Made by a program: the position numbers and the translations under genes | The notes under the pieces: generated by a model | What the model was told of the DNA's origin: nothing | The model's database searches: none | Seen by the model: only the letters and a program-made list of their open reading frames with translations | NCBI RefSeq assembly: GCF_021869535.1 | Contig: NW_026262593.1 | Location: forward strand, 15,624,001-15,688,000 | Reading direction: 5' to 3' | Source: Mytilus californianus | Taxonomy: Eukaryota | DNA length: 64,000 nt | Shown: in pieces, positions 1 through 64,000 of the stretch | Layout of the letters: each line of letters opens with the position of its first letter | Position numbering within the stretch: position 1 is the stretch's first letter

Positions 1-45
1 TCGACAATGGAAAGTGTATCTCAAATCTGAAGATTTCCGAGTATA

Positions 46-405
46 GGTGTAATATCAGAAAAATCATAGTACGTCACATCCGGTGTTATACGAAAATAAT
101 TATATATAATGGGAGTTTCAAATCACCATTCTCTTTTTATTTGATGATTCTGAAAATTATTTTGGAAACTTGAGGTTACATGGTTACTAAAGCTTGTAAA
201 TAGGAAAAAGGGGTGAAAATTTGATTGGTTAACTTCCAGTTATGCATAAATAATATGTGAAATTTTGTCTGTTGTACTGGACATGATAAAACTTTGCTCA
301 TGCCAAATATTTCGTTATTTAAAACAAAGATAAAATCTCCACAATTTTTTGAAAAGTGAAAATTTAACAATGACTAATTGGAAAAAAACAATGATGCATT
401 ACTCC
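46..405. mobile_element. 360-bp MITE, GG..CC ends, TATA TSD
   Basis: TATA at 42-45 and 406-409; imperfect TIR ggtgtaat / attactcc; empty site ccaagtatacaaaag in copy A near 45870. Confidence 0.7.
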
Positions 406-835
406 TATACAAAAGATTCATCCGACAGTGGATGGGAAGTGAAAGCAGAAGCATAGAATTATCCAATATATTTCTTTAATTCGTGCAAATAGAATCATTT
501 AGCTTAAGCTTGGATTTGTAGGAAAAAAACATGTTCAATAAATTAAAAGTGCTCAAGTAACAATTGAGATTTAAAATCAGAATTTAATTCGAATAGAGCA
601 GATACGACAATAATTATTAAAAATTAAGAAAAATATAGTTAAAACTGTTGTATACAGATTCGGAAAAAAGTAAGAAGTAATTACAGGAAGAATTTTTTCA
701 AATTTTTAATTCAAGAATTTTTTAAAGCCGTCAACGTTACTACCTAACTTTTACATTTCTTATTGTTCCAGCTAGTTCTGTAACGTCAGAAAATCTTCAA
801 ACATTTTGAAGCTTTCTAATATATTTCAAAATTAA

Positions 836-2260
836 TGGCAGATTGTAAGACTGATGTTGATGTTGACGATATGGAAGACATTCTAGTTGGATGACTAACT
901 AACATTGATCGTCGGTTAAGACAGGATGAATAAAATAGACAGTGTAAAGTGTATATCAAAAATAAGCGAGTTTATAGCATAGTAAAGTATCAAGCGTTGA
1001 CAAGGAATTGATGCTGTGAAAAAAAGAACTGATATCAGAAAAAGACGTTAAAGAAGTTAAGTTAGAATTCACTAAGGAAAGGCCAGATATTAAAGAGATT
1101 AAAGATACCTCCGACCCAGCCGTGAGAAACTTCAAGACCTGCAATGCAGATCAATGAAAAACAATTTAGTCTTTAGTGGAATTGAGGAAAAAACGGATGA
1201 CAATACAAAACTTGGCATTCAGAACTTCATTCCAAAAGACCTACAGGAAGATTTCAAAAGAAATACAGTTTGAAATTATTCATAGGTTTTGGCAGAGTAG
1301 ACAATAATGAAGGTTAAACAATGCCTATTGTTGTAAGATAAAAGAAAAACATCTTTATGGAATTTAAATTACAATTCCCATTCGAAATCGTAGAAAATTA
1401 TATCCTGTCAGGAAATAAAGCCAAAAAATGGAGAAAAAAAACAAATTTTGTACGCGATAAATTGATAATCGACGGCAAGCTATAGAAATCAAAAACATCT
1501 TCTACAAACAGAACTGCGGAATTAAAATCCTCATCAAATGACACTAAAGGTAGGCATAACAAAATGTTTTTGAAATACTCGGCCAACTGCTGTGGTCGAG
1601 AAATTTGTCATAATAGCAAAGAAAAGTGCAATATAAATTTAAGATGAAAAAAAATAGATCTGGTTTCTTCGTCATAGGAATTCACAGAAGGAAAAAAAAC
1701 TAATTTTAAATGTTTGATTCATTAAGAGTGTAAGTTAAATGGAACATATGGAATAGGAAACTTTTTAATCTTAAATGTATGTGGAATTTTATATAAAATA
1801 GCCAAATATAATATTATATGTTTTATAAGGAAGAGTTATCAAGATTATTACGGCATATTGAAAACGCAAGTAATTTGGTTATGTGGATTGAAATTCCATC
1901 TCAATACACGAAATTAGACGACGATGCCATACTTAGTTCGGTTTATGTTTCGCCTGGAATTACAAAATACAGTTACTCTGATAATTTTCAAGAAATCAAA
2001 GAGATATATAAAAACATCCCTTTGAAAATAAATGCATGTGTTTGGCTTGGGATATTAACAGCAGAACATCGAAAGACTTAAACTATATAATAGCAGAAGA
2101 AAATAATCTTGACGATATACTTATTGAATTATGCCTCATTTAGAAAATGATCTGCACACACTTGACAATCTTAATTGTCATAGAGCTAGGATCAATATGG
2201 ATAAAACAAAAAAATAATTATGGTAATTATGGTTAATTACTTTTAGACATACATATTTAG
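836..2260 (+). mobile_element. Degraded CR1/L2-type LINE 5' part (ORF1 + APE endonuclease)
   Basis: DLQCRSMKNNLVFSGIEE and VRDKLIIDGK (ORF1-like); WIEIP..ILSSVYVSP (APE-like); many stops and frameshifts. Confidence 0.75.
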
Positions 2261-2306
2261 ATACACCATTATGTACATTGGGAATTTCTGGTATGATTAC
2301 AACATC

Positions 2307-2338
2307 GCGCCAGATACGCATTTCGACAATAAATGTCT
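2307..2338 (-). ncRNA. 3' half of a minimal type I hammerhead motif, cut by the gap
   Basis: Minus strand reads agac-atttatt-gtc-GAAA-tgcgt-atc-tggcgc; the CTGANGA half would fall in the Ns. Confidence 0.45.
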
Positions 2339-2508
2339 NNNNNNNNNNNNNNNNNNNNNNNNNNNNNNNNNNNNNNNNNNNNNNNNNNNNNNNNNNNNNN
2401 NNNNNNNNNNNNNNNNNNNNNNNNNNNNNNNNNNNNNNNNNNNNNNNNNNNNNNNNNNNNNNNNNNNNNNNNNNNNNNNNNNNNNNNNNNNNNNNNNNNN
2501 NNNNNNNN
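2339..2508. other. Assembly gap (170 N)
   Basis: Run of N; ORFs spanning it are artefacts. Confidence 1.
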
Positions 2509-2710
2509 GTACTAGACCGACACGCTGAGACGGGTTTAAATGTGCTAATTACAAAGACAAAGTCCCCAAGAAAACATGTCATCCTAGCTGGACCCAATAT
2601 TCTGTCTCAAAGCCGAACAGATTTTGCTGAACAAAGCCGAACAGATATCGTATTGTTCAACAGTTTTATCTATATTGATCATAGCTCTATGACAAGTATT
2701 AGCTTGTCGT

Positions 2711-3086
2711 AATGTTCTATCGTATTGCTTATTTGTGTGTTTCTCTGTCCTGTATGTTCTTCCATTTATTTGTATTGTAGTCCTGTCATGTAATGTTGCC
2801 ATTTTAGTGTTATATTTAACATTGCCATTAAAGCGAGAGGTTTGCTAGCCTCAAAACCAGGTTCAACCCACCATTTTTTCTTAAAATGTCCTGTACATGT
2901 CAGGAAAATGGCTATTGTTATCTTATAGTTCGTTTCTGTGTGTGTTGTATTTTAGTGTTTCTGTTCTGTAGTTGCTCTCCTCTTATAGTTGATGTGTTTT
3001 CCTCAGTTTTAGTTTGTAACGCGGATTTGTTTTTTCTCAATCGATTTATGAATTTCGAACAGCGGTATACTACTGTTGCCTTTATT
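2711..3086. repeat. Dispersed repeat ending cagcggtatactactgttgcctttatt (second, inverted fragment at 7693-7853)
   Basis: Two copies in the window; absent from the paralogous SINE at 49540. Confidence 0.7.
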
Positions 3087-3119
3087 TGCTCTTACTCCTT
3101 ATCAACGCTGTGTGCTTAA

Positions 3120-3710
3120 GGGTATACGATACAGTTACATGGGAGGTAATGACGTCGCTTACGTTAAATGTTATTTTTCGCGACGTCCAACTGTGATGTA
3201 TCAAGAAAAGATGCATTTTTAGACTGATTTAACTTTAAACGAGTTCAATGACCCCTCTTTTTAAAAATGAAATTTTGCTTGATTATATTTGAAGATTATG
3301 TGTGCCACTTTTTAGGAACAAATCACCGATTAAATTTTTTTGAATTAGAAAAATATACAACCATTGATGCCGTTTTTTTTTGGGGGGGGGTAGAATCATG
3401 AAAATTTAATAAAAATAAATTATTTCCAAAAAAATGTTTCACATATCCAAAAGCACACTTATAAAGAGAATGTGTTCCAGATGTTTTGACAAAAACCCGC
3501 TTGCATTTATCTTTTGAAACAAAAAGTTAAATATGTCTTTCCAATTGACAGAAATGTCTAAGAAGCCGAAATGTCAAGTAAATGCCCAAAATTTTGACCC
3601 CATTTATCTCTTTATTTTTATTACATCTTTGAATTGATTAGGTGAAAAATAGCTTTTATGCAAACATTCGTCAAAAGTTCACCGTGGGATCAAAACTGTA
3701 TCGTATGCCC
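3120..3710. mobile_element. Kolobok-like non-autonomous TIR element, 591 bp
   Basis: 17-bp TIR GGGYATACGATACAGTT; TTAA TSD at 3116-3119 and 3711-3714; RR..YY termini; empty site in the paralog near 49680. Confidence 0.85.
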
Positions 3711-5994
3711 TTAACGGAAAATCACCAAATAATAATTCTAATATCATTGGTTTAACCCGGACGGGATCAAGCCCATGACCTCCCCGACTCAAGACGAACA
3801 CGCTACCACGAGTCCACCGAAGCGGTCAAACCTAGGCCTATATACAACCTTTGACGAAACTATTTAACCTTAAAGTATAAAAAAAAAGATAGCCAAACTC
3901 GCAAAACTAACTAGAGCTGCGCTATGCGTGAGGGAAATATAAATTTATTTGTTTATATATGTTGTCAAATTTCAAAAATAATGGCATGGTCACAACATTT
4001 GACAAGCCCCTGCCTTTTATCTTTCCACGGGAAAGAAGTATGGTGTTAATCAATAACAACCAAAAAGAATAGTAGTTATTCTGATGTATGCAGTTTGTGG
4101 ATTTTCATATGGCAGTGACGACGGTATAGATACGTGCATGTCATGTACATCAAACGTGAAAATGCTTTGTTTCAGTCTGACCATGAAACGGTGGCCAATT
4201 AGAACGATTACAGGGCGATACAATTGTACTAAAAGAAATATATAATTTCAATTTAGGAGTATAACCATAAAGCTGATGCATTGAAATTTAAAAATAATAA
4301 CAAAACTACTTAATAATTCATTATTATCTGTATAATTAAAACACTCCAGATATTTGTATTGTACCCTTTGTTTTCTATTCCCCTGTTATTTGCCATGGTT
4401 TCTATTATCCGATAAATTAATTGAAAATTGAATGTTGTGTAATTGATTTCAATGAATCACCTGTAAATCAATTATGTTTTTATTATTTCAGTGTTCAGTA
4501 TTTCAAATCGGTCATAATGTCTTACAACAATAGTTGGCTGCTTTGTCACCAGGTGCAAACTAAAATGTGTACAAAGTAACGTTCAAAATGTTTACCCTTA
4601 TCAACAAGATCCGTTTATTCAAACCAAAGAAATCGTAAAAAAAATCCACATATTTTTTTATCGCTTCTGCTTCAAAATTTTGATACGAGGAAAGAGGTCG
4701 CCATGAACTTTTCGACCCTCCTTCCTGTTGATAAGGGAATGGGCGATATTTCTGTACCATCGTTGAAATATTCATTACATATCAGTCTTTGACTTGCTAT
4801 GGTCTTCTTCTACAATATGGCCACATAGATCATAACTACACCTCGGATTACCATAGTCTCAAGAACTACCATTGATGCTTTTTAATATCAATGTCGCCAG
4901 AAATAGATTTCATACCACATCTTCTTATATCTAATTAGTACATTAAAATTCACTATTATATCTAATCAAATGTTGATATACTAATTATTTATACTTTGAT
5001 GTATATGGAAGCGATACAGATATTCCTTAGTACGTATTTATATGGCACACACACACACAGTTTCTTCCACGACTGGACACCACGTCTCGGCTAAGTACAT
5101 CTTTTCAAATAAACTAGCTATAGACATGCAGTTTTTCGAGTAACGTCGTTTGGAAAAGAAAGTGATAGAGTTCTGCCATGGACAGTAGACAAAATAGATT
5201 TTTGTGTTTTGATTACCAAGCCCGAACATGTTTGTCATTTCGGGCATTTCGGATACCTGCGTGTATTTGTGTTAAAATAAGGGCAACAGATTCGTTCTAA
5301 ATATTATGCATTTCATAAACCTTTAAAGGTGTTATATTCCCACAACTCATCTTTTAAACACGTATTTAAAGTTCGGATATTACAGATTATTTAAGTGGAA
5401 ATGTATATCCGTTAAGGTAAAGCTAGTATTGCATTTTCCATTTTGTAAAATTGTTATAGTAAGGTAAAGGTGGTCTGAGGTAGAAAAAAAAACTGTATCA
5501 ACAAAAGGAAAACAATATCCGTCAAATAATAAGCACAAATACGGAAAGTGAAATACTTTTAAAATAAGGACAAAGAAAATTGAAAAACAGTCGTTCATAG
5601 TACGACAGAAACTAGAAATAAACAATAAAACATACATATAAACACAGGGTAAAATCAAGTTACTATAAGAAAACTCGAAATAAAACCACAGATGGGGACA
5701 CAAAATCTGAAAACACATATTACTGTGAAGAAAAACAAATATTAAGAGCAATCAGGGAAGCTATCTCATGAACTCAAACTCTAAAATTGAAAACAATTAC
5801 CAATTTGCACACCAAGCACGGGAGGTTGTTTCCACACAGTACAAGGGGCAAGCTTCGTGAAAATCACAGGAAAAGCGTCCATTGAGCGAAAGCAACATAT
5901 ACAACTGCGAAATATTAAATCAAAATTAATTTTAATTCTTGTTAATATAATTCACAATCAAACAATTTGATAAGCGATATATTTAAGTTCTCAC

Positions 5995-6013
5995 CTGTCT
6001 GTATTAGCTGCAT
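5995..6013 (-). CDS. Exon 1 of tandem paralog C (rest of gene off the left edge)
   Basis: Identical 19-nt coding sequence and GTGAGA donor to gene A exon 1, inside a block homologous to gene A intron 1 and promoter. Confidence 0.55.
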
Positions 6014-6304
6014 TCTCAGATAAATGATTAATTAAATGCTACGAAATCATTCTATTTAAATACATGTTTAATTATATTCGTTAATTAAATAATTCATGAA
6101 GGATCAGTTACAATTTTTCGAAGATTTTTTTCAAAACTAATTCATCTTATGTTTCTACGCCCAACATCTGTCATTTTGTTTTGAAATGTCAAGTAAAATT
6201 ATTCCGGTGGACTTTGGAGCAAAGCAAATTTGCATGTTATGTGATAACGAGAAAAAGCTTTCAGTTATAAGACATCCTTACGCACTTGTTTAGCTTAAAA
6301 CTAC

Positions 6305-6615
6305 AACGGTTGTTTCGTGGTAACGTGGTCACCTAAAGTGCAGAGGACGTGGCTTCGATTTCCGATCAGAACAAATCAAAGAATTGAAAATTGGTATTTA
6401 CTCCTTCCCCGCTAAGCACACGGCATTATTAAGAAAATTTGTGCTTGGAATACGACATAATCTTCCAGCGGACTGTATAAACATTGTGAGCAACCACGTT
6501 TATAATCCATCTCAAATTGATGGTCTAGTACAAACCAATGTTCATAATTATATCAAATTAGTGTGTTGTCATCGCGACATGGATGTACTATTTGAAACTT
6601 GACGTTAAACACCAA
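6305..6615 (+). mobile_element. Degraded tRNA-head SINE
   Basis: Head remnant, body aaaattggtattt..ccgctaagcac, tail gacgttaaacacc. Confidence 0.65.
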
Positions 6616-7174
6616 TCCGTTTATGTATTTAATATCAACGTAAGTCAGTAATGCGTTTAAAATTTAAAGACTATCACTTGAATGGATATTTATATGCACG
6701 TCTACTTCACATCGATCAAAAGTACGAAAAAAACCTTTACTAGCACTGTATAAACAATAATCAGTTTTGATCGGTACATTATCCTTAGTCTTTTCCCTCG
6801 TGCAATAGTATAGAGACATCTGACCTCTCTTCCCTTTATACTATTCTAGTATTCTACATTCTTATCTTAAAGACAGTTTCATAAAAAAGGAATGGTCAAC
6901 GAAGATTCACATATTTTGTATAAGGAATATCAATTTTGTTCTGTACATATTCTAAGTATTTTTCCTCGTGCATTGGTATGTATACATAATACCCTCTACA
7001 CAGTTATTGCTCATTCTAAACTAAAATGCAGATTTAAATGATAAGTGCAACTTTGTTTCCTTACAATAATGGCTAACGTAGAAACAAGTATTTTGTTTTA
7101 GGAAGAGAATAATCATTCTAAGCATAAAAAAAACACAAAAAAACAAAGAATTCTCTGTTCTTGTTGTTTTCATT

Positions 7175-7310
7175 TACAACACATTGTTACGTCAGTATAA
7201 TGTGTCTTCAACAGACACTCTGCATTCCTATGGAAACGAATTTTGCTCCTCAGCTTGCCAGCTTGTTCCCTTATTGATATGAAGCAGACCTCACATACAG
7301 AATCTTTACT
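7175..7310 (+). mobile_element. PLE reverse transcriptase fragment
   Basis: Degenerate match to the QQT.GIPMGTNCAPLLADLFLY.YE motif region. Confidence 0.55.
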
Positions 7311-8325
7311 TTATCATTATTCTTTAAAGTCAAATGAAACGAGTTGTTTTTAATTATGATGTTATATTATTGAACCAATGCATGAATATTTATCAAACTA
7401 AGTCCTGTACGCATGTTTTTTACATTTAATATTCATGTTATTGTATAAGCCTTATTTGATATTGAACACTATAGTTTATATATGTATTTTAATGGTCAAT
7501 TATAATTCTGTATAGAATAGCTCTCATTCTATGTAATTATTGTTTTACAATTATAAAAATCGAATGTACTTGTTGAGAGATTAGACTTTAATAAAACATT
7601 GAATAATAAAACTTTAAAGTATTTACTAAAATAATGGTGTTGGAATTCATATATTTTTGAATATAAAATGATGTAATATGAAACAAAACCATATAAAGGC
7701 AACAGTAGTATACCGCTGTTCGAAACTCATAAATCGATAGAGATAACAACAAATCAGGGTTACAAACTAAAACTGAGGGAAACGCATCAAATATAAGAGG
7801 AGAACAACGACACAACAAAAACACAACATCAAAATGTAACACACACAAAAACGCAAATATAAAATGTACAAAGTATGTAACTTTAAGTTCATATTCATCC
7901 GCCCAGTTGCTAGTGCTTCTCTATTGGCATGCTTTCATTTACTAGTACGACTGCCTCGGGATTTATGTGATAGCCTGTAATTTGTCTATTCTGTCTATTT
8001 TATATTGATAGTAAAATTATGTTTTCTAATTACCGATTTCATTCTGTTATTACACACTTTTAATACATATTGTTCCCCTTATAAATGTAGACGGGTTCTA
8101 TACCTGACCAGATGGGCTGCTGTCCAAGAAAAGAATGATAACTTGAAAGCGATATATAGGCATTTTAACCAATTTGAACATTGTGACACATACATTCTAT
8201 GACGGTCAGCCAAATTATTATTGTTTCTGTAATAATTTCAAAAGGGATGACTTACATTTTACCCTTGGTTAGAAAAAGGAAACGGAAACTATGGAATTTC
8301 GTACCAACTTGTAGATTTATACTTT

Positions 8326-9385
8326 ACTAGAACACACCCGCGAAATCGTGGGCATTTAGAGTGTGGTTGAAAGTATGTAAACTGTTGTAGGATGAATTTT
8401 TGTAAAAAGATTTTATGACTGTAGAATTTCAGGAGAGGTATCAAAAGTTGTAAGTACTTGGTGAAAGGACAATTTTTTTTAGCCCTCCCCCTTTTCTTCA
8501 AAGTCCGTTATTTTCTGTTTTCTGTTTTTCTGTATACTATGAACATACATATACTATAAAAAAAAAAAGTGTATTTGCTATCAATTCCAAGTTGTTATAC
8601 TATCCTATGCGATATAGGTCCGTGTATATTGGCGTCCATTCGTTTTTCATTTTGAAATATCAAAAAAAAAAAAAAAAAAACGAGAATGTTTTCATTTTTC
8701 GTTTTTGATTTCTCAAAAACCAAAACGAAAAACAAAAGTGTTTTCGTTTTTCGTTTTGATTTCTCTAAAACCAAAACGGAAAACGAAAGTGTTTTCATTT
8801 TTGTTTTTGATTTCTTTAAAATCAAAATGAAAATAAAAAGTGTTTCCGTTTTTCGTTTTTGATTTCACTAAAGATGAATTTTGAATGTTATTTTAATTAT
8901 TCTCGTTTTATAATGTACAATGTTTTCCTTTCTTGTTTCACAGTCATTGATAGTAAATATTGCCAATGTAAACACCCCGGTGTTTTTTCAACATAATGTA
9001 GACAAAATAGACCGCCTGACTTACGAATTGAACTACGGTGATAAATGAATAAAAGCCTTTCAAATTACCTTGTTTATATCTTTACTAAAAAAAAAATATT
9101 ATATTTAAATATTAAACGAATCATAAATTTAAATTTTACAATATAATATTATGTAAGTATGGTACAAACAGATAGATTGATTACAACATCACATTAACAA
9201 GGGAGGTTACTACCTTTAAAATTAAAAACTAGCCCAGTCGTTAAAGTATACATGCAGGGCGGTTATCAGATCTATAGTATTTAAATTGAAGTTAATGTCG
9301 ACGGATGCAAAAGTCTTTATCAATCTGAACAATAAGGGTGCGTGATCATTACTTTTAAGTTTAGAAAGGTTGATCTAAGATGATA
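8326..9385 (+). repeat. About 1.1-kb non-autonomous element with internal ~50-bp T/A-skewed subrepeats; inverted copy at 16165-17110
   Basis: Starts actagaacacacccg; inner ~760 bp is about 92% identical by eye to the reverse complement of 16165-16943. Confidence 0.8.
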
Positions 9386-9929
9386 AGACAGGGCCGTAAC
9401 TAGCCTCTATTACAAGCGAAGCAAAATATATTTTGGGCGATGGGCTAGGGCTCAAGGCCCCAAAAAGATCTGGAAAAAATGTCGCAAAATCGTACATTCT
9501 GAACGTTTCTTTCGGACCCTTTCTTAATCTAAAACACAAGTTTTGTTTTATCTACTTTTTCGACAATATATCAAAATATATAGATTCAGTGTAAGACTTT
9601 TAGTATTTAAGGACAACATCAAAAGACATATGTAGGATAAAGCAAAACATTGTAATCCACATAGTCAGGTGTGTGGCTGTTGTTTTAGGGTATGAATGGT
9701 TCGTTGCCTCGTTCAAGACCCTCCGGCTACTTTCAAGATGAAGAACAGGAATAAAAGCCCTGTTCATTCATAACTTTCATTTTTTCTATGTATTGTGTGC
9801 GATGTTGTCCCATGCACATTTACTCCACATCTCTTTATTTTCTATTTTAGGGCCTAAACAAGGCGCTCAATGCACGTTTAGCCCTTTTTTGTTAAATTTT
9901 AAGGTCATATGTTACACTATTGTTTCGGG

Positions 9930-10265
9930 TAAGGGTGAATTTGGTACCTATTAAAACGTTTAAATCCGCTACATTTGTTTGCACCTGTCCTAAGTCATGA
10001 ACCTGATGTTCAGTAGTTGTCGTTTGTTGATGTGGTTCATAGGTGTTCTCGTTTTTCGTTTAGTATATAGATTAGACCGTTGGTTTTCCCGTTTGAATGG
10101 TTTTGCACTGGTCATTTTGGAGCCCTTTGTAGTTTGCTGTTCGGTGTGAGCCAAAACTCCGTGTTGAAGACCGTACTTTGACCTTTAATGGTTTTTCTTT
10201 TACAAATTATGACTTGGATGGAAAGTTGTCTCGTTGGCACTCATACCACATCTTCTTATATCTAT
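9930..10265 (+). repeat. PLE 3'-tail family copy
   Basis: cctgtcctaagtca.. core and ..cataccacatcttcttata terminus. Confidence 0.7.
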
Positions 10266-10847
10266 ATATGGTCTTTTTAAATAAATTGATGTCGGGAGAT
10301 TGGGATTTCTAGCTTTAGTTTAACCCATGACAGCTTTTTATTTGTATTTACAGAAAAGAGAGCCAGTTTTGTATTCTTTAATATACTGTAACAGTTTAAT
10401 TTTTCATGAAAAAAGGACAGTTTTTGCTATGTCCGGAAGCATCGTATCATATCTAGACATCGGTAGGCATATAAAATTGCAAAACCACACATGACCGTTC
10501 ATTAGTCTTCGTAGATCTATTCCAAGTCTTAATAAGTCTACAGAAAAATCTACAGAAAAAGGGACAGTTGTCTACACAAAGCAGAAAATGAACTTTTACA
10601 ACAAGGAATATTACACAACTGAAGCCATAGTCATAAAGATCGATTGACTGATTGGTGTTCTTTTAACGTCGCCGCAGAACAAAAAAATATTATCTGATAT
10701 TCATTCTCAACATCTTCAATCTCTATTGTTCCCAAGGAAGCAACCATTTGATTCTCTGGGGTGGGGCAGGGATTTGTACCCGAAGTTAATACTTTTTTTT
10801 AATCCAGACCATAAAACATGCCTTTATCCACGGCCACTCATAAACAC

Positions 10848-11345
10848 AACTAGATATCATTGAGATGGGAGCCATCTCTGTGGGCCCCGCTGTGAATAAT
10901 GTGCATTAAAAAATTTGTATGTTTATCATAGGACATGGGGTTGTCAACTGAAACCAAAGTTTTAGACTTTGACCTTTGACCTAGGAAGTTGTACATAAAT
11001 TATGACACATCCTCTGGTGTTGGATTATATACATGTCAAGTATAAACTTTGAAATCATAACGGTACTCAAGATATAGAGCGGACACGATCTTTACCATAG
11101 TACATGGGGTTCTCAACTGAAACCAAAGTTTTTGACCTTGACCTTTGACCTAGGAATTTGTACATACATTATGACACACCCTCTGGTGTTGGTTAATATA
11201 CATGTCAAGTATAAACTTTGAAATCGTAACGGTTCTCTTGATATAGAGTGGACACAATTTGTTACGGACGGACGAACAGACAGACGGACGGACGGACAGA
11301 CAGACTGATCACTATAAGGCGCCGCCATTCGGTGGGGCCCTAATA
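10848..11345 (+). mobile_element. HINE / pearl-CvA-like Helentron-associated element with two 169-bp core units
   Basis: AACTAGA start, subterminal gggccccgc/gtggggccc, tandem units at 10933 and 11102, GACG/GACA microsatellite, GC-rich 3' end. Confidence 0.8.
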
Positions 11346-11819
11346 ATATTTTCAACATTTATTAAAAACATTTTTTTTTACACTTTTATATTTTTTGTTG
11401 TCTTAAAATATTAATTTGACTTGAATTTATACGAGTTTACTAAATATACATGTTTATACCAAGCCAAGTCAGTTTATATCTTGTTTCTCGCCTGACTTTA
11501 CAAAAGCCCAGGAAAGCTTATGCCATTATTTGTCGTCTTTGATAGATAAGGTTGACTTATAAGCTGTCTATACAAAGTAATGGGACAATGGCATGAAGAC
11601 ATCACCAAATCACCATATGCAATACACAAAAAGACACCTAGAGCTCCCAATATGGTCTTCAACTACCCATCAACAGGCAGTAAGCTCTGGTTGACTCTAA
11701 ACACAAATCCAAGGGTACAGCAAAATGTGAAAATATCGAATTAAAGCTTGGTGACCTGGGAGGAAAACATTGGAACTTTCCTAAGAAATACAAATTTCAA
11801 CCCCCTCAACATTTTTTAA

Positions 11820-12500
11820 TAAGGAGATGTGGTATGATTGCCAATGTGACAACTATCCCCAAAGTTCAAATGCAGTGGATGTAAGCAGTTATATATACAA
11901 TGTAGGCAACCGTACCACCTTCAACAATGAGAAAAAACCATAAGTATAGACAGGTATATCAGGCCCTCACATGAAAAATATGAAAGAGTTCAATTGATAA
12001 AAATAACGGCCTAATTTATAACACAATAAAACAAAAAACAAATTTGACAGACATCAACAAACGACAACGACTGAACTACAGGCTCCTAACTTAGGACAGG
12101 CATATACAGTATGTGGCGGGGTTAAACATGTTTGTGAGCGCTCAACCCTCCCCTTAACCTGAGACAGTTTTGTTACAGCACAACATAAGAACAAATAATA
12201 AAAATCAGTTGAAAGGGCTTAACATATCAGATCGATAAAAACAGGAAAAAAAAACATCTAACAAAAGAGCAAACCGGACGTGGCAGGGTATTTATACATC
12301 CTTAACAAACAAAAAAATGACACAAAGTACAGATCTGAAAGTAATCGCAGTAATGACAGCTAGTTTAAAGCCAATAACAATTAATACAAAAATCATGTAT
12401 CTAAGACTAAAATATCAATCAGTACACATCCAACATCCAATGGACTTTGTGTAAAGACGTTATAAACAGTCAGAGAAAGACATGACCTTGTGCAATTGTC
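11820..12500 (-). repeat. PLE 3'-tail family copy
   Basis: Reverse complement of the 35200-35890 and 23600-24300 type sequence. Confidence 0.8.
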
Positions 12501-12872
12501 CAAATCATAGGTTTCAGCAGATTGTAGTACATTGGTGTGTATAACAGTAATATGTAGTATGGTTTCAAGTTACTGATAACAAAATTAATATTAATACCAA
12601 TTAAAACAATATTCAAAGATCTATTTACAGTGTTCAATTGGTAACCTTTTAAAATAAGTTTATTTAAAGGATTGATAAGTTTACCCTGATCGTTTTTAAT
12701 TTACATGCATACAATTTCTATTTATATTATTATTGATAAATACAATATTGCAGAAGTAGTGGAAATAGATCTCAGGTGGGGGAAGTTGTTTTTGACTTCA
12801 GGGAACTTTATTTGGATATGCCTGTTATGGTCTCATTGAGATTTACTAGACCTTCATTCAATTTCAGTACTT

Positions 12873-13152
12873 TTTTTATGTCCCATTTATGGACATTATG
12901 TTTTTCGGTTTGTGCGTCCGTTCGTTCTTCCGTTCATCCGTCTGTTCCGCTTCAGGTTAATATTTTTGGTCAAGGTAGTTTTTGATGAAGTTGAAGTCCA
13001 ATCAACTTGAAACTCAGTACACATGTTACATATGATATGGTCTTTCTAATTTTAATGCCAAGTTAAAGTTCTGACCGCAAATTCACGGTCCGCTGGACCT
13101 AGAAAATGATAGTGCGAGTGGGGCATTCATGTACTATGGACACATTCTTGTT
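12873..13152 (-). mobile_element. HINE-like element, single core
   Basis: AACAAGA start on the minus strand, GTCC/GTTC microsatellite, T-rich end. Confidence 0.7.
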
Positions 13153-13624
13153 CAAATCCTTTATTAAAGAAGTTAGTAAATTTACTTCAGATAAATATAC
13201 GTAATTAGACGAACCAATCTAATTACAAGATATATCTCTGATTTCGTTATACTTATATGTATGAGCACGTTGATATATGTATGAATTTTAATAAGATTAC
13301 TGGACAAATGCGTTCAATCTTCGGATTTAATTCTTAACAATTTTTCAGAGCGGAGCGAGGCGAAAAACATTGACATCTTTCAAGCCAAATTTTATATGTT
13401 TGCTATACACACAAATTTATTTTTTAAACTTAGTAATTAATTAATCTAAAATACAGTCCTAGATAATCAAATAATCATGAAATATTTGGTCTAGTAATCA
13501 AATAATCACACACAAAAAAACAGCCAAGTAATCACATAATCAAAAACTCCATGAGGAGGCTCATTAAAGATGACATATTTTGGTATTAATAATGATTCAC
13601 TTATAGGGTTTTTTGCATATAACA

Positions 13625-14240
13625 ACATTAATTCTTAAACTAGTTGTTGGCATTATACGAGTTATTTTCTTCTCATATATTTTATGACGGTATGATACTA
13701 AACCCCTCGCAGGAGGGATTGTGCTTGATTTTCATGTGATGAAGACATAATCTTTCAATCGGTTTAATTGAGGTCTGGATCTGGCATGTCAGTTACTGCT
13801 AGTAATCCTTTGTTAAGTTATGAATCATTGTCATTTTGCTTAGTTTCTTTTGTTACCTATTCTGACATCGGACTCGGACTTCTTTTAAACTGAGTTTTAC
13901 TGTGCGTATTGCTGTGTGTTTGTTTACTCTACATTGGCTAGCTATAGCGGTATAGGGGGAGGGTTGAGATCTCACAAAACATGTTTAACCCCGCCGCATT
14001 TTTCCGCCTGTCCCAAGTCAGGAGCCTCTGGCCTTTGTTAGTCTTGTATGTTTTGTTTTTTTAATTTCAAGTTTAGTGTGACGTCCATTTTTACTGAACT
14101 AGTATACATTTTTATTTAGGGGCCAGCTGAAGCCCGCCTCTGGTTGCGGGATTTTCCCGTTGTGTTGAAGACCCATTGGTGGCCTCGGGCTGTTTTCTGC
14201 TCTTTGGTTGGGTTGTTGTCTCTTTGACACATTCTACTTT
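13625..14240 (+). repeat. Related tail-family copy, different subfamily
   Basis: Shares the catgtttaaccccgcc..cctgtcccaagtcaggagcc core; ends ttgtctctttgacacattc. Confidence 0.7.
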
Positions 14241-15711
14241 TCCATTCTCAGTCTTAATTTCACCAATGAAACTTTACATTATTTTTTGCCTTCGTATTAA
14301 ATTAATTTGTAAACTTCTTGGAACTCTACAATGACCGTCTGATTACAATTAGACACGCAAGAATGTGAAATATGAAAACTTATTTGGCCTTCAATGCCTC
14401 AACCTTTTTTTATGTGGGTATCTTCTTTGTTCAGTAAGAATTCGATTTTGACAATTATTCTGCAAACTACCATAGATTTCCGGTAATTGTTCTGCATGAA
14501 ACCCCATGGGAAAGCACATTGGCATTATTTGCTAAACATTTATTGGAACCCAATAATTTGGCAAGGTGTTGCAACCTGTAATAAGAAGACGTGAATGAAA
14601 ATGCGGAGTTTGTAAGACCAGGCCCAAGCAAGCAGCCACTCGCTAGCAGCCACTTCGCTAGCAGCCAGTTTTCAGATATTTATATAAACCCAAATGTTGC
14701 ATCAGATTCAAACGTTCTTCAGATGTTTTTATTAATATATATTACCACTATATTGTCAGTTTTAAATATATAATTAAACAGTCAAAGACATTATTCAATG
14801 AATTTTAAAATTTCATTTCTTGTTCATTAATCATATAAATACAAAAGAAATCGCTTTCAATATATCACACAGCGTGCTGCACGCTTTACATTTTAAATAG
14901 TCAACACTTTTGAGTGTATATAGAATCGTAAATAATTATGAAATTATTTTAAATGTTGGCAAAATTGCACTATTGTGTGAAATAGCTTTCTATATTCTCG
15001 GCATCCTGTCAAATACTAGTAGTTCATGAAAAGTAACTATTGTTCTGCATTAGAAGAAAAGAAAGTTTCACTCGTGCTTTAACTTTTTTTTTTGACACAC
15101 AAAACTGTTTTGACAAAACATTCTACTTCTGAACCAGTGGATTTCGCTTACTTATGATTGGACGAAAGGTTTATTTTTTGTACTCAAAGTATGGTGGACA
15201 AGGAAACTATTTATTAGCTTAAAAAAAAATTATCCGTGCTATACCTAAACTAGGAATTTTGATCAAGTAGGCGCTAGATCTCTAGCTTACGTTTGCACCT
15301 AGTGCAGACAAAAGTATTGCCGTAGAATTTTCTATTATCTTTTCGGGAAGGGTTGGGTAGGGTTTCAGACCTCAACTTTGGACCTACTTTAGAAAAAAAA
15401 ACTAAGCCGAACAACACCCTGGATTTTTTCTACTGTAAACCTCAGCTACACAGCTTCCCTTTGCATCTAGTGCGGACAAAAGTATTACCGTAGACATTTT
15501 TTTATTAACTTTTCGGTAATGGTGTGGTAGGGTGGGTAGCTGAGGTCTACTTGAGAAAAAATCCAGGCTCAGTGTTTTTTTATAATGTAATAAGCTGGCA
15601 AATTATGAAAGCTAACGTCTTAATTGATAGGCATAGAAATAAAAAGAAAACGTATGATAACCAATAACAATCTACCGGAGACAAAATAACGTCGTTTTAG
15701 GTAACTGGTAC

Positions 15712-15961
15712 GATGGTCTGGATGCCGGGTTCTTCATTTCTGTATTCTTTGATATGTTATACCATTTTTCTATATTCTTTAATTAGTGTTTTAGGCCATT
15801 TATCTCTATTCTTTATTTCTTTTTAATTTTTGCCAATTATTTTGTTCTATTCATATTTAAACACCTCATTATTCTATTTTTTTATGTCTTGGCTCATTGT
15901 CTCTTTTATTTATATTTTTTGCCCACTATTCTCTGTTCCGTAAACACCCATCAACACCCTC
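15712..15961. mobile_element. Probable degraded MITE
   Basis: Imperfect inverted ends gatggtctggatgccgggtt / aaacacccatcaacaccctc around a T-rich core. Confidence 0.35.
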
Positions 15962-16164
15962 CGGTTAAGGTCACCATATAACTTTCACAAATAAGCAAAA
16001 CTAATACCGAATAGGCTCCGAATGGCAAAATGATTGAATGCTAATCCCGGTTTGATTTGTGAAATTGCGCAAATTTGTTTTTCAATCAATTGATCAAGCA
16101 AAACACATTATCGTCCTGAATGTTCCTATAATACTGGCAGATGGACCTTGGTCATCAATTCTAA

Positions 16165-17110
16165 TCATCTTAGATCAACCTTTCTAAACTTAAAAGTAAT
16201 TAAAGATCACGCACCCTAATTGTTCAGATTGATAAAGACTTTTGCATCCGTCGACATTAACTTCAATTTAAATACGATAGATCTGATAACCGCTGTGCAT
16301 GTATACTTTAAAGACTGGGCTAGTTTTCTTATCAGTTTTATAAGTAGTAACCTCCCTTGTTAATGTGATGTTGTAATCTATCTATCTATTTGTACCATCT
16401 TTATATAATATTATATTGTACAATTTAGATTTATGATTCGTTTAATATTTAAATATAATAATTTTTTTTTAGTAAAGATATAAACAAGGTAATTTGAAAG
16501 GCTTTGATTTATTTATCACCTTAGTTCAATTCATAAGTCAGGCGGTCTATTTTGTCTACATTATGTTGAAAGAACACCGGGTGTTTACATTGGCCTTATT
16601 TACTATCAATGACTGTGAAACAAGAAAGGAAAACATTGTACATAATAAAACGAGAAATAATTAAAATTACATACAAAATTCATCATTAGTGAAATCAAAA
16701 ACGAAAAACGGAAACAATTTTCATTTTCATTTTGGTTTTTGAGAAATCAAAAACAAAAATTGAAAACACTTTCGTTTTCCGTTTTGGTTTAAGAGAAATC
16801 AAAAACGAAAAACGAAAACACTTTTGTTTTTTCATTTTTGTTTTTGAGAAATCAAAAATGAAAAATGAAAACACTCTCGTTCTTTGTTTTTTGTTTTTGA
16901 TATTTCAAAACGAAAAACGAATGGACACAAATATACACGGACCGATATAGTCATTATAGAGGCTCTCTATATAATATTAGTGACAGCCGCGGATAGTAAA
17001 CTTTGAATTGATAGTAAATGGCAAATACACTTTATTTATAGTATATGTATGATATTGGTTTACAGAAAAACGCGAAAATTGTCCTGTCCCCAAGTACTTA
17101 TGAAAATTAT
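16165..17110 (-). repeat. Inverted copy of the 8326-9385 element
   Basis: Reverse-complement alignment, including the flank beyond ggtccgtg. Confidence 0.8.
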
Positions 17111-19201
17111 GTGTAATTTTAAAAACAGTCCAAAACGGAAGTCTTGTCCATGACTTAAATGTTTTATAATATTCGGACGCCTTTATTTTCGTTTTTCTCT
17201 CAAAATAACCCAAACTGAATAATCATAGGCGAGGATGACAAATGTTACTATGCATGGCACCTATAGGACACAGAGGTATGAGCGAGGTTAGTTCTATAGA
17301 ATCTATCGAAGGATAGAAATCGGCATTGCACAGGGTCATGCTTATTTACACTCGATCTAATAGAGATTGTTGTCTTCTTCTTTTGGTTCTGCTAAAACAA
17401 CCTTGTTCTTGCCAAAAAAACTTTTTTATCTTTTCAAAAGTTAACACTATTCGAGGGATGTACTAGTGTCATGTGGAATGTTGAAGGTTTTAAAAGAGAA
17501 TTTTGTAATTTCTTTGGAACAACTTTCTAATGACAAACAAAAAAAAACAGATTTGTACTTTACTGCAGAAGAATGGTTGATTTTTGTTTGCTTTACTTCA
17601 AGTAGCAAATATTATACTAGTATCCATACTATAGAACAAACTAATAATCAATGCAGAAGGTAAGTTTGGTCGAGCTGGATGAAGGTCAAGAATTTCGACT
17701 GCTACTGTAAAATTCGAGTATGTTGGAAAATGAGCAAAAAATTGGCCAAGAAACAAACAATTTACAAACCCCTCAAAGAGTTTTCGCAAAGGTATTTTCA
17801 CACTTAGACAGCTTAATACTCTACCATCCCAGTGGATAGGATTTAATGTTTATTTATGCATAGACATACTACCCGTTTTAGCAAGGGTAACACTGCCGGA
17901 CGGAGGAGGTCCAAAGGGTGATCACATTTTAATACCTTAGTTAACCCGTATGGTCTGGATGAATGACTTCGTCTGTATAATCGTTTAAGGGCTGTTTCTT
18001 TTTAAATTAAGCGACTATTTTAACTAAACATGTTACGTTTTAAAGTAGCATTTTGACTAGAAAACATAGCATAGCTTTCTGACTATTTTGGTTAATATGC
18101 ATGATGATGTTGCGAGCGGGAAACAGTACAGCGGGTACATATTTTGTCTAATCAACACCGGTACTTCCTACAATCTTAAACTCAGGTTCTTAAACTTCAT
18201 AAACAGGATTTTATACAAATTGAAGTTGGCGTCTACTGTCAGAGTGTTGTTTTGAGCCCTTTTCATAAATTTTAAAGTAAGTAATTTTTCAGCAAAACTT
18301 TAAAAAAAACGGTGCTGATTTTGTTTAATATACCTCGTTTATAAAGTTTTTAATCTGATCCATTCAATGTTACTTAAAGATTGCAAAGATAGTGAAGTTG
18401 TGCATCGGTGATGAAATTGTTTGAGGATTTTAAATCTTTAATCTATTTTTGCCAGGTTTGGTATTTTATTGTTGTTTGCTTAACGTTCAAAGGCAAATAT
18501 GTAATGCATTTTTACGACAAGAACATAATAGCAATTGATAAAATATGTAGGCTATCCTTAAATTCAATGCGCTTATATTCTATTTGTGTTTGAGCATCTG
18601 CCAAACATGTTTCAGAAATGATTAAATAAATCTAAGAAATTTCAGAAAAAGGCGTTTTTTATGAACACCATATTCACAACAAATCTATGATGGATTTATT
18701 TACTAACAAGAACTGTCATAAAAAGACCGACATTGTCACTGCAAAAGACAGGAATGATATAATCATTTAATCAACCGCTTGCAACATCGAAACAGTGCAT
18801 AATGATTTGTCTCAACGGTAAATGTAAATTTTTTTGGACATTTTCTTGAGACCTGTAAATTATATCCTAATTGTTGTGATTTTTTTCATATGTGTCCAGC
18901 AAGCGTATCTTATCTCTTTTAACCATGTTAACCTGTACGACTTATATAAAATAAACTTTCATAAATATTGAGCACATCATTCATACATCTGTGTTATAAG
19001 CTAATTTTTATTATCAAATATTGGTACATTTTAAGGCATGCGTATGGACATAATGTATTCTCAACAAATAAGTACAGAAAACAACTAGCAACATTCCTTC
19101 GTTTAAATGTTAGAATTTTGTATATTAAGGTAACGTCACAATCTCGCATTACATTATCTTTCTTCAATAAACATGTAGAACCATTTGTAGTTTTGGTAGT
19201 A

Positions 19202-19368
19202 CTAAGTGGTTGATTTCTTTTGTTTAAATTTTCTATCCCTATTGCAGGTGGTACAGTCCAGTAACATTATTAATCCAATCACTGAGATTATAAAAGCTCC
19301 ACCAATTATTCCCATGACCTTAGATGATGTTCGTTCATCTGGAGCACTCGTCAGCGATCTCATGTACT
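19202..19368 (-). CDS. Gene A terminal exon (LTSAPDERTSSK + TM VMGIIGGAFIISVIGLIMLL + basic tail, TAG)
   Basis: Acceptor tttttgttag|, phase 1, hydrophobic 20-aa stretch followed by DCTTCNRDRKFKQKKSTT*. AATAAA on the minus strand at 19007-19012. Confidence 0.9.
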
Positions 19369-22300
19369 CTAACAAAAATTATATTAATGTAATTATAAGC
19401 AAAGAAATATTGTGTGCTTTTCATTTTCGTTTTGCATTACTATTTGTGTTTTCTGTTGTGTTACTTGTACTGTATGGTTCAAGGGATATTTTTAAAAGCA
19501 TCGACAGTGATATGTATACTTTGTTTTATAGCTTTCAAAAATTTTGTATGACTATAAAATAGATTTGTTAGATGAACTAAATTACAATAGACACATAAAT
19601 ACGGCATCTTAACGTCACCATCAGCGTTAAACTCCGCTATTGAAAAAAAAAACAATTGATCCTTTTGCAGGTTTATTTGCTGAAACTCGTTTTAAGCGTT
19701 CTTGACCTACATGTACTTAGATTCGTCCGACTCGGGTTGACTAGAGTTATAAAACCAGTGTTAATGCGCATGTGCGCAACCTTCCCGAATCGAAGTGAAA
19801 ACTTGACTCGAGTTCCTCAAAATGATAGATATAAATATAGCAGGAGTTGTTAATTTTCTTTTTATGGACGTCGACAATAAACTTTATGTTCAAATATGTA
19901 ACATAATTAAATAAAAAATTCTATCATTTAATCATTTCTAGTTATAACCAGGCTATTAAATTCATTTAAAAAAATTATCTTGCCCCGTCTTGCTCTTAGT
20001 AAACATGGTAAAAGGAATGTATTTTCGTAATACTTTCACATTTTTAATACTCTTAGCAACTCAAAATCCCAAAAGTTATATTGATAAACATCACCGACAG
20101 TATTTACACACGAAAAATAATTATTCAATGCCAAAAAACAACAACAAAATTTCACTTAACAGCCCCTACTTTGGATGTATTTTGTATCATACTCTTCTTT
20201 GCTTTTCTTGTTTGTAGCCATTTTGTAACTCTACTTAACCTACCTCAACACAGGGTTGATGTCGAGTAAACTCGGATAGGTTCAAAGGTCAAACCCCAAA
20301 AAGGGGTGTTGGAAAATACGCAAAGTACTGACATTGAACTATAGTAACGTTATAGCCATAACGCTGTAGTTAATGACTTTATTGTATAGATTTCAAAACT
20401 ATCACGACGATTAAACGTATTTTGCAATCATAACGTATTTATTGAGATTCTGCAACATTTAATGGTGCCGTGAACAGGGTATGAATTCAAAGCTGAAGTC
20501 AGTTCGTGCTGGACACAAAGGAACCGTCACGAAGCTACTGTCAAAATTCGATGAGTTGAAATCTAACATAAATACAGAAGTTGACGAAGTTAACGCTCTC
20601 GATGATGCGGTCTCACAGAAACAGAAAACATTGATTGCCTTTAATAGCAGACTCTTAGATCAAACGTCGGAGGATAATCTAGAACAGGAAATCACGGACT
20701 CATGTGAGAATATGTATGAACTAGTTTGCAAGGTTAGGCAGATTTATCAAGTCCTTAGAAACAAACACTAAAACGTTACACAATAATGTTGATCCTTCAA
20801 CAAACAGACTTAACGCAAACGTATATAATTTCACGCCCGAGGTCAGAGTTGATATGAACACTTGTGCAACAGATTCTATGAACGAGCAGTATTCAATTCA
20901 CGCACCTGCAGTACATACCCGCCCATCAGAGAATATTATATATCAATTCCCGTCAGAGATCGTCAAAAAGTAATTACCATAGGCTTTCTAAGTTAGACTT
21001 GCCCTATTTTAATGGAGATATACTCAAGTGGCAGACATATTGGGATTGTTTCGAGTCATCTATACATCTTAATGATACTTTAACGCCAATCCAAAAGAAA
21101 AATTATCTTAAAGCCCAGCTTTATGGAAGCGCCGCGCAATTAATAGAGGAATTCGCTAAGACTAATGCAAATTACGAAATCGCAGTCAACCTTCTTACAG
21201 ATCGTTACGGACAATTTAGTAAACTGATCCATGCTTACATGAAAGCACTCATGAACCTATCCGCACCGACAAATGATGTATACAGCTTGAGGTCTTACGG
21301 AGACAAACTAAAATCAGAGGATTAAAGTCACTTGGTCAAACACCAGTGATGTATATATCGCTTTTGGTCCTAGTTGTTTTTGACAAATTACCGAATGAAA
21401 TTAGGAAATCTATTGCGCGAGGACACGGGAGAGATAATTTGATCTTGGAAAAGCTACGCAAATCGATAACTAGAGAGGTTGATATACTCGAAGCAGGACA
21501 AAGAGTCACGGAATCAGACAGATTGCACACCACTGCATTTTTCATCGGTTCGAAACTAACTTCACGATCATACAAAAAGGGCAAATTAACAGACACACGA
21601 AAGAAGGTAAATACACGCATATGTATTATTTGTTCAGGTGAGCACTTTCCGACAAAGTGCACTGAAGTTACAGACTCAAACACAAGAAATCAAATTGTCA
21701 AACAGAAACAGTTATGTTTCAACTGTTTAGGGTCACACCAAGTGGCCGCATGAAAGTCTATAAAACGATGTAAATAGTGTAGCGGAATGCATCATACAAG
21801 CATATGTAAAGGAAAAAGGTCAATACAGACACGACACAGGAACCGAAAATATAGCAGACAGCTATCAACGTGGTTGAAACTACAGACAAAACTAGTGTAA
21901 TGTATGCATCATAACAAAGTCACGACATTCTCCTTAAAACAGCAATTGCACCAGTTATATATAACGACCAAGGAGTAGAATCTTACATCTTATTTGCTCT
22001 TCAACTGTTTCGCTTTTTATACATCCTCGGCTTTCAAATATTCGGCTTTGAGCGTTCTTGATGAAGGTAAATCCAGAAAAGCGCTTCGAACGCATGAAAT
22101 TTTTTAACGTGTTGTTTTCATATTTTATTTGACGAGGGAACACAGCGTTCTTTCATAACGCAAAAAATAGCGGATAAATTGGAAATAAAACCGACTCATT
22201 GTTCCACAAAATTCCGTCCCGATTCAGAGCAAGATTTTACAGACTACAAGGAGTTTGCCACACTTGAGATAACACAGTGGAAAACGTATTGAAATCGACC

Positions 22301-25300
22301 TAATAATAGGCGCGGACTACTATTAGGACATTATCGAGTACCATATTATTAGAGGAAAAGGACAAACAGCTGTACAGTCAAAGATCGGATATTTATTATG
22401 AGGACCTATCAATAGAAACATCCACCAGCCTTAAACATCTACAGTTTTTTTAAAACGTCATTTCATCCCATCAATAGGAGGAGACAGAGATTGAAAAGTT
22501 CTGGACACTTGAGTCAATAGGAATCAATACATGTAAAAACAAGGAGAACACCAACTATTGACAGACCTACCACAACACAGCTATTGACTATGAGAACGGA
22601 AAGTACACGGCAAAGTTGCCATGGAAACTAGATCATCCAGATTTGCCTTCAAATATGGCCGTTGCTAAAGGTATGACCGAAAATATAATTAGACGCCTAA
22701 ACCGGGAGCCACATTTACCATACAAATACAGTGAAATAATCAATGAACAAGAAAAGAAAGGATTTATAGAGAGGATTTCAGATACGTTAGATGATAATAA
22801 CAAACGTATGATTCACTACATTACGATTGCAGTTGTAAACCACAGCAAGATTTACCCAGCTTAAACGACTGCTTAATATCAACGCCACTCAATCTAAATG
22901 ACTTAACCAAAATACTAATCCGATTCAGAATAGGGAAATACGGTATCAGTACAGACACTGAATAGGTCTTTTTACAGATATGACTTGACATGAAGGATCG
23001 TGACGCTACATGTTTCTTTTGGCTAGCTGACCCAATCGACCCACCTGGCAATCTTACAACTTACAGGTTTAAATCGATATTGTTTGGTGCAACATGCTCA
23101 CGATTTATTTTAAACGCCACTCTACTTAAGCACTTGAAAGAAAAGGAAAATAGTACAAAACAAACGATGAAAGGGGACTTACAACTGCAATCGTACACAA
23201 TACGAATGGGGGTAATCTCAGAATCTTTTTTTCACAGGGTGGTGAGGAATGTAGTGAACCATACGTTTGTTATTATCATCTTTTGTTTCTATAAATTACT
23301 TAAAACCTTAACTAATTCTTCCCTAGATGTAAAGCTTTGGTTTTGAAGTTTGGTTGTACCTGCCGAAAACTTATTTCAAAAAGAATAGCACATCATCGTT
23401 TTTACGGAGATGTTGTTTCCCGAGCCCGGAAATTTAGAAACAATCCGGGTAAACTTATCGATCCTTCAAATAAACTTATTCTAAAAGGTTACCAATTCAA
23501 CGCTGTAATTAGATCTTTGATTATTATTTTTATTGGATTAATATTAATTTTGTTATCAGTAAATTAAAATTAAACTAAAATTTATTTTTATATACATATG
23601 CACATTCATGGCTCTACAATCTATCGATACCTGTATCTTGGAATTGCACAAGGTCATGTTTTTCTCTTACTGTTTAAGACGTCTTTGCACTAAATCCTAA
23701 ATCCATTGGATTTTGGATGTGTACTGATTGATATTTTAGTCTTAAATGCATGATTTTTGTATTAGTTGTTATTGACTTTGAACTTTCTGTCAGTAACTGC
23801 GAGTACTCTCAGATCTGTACTTTTTGTTGTGGGGATTGTAAGTACCCTGCCATGTCCACTTTGTGTTTTTGTTAGATATATTTCTATTTGTATCCATCTA
23901 ATGAGTTAAGCCCTTTTCAACTGGTTTTTATAGTTTGTTCTTATGTTGTACTGTTACACCACTGTCCGAGGTTAGGGGAGGGCTGGCGCCTCCAAACGAG
24001 TTTGACCCCGCCACATTCTGATCGTGCCTGTCCCAAGTCAGGAGCCTGTAATTTAGTGGTTGTCGTTTGTTGCTGTTTAATATATTTGTTTTTCGTTCAT
24101 TCTTTTGTACATAAATAAGGCCGTTAGTTTTCTCATTTGAATTGTTTTACATTTGTCATTTCGGGGCCTACAATTGCTGACTATGCGGTATGGGCTTTGT
24201 TGAAGGCCGTACGTTGACCTATAGTTGTTAATTTCTGTGTGATTTGGTTTCTTGTGGAGAGTTGTCTCATTTGCAATCTTACCACATCTTCTTATTTTTA
24301 TATTATATGTAGACAACATTCTGTCAAGTGTTAAGACTAATGACGAAGCCATGACGTATTTAAAAGATTCCAGAGATGTCATGTCAAAGAGAAGAATCAA
24401 TTTGCGATCGTGCGTGGAGCTCAAACTGCAGTGATTTAACAGAAATTGCTAAAAAGGAAATTTAGCCGACAAGAACAGTACGGTGAAAATTTTAAGAATG
24501 ATATGGAACACTGAAAAAGACACAATTTCTTTTCATAAGGTAAACGTAACAGATATTAAGAAACCAAAAATTACGAAACATGAGATACTCAAGCAATCAT
24601 CTCTAATCTACGATCCCATGGGAATACTTTCGCCAGTGTCCGTTAGGGCCAAAATCTTAATGCAGGACCTCTAATTTTGAGTGGGATGAGCCACTCCCGT
24701 TAAACGTACAACAACAATTGATGGCATTAGTTTGAGACTTAGAACTATCGACAAACACTGAGTAACCGAGACAGTTTGTAACTAAGTGTACAGATGAACA
24801 AAAACAGTTACATGTTTTCGTTGATGCTAGACAGAGAGCCTATATGGATCAGTTGTTTATATGACAAACGGACAGCAGTCAACATTAGTATTTGCTAAGA
24901 GTCGTGTTGAACCTATAAAGACATTGACATTATCACAGCTGGAACTAATGGCCGCTGTGAGTGGAGCTAGAATTGCAGCACATGTAGGATCAGCTTTATC
25001 AATAAACAAAATCACGTACTGGTCGGACAGTCAAATAGTGCTACACTAGTTAACAACGACTAAACATCTGAAAACAATCATACCAAAACGAGATCCCTGG
25101 TTTGGCGGTTGGTGTAAGCGCTTAATAGGACTAACAAAAATGTGATAACGAAAACTTCTTGGAAGATCGTACATTACATTGGAGGATTACCAAACAATAG
25201 TCACCTAAATTGAAGCCGTTTTGAAAGATCGACCTTTAACTTATGTGTTTGCTGACATCGAGGATCAGGAACCTTTGACGCAATTGAACCTGCTATATTG

Positions 25301-28300
25301 TAGGGGAATTATATGTACACCGTATTCACGAAAAGACATCGACGAATATACAATTCTCAAAGACAGAAACGACATCTCTAAACGCGCAGAACTACAAGCT
25401 TTCATAACTGACCAATTTTGGTCGCGATGGAAATCAGAATAGTTAACATCGCTACGTGAATACCACGCTCGAACAGGAGATAACGAACAGAAATGCAGAT
25501 ACAGTGGGAGACGTCGTACAAATCCATGAAGACAAGTATCCAAAACAAATGGACTATCGGAGTCAGTGATTCTTTAATAACTGTAAACGGTTGACTGAAT
25601 AGGGCAGCCGAAGTGAGATCAAAATGATGGTGCTTTTCTCGACCGATCGTTAAATTATATCCCCTGGAGATTTGTGACAATATTCATTCAGGAGACACAA
25701 GTGATACTCATTAACCAGGAACTAGTAACATACAAAGACGATTACCGGTTCATGAAGCTGCCGTGTGTGCCAGCAGAAACATTCATGAATGGACTAAGAG
25801 ATAGACTTTAATTGTAATCAGTCAAGGTTAAGTGAGTAACGTATATTATTTGAGATGGACATAAAATTTAAATTTCTTTTATCTATACTTCATTTTTTTT
25901 AAGTTTTCATGATTACATATTTCACTTTTGTCGGCCCCACAATGACGGTAAATACGCGAATTACTTACATTGAACTATGGTAACGTTTTAGCCATAACGC
26001 TGTAGTGAATGACCTTATTGTATAGATTTCATAGCTATCACGACTATTTAACGTATTTTGCCATCATAACGTATTTATTGAGATTCTACAACAGGGTGTT
26101 GGATTGAGTAAACTCGACAGACTCTACTAAACCGAGTTGGACGAATCGAAGTAGGCACTTGTGTTATGTAAGTAAATATATATATATATAAGATAAACTT
26201 TTAAAGTAGTCAGCACTTCTATATTGACATGAATTATTTTTGATAGGAGTTAGGGTATTTCGAAAAATTCAAAGTTTTGGAAACAGTTAATTTATTTATG
26301 ACAATATCAATGATAATTCTTGTCAACACAGAAGTGCTGACTACTTGGCTGGTAATAACGTCGGGAGAAAACTCCACCAATAGTGACATTGACCCAGTGG
26401 ATGTAAATAAACTCCTCATAGTTACCAGGATTGAAATTTTGTACGTTTCGTCTACAAAAGACTCAATATATAATTGGTAAATTCTTAAGTCAGGGATTTC
26501 GTGACTATAGATTGCTTGAAAACATTACTATATTCCTCCATAGTTGCTAAGATTTGAGATTTTGAAGATTGGCTATACCTGTAAAATTCTTTTTAAAAAA
26601 ACGGGATATAACATCCCAATGTTTACGGTAATTTTGTTTTTAAACGATTCATGTAAACGCATTGATCCTTTGAATAAACCTATTCTTAAAGGATGTCTAT
26701 TTACACCGTAGTAAGACATTTGATTATAACACTGGATGCAATGACTTACCGTGATTTCCCAGTGAAATAAAAACCGATAATTTCACATGTGAAATAAACT
26801 CTATAATATAGGTGTTGTCAAGACGATGTCGATGACGTTGCATCAAAGCAAATTGTGAATGCGTAAAAAAAAGATAAAGTTCCTTTCATTTTCTCCTTTA
26901 TTTCCATTTAAAAGTCCATTGCCAATGTAATAAAAAGAATAACTAATCACAGATTTCAAATATCATGAATTAATGTGTTGGTTGGTCACTCATTGAATAT
27001 TTTTCTATATTTGAATTCTTCGATAAGTTATTCTATAAATATTGTTTTAACCGGTACTTATAATGATTTTGTTTTGTTGAATTAAAAAGTTATTAAATAT
27101 TTATTGCTATACATTAATGAAAACATTAGGTCGATCTTATGTACTTAAATTTTTCCATGGCACAATATCATGCGATTCTCAAACTGTTTCTGGCATTTTT
27201 ACACTAAATCTGTAGGAAGTGTACTGATTCATACTTTAGTTAACCAAATGTTGTCAATATAACGGAATAATAAACACATGTCATACATGTGGAAGGTTTA
27301 GCTAGCTATAAAATCAGGTTCAATTCAATATTTTCTTCTGAAAACTACTATTCCAAGACAATAGTATGACATTTGTTAGCTTTTCGTTCCGCTTGTTGAT
27401 AAAGTCTAACGTTTGATTTTATCAGTTTTTATGGATTGAATTTCTCTTAGAGTTTTTTTTTTGTTAATACGTTTTTAGTCTGGAAGAACTCAATTTATTC
27501 ATTAGGTATTATTGGTTTTCAATTAGCTTTCAGTAACTATGGGTTATTTCAGGTCGGCTCTTTGTGTCTTTTGTCTTTATGTTAGTTCATTTTGTGATTC
27601 GTGTCGATTTGATGATTCATGCCATTTCCAACTGATTTTTACAGTGTGTTATTATGCTGTGCTGTTGCACCACTGTCCCAGGTAATGGAAGGGTTGATCG
27701 CTTACAGACATGGTTAACCCCGCCATATTCTATATGGGTCTGTCTCAAGTCAATTAACTGTGATTCAGTGGTTGTCGTTTGTTGCTGTCTGTCATGTTTG
27801 GGTTCGGTTGGTTTTTTTCATAAATCAGGTCGTTATTTTTTTTTTCATTTGGACTTTCATTTTGATAGTTGTCTCATTAGCAATAATACCATATCATTTA
27901 TTTCATAATAAGTTCAACTTTGTGCAACGATAGTTTAAGTGTAATATAAATTTTCATATGCAGATTTAGAGGAGATTGAGAGGGAAGCCAAAATTCGGAT
28001 TAAAACGTAAGTAGTCAAAATGTAACTGCAAAGTTATTTTATCTTTTCACGTGTTACTTTTTGTAAAAAAAATATTTCGTCAAAAATCCTATTATTTATG
28101 ATAGCTTTAAACTTTTCAAAGTTCTATTCTTCAACAAGGACTATTATCTACTGATGTACGTAAATTATTCCTTATACATATCTTACTTTGTGTTGATTTT
28201 TTTTCTACCGTTAGCTCCATTTTGATCCTGTTTATTTTGTTTTGCAGATCTTCGCTTCTCATTGTAGTAGATTGATCTTTATCTTTACTAGTTGATAATG

Positions 28301-31300
28301 TAGACTGTGATTGATCTTCAATTGGAATCGTTTTTGTTGATGATGTCTGTACAGAGTTAGTTATACATGGCGAATTCTCATGTACACAGTTCATGGCAAA
28401 TTGGTTAAAACATGTCGCTTTAATTGGAACTATAAAAGATATCAAAATAAGTCTATCATTGTAATAGCCTCATTGTTGTCGTTTATTGATTCATTTTACT
28501 TCATCCATAACATATATGGCAAGCAATTCATATTATTTGATTTGTTTCTAAAAAATAAAATGATTGAAAATTAATGCAAGCAACACATTTAATGTATTAA
28601 AAATCCACAGTGAAAGTTGACCTACCGAATTAGACTTATCACCGGGTTTGTACTTACTTGAGCAATACGACGGGTGCCACTTCTGGAGCAGAATCTGCAT
28701 ATCCTTCCTTAGGAGCACCTGAGATCATCCCCGGTTTTTGGTGAGGCTCATGTTGCTCAGTCTTTAGTTTTCTATGTTATGTTTTGTGTCATCTATTGCC
28801 ATGGAAAAAGAGAAATCAATCTGGTTTTTCTCATTGACATGAATGCCACACTTTAAGATACTTAAGTAAGTTTACTTGCTTTTATGTCCGATTTACGTCG
28901 GATAAAGCTACAATTGTCATTAAAACACTGTATTCCCTTGATCTTTCCTTCTTTTTTAATAGTTTAAAGTAAATAAATGACAGAAGGTTTACCGCCTTAA
29001 AACCTTATCAGCTAATATATCTTAAAACATTACGTAAATTCCTCTTTACGTAAATTTATCAGAAAGTTTTCTGAGCTTAGCCAGTGAAATAAGTAATAAC
29101 ATTAACGGTACCAACGTTTCTGCACCAAACGTACTCACTCTGTCGAAGCCGTCTAATTGGCAATCATACCACATCTCATTGTTTTTCACATGAAGCCATC
29201 TTAGGTAACTGCAGCACGAGGTATTAGTTGGTAACTGCCGCTCAAGATAAAAGTCAGGAATAACACTCATATACGGTTTCTTGAAGTCTCTTCGTCAATT
29301 TGATTACTATTACAAGCAACAGTTTTTATGAGACGCCAGTAAGTATTTAAAATCATCAGAAGATCTTGGTAAAGAAACAGTATTACTGAATTAGTGAGTC
29401 AACAAACCTGTACAGTTGTGATCAGTTCTTATCCTTCTTTAGAAAGGTAAGAATAAACATTTGTAAACTGTTCTAGAAAAGTTCTAACCTAGAATGGCCT
29501 GCCCTAGCAATGTTTTAACAGTAAGAATCGGTTCTAGTGTAGAACTCTTAGGATCTGTACCATGGTAGAACTATCCATATTTGTTATCGGCCAGAACTGT
29601 CAGAATATGATCTTGGGAAGAACATTTCTAAATGATGTGAATAAGAGCCGCTTTCTTGTCATCATTTAAAATTGTTCTAGTCGTCGATGAGGTCCGGGGC
29701 AGTTTATTAGATTTCCTATGTAGACATATAACCGATTTGTGTAGCGGTCCAAAAATGTTCTAGAAATAGAACTGCCATAATCAGTTCTCGAGAATAACTG
29801 TTCAAGGTAGAATTCATCAAAGCAGTTTAATGGTAGAAAATAAACTTATCATAGATACCATGCTTAACATATTTTACGCCAGACACGCGTTTCCAGAAAA
29901 GTCAGAATCTGTTCTATGGAAGAACAATTATATTTTTTCCGTGTTAAAACTGCCCGAAACTGTTCTAGAAAGTAAATGCCCAAAACGTTCTCAATCATGT
30001 CCAAGATGTACCCAGATGTTGATATCGTCGATATCGGCAATGTCGACACGATATCGAATCGATATCGATGTTCGCTTCAATAATCCATGACACACAAAGA
30101 CATACCAAGATGTCGATATCGTCGATATCGACAATGTCGACACGATATCGAATTGATATCGATTTTTGCTTAAGACATCCATGACCAACCCAGACATACC
30201 AGATGTCGATATGTCGGAGGCAGGGTAACAGTCGTTTTTATAAAGACTGATATGTCGGATGATACAATTGACATTGCGATGGAGTTTACAGAAAAACTTA
30301 ACTTATTTGGAGTAAAACTTGAGAAGTATAGGGATGTTACAGAGAATATGGAAAATATTTTGTGCCCTTCAAAGAAACAGAAAACAGTTTAATTTGATAG
30401 TTTTGATAGGTAAAGATCTAATAACAAACATTATCATTTGTACATTGAATTTGTATTTTTATTTTAATCACTATATAAGTTCAAAATATATGAATACTTG
30501 ACACGAAATAAAACTATTGGATTGAAAAACAGAATAATTATGTAAATATGTTACAAAATAGATTATTTAATCCATTATGAAAAAAAAATGTTTTAGAAAA
30601 GAAATAATACAAGTATTACTTTCTCTCACAATGTTTATTGAAAAAAAGTAAAGGACAGTTCTTTCAATTATAATAGAGATTACAACAGAAAAGAGCCATT
30701 AACCTGAGACACATCAATTATTAGTTGTAATGGCTTTGAACTAGCTTTCAGTAACTGCTACTACTTTCAGATCTGTACCTTGTTTCTTTTGTGTTTTTTA
30801 AGGTGTTTATATGCTTGGTATTGATTTGATGAGTTAGCTTTTTAATTGATCGTATATATGTCGTTCTGTAATACCACTGACCCCCCTTTTTTTTGGGAGG
30901 GGAGGGGGGGAAGGAGGGGTTGGCGCCTGCAAACACAATTTACCCCACCTTATTCTGTATATGCCTGTACAAAGTCAGGAGCCTATAATTTAGTGATTGT
31001 TGTTTGTTTATGTTTATGGTTTAAAACACAAATTAGGCCGTTTGTTTTCACGTTCGAATTATTTTACATTTGTTATTTCAGGGTATTTATAGTTTACTAT
31101 GCGGTATGGGTTTTGCTCAGTGTTAAAGGCCGTACGGTAACCTTTAATTTTGAACTTCTATGTCATTTGGTTTCAGGTAGAAAGTTGTTAATATAAACCA
31201 ATAACTGAAAATGACCAATACACTTAAACATGTAAAAAAGTAAACTGGTATAACATTTGTTCAAGTGTTTTAACTGATGATTTGTGCATTTTAGACATAT

Positions 31301-34300
31301 ACGTGGAGATTGAGTGTAGAAGGAAATATTGGTCTAAATATCAACAATATCTTTATGAGTGTACTGTTAATTTTCGTCGTCAACTTCTTAAGCGGAATGT
31401 TTTATTACCTTTAAACCTAAACGTAAAATCTATATAAAGTAAAGAATGGATGCTTCCCATTACGAGGGAAAATTTAAATGTCGATATCAATTCGATATCG
31501 TTGATATCTTATATATCTACACTAGTTTAAGATGCATACAGCGTATAAGATGGAAAGCAACAAATGACGAGGGAAATTGAAATGTCGATATCGACGATAT
31601 CGACAACATTAACTAAAGAATAATCAAAAGAATAGAAACTGATAATGCTTAAGGTAAATCAAATTATTTGTCGATATCGGGGTTTTAAAGTAATTACGTG
31701 AATATCGATATCGATACGATATCGTTGATATCGTCGATATCGACACATACTGATGACCCAGGGCAATTGGTGAAGTAGATGAATGGGGTATATAGTGATT
31801 AAGTTAATATCGATATCGATACGATATCGTTGATATCGTCGATATCGAAACTACATCGTGTCTTGGACATACCTCAACGTTCTAGGATTGAACTGTGCAA
31901 AGCATTTCTGTGGTATAAGATAGCTTCTTTCAGACACTGTTTATGCAAGGTGTCAGGAGATCTGTTCAAGAGACTGATCTAGACAAGCACCCTTACAGCT
32001 TCGCACAGACTTTAAAAGAGGTTGGATATCCAAACTGTAGCTGTTGAATTTTCCCATACTAGCGTCTAATATTGATATTTTACGAGATATTGATAAGATT
32101 TCTTGAGTTTTTTTGTTTTTTTTTCAGCTTAAAATAAGGTTAATAATTTCCAATTGTCGGCAATAAGAGATGCTTTCCCACATTACATAGTTCTTCAATT
32201 TAAAAACCAAAATAGTTTGGTTACAAAATGTAGTACACATGTCTGTGAGAGGAAAACTATACAATAAAATTTGAATATAAGTAGGAATTCAAAATACACT
32301 TTAACAGGTTCAAAAAGGAATAAAAAAATAGTGTTAATAAATAGCATTCTGCATCATAAATACATAATAACTATTCAAAATGTATCATTCTGTTTCTTTA
32401 TTATTTTTGAATATCATAAAGGCATCTCAATTTTTCATGTTTGCTTCATTTTTTATATCGGATACATTGTAACAAAGACAATAACAACCATAGTACACGT
32501 ACAGTTTTTACTAATCTGAGTAATGCCTTTTTGTCCCACAAATATCCCTTGAAACAACTAAACTGACGAAAAATGGATAATAACACGATTTTGAAATTTT
32601 CGTCGCCTCAACATATTGTGTCTGTTTGTTTTGTTTACTCATCGTTGTCAATATAATGGAATTTGATACGACTGTCATACAAGTGAGAGGTTTAGCTAGC
32701 TATAAAACAAGGTTCAATCCACTATTTTCTGCATAATAAAGTGCCTGTTCCAAGGCAGGAATATGACAGTTGTTATCAATTCGTTTGATGTGACTATATG
32801 GTTCATGATATGTTTCTTTTTTGTCTTAAAATAAAATTCCAAGGCACATTTTATGTCAATTTTGGATTAATAAATTGTGCTTAGGCTGCAACCTCAAAAA
32901 TATGTTTTTCAACAGACAATCGGCATTCCTGCAGGTAAGTAACTGTGTTCCTCTTCTCGCCTATTTGTTTCTTCATTCGTATGATGGAGGGGACTGACTT
33001 CATACTTCTCCAAAAGACGGAAAAGATGCTAGCATTACCCTTTACATTTACTAGATATCACAGTCCGATAAAAATGTTGATGTTTCCTCATTTAATCATT
33101 CACAATTTGGACACTATGTTCAGGGCACATTTCCAAATGACCCAGATGTAAAGGGTTACTGCAGATGTAGATATGTCGGTTGCATATCTTGACAATCATC
33201 TAAACTTGACAGTGACAGACGGCCAGATGATACTTTACCACATTGCTATAATTAGGATTGTACTTTTTCATGAAACAAAATTCCCGCAGCAATTGCATAT
33301 GGATCATTTATTTCAAACTTGGTAAGTTATTTTCAAGAAAACAAAAAATCCAGGAGCACTTGCAGAGGAAACATTTAATGATAATAATATTTAATAATAC
33401 TCCTCTAACTTAAGACTGTGAATCGTCGAATTTTAGATATGGTCCCTATAGCCATGTTATTACGGGGGACCTCAATATCGTTCTCAAGACCGAAAGGTTA
33501 AAAACGTTTTGAAAAAAGGACCAAAATATCGTCCTCCATCTAAACTAGATTGGAAACAGTGTCGTCAGGTCATAAATGACGTCCTTTTATCGTATTGTAA
33601 AATTTGGTGCAAGCGGGAAAAATCTGATAAAAAATTTCTTGATTCTTATCTAAATAGATGTATGAATGTTGTGAATATTCGAATATCACATTTTGAAAAT
33701 AATTTAGAAATAAATAAAAGAGTACATATTATAATACGCCCATTTCTAAAATAAGAAACCAACTTCAAGTACTCGCAAAGCGCTTTATGATTATACTTGC
33801 TGACAAAACAGCCAACAATGTAGTGACGGTATGCCGTAAATACTACACGGAAGTTCTGAAGAAAGAAATTTTAAATTCTTCTACATTGAAGTCCGTGCGC
33901 TTCACAGAGAGTCATATAGTAAACAATCATAGCATAACCACATTACAGCTAAAAGCCTCTTCTGCACATTTGAAGGTCACTACTATGTATGTGTTACCTA
34001 ATCTACACACAAAATAGTAAAATATCGTTTCATCTCGGCCTCTAGTAAGTGTTCTACAACTAATCTTCAGTTCTTTTAACTAGTTCATCAACTCAAAGAA
34101 TTTATCATTAACTTTTGTAATAACATACATGAAAATAGTGGAATTAACTATTTTGAGAGTGTAAAAAATTCTTTTGATGTTTTAGATAAATTACGGGCTT
34201 TTGGTGGTACTATTGATTCTGTTGACAGTTTTGACTTTTCAACTCTTTACACTTCCAAACAATCTTATCAAACAACTGTGATTGCAAATATATTTGCTGC

Positions 34301-37300
34301 AACTTATTTAAAGTCTTCTTCTCTAATGAGAAAGATAAATATGCTAGATATACTAACGGTGTGGAGCTGTTAATTTTCTCCTTGATAACATTTATGTACG
34401 TTTCGGCAATAAAGTTTAACGACAGGTTGTAGGTATTCCAATGCGCACTAAATGCTCCCCTTTAATAGCAGACTTGTTCTTGTGCTGGTATGAATCACAG
34501 TATATGACCAAACTCAGTAACGACCCGTCTAAATTTTATTGAAGTGATAAATTCAACAACAATTACCGTTATCTTGATGATATCTCTTCATTAAATAGTT
34601 CAGAATTTTCTAAATATAATGCCGACATTTACCCAAAGGAACTTACTCTAAATAAATCAAATATAAACGGTAATAACTGTCCATTCCTAGATTCAGATAT
34701 TTCAGTTTTACACGGGAAACTCTACAGACAATTTTACGACAAAAAGGACGATGTTTCGTTCCCTATTGTTAATTTTCCTTTTTCGGACAGTGATGTTTCT
34801 TTGGCACCATCTTACGGTGTTTATATATCACAATTCGTTCGCTATGACCGTGTCTGTTGTGACGTTTTGGATTTCAATGAACGTAATCTATGTATAACTG
34901 GTAAATTAGTAAGTCACGGATTTCGTTACCACAAATTACTTAAAACCTTTACTAAATTCTTCCATAGATTCAAAGATTTGGTTTGGAAATTTGGCTGTAC
35001 CTGTAGAAAATTTATTTTAAACGGGATAGCACATCCTAACTTTTACGGAAATGTTGTTTACTGGATAAAATTATCGATCCTTTAAATAAACTTATTCTAA
35101 AATATTACCAAATCAGCACTGTAATTAGAACTTTGAATATTATTTTTATTGGTATAAATATTGATTTTGTTATCAGTAAATTAAAATGAAACTAAAGTTT
35201 ATTTTTATATACGTATGCACATTCATGGCACTACAATCTGTCGATACCTGTATCTTGGCATTGTACAAGGTCATGTTTTTTCTCTGTTAATGACATTCTT
35301 ACACTAAATCCATTGGATGTTGGATGTTTACTGATTGATATTTTAGTCTTAGATGCATGATTTTTCTATTAGTTGATATTAGCTTTGCACTAGCTGTCAG
35401 TAACTGTGAGTACTCTCAGATCTGTACTTTTTTGTTTAGGGATGTTTAAATACCCTGCCACGTCCGGTTTGTGTTTTTGTTAGATGTTTTCCTGCTTTGT
35501 ATCGATCTGAGGTGTTAAGCCCTTTTAAACTGATTTGTATAGCTTGTTCTTATGTTCTACTGTTACACCACTGTCCAAGTTAGGTGGAGCGCCAACAAAC
35601 TCCGCCACATTCTATATGTGCCTGTCCCACGTCAAGAGCATGTAATTCGGTGGTTGTCGTTTGTTGCTGTATGTCATATTTGGTTTTCGTTTATTGTTTT
35701 TTACATAAATCAGGCCGTTTTCTCGTTTGAATTGTATTTTGTCATTTTGGGGCCTTTTACAGCTGACTCTGCGGAATGGGTTTTGCTCATTGTCAAAAGC
35801 CGTACGATGACCAATAGTTGTAAACTTCTATATCGTTTTGTCTTTGGTGGAGAGTTGTGTCATTGGCAATCATACCTCATCTTCTTATTTTTATTTATAT
35901 TTTAAAGCTGATAAGTTATTTTCATGAAACAAAAATTCTAGCAGCACTTGCATAGCGAGCATTTATTTCAAATTTAATAAGTTATTAGAGGAATTCTGCT
36001 GCATCAACAGTAATCAAAACAAGAATTATTACTGGAAAGTAGAGTAATGTATTTGAAAGATGAATGACAACATCATGATTTGGTTGTCCGATATAGAATT
36101 AATGTGTTACTCATGACCATGGATATGTTTCATTTCTCATAACCACAAAATCGTCCTTTTTTTCCTAGTTTATGATATTATCTTATCGAATTGTCATCGG
36201 ATTTGTACTTCTTTCACCAGCAACACAACGGATGCAACTGGTGAAGCAGGAACGACTGATCCTACTCAAACACCTGAGTTCATCACCGATTTGTTCGTTG
36301 TGTCAAAGTTAAACGTACTTGATTTTCATTTATCAGAATTAAGGATGTAGTCATGTCGGGTTTAGGAATTTTTGTCAGATGTTCGGACTTCTTGGGTTTT
36401 TCCCTATGATACAGGGTAAAATATTTTGCCCCATATCGCCCACTTTTCTTTTCATATAAGACTACAATAGCTCATAAAAGGTCATTTATCAAAATTTTTG
36501 CAGATTCTATATCTATTTTCTTGCGATTTTAGACCCAAATAATTCCAATGCTAAATATATGATAAAAGTCCGAGTCAGCCTTTTCCCGCCATATCTAAAA
36601 AAATAAATATCGCGAATCTTGTTTTAGTTGATATTCCAAAAGAACACAATACAGACTTGATGATCCGGACAGTCTTCTTTAGAAAGTGGCGTAGAAGTAT
36701 AAATCTTAGTAATAAAGTGAACTATGAATATCTTAGTTACATACCAAGGAGTTTGAGTAGCTGCTTTGTATTTTTGATGAAGACATCTGTTTTTAAACTT
36801 TTGAAATTTAGTTGGAATGACTATAAGATAAATGTCTAGCCATATTTGGTAATTTGAAGATACATGAAGAGTGATAAAAGACACATTGACGTTTTTTAGC
36901 TTATACTTTGTATCAAAGAACAACAACATCAAAAAAAGAAAAAGTGTTTAACTTTTTGTTTTTACGTGTTTCCTAATTTCTGTCGTACTAATTAATTGAT
37001 AGAATCCATAAAAAAAATGTTAACGTTGTGTGACCAGTATTTGATTTTGGGCACACGTTATTTCGACCCTTTAGTCGTGATCAGCCGGATATTATATGGT
37101 TGGGGAATTTGCACACGTGCAATTGGACGTCAATGTTTAGATCCTGCAATACATAAAGCACAATTACCTCTTTAATCATCATATCAAGCATGTGTCTCAT
37201 TCTAATTATATCAATATAATAAATAGCTCCAAGTTTTCAAACTACACGTGTTAAATCCAAGAACATGCTTTTTGTCAAAGGAGAAGGTCCGATAAGGGCT

Positions 37301-40300
37301 AATTTCGGCCTACAATTCGGAGTACATCTGATAAAAGATTTTTGACATTTTTGAAACACTCCAGTGTCTACTTAAGTCGATTCAATTAGTCTATGTTAAA
37401 GATTTTAACCAATTTGGTCATTAAAGACTCAAATTCAAGCTGAAATATGAAAAATCTATCAAATATGCCATAAAACGTCACTTTTCAGATGGCTTTTGTC
37501 TAAAATGGAAGTGGCTGCATTCGTGTTCAGTCTCAACATTTATATATGTTATGTATTATCATTAAATACAACATATATTTAAATATTAAGACTGAACACA
37601 AGTGCGGCCAATTCCATTTTAGACAAAATCCGTCTTAAAATTAACACAAATGCTAATATTGTGAAAATTGCAGTATTTTTGCATGAAAAAATGATGCTAG
37701 TACCTGATGCATGTCCATTGTATTGTCAAAAACAGCCCATATTCATGTAACACAAATATTTTACTTTCCAATAAATAGCTATAAGTGACATTTTTAACTA
37801 CTTTGTAAAATCGCTATATTTTGGGGCCAAAAAGGGGTCTTACCGGACCTACTCCTTTATATAAGACAATTTGTTTTCACCCGTAAAACAAATATTCACA
37901 AATGTACCAACAAATGATATACAAAATGCCTTTAAATTTGAAACAACTTACACTTTATAAATATTGCCATACTGTCAGCCACTGCATGGTGTATAGCTGA
38001 AAATAAAGATGATAATCTTGAGCATTTTTTTAATTTAACTATTTGTCTTAAATATATGCACCCATAGCATAGCTTAAATCAGCATATAATTTTCATCTGA
38101 ACTTGTCGTAATAGTTTCTGCAACTAGATACTAGTCATGTCCAATACTTTCTGTCTTCAATTTATCAAAATATTGCAATAATTGTTCATGTATTATAACT
38201 TAAGAAACAGAAATCGGAAACGATTTTATTGTAACTCTACTTGCAAAATTGTTCCTTTCCTTTTGGACTAACTAGGTTGTTTTATATGAAATCGTATTTC
38301 TTTTATACTAAAAGTAAAGGCGTATACCAGCTGTTTGCCTTACATAACGATAAAGACCTTTTTTAGTACATTGTATACTAGAAACTCCAATTCATTTAAA
38401 AAAAAAATACAATGTGTAACTTGTACCCTTTGGCACGTACATGATGTCGCATTGCACCATGGATATCATATCACTTGTCCTAATGACAGCACTAACCCCT
38501 TCGTTGCATCTGATCTCTGTTTAGATTCCGATTGTAATTACTCCAATGTATATGCATAGACTTATGATACTAAACTGTGGACATCGGCATACATGTACTA
38601 CTTTCATTTAAATTGTTTGGACTTGTCCAAAAAGTGGTCTCTAGTCCTCTTCAAATCAAGTAAAAAAATATTTTACTTAGTCTTTGTACGTTTAAAGTTT
38701 TTTTTTAATACAATTAAGAACAAACATGACTTTGGTTTATACTCCATGAATATGCTAGAAAAGTTAGATAACATTACCCTTCGACACATTGGAACTTGCA
38801 CTAAAAAGAATAAAAGGCTGTTCTGTGATATTTTCCTCATACTGACAGTTGCCTTCAGCATCTCCAACAAGTAACAAACCCTCGTCTGTCTCACATTTAT
38901 CTGATTTATCATTTCTTATGTAAAATCGTCTACTATAGTTGCCGGCATGACGATCAGCTTTCCCATGTATACTACAAGTGTATAAAAAGCTATTATATTA
39001 AATAAAATAAATGAATCTCCAATAACATTTCATAGAAAAAATATTTAATAGGCATTAGTTATGAATTAGAAAAAATAAGATTTTTTTTTTTTGTTTCAAT
39101 CATATATAAAATCGAAATAATAATATTTTGCTATTAGCTATCAGTTTGATTCAATTTCGTCAAAATATGCTAAAAATAAAGATCGATAATGTATTATTCG
39201 GCTTGCAAGTCAATAATTCAACCTCATTTGAATCTAAAATCATGCATTCTTCAATTAAACCTTTAGTGAAGATGGGCTGCGCATGTGTTCAACGTGTGGT
39301 TCATTTATTAAAAAGCCCACAAAAATCATTCTTAGATAAGTGAAAAGATGATGATTGGACGTGGTTGTCTGTCTATTTATATTTATATTTATGTTTATTT
39401 TGGGTTATATGAACGTTGGTATTCTTCGGAGGTCATTTCTATAGATAATTATATGGTGTCTAATCTAAAATACACACGAAATGCTGATACATTATAACGA
39501 CTTCATGTATTGTAATTTTTTTCTTTTTGGCCTTTTTATAATTTGAATATAAGTTTTAGTATATTATAAAACAAATATGAGAATTTATGTCAAATAGGTG
39601 AACATAAATTTGACAGTTAATGCCGTTGTAAGCCAACAGAATGTGTAGTAATTATGTTTAACCAGTACTCAAATATTTGATACAATTATTCCTATTCGTG
39701 CACTACATAAAATCAGATAAATGTGAGACAGACGAAGGTTTGTTACTTGTTGGAGATGCTGAAGGCAACTGTCAGTATGAGGAAAATAGCCCCCGATTTT
39801 CCCTGCGATTTAATGCCCCCACTTGTTGGTCAAATATCTAATTACGATTTGCGAAACAGTAATAATTATGTAGTACCAAGTTTTAGACTAGATATAACCA
39901 GAAAATCTTTTTTGCCATCTACTACTATTGAATGGAATAACCTAAACCCCGACATACGTACGTCCAAAAATATAAATATTTTTAAACGAAAGATGAAGTC
40001 TAAATTGATACAGCCACCCTCCTATTTCAGTTGTGGTGATAGAAATCTTAATATCATTCATACACGTTTGAGAAATATGTGCAGTTCTTTAAATTCAGAT
40101 TTACATCGTGTTAATATTAAACCCAGTCCAGCATGCAGCTGTGGCCACCCTGTTGAGGATAGTATTCACTATTTTTTTGAGTGCCCTTTTCACAACGAAG
40201 CAAGAGAAATATTGTTTTCAAAATTAGAAAGGCATGCTATATCCATTGAGCTTCTATTGGCTGGTGACGGTGACCTTTCTTTTCAGCAAAACAAAGAAAT

Positions 40301-43300
40301 TTTTGAGTCTGTACAAGCATATATCAGAATAACACAAAGATTTAAAACAATCAATTAACATTCTGAATTCCTACTTTCCAACTCTTCACTCCAGTCCAGT
40401 TTTATATATAATTCCATATTATATTATTTTTTTTGTATTTTTTTTGTTTTTTGTTTTTTGTATTTTGTTTTTGTATGCAATTTGTATTTATACATGCATT
40501 CCTACTATGTTTTTCGTCATTATCTAATGTACTTTGTGTTTATATTTATATAGGGAGAGGACGTCACTAATGTTGTTATAACTTGTGTCCAATCCCTTTT
40601 GCTACTTTTGCAAATAAAATATGTTTAAATTATAAAATAAACTTTAAAAACGGTAAAGTTATTTCGCTGAAAAAAATGAGCATAAGTTTTTTTTTCTGTA
40701 ACGACGACCATCGCAAGTCAGTTTAGAATAGGTTTGCCATGAATATCGAGATCAAAGTACCTGTATTACTGTCAGTTTTGCCATTTGATGTTTTTTGTTC
40801 GTTTTTAATTTTTTTTCCCCTCTAGTCAACAATACGAATTGATATTTTATTCTCATATTTTCATCAAATATTTTTTCAGTTTAGTCATACCTCATGTCGA
40901 GGAATAGGAGAAGCATTTTTAGTTTCTGAGTGACCGGCATACAGTAAGAGTGTAATAACAAATGGTAATATTAATTCACATTGCAGTTACTCTTGTATGA
41001 AGAAAAAGAGACGTTGGATACACGGAAGAGAGACAGTAGCAAACATAAATCGTCAAGTTGACTTCTAGAATACGGTTCCAAACAAAACTTTGGTCCACAA
41101 ACAAAATGTTGAAATAGTTTTCCTTTCTCTTTACAAAAGGAGCGTTAGCTGTCAAAATCATGTTAACCGATTTCAATCAAATTTTCATATACGATAAATA
41201 ATATACTAAAACGCATATCCAACTTTCAAAAAGTCCTAAAGAAACAGTTACCAATGCATTGATTCGTTAAAATGTATTAGCATTTATTGTGTATTTTATA
41301 CTAAAAACCATTTATTAACCACCTAGATTACCTCCGAAGAATGTAAGCGGTCATTTGACCCGATATAACATAACTATGATATAAATAGACAAGCCAGCAC
41401 GCGTAATCGTATAAAGACGATTTATCTCAAGGTCTGTTAAATTTCATGTAAAAGATTAAAAAAATATCTTTCATGTTTTTATGTTAATAGTATGTCTATT
41501 TAATAGCTGATTATGCCTATCACATACGTAACCCTTTTACAGCTAAGGGTCAAATTAAGATAGCATGGATATGGATTAAAATGAGTCGGATTATTAACTT
41601 GCAAGCCAATAATGCATCAGTGATGTTTCTTAGCTTATTTTGACATATTCGATCACACTGATTGCTAATATCGAAATATTAATTAAAAAAATCCTCTTTT
41701 TTATATTTTTATCGTGTCACCCTTTTAAATCGTAGATAATGTTCCTATAGGACGCAGTAATAAGAGGAGAAATCACAGAAAAATATTAAAACGTTGGGCG
41801 ACATTGAATAATAGAAACGTAATATACGGAATAGATTCTCCAATGATATTTTTAGTGAGCAAACTAGTGTAACTTTTAAGTTCTACATCGTATGATATCA
41901 TTAATAAATTATTAAACCAGAAGCTACTTGCACCGGTTGTAGCGGAAGTCTTTGCTAGATGTCGATCACAGTTAATCTGTTCATTGAAGAACACAGCTGT
42001 GGGGTAATATCAACACACTATAAAAATTATATCTGGCAAAATAATCTAACGGATATTGTCATAAATAGTATTGTTGCCTCTTATGTATGCAGTTACGTGG
42101 TTTAGTGTCTTCAATATTATAATTAGTTAACACAAAATAAAATGAATTTAACGGTGAAACCTTACCCAACAACAGAAAAGTGTGTAAAATCTATGTCTTT
42201 ATTCAGGTCACTGTAACTACTATTGATGAGTCGACTCTTATCAAACCAGCTTGTCTTGTTTGTTTCACTTCCATTAAACAAAAAAAATGCCTTTTCAATA
42301 CCGCTCACAAAAAGTGATATTCTAACCTGAAACAAGTTAATGATATATAGATTAAAAGATATTCTGCAACCACTTTAATTCACTGGTCGGTTATAGCAAA
42401 TTTGTTATCGTTATAAGTCCCAATTATCAGGTTGTCTGCAAATTGATATTGTAAAATATCAACTACGAGTCACAATATGAAACTTTTTGTCGAGTAAGCA
42501 CAGCGAAAACGGCTTCATATTGTGTCGAGCAGCTGATATTTTATAGAAATAGATTACCTTAGTTGTATTTGGCAAAACTATTAGAAATTTTTGGTCCTCA
42601 ATGCTCATCAACTTCGTACTTTATTTGGCCTTTTTAACATTTTTTTATTCGAGCGTCACTGATGAGTCTTTTGTAGACGAAAGGCTCGTCTGGCGCAAAT
42701 ATAAAATTTCAATCCTGGTATCTATGATGAGTTTATTTACAATATAAATATGCAGACAACCAGATAATCGAATTATCGGGTTGTATTTGCGTATTTTGCG
42801 TAATAAAAACAAGTGTTTTGTTTGTTTCACCAACAAACCGGAAGATCACGGGTTTCGGGTTATACCTATCAACGTCGGTTCGTTCATTATGACGTCCATG
42901 ATCAAAGTTATCAAGGCCGGTTCAATGTATTTGACGTCACAAAGCCGTGATATCTAATACCATGAAGAGCTGAGCAGAGTGATACAGACAGTGGGACGAC
43001 CGATAAATATATTTCCATATACTAGTATAGCAACAAGTAATATTTGAAATGTAGAAGATGGTTACAATGTTTAACACGAATATTTTCTTCGAAAGAATTT
43101 TAAATCATTGTAGAAACAAAAGTCGAAAGAAGTATCTTTGCCTGTGATATAATTCAATTCTTGATAATGCACATGTCAAACCAATATATTGCTAGACCAT
43201 ATACAGCAAATTATTAGCACAGAACTTGAAAAAGGACAATTCCGTGGTTTCTTTTTAAAAAAGATATTCGGTTTTGTAATTTAGTATTCCAATCCCATGT

Positions 43301-46300
43301 ACACATGTTAGAAACAAATTTAAAATAAATACCAAATCTATTTCTACATTGGACCAGTTGTTGACGATATCTGACTTGAAATGTTTCTTCACTTGGTATT
43401 TCGAACATTGTAATGACATGGCTTCTTTGTCATTCACATTTAATGAATCGTTAGACATGAACAAATCGTAAGCACTACCATTTCCTGTAAAGGAATATAA
43501 CAATAGTTTAAATGATGACAGAAAGACCACATTTTGAGAAAAAAAATCTTTGTGTTTCTTTTATGGTGAAATTTCGTAAGGAAATGAAGGAAACATCACT
43601 TGATATATATTTCTAAAGGCATATGCACATAATTTGATGTTATTCTATATATAGATGTTTTGTATGTGGATTCCCAAAGTTTTTGTTGAGTTTATCTGCT
43701 GGAATATTGCGCAGGCAACTAGTGTGTCGGTACATTTTGACTGAACATTTTCGATTACACGCTAATTAATTGTGCTATAGGCAAGGCTGTAACTTCCTAT
43801 GACATTGCTTTTGGTGTACTGTTTATGCTTTTTATATCATGCATTTCAGTTTATTTTGTAAATTTGGCTTTTATATTTTTTGACCATGAGCTTATCTGAT
43901 GAAGATTATTTCATGTATATTAAGCTTTGAGATCATACGTTAAATTCCCACGTCTATGTAGAACGGGCTAATGGTTGACTGGTCCGTCCATCAAGGAAAT
44001 ACGGTTTATGTACTTAAAGAAATAAAAGTTTACAAATTATTTCAAAATGAAGTATATAAAGTTTGTAGTGTTTATACTAAATTTTCTGAATATAAACTGC
44101 CAACGCCATGGCAAAAAAAGAAAAAAAGAACAAACAACAAACAACAGTATTCAAAACAAAGTATAAATAACTGAAGACTGAGCAACACGAACCCCGCCAA
44201 AAGTCGGGGTGATTTCAGGAGTTCCGGAGGGGTAAGTAGATCCTATTCCACATGTGGCACACGTTATGTTACTCATATAAGTACAAACCCGTAGGTCACA
44301 TTCGAGGAAAAGAGGACGGGTTTGGGGTTACGACAATTCGAAATTATTCGTTCTTCATCGATGTCTGTGAAACAAATATTCCATAACGGTCAACCAACTT
44401 GTGATGGCGTTCGTAAAAATTTTAATTAGATGATTACAACTTCGCTACTTGGAACTCTTGGTTTAATAGCTCCCTTGTGAGGAGCAACCCTCTATAAGGA
44501 TATCATAATAGGAAATGCAAGCTCTATAATATCGAATCAACTGGGAGATATACACTCCATATGCTAGCGTTGTTGAAGTGTTACTATATAGAAATTGAAA
44601 GTTCACAATTGGGACGCTAAAATCATCTTTTCAAAGTTTTGTTGTCAACCAACTCCCATGGTCAATTTCTAGATAAAAGTTGACCTTAACAATTGGTGAG
44701 AAAAAACTGTTTTTCTTTAACTTGCATAATAAAACGAAATGTTTGGCGAAACTTTTTGAATACCTGAAAAGAAAGAAAAATCACTTGATATATGTCTTTC
44801 TTTAAGGAATTGTTTGTTTCTGGTATCATAGAAATGAATGATAAATATAGATTACCTCCAGTTGCTATTTTGTAGACAAGAGCCCAGCATTCCTCTTCAC
44901 CTCGAGACATACAAATATGCAGATTCACAGCTGCATAAATTATCAAAACTGTAAATTATTATTATTTACATTAATTAATTAATAAACTTTATGCAAACTT
45001 CTAAATTCTACCTGATTATAAAATGACACACCACATCGATAACGTTTGTAATGTTTACAATGCCTAATAAGAAATTATTTTATAGATAATTCATTGTATC
45101 TTATATACCTATATGGAGTTATTTGCTTTCAGAACGATAAGGTCATTCTTTGAAGAAACAATCCGGACGATACCAAGTTTGAATGAAAAGTGATTCTATG
45201 CATAAAATAATTACCTGTGTTAGGTCATTATTTACCCCGATTTTAATGCAAACTAATCTGTTAAAACATCATTTGATGTTGCCAAATAGGAGTTTTCCAT
45301 ACAACTTTCCATTTTGAATATTCCTAAAAGGTTTAAGGCAGAAACAAACCTTTACTCCATATATCAGTTTGAAATACTAGTACCAGAGAAATGTCTATAA
45401 TTAAAATATGGTCGGTCTTTCATTTAAATAAACCTGACACCCCTCGGTGTGTTATACGACAAGAAAAACCTGAAAATATGCATTATCTGTAACATATACT
45501 TTAGTGATAATGTAGAAGCATGATCACAAGGTACAATCAATAATTTGTCTGTAAAAATGGGTAGAAATAGTTTGTCTTGTATATTACAGGACTCTGCAAC
45601 ACTGTGCAATTCATAGGAGATTAAAATTATTCATGTATGTTAAGCCATCTACTTCTAGGTATCCGTGTATATAATGCCATGAATATGAAGTTTTAATTAT
45701 TTCAATATAATGTTTAAACATCTGCATCTTGTCTTTGGTTATTCTCGTGTCCACGAAGCCGGTAAAATCAAGCTATAAATAAGAATATCAATTGTACTAT
45801 TATTAAAATAAAATTTACAATTATACCGAAATTGGAAACGGTAAACGTTCCCTATCGAATCTGAACATTTCCAAGTATACAAAAGATTCATTCAACAGTG
45901 GATGGGAAGTAGAAAATGAAAGCAGAAGCATAGAAGAATACAATATATTTCTTTAATTGAGATTTAAAGTAAGAATATAATTCGAACAGAGCAGTTAAGA
46001 CAATAATTAATAAACAAAACAAGGACAATAGTATCAAAACTGTTGTAACACTCCCAAACGTGTCCATCCCCCAAACGTGTCCATCCCCCCAAACGTGTCC
46101 GATGCCCCCAAACATGTCTATTTCCCCCAAACGTGTCCTAAAAAGTTGATATCGCCCAAACGTGTCTGATTTCATAACCCCTAAACGTGTCCGATGCTTG
46201 TTATTCGCCAAAACGTGTCCACTTTAAAACGCCTAAACGTCTAAAAACTTTAAGCTCTATTATGTTCTCATTGACGTCAATAACATAGGAAAATGTCGGG

Positions 46301-49300
46301 TTTCAGTTGGATCCAAAATAAGATTAAAGCCGCTTTCAGAAGACATAAATCCTGAAGTATTTTTGGGCACAATTTCCAGAAATTAAAGAAGAAAATTCAA
46401 AATTCATTAGCATTAGTTTGTTCCACCCCAGTTCTTTATATTTAGCATGGCATAATTGCAAGATTGAAAGGAACAGACTTGAAAGAAGAAAATTCTAAAT
46501 TTATTTAGCATTAGTTTGTTCAACCCAAGTTTTTTATATTTAGCATAAATGCAAGATTTATTAGCAACATATAGATAACTTTTGACTGTTGCTTGCATAA
46601 AGTCTAGTGGCAAATATTTCATGCATATTTAGAGCGAACATAAAGATTAGTTTAGTACAGTTAAATTAATCCTTTACTAAGTAATTTATTTTGTACTAAT
46701 AAACTGCGGTGATGCCTTACTTTATTAATTATGTATGAGTATATTGCACGGCCGGCTTCCTGCAGAGGAATTTTCAATTTTTTTGAACAGTTTTGATTTT
46801 TTAAAAACTCTTGAAATTATAAACTGAAATCAGGTTTTATATCATAAATTTTGGGTTTCGAGCATCACTTGAAGACACACAAACAATAGACATTACGTCC
46901 AGTGGCAAAAATTCTTCCATAATAAGGACGACAACATATTAACAATAATACTATAGGTAAGTTCTATAAAGAGAGGCGGAAGAATGATATCCGGGACTTT
47001 GGGATTGTATCATTATTGTTCCGATAATTTGGGATTGGGCCTTAATGTGTACGGTTGTTAGGAATATACACTAATCGGGACTCGGAATTAAATAATTTTT
47101 GGGAGCGGGGAAAGACCGCTTTCTTTTTTTCGGGACTTCAGTATGACATTCCTTCATTCCCCTTTATATAATAGAGGCCGTTTGAAATTAAAGTTGGGGA
47201 AATTCTAACTGCCACTAGATAATAAGGGTATATGTCATTATGTGTAGGGACAAAAATGTTGCCTTGCAGCATACCACCGACGACACCCTGAAAGAGTTTT
47301 TACAAGGATTTTAATGTGCAGAGAGTGGGAATTCTCCCTACGGGAGGTATCTGATTTAATGTCCACATCATTACATAACATTGCTGCGTACTTTACATCC
47401 CACACAGTCAATCGGGGGTCCCAATTTGGCACGGGTTATACTATTAATTTCATAAAGACCTAAATGACTATATTTCAATTTGCAATCAAATAGTTAAAGG
47501 AGTATACGTCAATGAAAGATCAATAACCAAATAATGGTAGACACGTTTGGGTGTTTATAAATATGACACGCGTTAGCGCCCTTTTACAACTAGATATGTT
47601 TTTGAGTTCAGTGACGTTATATGGACACGTTTTGGGGAATCGGACACGTTTGGGGGGATGGACACGTTTCTGAGTGTTACATAAAGATTCGGAAAAAAGA
47701 CAGAAGTATTTACAGGAAGAAGTGACATTTTTCTCGATCTTTTTTATTTAAAGAATTTCAAAAAGCCGACAACGTTACCACCTAACGTCAAATTTCTCAT
47801 TGATCCAGCCAGTTCTCGTAGTAACGTCAGACAATCTATTAGAATTTTGTAGTACTCTAATATATTTCAAAGATAATGGCAGATAGTAAAACTGATGTTG
47901 ATGTTGATGATATAGAAGAAATTATAATTAGATTACTATCTAAAATTGACGTCGGTTAAAGTATAAAAGAAAACAGAACGGATAAAATAGACAGTATACA
48001 GTATAGATCAAAACTAAGCGAGTTTTAAAGAAGTAAAGTATCAAGCATTGAAATGGAAATTGATGCTGTGAAAAAAGAACTCATATAAGAAAAGACGCTA
48101 AAGAATTTAAGTTAGAATTCAGTAAGGCAAGACAAGATATTAAAAAGATTAATGATACCTGCGACCCAGCCGATGAATCCAACGTTTCTAATACGCGACA
48201 AGACCTTCAATGCAGATCAAAAACGAATGATTTAGTCTTTAGTGGAATTGAGGAGAAAATGGATAAAAATACCAAACTCGTCATTCAAAACTTTATTTCA
48301 ATGGACCGGAAGGAAGATTTCAAAAGAAATACAGTTTGGAATTAATTATAGGTTTGGCAGAGTAGGTAATATTAAAGGTTAACCAAGGCCTAGTGTTGTG
48401 GATATACTTTTTAACGAAGACCTGAGCACAGTATTATAGACAAGTCCTAATATAAAAGAAAAACCTTTAAATAGAATTTAATTTACAATTCACACTAGAA
48501 ATTGAAGAGGCGAGAAGAAAATAATATCCTGTCAGGACAGAAGCCAAAAAATAGAAAAAAGCTAATTTTGTTCGCGATAAAGTGATAATCGACGGCAAAA
48601 ACTGTCATCTTTCGTTGCATAATAATGTTTTATAAGGAAGAGTTATCAAATTGTTACGGCATATCGAAAACGAAAGTAATTTTGTCATGTGGATTAAAAT
48701 TTCATCTTAAAACACGAAATTATTACGGCGATGTCATACTTAGTTCGGTTTATGTTCCGCCAAAAAATACAAAATACAGTTACTCTGATGCTTTTCAAAA
48801 AATCAAAAGGGATATATTAAAACATTCCTTTGAAAATAAATACGCATGTCTGGCTGGTGATTTAAACAGCAGAACACCAAAAGACTTAAATTATATAATT
48901 GCCGAGGAAAACAATCTTGACGATATAATTATTGAATTATCCCTCACTGAAGAAAATTATCTGCACACACTTGACAATATTAGTTGTCATAGAACTAGGA
49001 TCAATATGGATAAAACAAAATATAATTATGGTAATTTACTTTTAGACATATGTAGATACGCTGTTCTGTACATTGTTAACGGACGAATATGTGATAACAT
49101 TGCTGGTAAACTTATAAGTAAAACAGTAGACTATTTCTTGGCATCAAAAGACCTTTGAAGTATTATCTTAAATTCTGATGTATTAGATTTTAGTAAATTA
49201 TTTTCAGACGTGCACTGTCCTTTTGGACATTTGATTAAACATAAATATGCCATGCAACTGTATCAACCTATCTAACAGCCGAGGTCAGATTAGGGATTTT

Positions 49301-52300
49301 TGGTATGATTATAACATCAGTAGTACCTACTGTATTGCACCAGATGCACATTTCGACAATACATTTCTATAAACAGTATATATACTGATGTCCGGAGTGA
49401 AAATATTTGAAAATCCAAATCCTTAAATAGCTATATATAGATGCTGATGATGATGGATGTTAAACATCCAGTGACAAATTAAATGCATATTCAGGACAAG
49501 ATAATGTTAATGCGATATGAATCTGAACCCTGCTTCGTACAAGACAGACACGCTGAGACGGGTTTTAAACGTGCTAGTTCACACAGTAACAGTCCACAGA
49601 AAAACCTGTCACCCTACTTGGATTCAATATTCTGGCTCAGCGCCGACCAGTCTTTGCTTTTACTCCTTAACGCCTTGTGCTTAGCGGAAAATTTGCAAAT
49701 AACAATTTTAATGTCATTGGTTTAACCCGGTCGGGGATCAAAACCACGACCTCCCCGACTCAAGGCGAACACGCTACCAAGAGTCCACCGAAGCGGTCAA
49801 ACCCTAATAAAAACTTTGACGAAGCTATCAAACCTTAAAGTATCAACAGGATAGTCAAACTCGGAAAACGAACCAGCGCTGCGCTATGCAAATGAGGGAA
49901 ATGCAAATTCATTAGTTTATATTATTTTAACAAATTTCTAAAATTAATGACATGGTCACAAAATTAGACAAACCCCTGCCTTTTATCATTGCACGGGAGA
50001 GAAATATGGTTTTAATCACCTCAACCATAGAAAATAAAGCTATTCTAATGTATGAAGTTTATTGATTTTTATTTGACAATTTGTAGCGTCAATGACGATG
50101 GTGTATCAATATGCATCTCCTGTACTTCGAACGTGAAAATGCTCTGTTTCATTCTGGTCATGTTGGCAAATAAGAACGATTACTTGGAGATACAATTTTG
50201 CAAAAAGAAATATTTAATTTTAATGCAACTAACTTAGGAGTATAAACATAAAGCGGATGCATGAAAAGTTAAAAAGAATAACAAAACTAAACTAATTATC
50301 AATTTATTATTATCTTTATAATGAAACACTCTGGATATTTGTATTTTACGCTTCGTTTCCTATTCCCGTGTTAAAATTTGACACGGTTTCTATTATCCGA
50401 TAAATTAATTGACAATTGGATGATGTGTAATTGAGTTCAATAAATCACCTGTAAATCAATAATGTAAACATTTTTACTATTTCCGTTTTCAGTATTTCAT
50501 TGCAGTCATAATGTTTAACAACAACAGTTGTTTGCTGCTTTGTCAACAGGTGCAAACTAAAAAATTGTGTAAAGTTACGTTCGAAATGATTACACTTATC
50601 AACAAGATTCATGCATTTTAACAAACAAAATCGGAAAACAATTCCACAGATTTTGTTAATCTCTTCTGCTTCAAAATTTCGGTAAGAGGAAGAGAAGTCG
50701 CTAAGGACTTTTCTCCTTCCTGTTATTTAAATTCTTTAAAATATTCATAACATCTCGGTCTTTGACTTGTTAAGGTATTTTCCTACAACATGGCCACGTG
50801 GATCATAACTATACATCGAATTACCACAGTCTCAAGAACTAGGAGTGCTGTTTTTCATTACCAATGTCGACAGCAATAGATTAAATGCATTTAAATTCAC
50901 GATTATATCTATTTAGATGTTGATATAGTAAACATTTATCTGCTCTTTTTTCGGGTTGTTGTCTCTTTGACATATTCGCCATTTCCATTCTCAATTTTAT
51001 TTTATACTGTGATGCCTACGGAAGCGGCACAGATATTCCTTAGTGCGTTTATATAAGGCACACACAGTTTCTTCCACGACTGAACACCACATCCCGGCCT
51101 AGTTCATCTTTTCAAATAAACTAACTATAGACATGAAGTTTTTCATTTAAAGTCGTTTGGAAAAGAAAAGTGAGAAAGTTCTGCTATAAACAGTAGACAA
51201 AACAGAACTTTGTGTTTTTATTACCAAGCCTGATCGTGTTTGTCAATTTCGGGCATTGCACGGATAACTTTGGGATATCCGCGTGCATTTGTTTTCAAAT
51301 AAGGGCGACAGAAAGCATTTCATAAAGGTCGGAATCTGTGACGGTGTTATATTCCCACTACTCATCTTTTAAACAGGTATTTGAAGTTCGGATATTACAG
51401 ATTTTATATGTGGAAATGTATATCCGTAAAGGTAAAGCTAGTATTGCATTTTCCATTTTGTAAAATCGTTATAGTAAGGGTAAGGTGGTCTGAGGGAGGA
51501 AAAATGGTGTTAACAGAAGGAAGATGATATCCGTCAAAAAATCAGAACAAATACGGAAGGCTAAATCCTTTCAAAAATAGGACAAAGAAAATTTTAAAAA
51601 CTGTCATCCATGACCCGACAGAAACAAGAAATATACAATGAAACATACATATAACCACAGTATAGAATCAAGTAACTGCAAGAAAACTCGCTATAAAACC
51701 ACAGATGGGGACAAAAAATCAAAAAACTCATTTTACTGTCAAATATTAAGAGCAAGCAGGGAAATTATCTCGTGAACTTAAACTCTAAAATTGAAAAAAA
51801 AATAGCAATATGCTCACCAAGCACGGGGGAACATTCTGTCGTATCCACACAGTACGAGGGTTAAGCTCCGTAATAAACATCAGACAAAAAATTGATATGC
51901 AACGTACAATCATATTTGACAGCTTCTTCCTTAAATGTACATAACAAAAATATGCCAGTTGCTTCAATTTTAACTGTAAACAATTTTGCTTAATTTTAAA
52001 ATGAAAATAAAAAAACTTAAAAGGCACAGTTTGCGAAATGGCACAAAGCTTTCGAAATAACAAAAATGTTTGCGAAATAACGCTAAATATTGAAAATAAT
52101 GTTCAAGTGGAGCTAATATGACTCCATATACGTACAATTTACCAAAAAATATAACAAAAAAACGAAACTCCAAGGCAAATTCAAAAAGAAAAGGTCCATA
52201 AAAACTGATAAAAATCAAACGCTATCAATCAACGGAACAAGTGAAAAACAACTGCCATGTTCCTGACTTGGTACAGGCATTTCACGAATTTGAATTAACT

Positions 52301-52558
52301 GTTTTTATTTCTGTAATATATATATACCGTGTACCAAAAAAAAAGCAATATTGCTCAATAAAATTAAAACCATTACGAATTTGTATACACAACAGAGCAT
52401 TAAGCTATATTGTGTAAGACATATATATAGCGCAATGTTACATAAAAAAATGATTCATTTTAAGACAATTAGTTCAACATTAATTATATTTTTATTTTTT
52501 AATGAAAACAATTAGGTAAGCGATATGTTATGTTCTCACCTGTCTGTATTAGCTGCAT
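19202..52558 (-). CDS. Gene A: 8-exon gene for a 351-aa predicted type I membrane glycoprotein (unnamed ~200-aa ectodomain, S/T-rich stalk, predicted coiled segment, single TM, basic tail)
   Basis: Exons 52540-52558, 44856-44930, 43333-43484, 42166-42326, 38778-38971, 37952-37996, 28187-28429, 19202-19368. All introns are GT..AG and phases join 1,1,0,2,1,1,1 into one stop-free 1056-nt frame: MQLIQTAVNLHICMSRGEEECWALVYKIATGGNGSAYDLF...HFKSDIVNNWSNVEIDLVRISLF...SWFDKSRLINSSYSDL...RRFYIRNDKSDKCETDEGLLLVGD...ADSMAIFIK...ELTVEKKSTQKYMRSLTSAPDERTSSKVMGIIGGAFIISVIGLIMLLD...KSTT*. Eight N-X-S/T sequons lie in the ectodomain. Confidence 0.85.
20307..20457 (+). repeat. 5' LTR
   Basis: About 16 mismatches out of 151 against the 3' LTR (roughly 10% divergence). 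Confidence 0.95.
20463..20473 (+). promoter_or_regulatory. Primer-binding site, tRNA-His type
   Basis: TGGTGCCGTGA 5 nt after the 5' LTR, complementary to the tRNA-His 3' end. Confidence 0.75.
21997..22131 (+). mobile_element. 135-bp hammerhead-bearing insertion in the BEL protease
   Basis: 7-bp direct repeat ttatttg (21990-21996, 22125-22131); removal restores ILFDEGTQ. Confidence 0.8.
22052..22093 (+). ncRNA. Variant minimal type I hammerhead motif
   Basis: gcgttc-TTGATGA-aggtaaatcca-GAAA-agcgct-TC-gaacgc: perfect 6-bp stem I, palindromic stem III, C3U core change, non-canonical stem II base. Confidence 0.6.
23282..24305 (+). mobile_element. 5'-truncated PLE (RT C-terminus + 3' tail) inserted in the BEL RT
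   Basis: Colinear with 34920-35890; removing 23182-24305 restores MKGDL-YVDNIL. Confidence 0.85.
25943..26093 (+). repeat. 3' LTR
   Basis: Same length, colinear with the 5' LTR. Confidence 0.95.
26335..26470 (-). repeat. Fragment of the 42535-42745 family with a partly deleted hammerhead
   Basis: Minus strand tgagtcttttgtagacgaaacg..aaaatttcaatcctgg. Confidence 0.6.
27480..27900 (+). repeat. Degraded PLE 3'-tail copy
   Basis: catggttaaccccgcc core and ttgtctcattagcaataatacc end. Confidence 0.6.
28187..28429 (-). CDS. Gene A exon 7 (Cys-containing segment, S/T-rich stalk, EDLQNKINRIKMELTVEKKSTQ)
   Basis: Acceptor tcttttatag|, donor |gtaaga, 243 nt, phase 1-1; inside ORF 28131-28445. Confidence 0.9.
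28615..28800 (+). repeat. 3' end of a second PLE family
   Basis: gacctaccgaattagact..ggagcacctgagatc; also at 44165-44630 (-), 59300-59590 and 63151-63365 (-). Confidence 0.7.
29997..31870. mobile_element. Probable non-autonomous TIR element with CGATATCG-rich subterminal arrays
   Basis: 10-bp TIR ATGTCCAAGA / TCTTGGACAT; 94-bp units x2.2 at the left end, ~105-bp units at the right; nested PLE tail at 30715-31190; no clean TSD. Confidence 0.6.
32900..33370 (+). mobile_element. Old PLE RT fragment, continuing at about 35900-36330
   Basis: QQTIGIP..NCVPLLAYLFL; degenerate NIPAAIAYG.FIS. Confidence 0.6.
33400..35890 (+). mobile_element. Penelope-like retroelement, degraded RT + 3' tail (possibly Naiad/Chlamys clade)
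   Basis: KGPKYR, ADKTANN, FDFSTLYT, VGIPM, YRYLDD, YDKKDD..FPIVNFP, SYGVYISQFVRY; multiple stops and frameshifts. Clade assignment needs a phylogeny. Confidence 0.85.
37279..37856. mobile_element. Kolobok-like non-autonomous element
   Basis: TIR AGGAGWAGGTCCGRTAAG; flanks tcaa / ttat (degenerate TTAA). Confidence 0.65.
37952..37996 (-). CDS. Gene A exon 6 (AIHHAVADSMAIFIK)
   Basis: Acceptor ctttattttcag|, donor |gtaagt, 45 nt, phase 1-1. Confidence 0.85.
38778..38971 (-). CDS. Gene A exon 5 (IHGK...RRFYIRNDKSDKCETDEGLLLVGD...QPFILFSASSNVSK)
   Basis: Acceptor cacttgtag|, donor |gtaatg, 194 nt, phase 2-1. Confidence 0.9.
39710..39788 (+). repeat. 79-bp inverted copy of gene A exon 5 sequence (38829-38907)
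   Basis: 78/79 identity to the reverse complement; abuts the LINE 5' end. Confidence 0.95.
39789..40630 (+). mobile_element. 5'-truncated CR1-like LINE (ORF2 C-terminus + 3' UTR), antisense in gene A intron 4
   Basis: DLMPP..NYDLRN..KSFLPSTTIEWNNL..HTRLR..CSCGHPVEDSIHYFFECP; AATAAA near the end. Confidence 0.85.
42166..42326 (-). CDS. Gene A exon 4 (VRISLF...SWFDKSRLINSSYSDL...HFSVVG)
   Basis: Acceptor cttgtttcag|, donor |gtaagg, 161 nt, phase 0-2. Confidence 0.9.
42653..42696 (+). ncRNA. Minimal type I hammerhead motif, stem III mutated (within repeat 42535-42745)
   Basis: gcgtca-CTGATGA-gtc ttttgta gac-GAAA-ggctc-GTC-tggcgc; the palindromic CGCGCG is disrupted. Confidence 0.6.
43333..43484 (-). 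CDS. Gene A exon 3 (GNGSAYDLF...KHFKSDIVNNWSNVEIDL)
   Basis: Acceptor ttcctttacag|, donor |gtattt, 152 nt, phase 1-0; inside ORF 43255-43530. Confidence 0.9.
44165..44630 (-). mobile_element. PLE 3' fragment
   Basis: Reverse complement of the 59100-59590 type sequence. Confidence 0.75.
44856..44930 (-). CDS. Gene A exon 2 (AVNLHICMSRGEEECWALVYKIATG)
   Basis: Acceptor ttatgcag|, donor |gtaatc, 75 nt, phase 1-1. A paralogous exon of identical length lies at 59615-59689. Confidence 0.85.
46044..47681. mobile_element. 1.6-kb non-autonomous TIR element, TGT..ACA ends, AAACGTGTCC subterminal repeats
   Basis: TIR TGTAACACTC..AAACGTGTCCATCCCCC; about 8 motifs at the left, about 4 inverted at the right; absent at the paralogous site near 650; TSD ambiguous. 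Confidence 0.85.
47875..49260 (+). mobile_element. Paralogous copy of the same LINE relic
   Basis: ORF 48625-49158 with ILSSVYVPP..LAGDLNSRT..NYGNLLLDIC..VDYFL (APE motifs); colinear with 836-2260. Confidence 0.8.
49540..49797 (-). mobile_element. tRNA-head SINE, uninterrupted paralog
   Basis: Same head, plus body ccgctaagcacaaggcgttaaggagtaaaagcaaagactgg. Confidence 0.75.
52540..52558 (-). CDS. Gene A exon 1, coding part (MQLIQT + phase 1)
   Basis: ATG CAG CTA ATA CAG ACA G|GTGAGA. The ATG, length and donor are conserved in three copies and the phase matches exon 2. Intron 1 is 7.6 kb, so this is the least certain exon. Confidence 0.65.
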
Positions 52559-53545
52559 TTTCAGATAAACATATAATTACTTGCTACGAAGTCATGCTTT
52601 TAAACTAATGTACAACTACTCCCCTCGATTAAATAATTAATGAAGCATCATTTTATTTGATCGCTGAACTTTTCAAAAATGTCTTCATCTAATGTTTCTT
52701 CGCTCAACATCTGTCATTGTTCTGAAATGCCTAGTAAAATTATATTACAATTGCTATGACTTTGCATTCAAGTTCTCAATACCCTGCACGGACTTGAAAA
52801 TACGTGTTTGTTGCTTTCCAGTTCAGCAGCAGCATTATTCAAAACAATGTGTCCGCAGAGGGTAACATAATAAACACATATTTCTGTGGACTGTTACCTT
52901 TTGAACAATCATTTTTAATTTTTGGCTTCTCGTGGCGGTCTAGTACAAACCAAGGTTAACAGTAATATTACACTATCATGTTTTTGTCCTGATACGCACG
53001 CATTTTTTGTAACTGTACATTAAACAACAATACCAAAGTATGTCAGTTATGATTTTAAAAGTAACAGGATCTTAATCAATGACACATTGGTATGCACGTC
53101 CATTAGACAGTAGCCGAAACAACGCTAAAGCATATTTACTAATTCAAAGTATAAAGTTATATGAGACAGTTGTTATCTGTGAAAGAGGACACAGTCTGTT
53201 AACTAGCTATGTAAAACTGTTTTACTTTTTTCTTAATCAAAGTATTCAAATAATTTTTACTCTTATAATAATAAGGAAAATCACATTGTTAAATAGCTGA
53301 AAACTGTCATCGTTATAATATGAAACTGAAAATGCACTTGAATCCAAAGTCATAGCAATTGTAATATCATTTTACTGGGCATTTCAGAACAATGACAGAT
53401 GTTGAGCGTAGAAACATTAGATGAAGGAAATTTCGAAAAATGCAGCGATAAAATGAAATCATGCTTAATTAATCATTCAATCGAGGGAAATATTTGTACA
53501 TTAGTTTAATTAGTCGTAGAAAGTATTTTTTTATTTTATCTGAAA
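52559..53545. promoter_or_regulatory. Candidate shared bidirectional promoter between gene A and paralog B
   Basis: 987 bp between the divergent ATGs; the proximal ~220 bp is conserved in all three copies. Function is inferred, not shown. Confidence 0.4.
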
Positions 53546-55100
53546 ATGCAGCTAATACTAACAGGTGAGAACGTAATATATCGCTTACTTAATTGTTGTC
53601 ATAAAAAAAATAAAATTTAATTAATTTTTGAACTTATTGTCTTAAAATTAACCAAATTATTGTTGATGTAACATTGCGCTATATGTATGTCTTACACAAT
53701 ATAGCTTAATGCTCTGGTGTGTATAAAAATTCGTAATGATTTTAATTTTACCATTTTAGCAATATTGCTTTTTTTAGCTACATGGTATATATATATTACA
53801 GAAATAAAAACAGTTTGATTTTTTGTCAGTTTTTATGGACTTCCCCTATTTGAATTTGCCTTGGAGTTCAGTATTTTTTGTTATACTTTTTTGTGAATTG
53901 TACGTATACGGAAGCGTATTAGCGATTAATTTCAATCTTTCGCGTTATTTCGCAAACATTTTTGTTATTTCGAAAGCTTTTTGCTATTTCGCAAACTGTG
54001 CCTTTTCAGTTTTTTATTTTCATTTGAAATTAAAAATTCGGTTGATAGTTAAAATTGAAGCCACTGGCATATTTTTGTTAGGTGCATTTTAAGGAAGTAA
54101 GTATCAAATTTTATTGTTTGTTGTATTATTAAAATTTCAAAGGGATATCTGGAGTCTTGAGCGCATAATCATGGTATACAAATAAGTAGGAGTGACACCT
54201 AAGCTTATTATACAGTAATCCTGTTGATTAAATCAGATATATTTACAGTATCAGATATAAGTTGGTGCATTTAAACTGTACGATATCTATAATGCTAAAA
54301 GAGGAGACCAGATTTAACGTGTCGCTATTCCGTTTTCAAAATCAAATCAACAAATATTGCTCTCTAACTGTAGTTATCCTGTTATCCTCCCTAATGATTA
54401 TTTGTTTGGGATTAGCTGGAGAATTAAAATGAAAACAAAACTATTTCCGTATGTCCTTTCCGTCATTATCATCGGTTTCGTGTTTTGTGCCTACTTCTTC
54501 CGCTAGACTCCTTAATGATTGATTGGTTTTCGCTTAATGGACGCTTTTCCTATAGTTATTACGGAGGTTGTCCCTTGTACGATGTGGATATGACAGAATG
54601 TTCCCCCGTGCTTAGTGTGCATATTGCTATATTTTTCAGTTTTAGAATTTGAAATCATGAGATAACTTTCCCTCATTGCTCTTTATATTATAGTGTTACT
54701 AACTTGCTGTTTCTGTATTGGTCGATGTATTGATTCAAGGTCTGTTGTATTGGTCCAAAAGACCATAGGGGCGAGAGCCAATACAGCTGACCGAGAATCT
54801 ATACAGGGCCAATACAGATTCAGCAAGTTCGTAACACTTTTATTAAATAATCAAAACAGTCCATATGGCTGATCCGTATGGCCAGTCCGTATGACAGGAA
54901 GTAGCTACAGCTGGTCTGTCTGACAGGAAGTAGATACAGCTGGTCCGTACGGAAAAACTAATTAATCGGGCAAAACAGCCGTATTAAACGTATGGTTATT
55001 ATGCGTTGATCTTTTGAATTCCATATTAGTCATGCTGATTTAAGCATATTATGTTGAATTAAACATTTTATTTAATAATTATTTCTATTGTATTTAATGC

Positions 55101-55131
<31 letters not shown>

Positions 55132-55132
<1 letters not shown>

Positions 55133-55900
55133 GGCAGTCAGCACGGTATAAGAACATCCGTTGTTCGACATGCTAGTCAAATGCGTTTTGTTAAAATATA
55201 CTTTTTCACTTTTTTGGTCTTTTGGAAAATGTTGTCTGTGCTGTATTTAGACCCCTCTACCAAGAAATGTGTTTTGCATGCACACGTATAAAAATTGCGG
55301 TTTTTATCCAACGCAATCATAGGTTTGAACGTTGTTTTCAATTTAGACTTGTTTATATTTTTTCGTTTGGGCTTGTATTATATTTGCCTTCGGGTTTATA
55401 TGATCCGTTCATCCTATTTCGACTCTTCAAAATTCAAGAGTCTATCCTAAATTGAGGTAAATTATATGGCCTTCCAAATAACGTTTCGATTCCTAACATC
55501 ACTGAAGAGACATTAATTGTCGAAATCCGGATATGGTGTACCAATTTTTGCACCTCATGTTTGTGGTATACCATCTTTTCCGCAAGTTTATTGTTTTCTG
55601 TTTGGTATTTAATTGATAATTAAGATCCATTTTGTTACATCTGGTGATCCGTTTATTTGGCAATCGCCATGGCAGTCAGCAGGGTTTAAGAACATCCATT
55701 GTTCGACCTGCTATTCAAATGCGCTTTGTTAAAATATACTTTCTCACTTTTTTGGTCTTTTGGAAAATGTTGTTTGTGCTGTATTTAGACCCGTCTACCA
55801 AGAAATTTGTTTTGCATGCACACGTATAAAAATTGCGGTTTTTATTCAACGCAATCATAGGTTTGAAAATTGTTTTCAATTTAGACTTGTATATATTATA
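55132..55900 (+). repeat. Direct duplication of a ~240-bp unit (55132 and 55670) next to (TA)n tracts
   Basis: About 90% identity by eye, period about 538 bp. Confidence 0.85.
55496..55539 (+). ncRNA. Apparently intact minimal type I hammerhead ribozyme
   Basis: acatca-CTGAAGA-gac attaatt gtc-GAAA-tccgga-TA-tggtgt: 6-bp stem I (one GU), 3-bp stem II, palindromic stem III, AUA cleavage triplet. Confidence 0.75.
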
Positions 55901-56214
55901 TATACATATATATATTGTTGGGCTCAATTTGAGACGAATTATATATATATTGTGGCATTAGCCTTGTATAACCACGTTTTATCCGATGGAGAATATCTAT
56001 CATAAAGTTGTCACATGTTTAGACGTGTATAATTAAATTAAAATTTGATGTGGCGGCATGGTAATTAACATTAACATCCTTCACGACAGACAAAATAGCT
56101 GGTCTGAAAGGTACACCATCTACTTGCCACTATACATCATGTGCTGTGTTACAACCCTAGATAAAGCCGACGAGGGAAGGCATTACATCGACCACCGAAA
56201 GCTTTATTTTTATG

Positions 56215-56365
56215 TAACCTAGGTGGTTGAATGGTCTAGGGCGCTAGACACGATGTCACAGAAGCAAGGGTTTGAATCCCGCTGAGGGAGGAACACAATT
56301 TTCTAACACAAATTTGAAGATCTAAAATGTTGGGCAAAATTTGAGATGAATTATATATATATATA
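56215..56365 (+). mobile_element. tRNA-derived SINE with (TA)n tail
   Basis: A-box-like TGGTTGAATGG, B-box-like GGTTTGAATCC. Confidence 0.55.
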
Positions 56366-56719
56366 TTCTCCGCAACTATGTTATTTGTAGTTTATGAGAA
56401 ATAAAATCATTTATACATATCCGCAGTGTTTCATTATAAAGATAATAACTTTTAATGTAATTAATCAATGATTAAAGGAGTTTTGTTACTCTTTAAACTT
56501 TTAATGCAACTGCTTTATGGTTATACTCCTAAATTGATTGCATTTAAATATGATATTTCTATTGGCACTATTGTATCGTCGTCGTTCTTAATGGTCAACG
56601 TCCGATGGCGAGACTGAAAAAAACACGTATACGCACCGTCGTCATTGGCATTACAAATGGTCAAATGAAGCCTTAAACTTCATATATCAGAATAGGTTTT
56701 ATGTTCTTTATAAAAAAAA

Positions 56720-57370
56720 AGGAGATGTGGTATGCTTGCCTATGAGACAACTATCCACTCAAGTTCAAATGAAGTGGATGTAAGCAATTATAGGCAACCG
56801 TACGGCCTTCAACAATGAGAAAACCTATACCGTATAGTCGGCTATAAAAGGCCCAGACATGAAAAATATAAAACAATTCAATTGAGAAAACTAATTTATA
56901 AACAAACAATTTACGAAAAACAAAAATGACAGACATGAACCAACGACAACCACCGAACTGCAGGTTCCTGACTTGAAACAGGCACATATATAAGTGGCGG
57001 GGTTAAACATGTTTGAAAGCGATAATCCTCCCCTAACCTTGGTCAGTGGTGTAACAGTACAATATAAGAACAAACTATTAAAATCAGTTGAAAAGGGCTA
57101 AACTCATCAGATTGATACAAAGCAGAAAAACATCTAACAAAAACACAGACCGAACTTGCTAGGTATTATTACATCCCCCAAAACAAAAGCAAAATACACA
57201 AAGTACAGATCTAAGAGTACTCGCAGTTATTGACAGCTAGTTCAATACCAATAACAACTAATAAAAAGATCATGTATCTAAGACTAAATAATCATTCAGT
57301 ACATATTCAACATCTAATGGATTTAGTGTAAAGAAGTCATAAAAAGTCAGAGAAAAACATGACCTTGTGC
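56720..57370 (-). repeat. PLE 3'-tail family copy
   Basis: Reverse complement of the 35200-35890 type sequence. Confidence 0.8.
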
Positions 57371-58009
57371 TATTTTGACTCCGAACATCAGTATATAGAC
57401 ATTTATTGTCGAAATGCGCATCTACCGCAGTTCAATATGTACTATTGATGTTATAATCTAACCAAAAATTCCTAATCTGCCCTCGGCTGTTCGAGTAATA
57501 TTCTTATTTTAGATTTCACTTGTTAGTTGAGTACTTTTAATTTATTGCATGTACATTCCTCCTTATAACAAAACCTAGCTATAGCTAAATGATTCTAAAT
57601 AAACTAACCATATAAATATATTTAAACCTTCTATGCTTCGGCTTCAATTTCCTACTTCTCACTCACTATCGAATGAAGCCTTTGTATATTCGGAAATCTT
57701 CAGGTTCGAAATTCACATTCCACATGGGAATATTTCCGTTCCGTTTCCAATTTCGTATAATAGTTAATCTTTATAATAAAAAGTTTGTATAGTGTTGTAT
57801 TGTCCAAAAATACTCGAGACATAAATATATCTATTCATTTTATGGGAAAATTATTAATTATATCTTGTGATTACATTTTTAAATTATCACTATAGTGTAT
57901 TGTATTTTGGATAAGACGAATTAAAAAGGTCCCCGTAGGGCTATGTGAATATATGATCCTGTAGAATTCTAAAATTTTCAGGAAGTTAATTGATCAATTA
58001 ATGTAAATA

Positions 58010-59590
58010 GTGAACGCATTTTTCCCATCGAACTTGAAATAAAGGATACAACAGACACAGTTAAGTCTGCCTCATATCTTGACGTACATCTAGAAATTGA
58101 AAATGAGGGTCAGTTCAGAACAAAATTTTACGACAAAAGAGATGATTTCAGCTTCCCAATTGTAAACTTTCCATTTCTATGTAGTAACATTCCAGCCGCG
58201 CCTGCATATGGAGTATATATGTAGAACTCCGAACCGCGACGGTACTCCGAACCGCGATGGTCACGCTGATGTGCGATGATTTGACTATGAAGTGCGTTTT
58301 TAATCACGCTGAAGTGCGATGGTGGCATTGTGACGCTATATTGTTGATAGCTACGCCGAAGTGCGATGGTGGTTACGCTGAAGTGCGATGGATTACGTAA
58401 ACTATAGTTTCAATGTTTTTCATGTTCACATGCAGCGGTTATTTTCCATAAAAACCAGTGACTAAAAATGTGATAGCTGTTTAAAATGCAATTCCCCATT
58501 TTCATTCTCATTTTTAATATGATAAGGTCCTAATAAACTTATCACCGTCGGTGGTTTTTACTGCGACTGAAAAAAAATGGAAAGCTTTTTTCATACTTAA
58601 GATGAATACAAATAAAGAAATTTTTAATACCACCGGAAACGGTGAACAATTAGTAGACGGGGGTAAATTAGCCTCTGTAGCAGATCCTCTTTTTGAAATC
58701 TACAGGAGTTTTGTTTTTTTTGTACGATGGAGCTTGGAATTATCTAACTACCTATGGTTCCGTATTATGATATTACGGTAAACGTGGAACTCATGAGAGC
58801 TGGAAGCTGAGATTAACAGTTATCTCAGATGAGAGGTAGAAAGTAAAGATAAACTGTTAACGCAGAATAATGTTCACATTCAGCAAATTTGAAGATAACG
58901 ATCTCTCATTTAGTATGGAACTGTGACAGATGACATATATAGACCATCGCAGTTCAGCGAACAGACCATCGCACTTCGGCGAAAAGACCATCGCACTTCG
59001 GCGGAGGCCATCGCACTTCAGCGAGACCATCGCACTTCAGCGTCCCCATCGCACCTCCGAGTCCTACATATATTCTAAGTTGATACGATATTCCATGGCT
59101 TTCGTTTCCTCTCATGATTTCCTTGAAAGAGGATTGCTGCTCACAAGGAAGATATAAAATCAAGAGTTCCAAGTGATGAAGTTGAAAATCATCCCTTCGA
59201 AAATTTTACGGATGCCATCACGAGTTGATTGACCGTTACGGAATATCTGTTTCACCGATGACGACGGATATGTTCCAATCGTCGAAACCATAATTCCGAC
59301 TTCTTTTTCCCCAAATGTGACTTGCATAATTAGACTTACAACCGGGTTTGTACTTACAGGAGTAACACGACGGGTACCACATGTTTGGCAGAAGATGATT
59401 ACATTCTGGAGCACCTGCGATCACCCCAGTTTTTTGTGAGATTCGTGTTGCTCAGTCATTAGTTTTCTATGTTGTGTTTTTTTTTACTGTTTGTCTTTTT
59501 GTTGTTTTGTTTTTTTTTTTTGCCATGGCGATTTCAGTTTATTTTCGACTTATGAGTCTGACTATCCCTTTGGTATCTTATGCCTTTCTT
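58010..59590 (+). mobile_element. 5'-truncated PLE (RT C-terminus + 3' end) in paralog B intron 1
   Basis: PIELEIKDTTD..FYDKRDDFSFPIVNFPFLCSNIPAAPAYGVYIS, then LIRYS..LLTRK. Confidence 0.9.
58220..59068. mobile_element. 849-bp Ginger-like non-autonomous DNA transposon
   Basis: TGTAG..CTACA termini; TATA TSD at 58216-58219 and 59069-59072; removal restores GVYISKLIRY in frame; GAAGTGCGATGG subterminal repeats inverted at the two ends. Confidence 0.8.
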
Positions 59591-59940
59591 TCACAGTTTT
59601 GCTGTTTTATACAGCAGTGAACCTGCGTATTCGTATGTCTCGTAGTGACGAGGAATTCCGGCCTCTTATCCTCAAAATAGTAACTAGAGGTAACATGTTT
59701 TTATACATTTATACATTTTCTTATCATACTGGTTTCTTAGTATGATAATAGAATGGGTTAATGCCTGATAGCAAAAAAAACGATGGATATCGTTTTTTAT
59801 AAAGTATGATTATGTGTATGTCCTGGTTTATATTATATGCCTGTCAATAAATAAACGTAATATTGTGAAACATTTCACGTCTTTGTGAATTCTTTACATT
59901 ATGTCTTCACTTGACTCGTTTAAACACGATGATTTCAAGC

Positions 59941-60202
59941 ATATTTAGAGATACTAAAAGTAAAACAATTATTATCCTAGATATCTAAGAACAAATGAAT
60001 ATTTAGAGATACTAAAAGTAAAACAATTATTATCCTAGATATTTAAGAACCAATGAATACTTAGAGATACTAAACGTAAAACAATTATTATCCTATATAT
60101 TGAAGAACAAATGAATATTTAGAGATACTAAACGTAAAACAATTATTATCCTATATATTGAAGAACAAATGAATATTTAGAGATACTAAAAGTAAAACAA
60201 TT
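59941..60202 (+). repeat. Minisatellite, 58-bp unit x4.5
   Basis: atatttagagatactaaaagtaaaacaattattatcc.. repeated. Confidence 0.95.
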
Positions 60203-60742
60203 TTAGACATTGCAGTTTCAAGCAAATACTGAAGATACAAAAAATAAAACAAATCTAGACATATCAGTGTTATAGAAAGCTTTGAAAAATTTTTCCGGAT
60301 CGAATTTTTCGTTTTCATGTTTTGCTAGTACGACATTTTTTCATTCATTCTTATTTCCTGCATTGAATTGCATTTTGTTTGACAATACATTAATTTTCAC
60401 CCCGTCTTGGACAAAGTTATTACAATGCCAGAATATTCATTTCAAAAATCCTATTGCCTAAATCCTTTACCCCCAGAATATTAAATGATCCTCCACTAAG
60501 AACTTTAAAAAATTGACCGCAACCTTCGGTGGTGAATAACTGTACAAATGAATGATAAACCCGAGAAAATATGTTCAAAATGTCATTTTCAATACTGCGT
60601 AACTCGAAGATTAAATAAGCCAAGAAAATTTTATTCTTTTTTTTTTATAATTGATTGATATGCATATTTTAATTTCTTTAGATGCAGTAACATTTTATTT
60701 AGAAAAAGGGATAAAAATGAAAATAATACTTGATGAATCTTA

Positions 60743-60787
60743 GGTGTCCGCAGCGCTTTTCTGGACTAACCTTCATAAGGAATGCTC
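60743..60787 (-). ncRNA. Degenerate hammerhead of the 22052 family
   Basis: Minus strand gagcattcCTTATGAaggttagtccaGAAAagcgctgcggacacc. Confidence 0.4.
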
Positions 60788-61084
60788 AAACCCAAATATT
60801 TAAAAGCCAATGCAATGATGTATACGAAGTCAAACATGTGGAGACCTATATGACTCAAAGATAAAAGATAAAAGGCAAACCAATCTACGGTCAACTTAAT
60901 TTGTCTAATTGAACTGATCAACAATACAAAAATAAGAAGATATTGTAGGATTGCCAATGAGACAATTATCCACCAGAGATCCAATGACCGAAGATGTAAG
61001 AAACTTGGACCATTAAACAGCATTTAACAATGAGCAAAACTCATTACGTACAGTAAGGTATAAAGGGTCCCGAAATTAGATACA

Positions 61085-61660
61085 TGATTTTTTTTAGTTG
61101 TTATTGGCTTTTAACTAGCTGTCAGTAACTGCGAGTACTCTCAGATCTGTACTTGATGTCTTTTAATTGTTGGGATGTACAAGTACCCGTTCACGTCCAC
61201 TCTGTATTTTTGTTATATGTATTTCTATTTGTATCCATCTGATGAGTTAAACCTTTTTCAACTGATTTTTATAGTTTGTTCTTATGTTATACTGTTACAC
61301 CACTGTCCCAGGTTAGGGGGAGGGTTGGGATCCCGCTAGCATGCATATGTTTAACCACTCCACATTCTGTATATATGTGCCTGTCCCAAGTCAGGAGCCC
61401 GTAATTCAGTGAATGTCGTTTGTTGCTGTGTTACTTATTTGTTTTTCGTTGATTTTTTGTACATTAATTAGGCCGTTAGTTATCTCGTTTGAATTGTTTT
61501 ACATTTGTGATTTCGGGGCCTTTTATAGCTGACTATGCGGTATGGGCTTTGCTCATTGTTGAAGGCCGTACAGTGACCTATAGCTGTTAATTTCTGTGTC
61601 ATTTTGGTCTGTTGTGGAGAGCTGTCTCATTGGCAATCACACCACATCTTCTTTTTTATA
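61085..61660 (+). repeat. PLE 3'-tail family copy
   Basis: Colinear with 35330-35890. Confidence 0.8.
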
Positions 61661-63150
61661 TATATGAAGCATTTCAACCAAAACAAACCAACAGCCTTAT
61701 TTACGTAAACATGATAGACATGTAGAAGCCATTGCATTAGTGTAAATGACATCATCTTTACGTCATAGAAATGGCTAAATAACGTCATGAAAAAAAGGAA
61801 TGAAAAGAGAATGAAAGAACTTTGGCAGAACGTCATTGTAGCATGCTTTTCTAGCTGAAATAAATGTTTATTTTATTATCCTTAACCATCGGTCATATCG
61901 GTCCATTTGCAGTTAAAGATCACCTAAATCGGTCAAATCGGCCTTTTGACAGTTAAAAGCAAAGTCAATCGGCCCGATCGGCCCAATGGCAGTTAAAGGT
62001 AACGTCAATCGGCCCTGGTCGACCCTTTGGCAGTATAAGGGTTAATTTATTAAGTGATATATTCCATTTCAAGGTTTTCTGCAAATGTCGATAGACTAAA
62101 CAAGAATGTCAATAATAAAAAAAAATAATAGTATTGGCCTTTTCCAAATATTTTTTTAATGAACTGTATAAGAATAAATTTACCAAAATAATAGTTTTGA
62201 AGGTGCAAAAAAATATCAGATATATAAATCATTTTTCAGATAGCCTCGAAAATATTGCAAATTTAATTCTGCAACCATATTAAAACTTTTGAATTGTCCA
62301 TACTTTACTCAATCATACTCGAATAAAAGATCGACAACATATTGTTGTTCAATAGTGCTGTTTCTACGTAAACTTTAGGCATTCAAATACAATATTCAAT
62401 CTTACTTTTGCATCGAAATGCATGTGATTGGGGTTAATTTTGATAATTTCCCTACGTTGCTCGCAAAAGGACCAATACTTTTGATAAATTGTTTATTATG
62501 TGCTTACACTGTTGTGTAACTAAATATTTAGGCAGCTCGAGGGTACGAAATTTCAGTTATTGTTGGGGTTCATGTTGCATTTTGCTCAGTTTTTAGAATG
62601 GAGCCCTTTGTTTTTAGGGAGATTTTTTGCTTTGATGTTGTTGGTTTGTCTTCCACTTATGAATTGTGATTACAAAATAGACCGATTTGAAACTAAAATG
62701 AAAAAGTGAATGTATTCATTATGATGTTTAAAATATCTGTGAAGGACGAATTTCAAATAAGACGTTTTAAATAGTCCTTTGTACTATTAATGCAGATGTA
62801 TATTTATAAATCCATTTTGGAATTCCATTTTGAAATATGCAAAATTTATTCAAGTCCCAAAATAATTACATTGTGAAGAAGTTTGCTTGTACCAAATATG
62901 AATACCATAACTTCCATAATAGGTAATTGAATATCCAATACGACAAGCTTACCCCCAAAGACATCCATGACACGGTTATATGTTCTTTCGAGGTAACAAT
63001 TGAATACTGATAACAAATGGTTACTTAGAGATTTTTTTCTAAATTAAACTTCGTTGTTGAATTAATTCTTTTGTGCTATTGTAATTATCCGAATCCACAC
63101 TCAGTAAAAATTTAATAATTCAGAATAGAACACAAACGATAAAAGTATAG

Positions 63151-63365
63151 AAGAGGGACGAAAGATACCAGAGGGACAGTCAAACTCATAGATCGAAAAC
63201 AAACTGACAACGCCATGGCCAAAAACAAAAAGACAAACAGACAAATAATAGAACAGATGACACAACATAGAAAACTAAAGACTAAGCAACACGAACCCCA
63301 TCAAAAACTGGGGGTGATCTCAGGTGCTCCGGTAGGGTAAGCAGATCCTGCTCCACATGTGGCAT
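63151..63365 (-). repeat. PLE 3' end fragment
   Basis: Reverse complement of the 28615-28800 and 59400-59590 type sequence. Confidence 0.75.
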
Positions 63366-64000
63366 ATAGATTAGACGACATTTCTCATATCTAAAGATCT
63401 AAGACTGCCAGAACATGTCACTAGGGACATATCGTATCGGTCAACCGCACATAACATTGAACAAATACAGTAATTAATGATGCAGACATGGTTTTGTCTA
63501 TCTGGTCACAGCGATTCTAAAAGGGACGATCTTCAAAAAGACTTTCCGACAGACAACGGACGTTAGATGATTGATGACAATTCTTGAATGAGGATGTACA
63601 ACAATAAATGTATTATCTAACATAATGCTACGTGTCAAAGATACTGTGTCTATGGCTATTTCTATAATTTGTTAATTCAAAAGTAATTACCTCACCTTTT
63701 TGGATAATCACATATATATGACTTAATCTATCAGATAACTAATATATTCTACGATTGATATTTTTCAAGTATTCAAATTTAAGGTTTCAGAAAATGTTAT
63801 CTTTGTCCTACATTTATCAGAGTTGGGTGAATTAGACAAGAAAATAAAACATACGACTTTCTGGAAACCATGTTTTTTTCAATACCAAGCAATAATAAAC
63901 ATGACGTCATAGGTCTATCACATTATAGTAGATTTAAGAAAGGAAAATAACTTGTATTATGTCTATTTAATCAAAAGCATTGATCCTAATAAAATATGTA

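What the first reader, a model, noticed from the sequence alone, without database searches (positions are those of the whole stretch)
19202..52558. Intact 8-exon gene for an uncharacterised type I membrane glycoprotein hidden in TE debris
Seen: eight canonical exons splice into one open 351-aa frame although more than 95% of the 33-kb span is intron. Seen: a ~200-aa ectodomain with W.LV..., HFKS...W, WF...SS..DL, RRFYI...C..D.G and AD.M.IF motifs and 8 sequons, then an S/T stalk, an ELTVEKK..LTSAPDERTSS juxtamembrane segment, a TM and a basic tail. From recall, this architecture resembles a family of unannotated mollusc proteins; I cannot name the domain. Inference: a cell-surface receptor or lectin-like protein of an expanding family. 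The N-terminus is only a weak signal peptide.
Basis: partly seen in the sequence, partly recalled or inferred. Interest (0 to 1): 0.72.

Follow-up and report, generated by a model that had tools for sequence, protein, structure and literature searches.

The report
Mussel membrane protein, fibrinogen-like head
This is a real, intact and transcribed California mussel gene, already listed by NCBI as an "uncharacterized protein", for a cell-surface glycoprotein whose outer domain belongs to a large unnamed invertebrate family that looks distantly fibrinogen/intelectin-like, so it is a lead rather than a hidden new kind of gene.

Summary
The minus-strand 8-exon gene exists.

One boundary is most likely wrong. 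Exon 2 probably starts at 44948, not 44930. That gives 357 aa, which is letter-for-letter NCBI's [quoted passage not shown] and has a proper signal peptide. The gene is therefore not hidden or unannotated.

Support for the gene:
- Two intact tandem paralogs have the same exons and phases, and similarity is confined to the exons.
- Domain dN/dS is 0.33-0.41.
- Exon 1 and its promoter are conserved.
- Stranded RNA reads lie on exons 3-5, with the exon 3-4 junction found in two studies.

The roughly 200-aa ectodomain has no Pfam, NCBIfam or PDB sequence match. It recurs in at least 48 places in this genome. It also occurs, alone or repeated, in scallop, snail, echinoderm and amphioxus proteins alongside Sushi, EGF, TSP1, ZP or adhesion-GPCR modules.

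Two confident AlphaFold models have intelectins, fibrinogen-related domains and TLDc domains as their only top structural neighbours, and weakly (Z 4.4-6.4). A profile comparison with mussel fibrinogen domains finds nothing.

Best reading: a membrane-tethered recognition or adhesion module on a mucin-like stalk, from an expanded family. Its function is untested. Interest is moderate.

The parts
52540..52558 (-). Exon 1, coding part: ATG plus 16 nt, phase-1 donor GTGAGAAC. By homology the 5'UTR and promoter extend to about 52790.
   Evidence: The ATG, the 19 nt, the donor and about 250 nt upstream are conserved at the matching place in paralogs A and B and in two extra copies. Transcript contigs of the paralog-A type carry the homologous 5'UTR contiguous with exon 1.
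44856..44948 (-). Exon 2 (93 nt): hydrophobic core and cleavage region of the signal peptide, and the start of the domain (C-W-x-L-V-Y-K).
   Evidence: The acceptor at 44950-49 is conserved in A and B. The product with this acceptor is identical to P0022. Low stranded RNA depth lies over the exon. The junction itself was not read.
43333..43484 (-). Exon 3 (152 nt), domain part with the H-F-K-S motif
   Evidence: Conserved in A and B. Stranded RNA depth is 3.3 against 0 in the neighbouring intron bins. The joint 43333|42326 appears in one X4 contig and one X8 read.
42166..42326 (-). Exon 4 (161 nt), domain core (F-N-G, W-F, S-S-Y-S-D-L)
   Evidence: 65-67% identical in A and B, and at least 48 related places in the genome.
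38778..38971 (-). Exon 5 (194 nt), domain part with R-R-F-Y-I and the conserved Cys pair
   Evidence: 56-59% identical in A and B. The exon-5 profile found 21 library representatives. Three RNA reads join the exon-4 donor (42166) to the inverted exon-5 copy, and all 7 reads over position 39736 carry the exon allele.
37952..37996 (-). Exon 6 (45 nt), last strand of the domain (A-D-S-M-A-I-F)
   Evidence: Conserved in A and B with the same phases.
28187..28429 (-). Exon 7 (243 nt): Cys-containing linker, S/T-rich stalk and conserved juxtamembrane segment
   Evidence: The stalk length varies between paralogs (138, 243 and 588 nt) while both ends are conserved. All 26 sampled words of this exon are held by four small RNA-sized contig sets, X1-X4.
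19202..19368 (-). Exon 8 (164 nt plus TAG): K-Y-x-R / S-A-P-D motif, TM helix and basic tail
   Evidence: 69-76% identical in A and B. At least 46 related places in the genome. Hydropathy peak at residues 320-342.
39710..39788 (+). 79-nt inverted copy of part of exon 5, lying inside intron 4. It is not part of the mRNA.
   Evidence: 99% complementary to 38829-38907, with a single mismatch at 39736. It abuts a LINE-type fragment whose other genomic copies start at 39789.

Best explanation
The locus is the Mytilus californianus gene that NCBI lists as LOC127719654. It has eight exons on the minus strand and encodes 357 aa.

Shown here: the gene is intact, its exons are conserved against two intact tandem paralogs, it evolves under moderate purifying selection, and it is transcribed and spliced from the minus strand.

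Read from the sequence, the protein has:
- a cleavable signal peptide (about residues 1-21);
- a roughly 200-aa N-glycosylated globular domain (22-221);
- a short Cys-containing linker;
- an S/T-rich, presumably O-glycosylated stalk whose length varies among paralogs;
- a conserved juxtamembrane segment with a K-Y-(K/R/M)-R motif;
- one TM helix and a 15-residue basic tail with no recognisable signalling motif.

Inferred: the globular domain belongs to a widespread, unnamed extracellular domain family of marine invertebrates. Its predicted fold is nearest to the B and P subdomains of fibrinogen-related domains and to intelectins, and it lacks their N-terminal A subdomain.

Most likely mechanism (inference): the protein holds this domain away from the membrane on a mucin-like stalk, where it binds an extracellular ligand. 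A glycan or other surface pattern is the first guess, by analogy with ficolins, FREPs, FIBCD1 and intelectins. It would then act as a tethered recognition or adhesion molecule, and might be released by cleavage at the dibasic juxtamembrane site. The short tail suggests that any signalling needs a partner.
For: Gene structure:
- The frame and splice sites were rebuilt from the sequence.
- The 357-aa model is identical to P0022, 'uncharacterized protein LOC127719654 [Mytilus californianus]', on a contig of the same length as C13.
- Paralogs A (472 aa, identical to P0024) and B (323 aa) have the same 8 exons and phases, and similarity is limited to the exons.
- Exon 1 and the promoter are conserved.

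Selection: dN/dS is 0.33-0.41 in the domain and 0.35-0.49 in the TM part.

Transcription:
- The joint 43333|42326 is seen in a contig of run X4 and in a raw RNA read of X8.
- Three X8 reads link the exon-4 donor to exon-5 sequence.
- The first mate lies on the + strand over the exons, so the RNA is on the minus strand, and neighbouring intron bins have zero depth.
- Exon 7 is held whole by four RNA-sized contig sets.
- Logan transcript contigs of the paralog-A type match A's exons 1-6 block by block.

Domain family:
- The exon-5 profile hit 21 representatives. These are proteins of scallop, Pomacea, a starfish, crinoids and amphioxus carrying 1-4 copies beside Sushi, EGF, TSP1, FN3, ZP or adhesion-GPCR parts.

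Fold:
- The mussel model has pLDDT 83 and pTM 0.85; a second model from the starfish member has pLDDT 79.
- Foldseek's top 30-50 PDB rows are nearly all fibrinogen-related domains or intelectins; the best is Angptl3, E 0.012, probability 0.84.
- VIA-align gives intelectin-1 Z 6.1-6.4 over 160-163 residues, XEEL 6.2 and fibrinogen-related domains 4.4-5.6. Scores then drop to 3.3-3.9.
- In the ESM Atlas the nearest cluster has TM 0.83 and is auto-named 'Fibrinogen C-terminal domain-containing protein'. A PF00147-bearing bacterial cluster has TM 0.58.
- UniRef gives family member P0013 the same fibrinogen name.
Against: - There is no sequence-level link to fibrinogen-related domains. Pfam PF00147 does not match any member even at E 10. 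hhalign of the 16-sequence domain profile against five mussel fibrinogen domains gives probability 0.2%. A PDB profile search and phmmer searches find nothing. NCBIfam finds nothing.
- All structural scores are in the range the tool itself calls 'middling' (Z below 8, Foldseek TM about 0.3). The cytosolic TLDc domains score as high as fibrinogen domains (Z 5.0-5.6).
- No Ca2+ or ligand site could be mapped.
- This gene and its M. coruscus ortholog have lost the family's nearly invariant Trp of the D-x-G-W-L motif.
- The exon 1-2, 2-3, 5-6, 6-7 and 7-8 junctions of this gene were not read in RNA here.
- Expression is low (depth about 2-3 at 6% sampling), and the tissue is unknown.
Confidence: 0.6

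Rival explanations
1. The ectodomain is an independent fold family that only resembles fibrinogen, intelectin and TLDc sandwiches by convergence. It would work as a protein-protein adhesion or matrix module rather than a lectin, as its partners in other phyla (Sushi, EGF, TSP1, ZP, PAN/Apple, adhesion GPCR) suggest.
For: There is no profile or HMM signal to fibrinogen domains. TLDc ties with fibrinogen domains in Z. The best Z is only 6.4, where the tool warns that chance matches are common. Relatives have multi-domain matrix-type architectures.
Against: Two independent models and two aligners put fibrinogen-related domains and intelectins, and almost nothing else extracellular, at the top of 350,000 and 48,000 chains. 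The Atlas TM is 0.58 to PF00147-bearing proteins. Automatic fibrinogen names are given to relatives that have no other region able to carry such a domain.
Confidence: 0.3
2. The main working form is soluble. The ectodomain would be released by proprotein-convertase-type cleavage at the conserved K-Y-(K/R/M)-R site about 20 residues before the TM, or made without a TM by alternative 3' exons. It would then act as a humoral factor.
For: The basic motif is conserved in own, A, B and more distant members. Transcript contigs of the paralog-A type leave exon 6 for alternative exons and stop right after the domain. NCBI lists a TM-less isoform X2 of paralog A's gene, LOC127719653 (P0027).
Against: In this gene the P2 position is Met, not a basic residue. 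The TM and tail are under purifying selection (dN/dS 0.35-0.49). No alternative 3' exon was seen for this gene. Cleavage is untested.
Confidence: 0.2
3. The reader's literal 351-aa model, with exon 2 starting at 44930, is the main product.
For: The site TTTATGCAG|CT at 44931-30 is a good acceptor in the same phase. The depth split over the two bins covering exon 2 does not exclude it.
Against: Only the upstream acceptor is conserved in both paralogs; A has no AG at the downstream site. The NCBI models for M. californianus, the M. coruscus and M. edulis models and the Logan transcripts all read M-Q-L-I-Q-T-V-L. The short form lacks a usable signal peptide.
Confidence: 0.1
4. The gene is a decaying or functionless paralog that merely still has an open frame.
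For: A nearly invariant Trp has been lost. Neighbouring copies are decayed: paralog D, and an inverted fragment of exons 1-2. The introns are full of TEs and RNA depth is low.
Against: The open frame runs through 8 exons. dN/dS is well below 1. The M. coruscus ortholog is 85% identical and shares the same Trp loss, so the change is old and tolerated. Spliced, stranded transcripts exist.
Confidence: 0.05

Closest known systems
Fibrinogen-related domain lectins (ficolins, mollusc FREPs, tachylectin 5A, FIBCD1, angiopoietin-like proteins)
   Same: An extracellular, disulfide-containing globular domain of about 200 aa. The predicted fold aligns with the B and P subdomains (for example fibrinogen gamma 186-387; Z 4.4-5.6). 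Like FREPs in molluscs, the family is strongly expanded. Like FIBCD1, the domain is membrane-tethered.
   Different: There is no PF00147 match and no profile-profile signal. The A subdomain is absent, because the domain starts right after the signal peptide. No Asp-rich Ca2+ loop is recognisable. The protein has type I topology with a mucin-like stalk, whereas FIBCD1 is type II with a coiled coil. There is no collagen or coiled-coil oligomerisation region.
Intelectins / X-type lectins (human intelectin-1, XEEL, lamprey LSVL)
   Same: These are the best structural neighbours of the mussel model (Z 5.8-6.4, 160-163 aligned residues). They are themselves very divergent fibrinogen-like domains that bind microbial glycans.
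   Different: Identity is 6-9% and rmsd 4.4-4.9 A. Intelectins are about 80 residues longer, soluble and oligomeric. Their Ca2+-coordinated diol-binding site could not be mapped here.
TLDc domains (Oxr1, NCOA7, TBC1D24, mEAK7)
   Same: Similar Z scores (5.0-5.6) over 120-130 residues in both models.
   Different: TLDc domains are cytosolic V-ATPase-binding domains without disulfides or glycosylation. They align over fewer residues. There is no Pfam TLDc match. The extracellular context here argues against common function.
Mucin-like type I membrane glycoproteins with an N-terminal binding domain on an S/T stalk
   Same: Signal peptide, globular head, variable S/T-rich stalk encoded by one exon, single TM and short basic tail. 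Stalk length varies between paralogs through repeat expansion (138 to 588 nt).
   Different: This is a shared architecture only, with no implied homology. The head domain here is of a different, unnamed family.

Membership tests
Fibrinogen-related domain (Pfam PF00147 / PROSITE PS51406) | Significant match to the family HMM or profile | tested here: not met
   PF00147 was not reported for the exons, for 10 full-length relatives or for 16 domain copies, even at E 10. hhalign against five mussel FReDs gave probability 0.2%. The PROSITE profile itself could not be run. Only the automatic names of relatives hint at a match.
Fibrinogen-related domain (Pfam PF00147 / PROSITE PS51406) | Three-subdomain fold (A, B, P), with the central sheet and the P-subdomain pocket | tested here: inconclusive
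   Both AF2 models align to the B and P region of many FReDs (Z 4.4-5.6, 120-155 residues, rmsd about 4-5 A; Foldseek E 0.012-0.6, TM 0.3-0.4). FReDs, together with intelectins and TLDc domains, are the only families above the noise, but all lie below the level the tool regards as safe.
Fibrinogen-related domain (Pfam PF00147 / PROSITE PS51406) | N-terminal A subdomain with its disulfide, before the G-G-W-T motif | tested here: not met
   The domain starts 5 residues after the predicted signal-peptide cleavage site. The models align from fibrinogen gamma residue 186 onwards.
Fibrinogen-related domain (Pfam PF00147 / PROSITE PS51406) | Ca2+-binding Asp-rich loop and acetyl-group pocket in the P subdomain | not testable with these tools
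   No residue-level structural alignment is returned. No D-x-D-x-D-type loop is evident in alignment A2.
Intelectin / X-type lectin | Intelectin fold with Ca2+-coordinated ligand site | tested here: inconclusive
   Top VIA-align rows are 4wmq Z 6.1-6.4, 5zc0 6.2 and 7e1e 5.8 for the mussel model, and 5.2 for the starfish model. There is no sequence match. The ligand residues were not mapped.
TLDc domain | Pfam TLDc match and cytosolic context | tested here: not met
   No Pfam match. The domain follows a signal peptide, carries 9 sequons and conserved Cys residues, and sits outside the TM.
Type I single-pass membrane glycoprotein | N-terminal signal peptide, one TM helix near the C-terminus, positive-inside tail, N-x-S/T sequons in the ectodomain | tested here: met
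   The hydrophobic N-terminus is present once the exon-2 acceptor is corrected. The hydropathy peak is 2.6 at residues 320-342. The tail is basic. All 9 sequons lie before residue 204. SignalP and DeepTMHMM were not available, so this rests on hydropathy and inspection.
The unnamed invertebrate domain family itself (W-x-L-V-F-K ... R-R-F-Y-I ... C-x-x-D-x-G-W-L ... A-D-x-x-A-I) | Full-length match to the family profile and conservation of the invariant columns | tested here: met
   A local HMM covers residues 22-221 end to end, and relatives match at E 1e-15 to 1e-50. In the 16-sequence alignment 7 columns are invariant. This gene keeps all of them, but lacks the nearly invariant Trp of G-W-L.

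The most novel reading that the evidence does not exclude
The 200-aa head may be an ancient, still unnamed metazoan extracellular domain family. It is seen here in molluscs, echinoderms and cephalochordates, and in cnidarians by Atlas taxa. It would be a stripped-down sister of the fibrinogen/intelectin fold, without the A subdomain or the Ca2+ loop. Mussels would have expanded it into dozens of stalked, membrane-tethered receptors, forming an unrecognised branch of their innate recognition repertoire with its own ligand chemistry.
Probability: 0.25. Interest if true: 0.6.

Novelty: new variant of a known kind. Interest (0 to 1): 0.36.

Why it matters
Bivalves rely on expanded families of germline-encoded recognition proteins such as FREPs, C1q-domain proteins and lectins. 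A further family of dozens of genes that standard domain libraries cannot see would be missing from every census of mussel immune and adhesion genes.

The same domain, unnamed, sits in large matrix and receptor proteins of scallops, snails, echinoderms and amphioxus. Defining it by a profile, a structure and a ligand would annotate many 'uncharacterized' proteins at once.

For this particular gene the practical result is smaller. It is a correctly annotated NCBI gene of unknown function, and the first-stage model needs an 18-nt correction.

Tried and rejected
- Pfam on single exons found nothing.
- A word search with exon 5 alone found no candidate, because hits must be of similar length.
- A word search with the domain profile returned only six proteins: five Mytilus and one scallop.
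- PDB sequence searches with the profile and with three distant members gave chance-level rows only.
- NCBIfam found nothing.
- hhalign against mussel FReDs, in global and local mode, gave no signal.
- I considered that exon 5 might be TE-derived, because 79 nt of it recur next to a LINE fragment. I rejected this: other copies of that element start exactly after the 79 nt, and both paralogs carry the exon.
- I considered that exon 1 might be a chance ATG. I rejected this: it is conserved, with its donor and promoter, in A and B and in two extra copies.
- An exact look-up of P0022 in the contig collection gave no record, because records of the window's own genome may be left out.
- A paper search for the accession numbers, and one for a TLDc-fibrinogen fold link, found nothing useful.
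- An Rfam search of the highly covered intron stretch gave only a sub-threshold miRNA-family row. The depth is explained by a high-copy repeat.
Full report
**How the model was handled.** Database searches with the window's own sequence were made exon by exon, by reference. Whole-protein steps used database entries that those searches returned (P0003, P0022 and others). The joined translation was computed only inside local scripts from window.fa. There it served to check the frame, to compare with flanking DNA fetched from the same genome, and to test identity with P0022. The N run at 2339-2508 was not touched.

**1. The observation.** Reading the sequence around them gives eight exons with AG acceptors, pyrimidine tracts and GT donors: 52558-52540, 44930-44856, 43484-43333, 42326-42166, 38971-38778, 37996-37952, 28429-28187 and 19368-19202. 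Joined, they give 1053 nt, or 351 codons plus TAG, with no internal stop. Coding sequence is about 3% of the span.

The introns do hold transposon remains. Intron 7 has a broken BEL/Pao element (DUF1759 and Peptidase_A17 pieces). Intron 4 has a zf-RVT LINE-type fragment with many 90-98% identical copies elsewhere. Intron 3 has a roughly 198-bp repeat with thousands of copies.

**2. Is it a gene?**

*Paralogs.* An own-genome search with exon 5 found two relatives on the same contig and strand. I fetched 140 kb around them. Both have all eight exons, in the same order and phases, and similarity is confined to the exons. Both give intact frames: paralog A is 472 aa and B is 323 aa. The length difference lies almost wholly in the S/T-rich stalk exon (588, 243 and 138 nt). 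Nei-Gojobori dN/dS between the three is 0.33-0.41 in the domain and 0.35-0.49 in the juxtamembrane, TM and tail part, with dS about 0.4-0.6.

*Exon 1.* Exon 1 looked weak, having only 19 coding bases. It is nevertheless conserved, with its GTGAGAAC donor and about 250 nt of upstream sequence, at the matching place in A and B.

*RNA.* Four small, RNA-sized contig sets (X1-X4, study P1) hold every sampled word of exon 7. A 2026 stranded RNA-seq run (X8, study P3) was also offered.

Laid on 39100-45099, X8 covers exon 3 (depth 3.3) and exon 4 (2.4) with the first mate on the + strand. That orientation means the RNA is on the minus strand. Depth is zero in the adjacent intron bins, and there is faint cover on exon 2. 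The joint 43333|42326 (exon 3 to exon 4, GT..AG on the minus strand) appears in a 169-nt X4 contig and in one X8 read, so it is seen in two studies.

Three X8 reads join 42166, the last base of exon 4, to 39710 on the opposite strand. That position is the start of a 79-nt inverted copy of exon 5 inside intron 4. The single difference between copy and exon is at 39736, and all 7 reads there carry the exon's base. These reads are therefore exon 4-exon 5 mRNA reads caught on the copy. That last step is my inference, because the tool does not print the 64 letters that would lie between the two aligned parts.

The remaining joints of this gene (1-2, 2-3, 5-6, 6-7, 7-8) were not read.

**3. The correction.** In the window that acceptor is AG 44950-49, so exon 2 starts at 44948 in the same phase, and the product has 357 aa.

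The exon-5 profile search led to full-length database proteins, and a word search with one of them returned P0022, 'uncharacterized protein LOC127719654 [Mytilus californianus]'. P0022 has 357 aa and lies on a contig of 74,791,930 bases, the length of C13. It is identical to my corrected model, and P0024 is identical to my paralog A model.

The M. coruscus ortholog (P0003, 85% identical) and an M. edulis relative (P0025) have the same exon 1-exon 2 reading. So do two Logan transcript contigs of the paralog-A type, whose blocks match A's exons 1-6 base for base at the boundaries.

With the six extra residues the N-terminus has a 12-residue hydrophobic core and a small-residue cleavage region. 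The 'weak signal peptide' was thus an artefact of the acceptor choice. The gene is annotated, not hidden.

**4. What the protein is.**
- Residues 1-21: signal peptide.
- 22-221: globular domain carrying all 9 sequons.
- 222-245: linker with three Cys.
- About 246-283: S/T-rich stalk.
- About 284-318: conserved juxtamembrane segment ending in K-Y-M-R-S-L-T-S-A-P-D. The paralogs have K or R in place of M.
- About 320-342: TM helix.
- Then a basic tail.

Pfam, NCBIfam and PDB sequence searches find nothing for the domain.

The domain is far from private to this gene:
- The exon-4 type occurs in at least 48 places in the genome. About 17 of them lie on C13 between 14.8 and 15.75 Mb.
- The exon-5 profile retrieved proteins of Pecten, Mizuhopecten, Pomacea, a starfish, two crinoids and amphioxus.
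- In these proteins a local HMM finds 1-4 full copies next to Sushi, EGF, TSP1, FN3, ZP or adhesion-GPCR parts.
- Atlas neighbours add cnidarian single-domain clusters and mollusc PAN/Apple clusters at TM 0.81-0.84.
- A 16-sequence alignment (A2) has 7 invariant columns, among them the second Cys of the conserved pair. The first Cys is nearly invariant.

**5. The fold.** AlphaFold2 on A2 gave pLDDT 83 and pTM 0.85. A second model with the starfish member as target gave pLDDT 79.

- Foldseek against the PDB finds no row below E 0.001. Even so, the top 30-50 rows in both runs are almost all fibrinogen-related domains and intelectins; the best is Angptl3 at E 0.012, probability 0.84.
- VIA-align over 48,161 representatives gives, for both models, one group at the top and then a gap. 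That group is intelectin-1 (Z 6.1 and 5.2), TLDc domains (5.0-5.6) and fibrinogen-related domains (4.4-5.5). The next row is at 3.3 and 3.9 respectively.
- The second look adds XEEL (6.2) and a lamprey intelectin-type lectin (5.8).
- The models align to fibrinogen gamma 186-387, which is the B and P subdomains. The A subdomain has no counterpart.
- A PF00147-bearing bacterial cluster matches at TM 0.58.
- UniRef and the Atlas give relatives the automatic name 'Fibrinogen C-terminal domain-containing protein'.

Against this, hhalign between A2 and five FReDs taken from this same genome shows nothing. All Z values are in the range the tool flags as possibly a common arrangement.

I therefore file the domain as fibrinogen/intelectin-like in predicted fold, at about 60-65%, and not as a demonstrated member of that superfamily.

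**6. Mechanism.**

*Shown:* an intact, constrained, spliced and transcribed gene for a protein with the layout above.

*Inferred from layout:* a type I surface glycoprotein holding its head on a stalk of variable length.

*Inferred by analogy:*
- The head binds an extracellular ligand, with a glycan or surface pattern as the first guess.
- The short tail implies tethering or co-receptor use rather than direct signalling.
- The conserved basic motif before the TM, together with TM-less transcripts of the sister gene, suggests that soluble forms exist.

This gene and its M. coruscus ortholog have replaced the family's nearly invariant Trp in D-x-G-W-L. This may mark a shift in function.

**7. 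Novelty and score.** The gene is annotated but uncharacterised, and no paper in the library mentions it or the relatives searched for. The domain family has no name in the libraries searched. Its likely kinship with fibrinogen/intelectin domains and its expansion in a bivalve fit a well-known theme. I rate it a new variant of a known kind, with interest about 0.36. It would be higher if the family proves to be a distinct ancient domain with its own ligand chemistry.

Noticed in passing
window 39710-39788 (+), with 38829-38907: A 79-nt inverted copy of the middle of exon 5 sits in intron 4, directly against the 5' end of a zf-RVT LINE-type fragment. Other genomic copies of that element start at 39789, so the 79 nt were probably picked up locally when the element inserted. 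There is one mismatch (39736), and RNA reads there carry the exon allele. Whether the inverted copy affects splicing was not tested.
   Followed up: partly
window 53291-53764 (+) and 59593-59706 (+): An inverted partial duplicate of the promoter and exon 1 lies head-to-head about 1 kb from the real exon 1, with its ATG, 19 nt and donor kept. It is followed by a degenerate exon-2-like piece that has lost the conserved Trp. No further exons follow.
   Followed up: partly
window 5995-6240 (-), continuing left of the window to C13:15616057-15621103: A third promoter-plus-exon-1 copy, with coding bases identical to the real exon 1, is the first exon of a decayed paralog. That paralog has a stop in exon 3 and frameshifts in exons 4 and 8. 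Exons 5-7 were not found.
   Followed up: yes
window about 42545-42743 and 44300-44500: Intron stretches reach RNA contig depths in the hundreds to thousands. The first is a roughly 198-bp repeat with over 3,000 first-look candidates at 92-96% identity, partly in tandem arrays elsewhere. The depth therefore comes from other copies, not from this gene. The second stretch was not examined.
   Followed up: partly
G000 C165:50.19-51.28 Mb and other places: The exon-8 type (S-A-P-D motif, TM and basic tail) matches at least 46 places. Some clusters have no exon-4-type neighbour, so the TM cassette may be shared with other mussel membrane-protein families.
   Followed up: no
L038 and L039 (Logan contigs of SRR13891806/7) against C13:15704939-15705207 and 15701710-15701805: Transcripts of the paralog-A type leave exon 6 for two alternative exons and stop right after the domain, predicting a secreted form without stalk or TM. 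NCBI also lists a TM-less isoform X2 (P0027).
   Followed up: partly
P0001 (M. galloprovincialis) and P0023 (M. edulis): These database models fuse the tail of one family member to the head of the next. They are tandem paralogs mis-joined by gene prediction.
   Followed up: no
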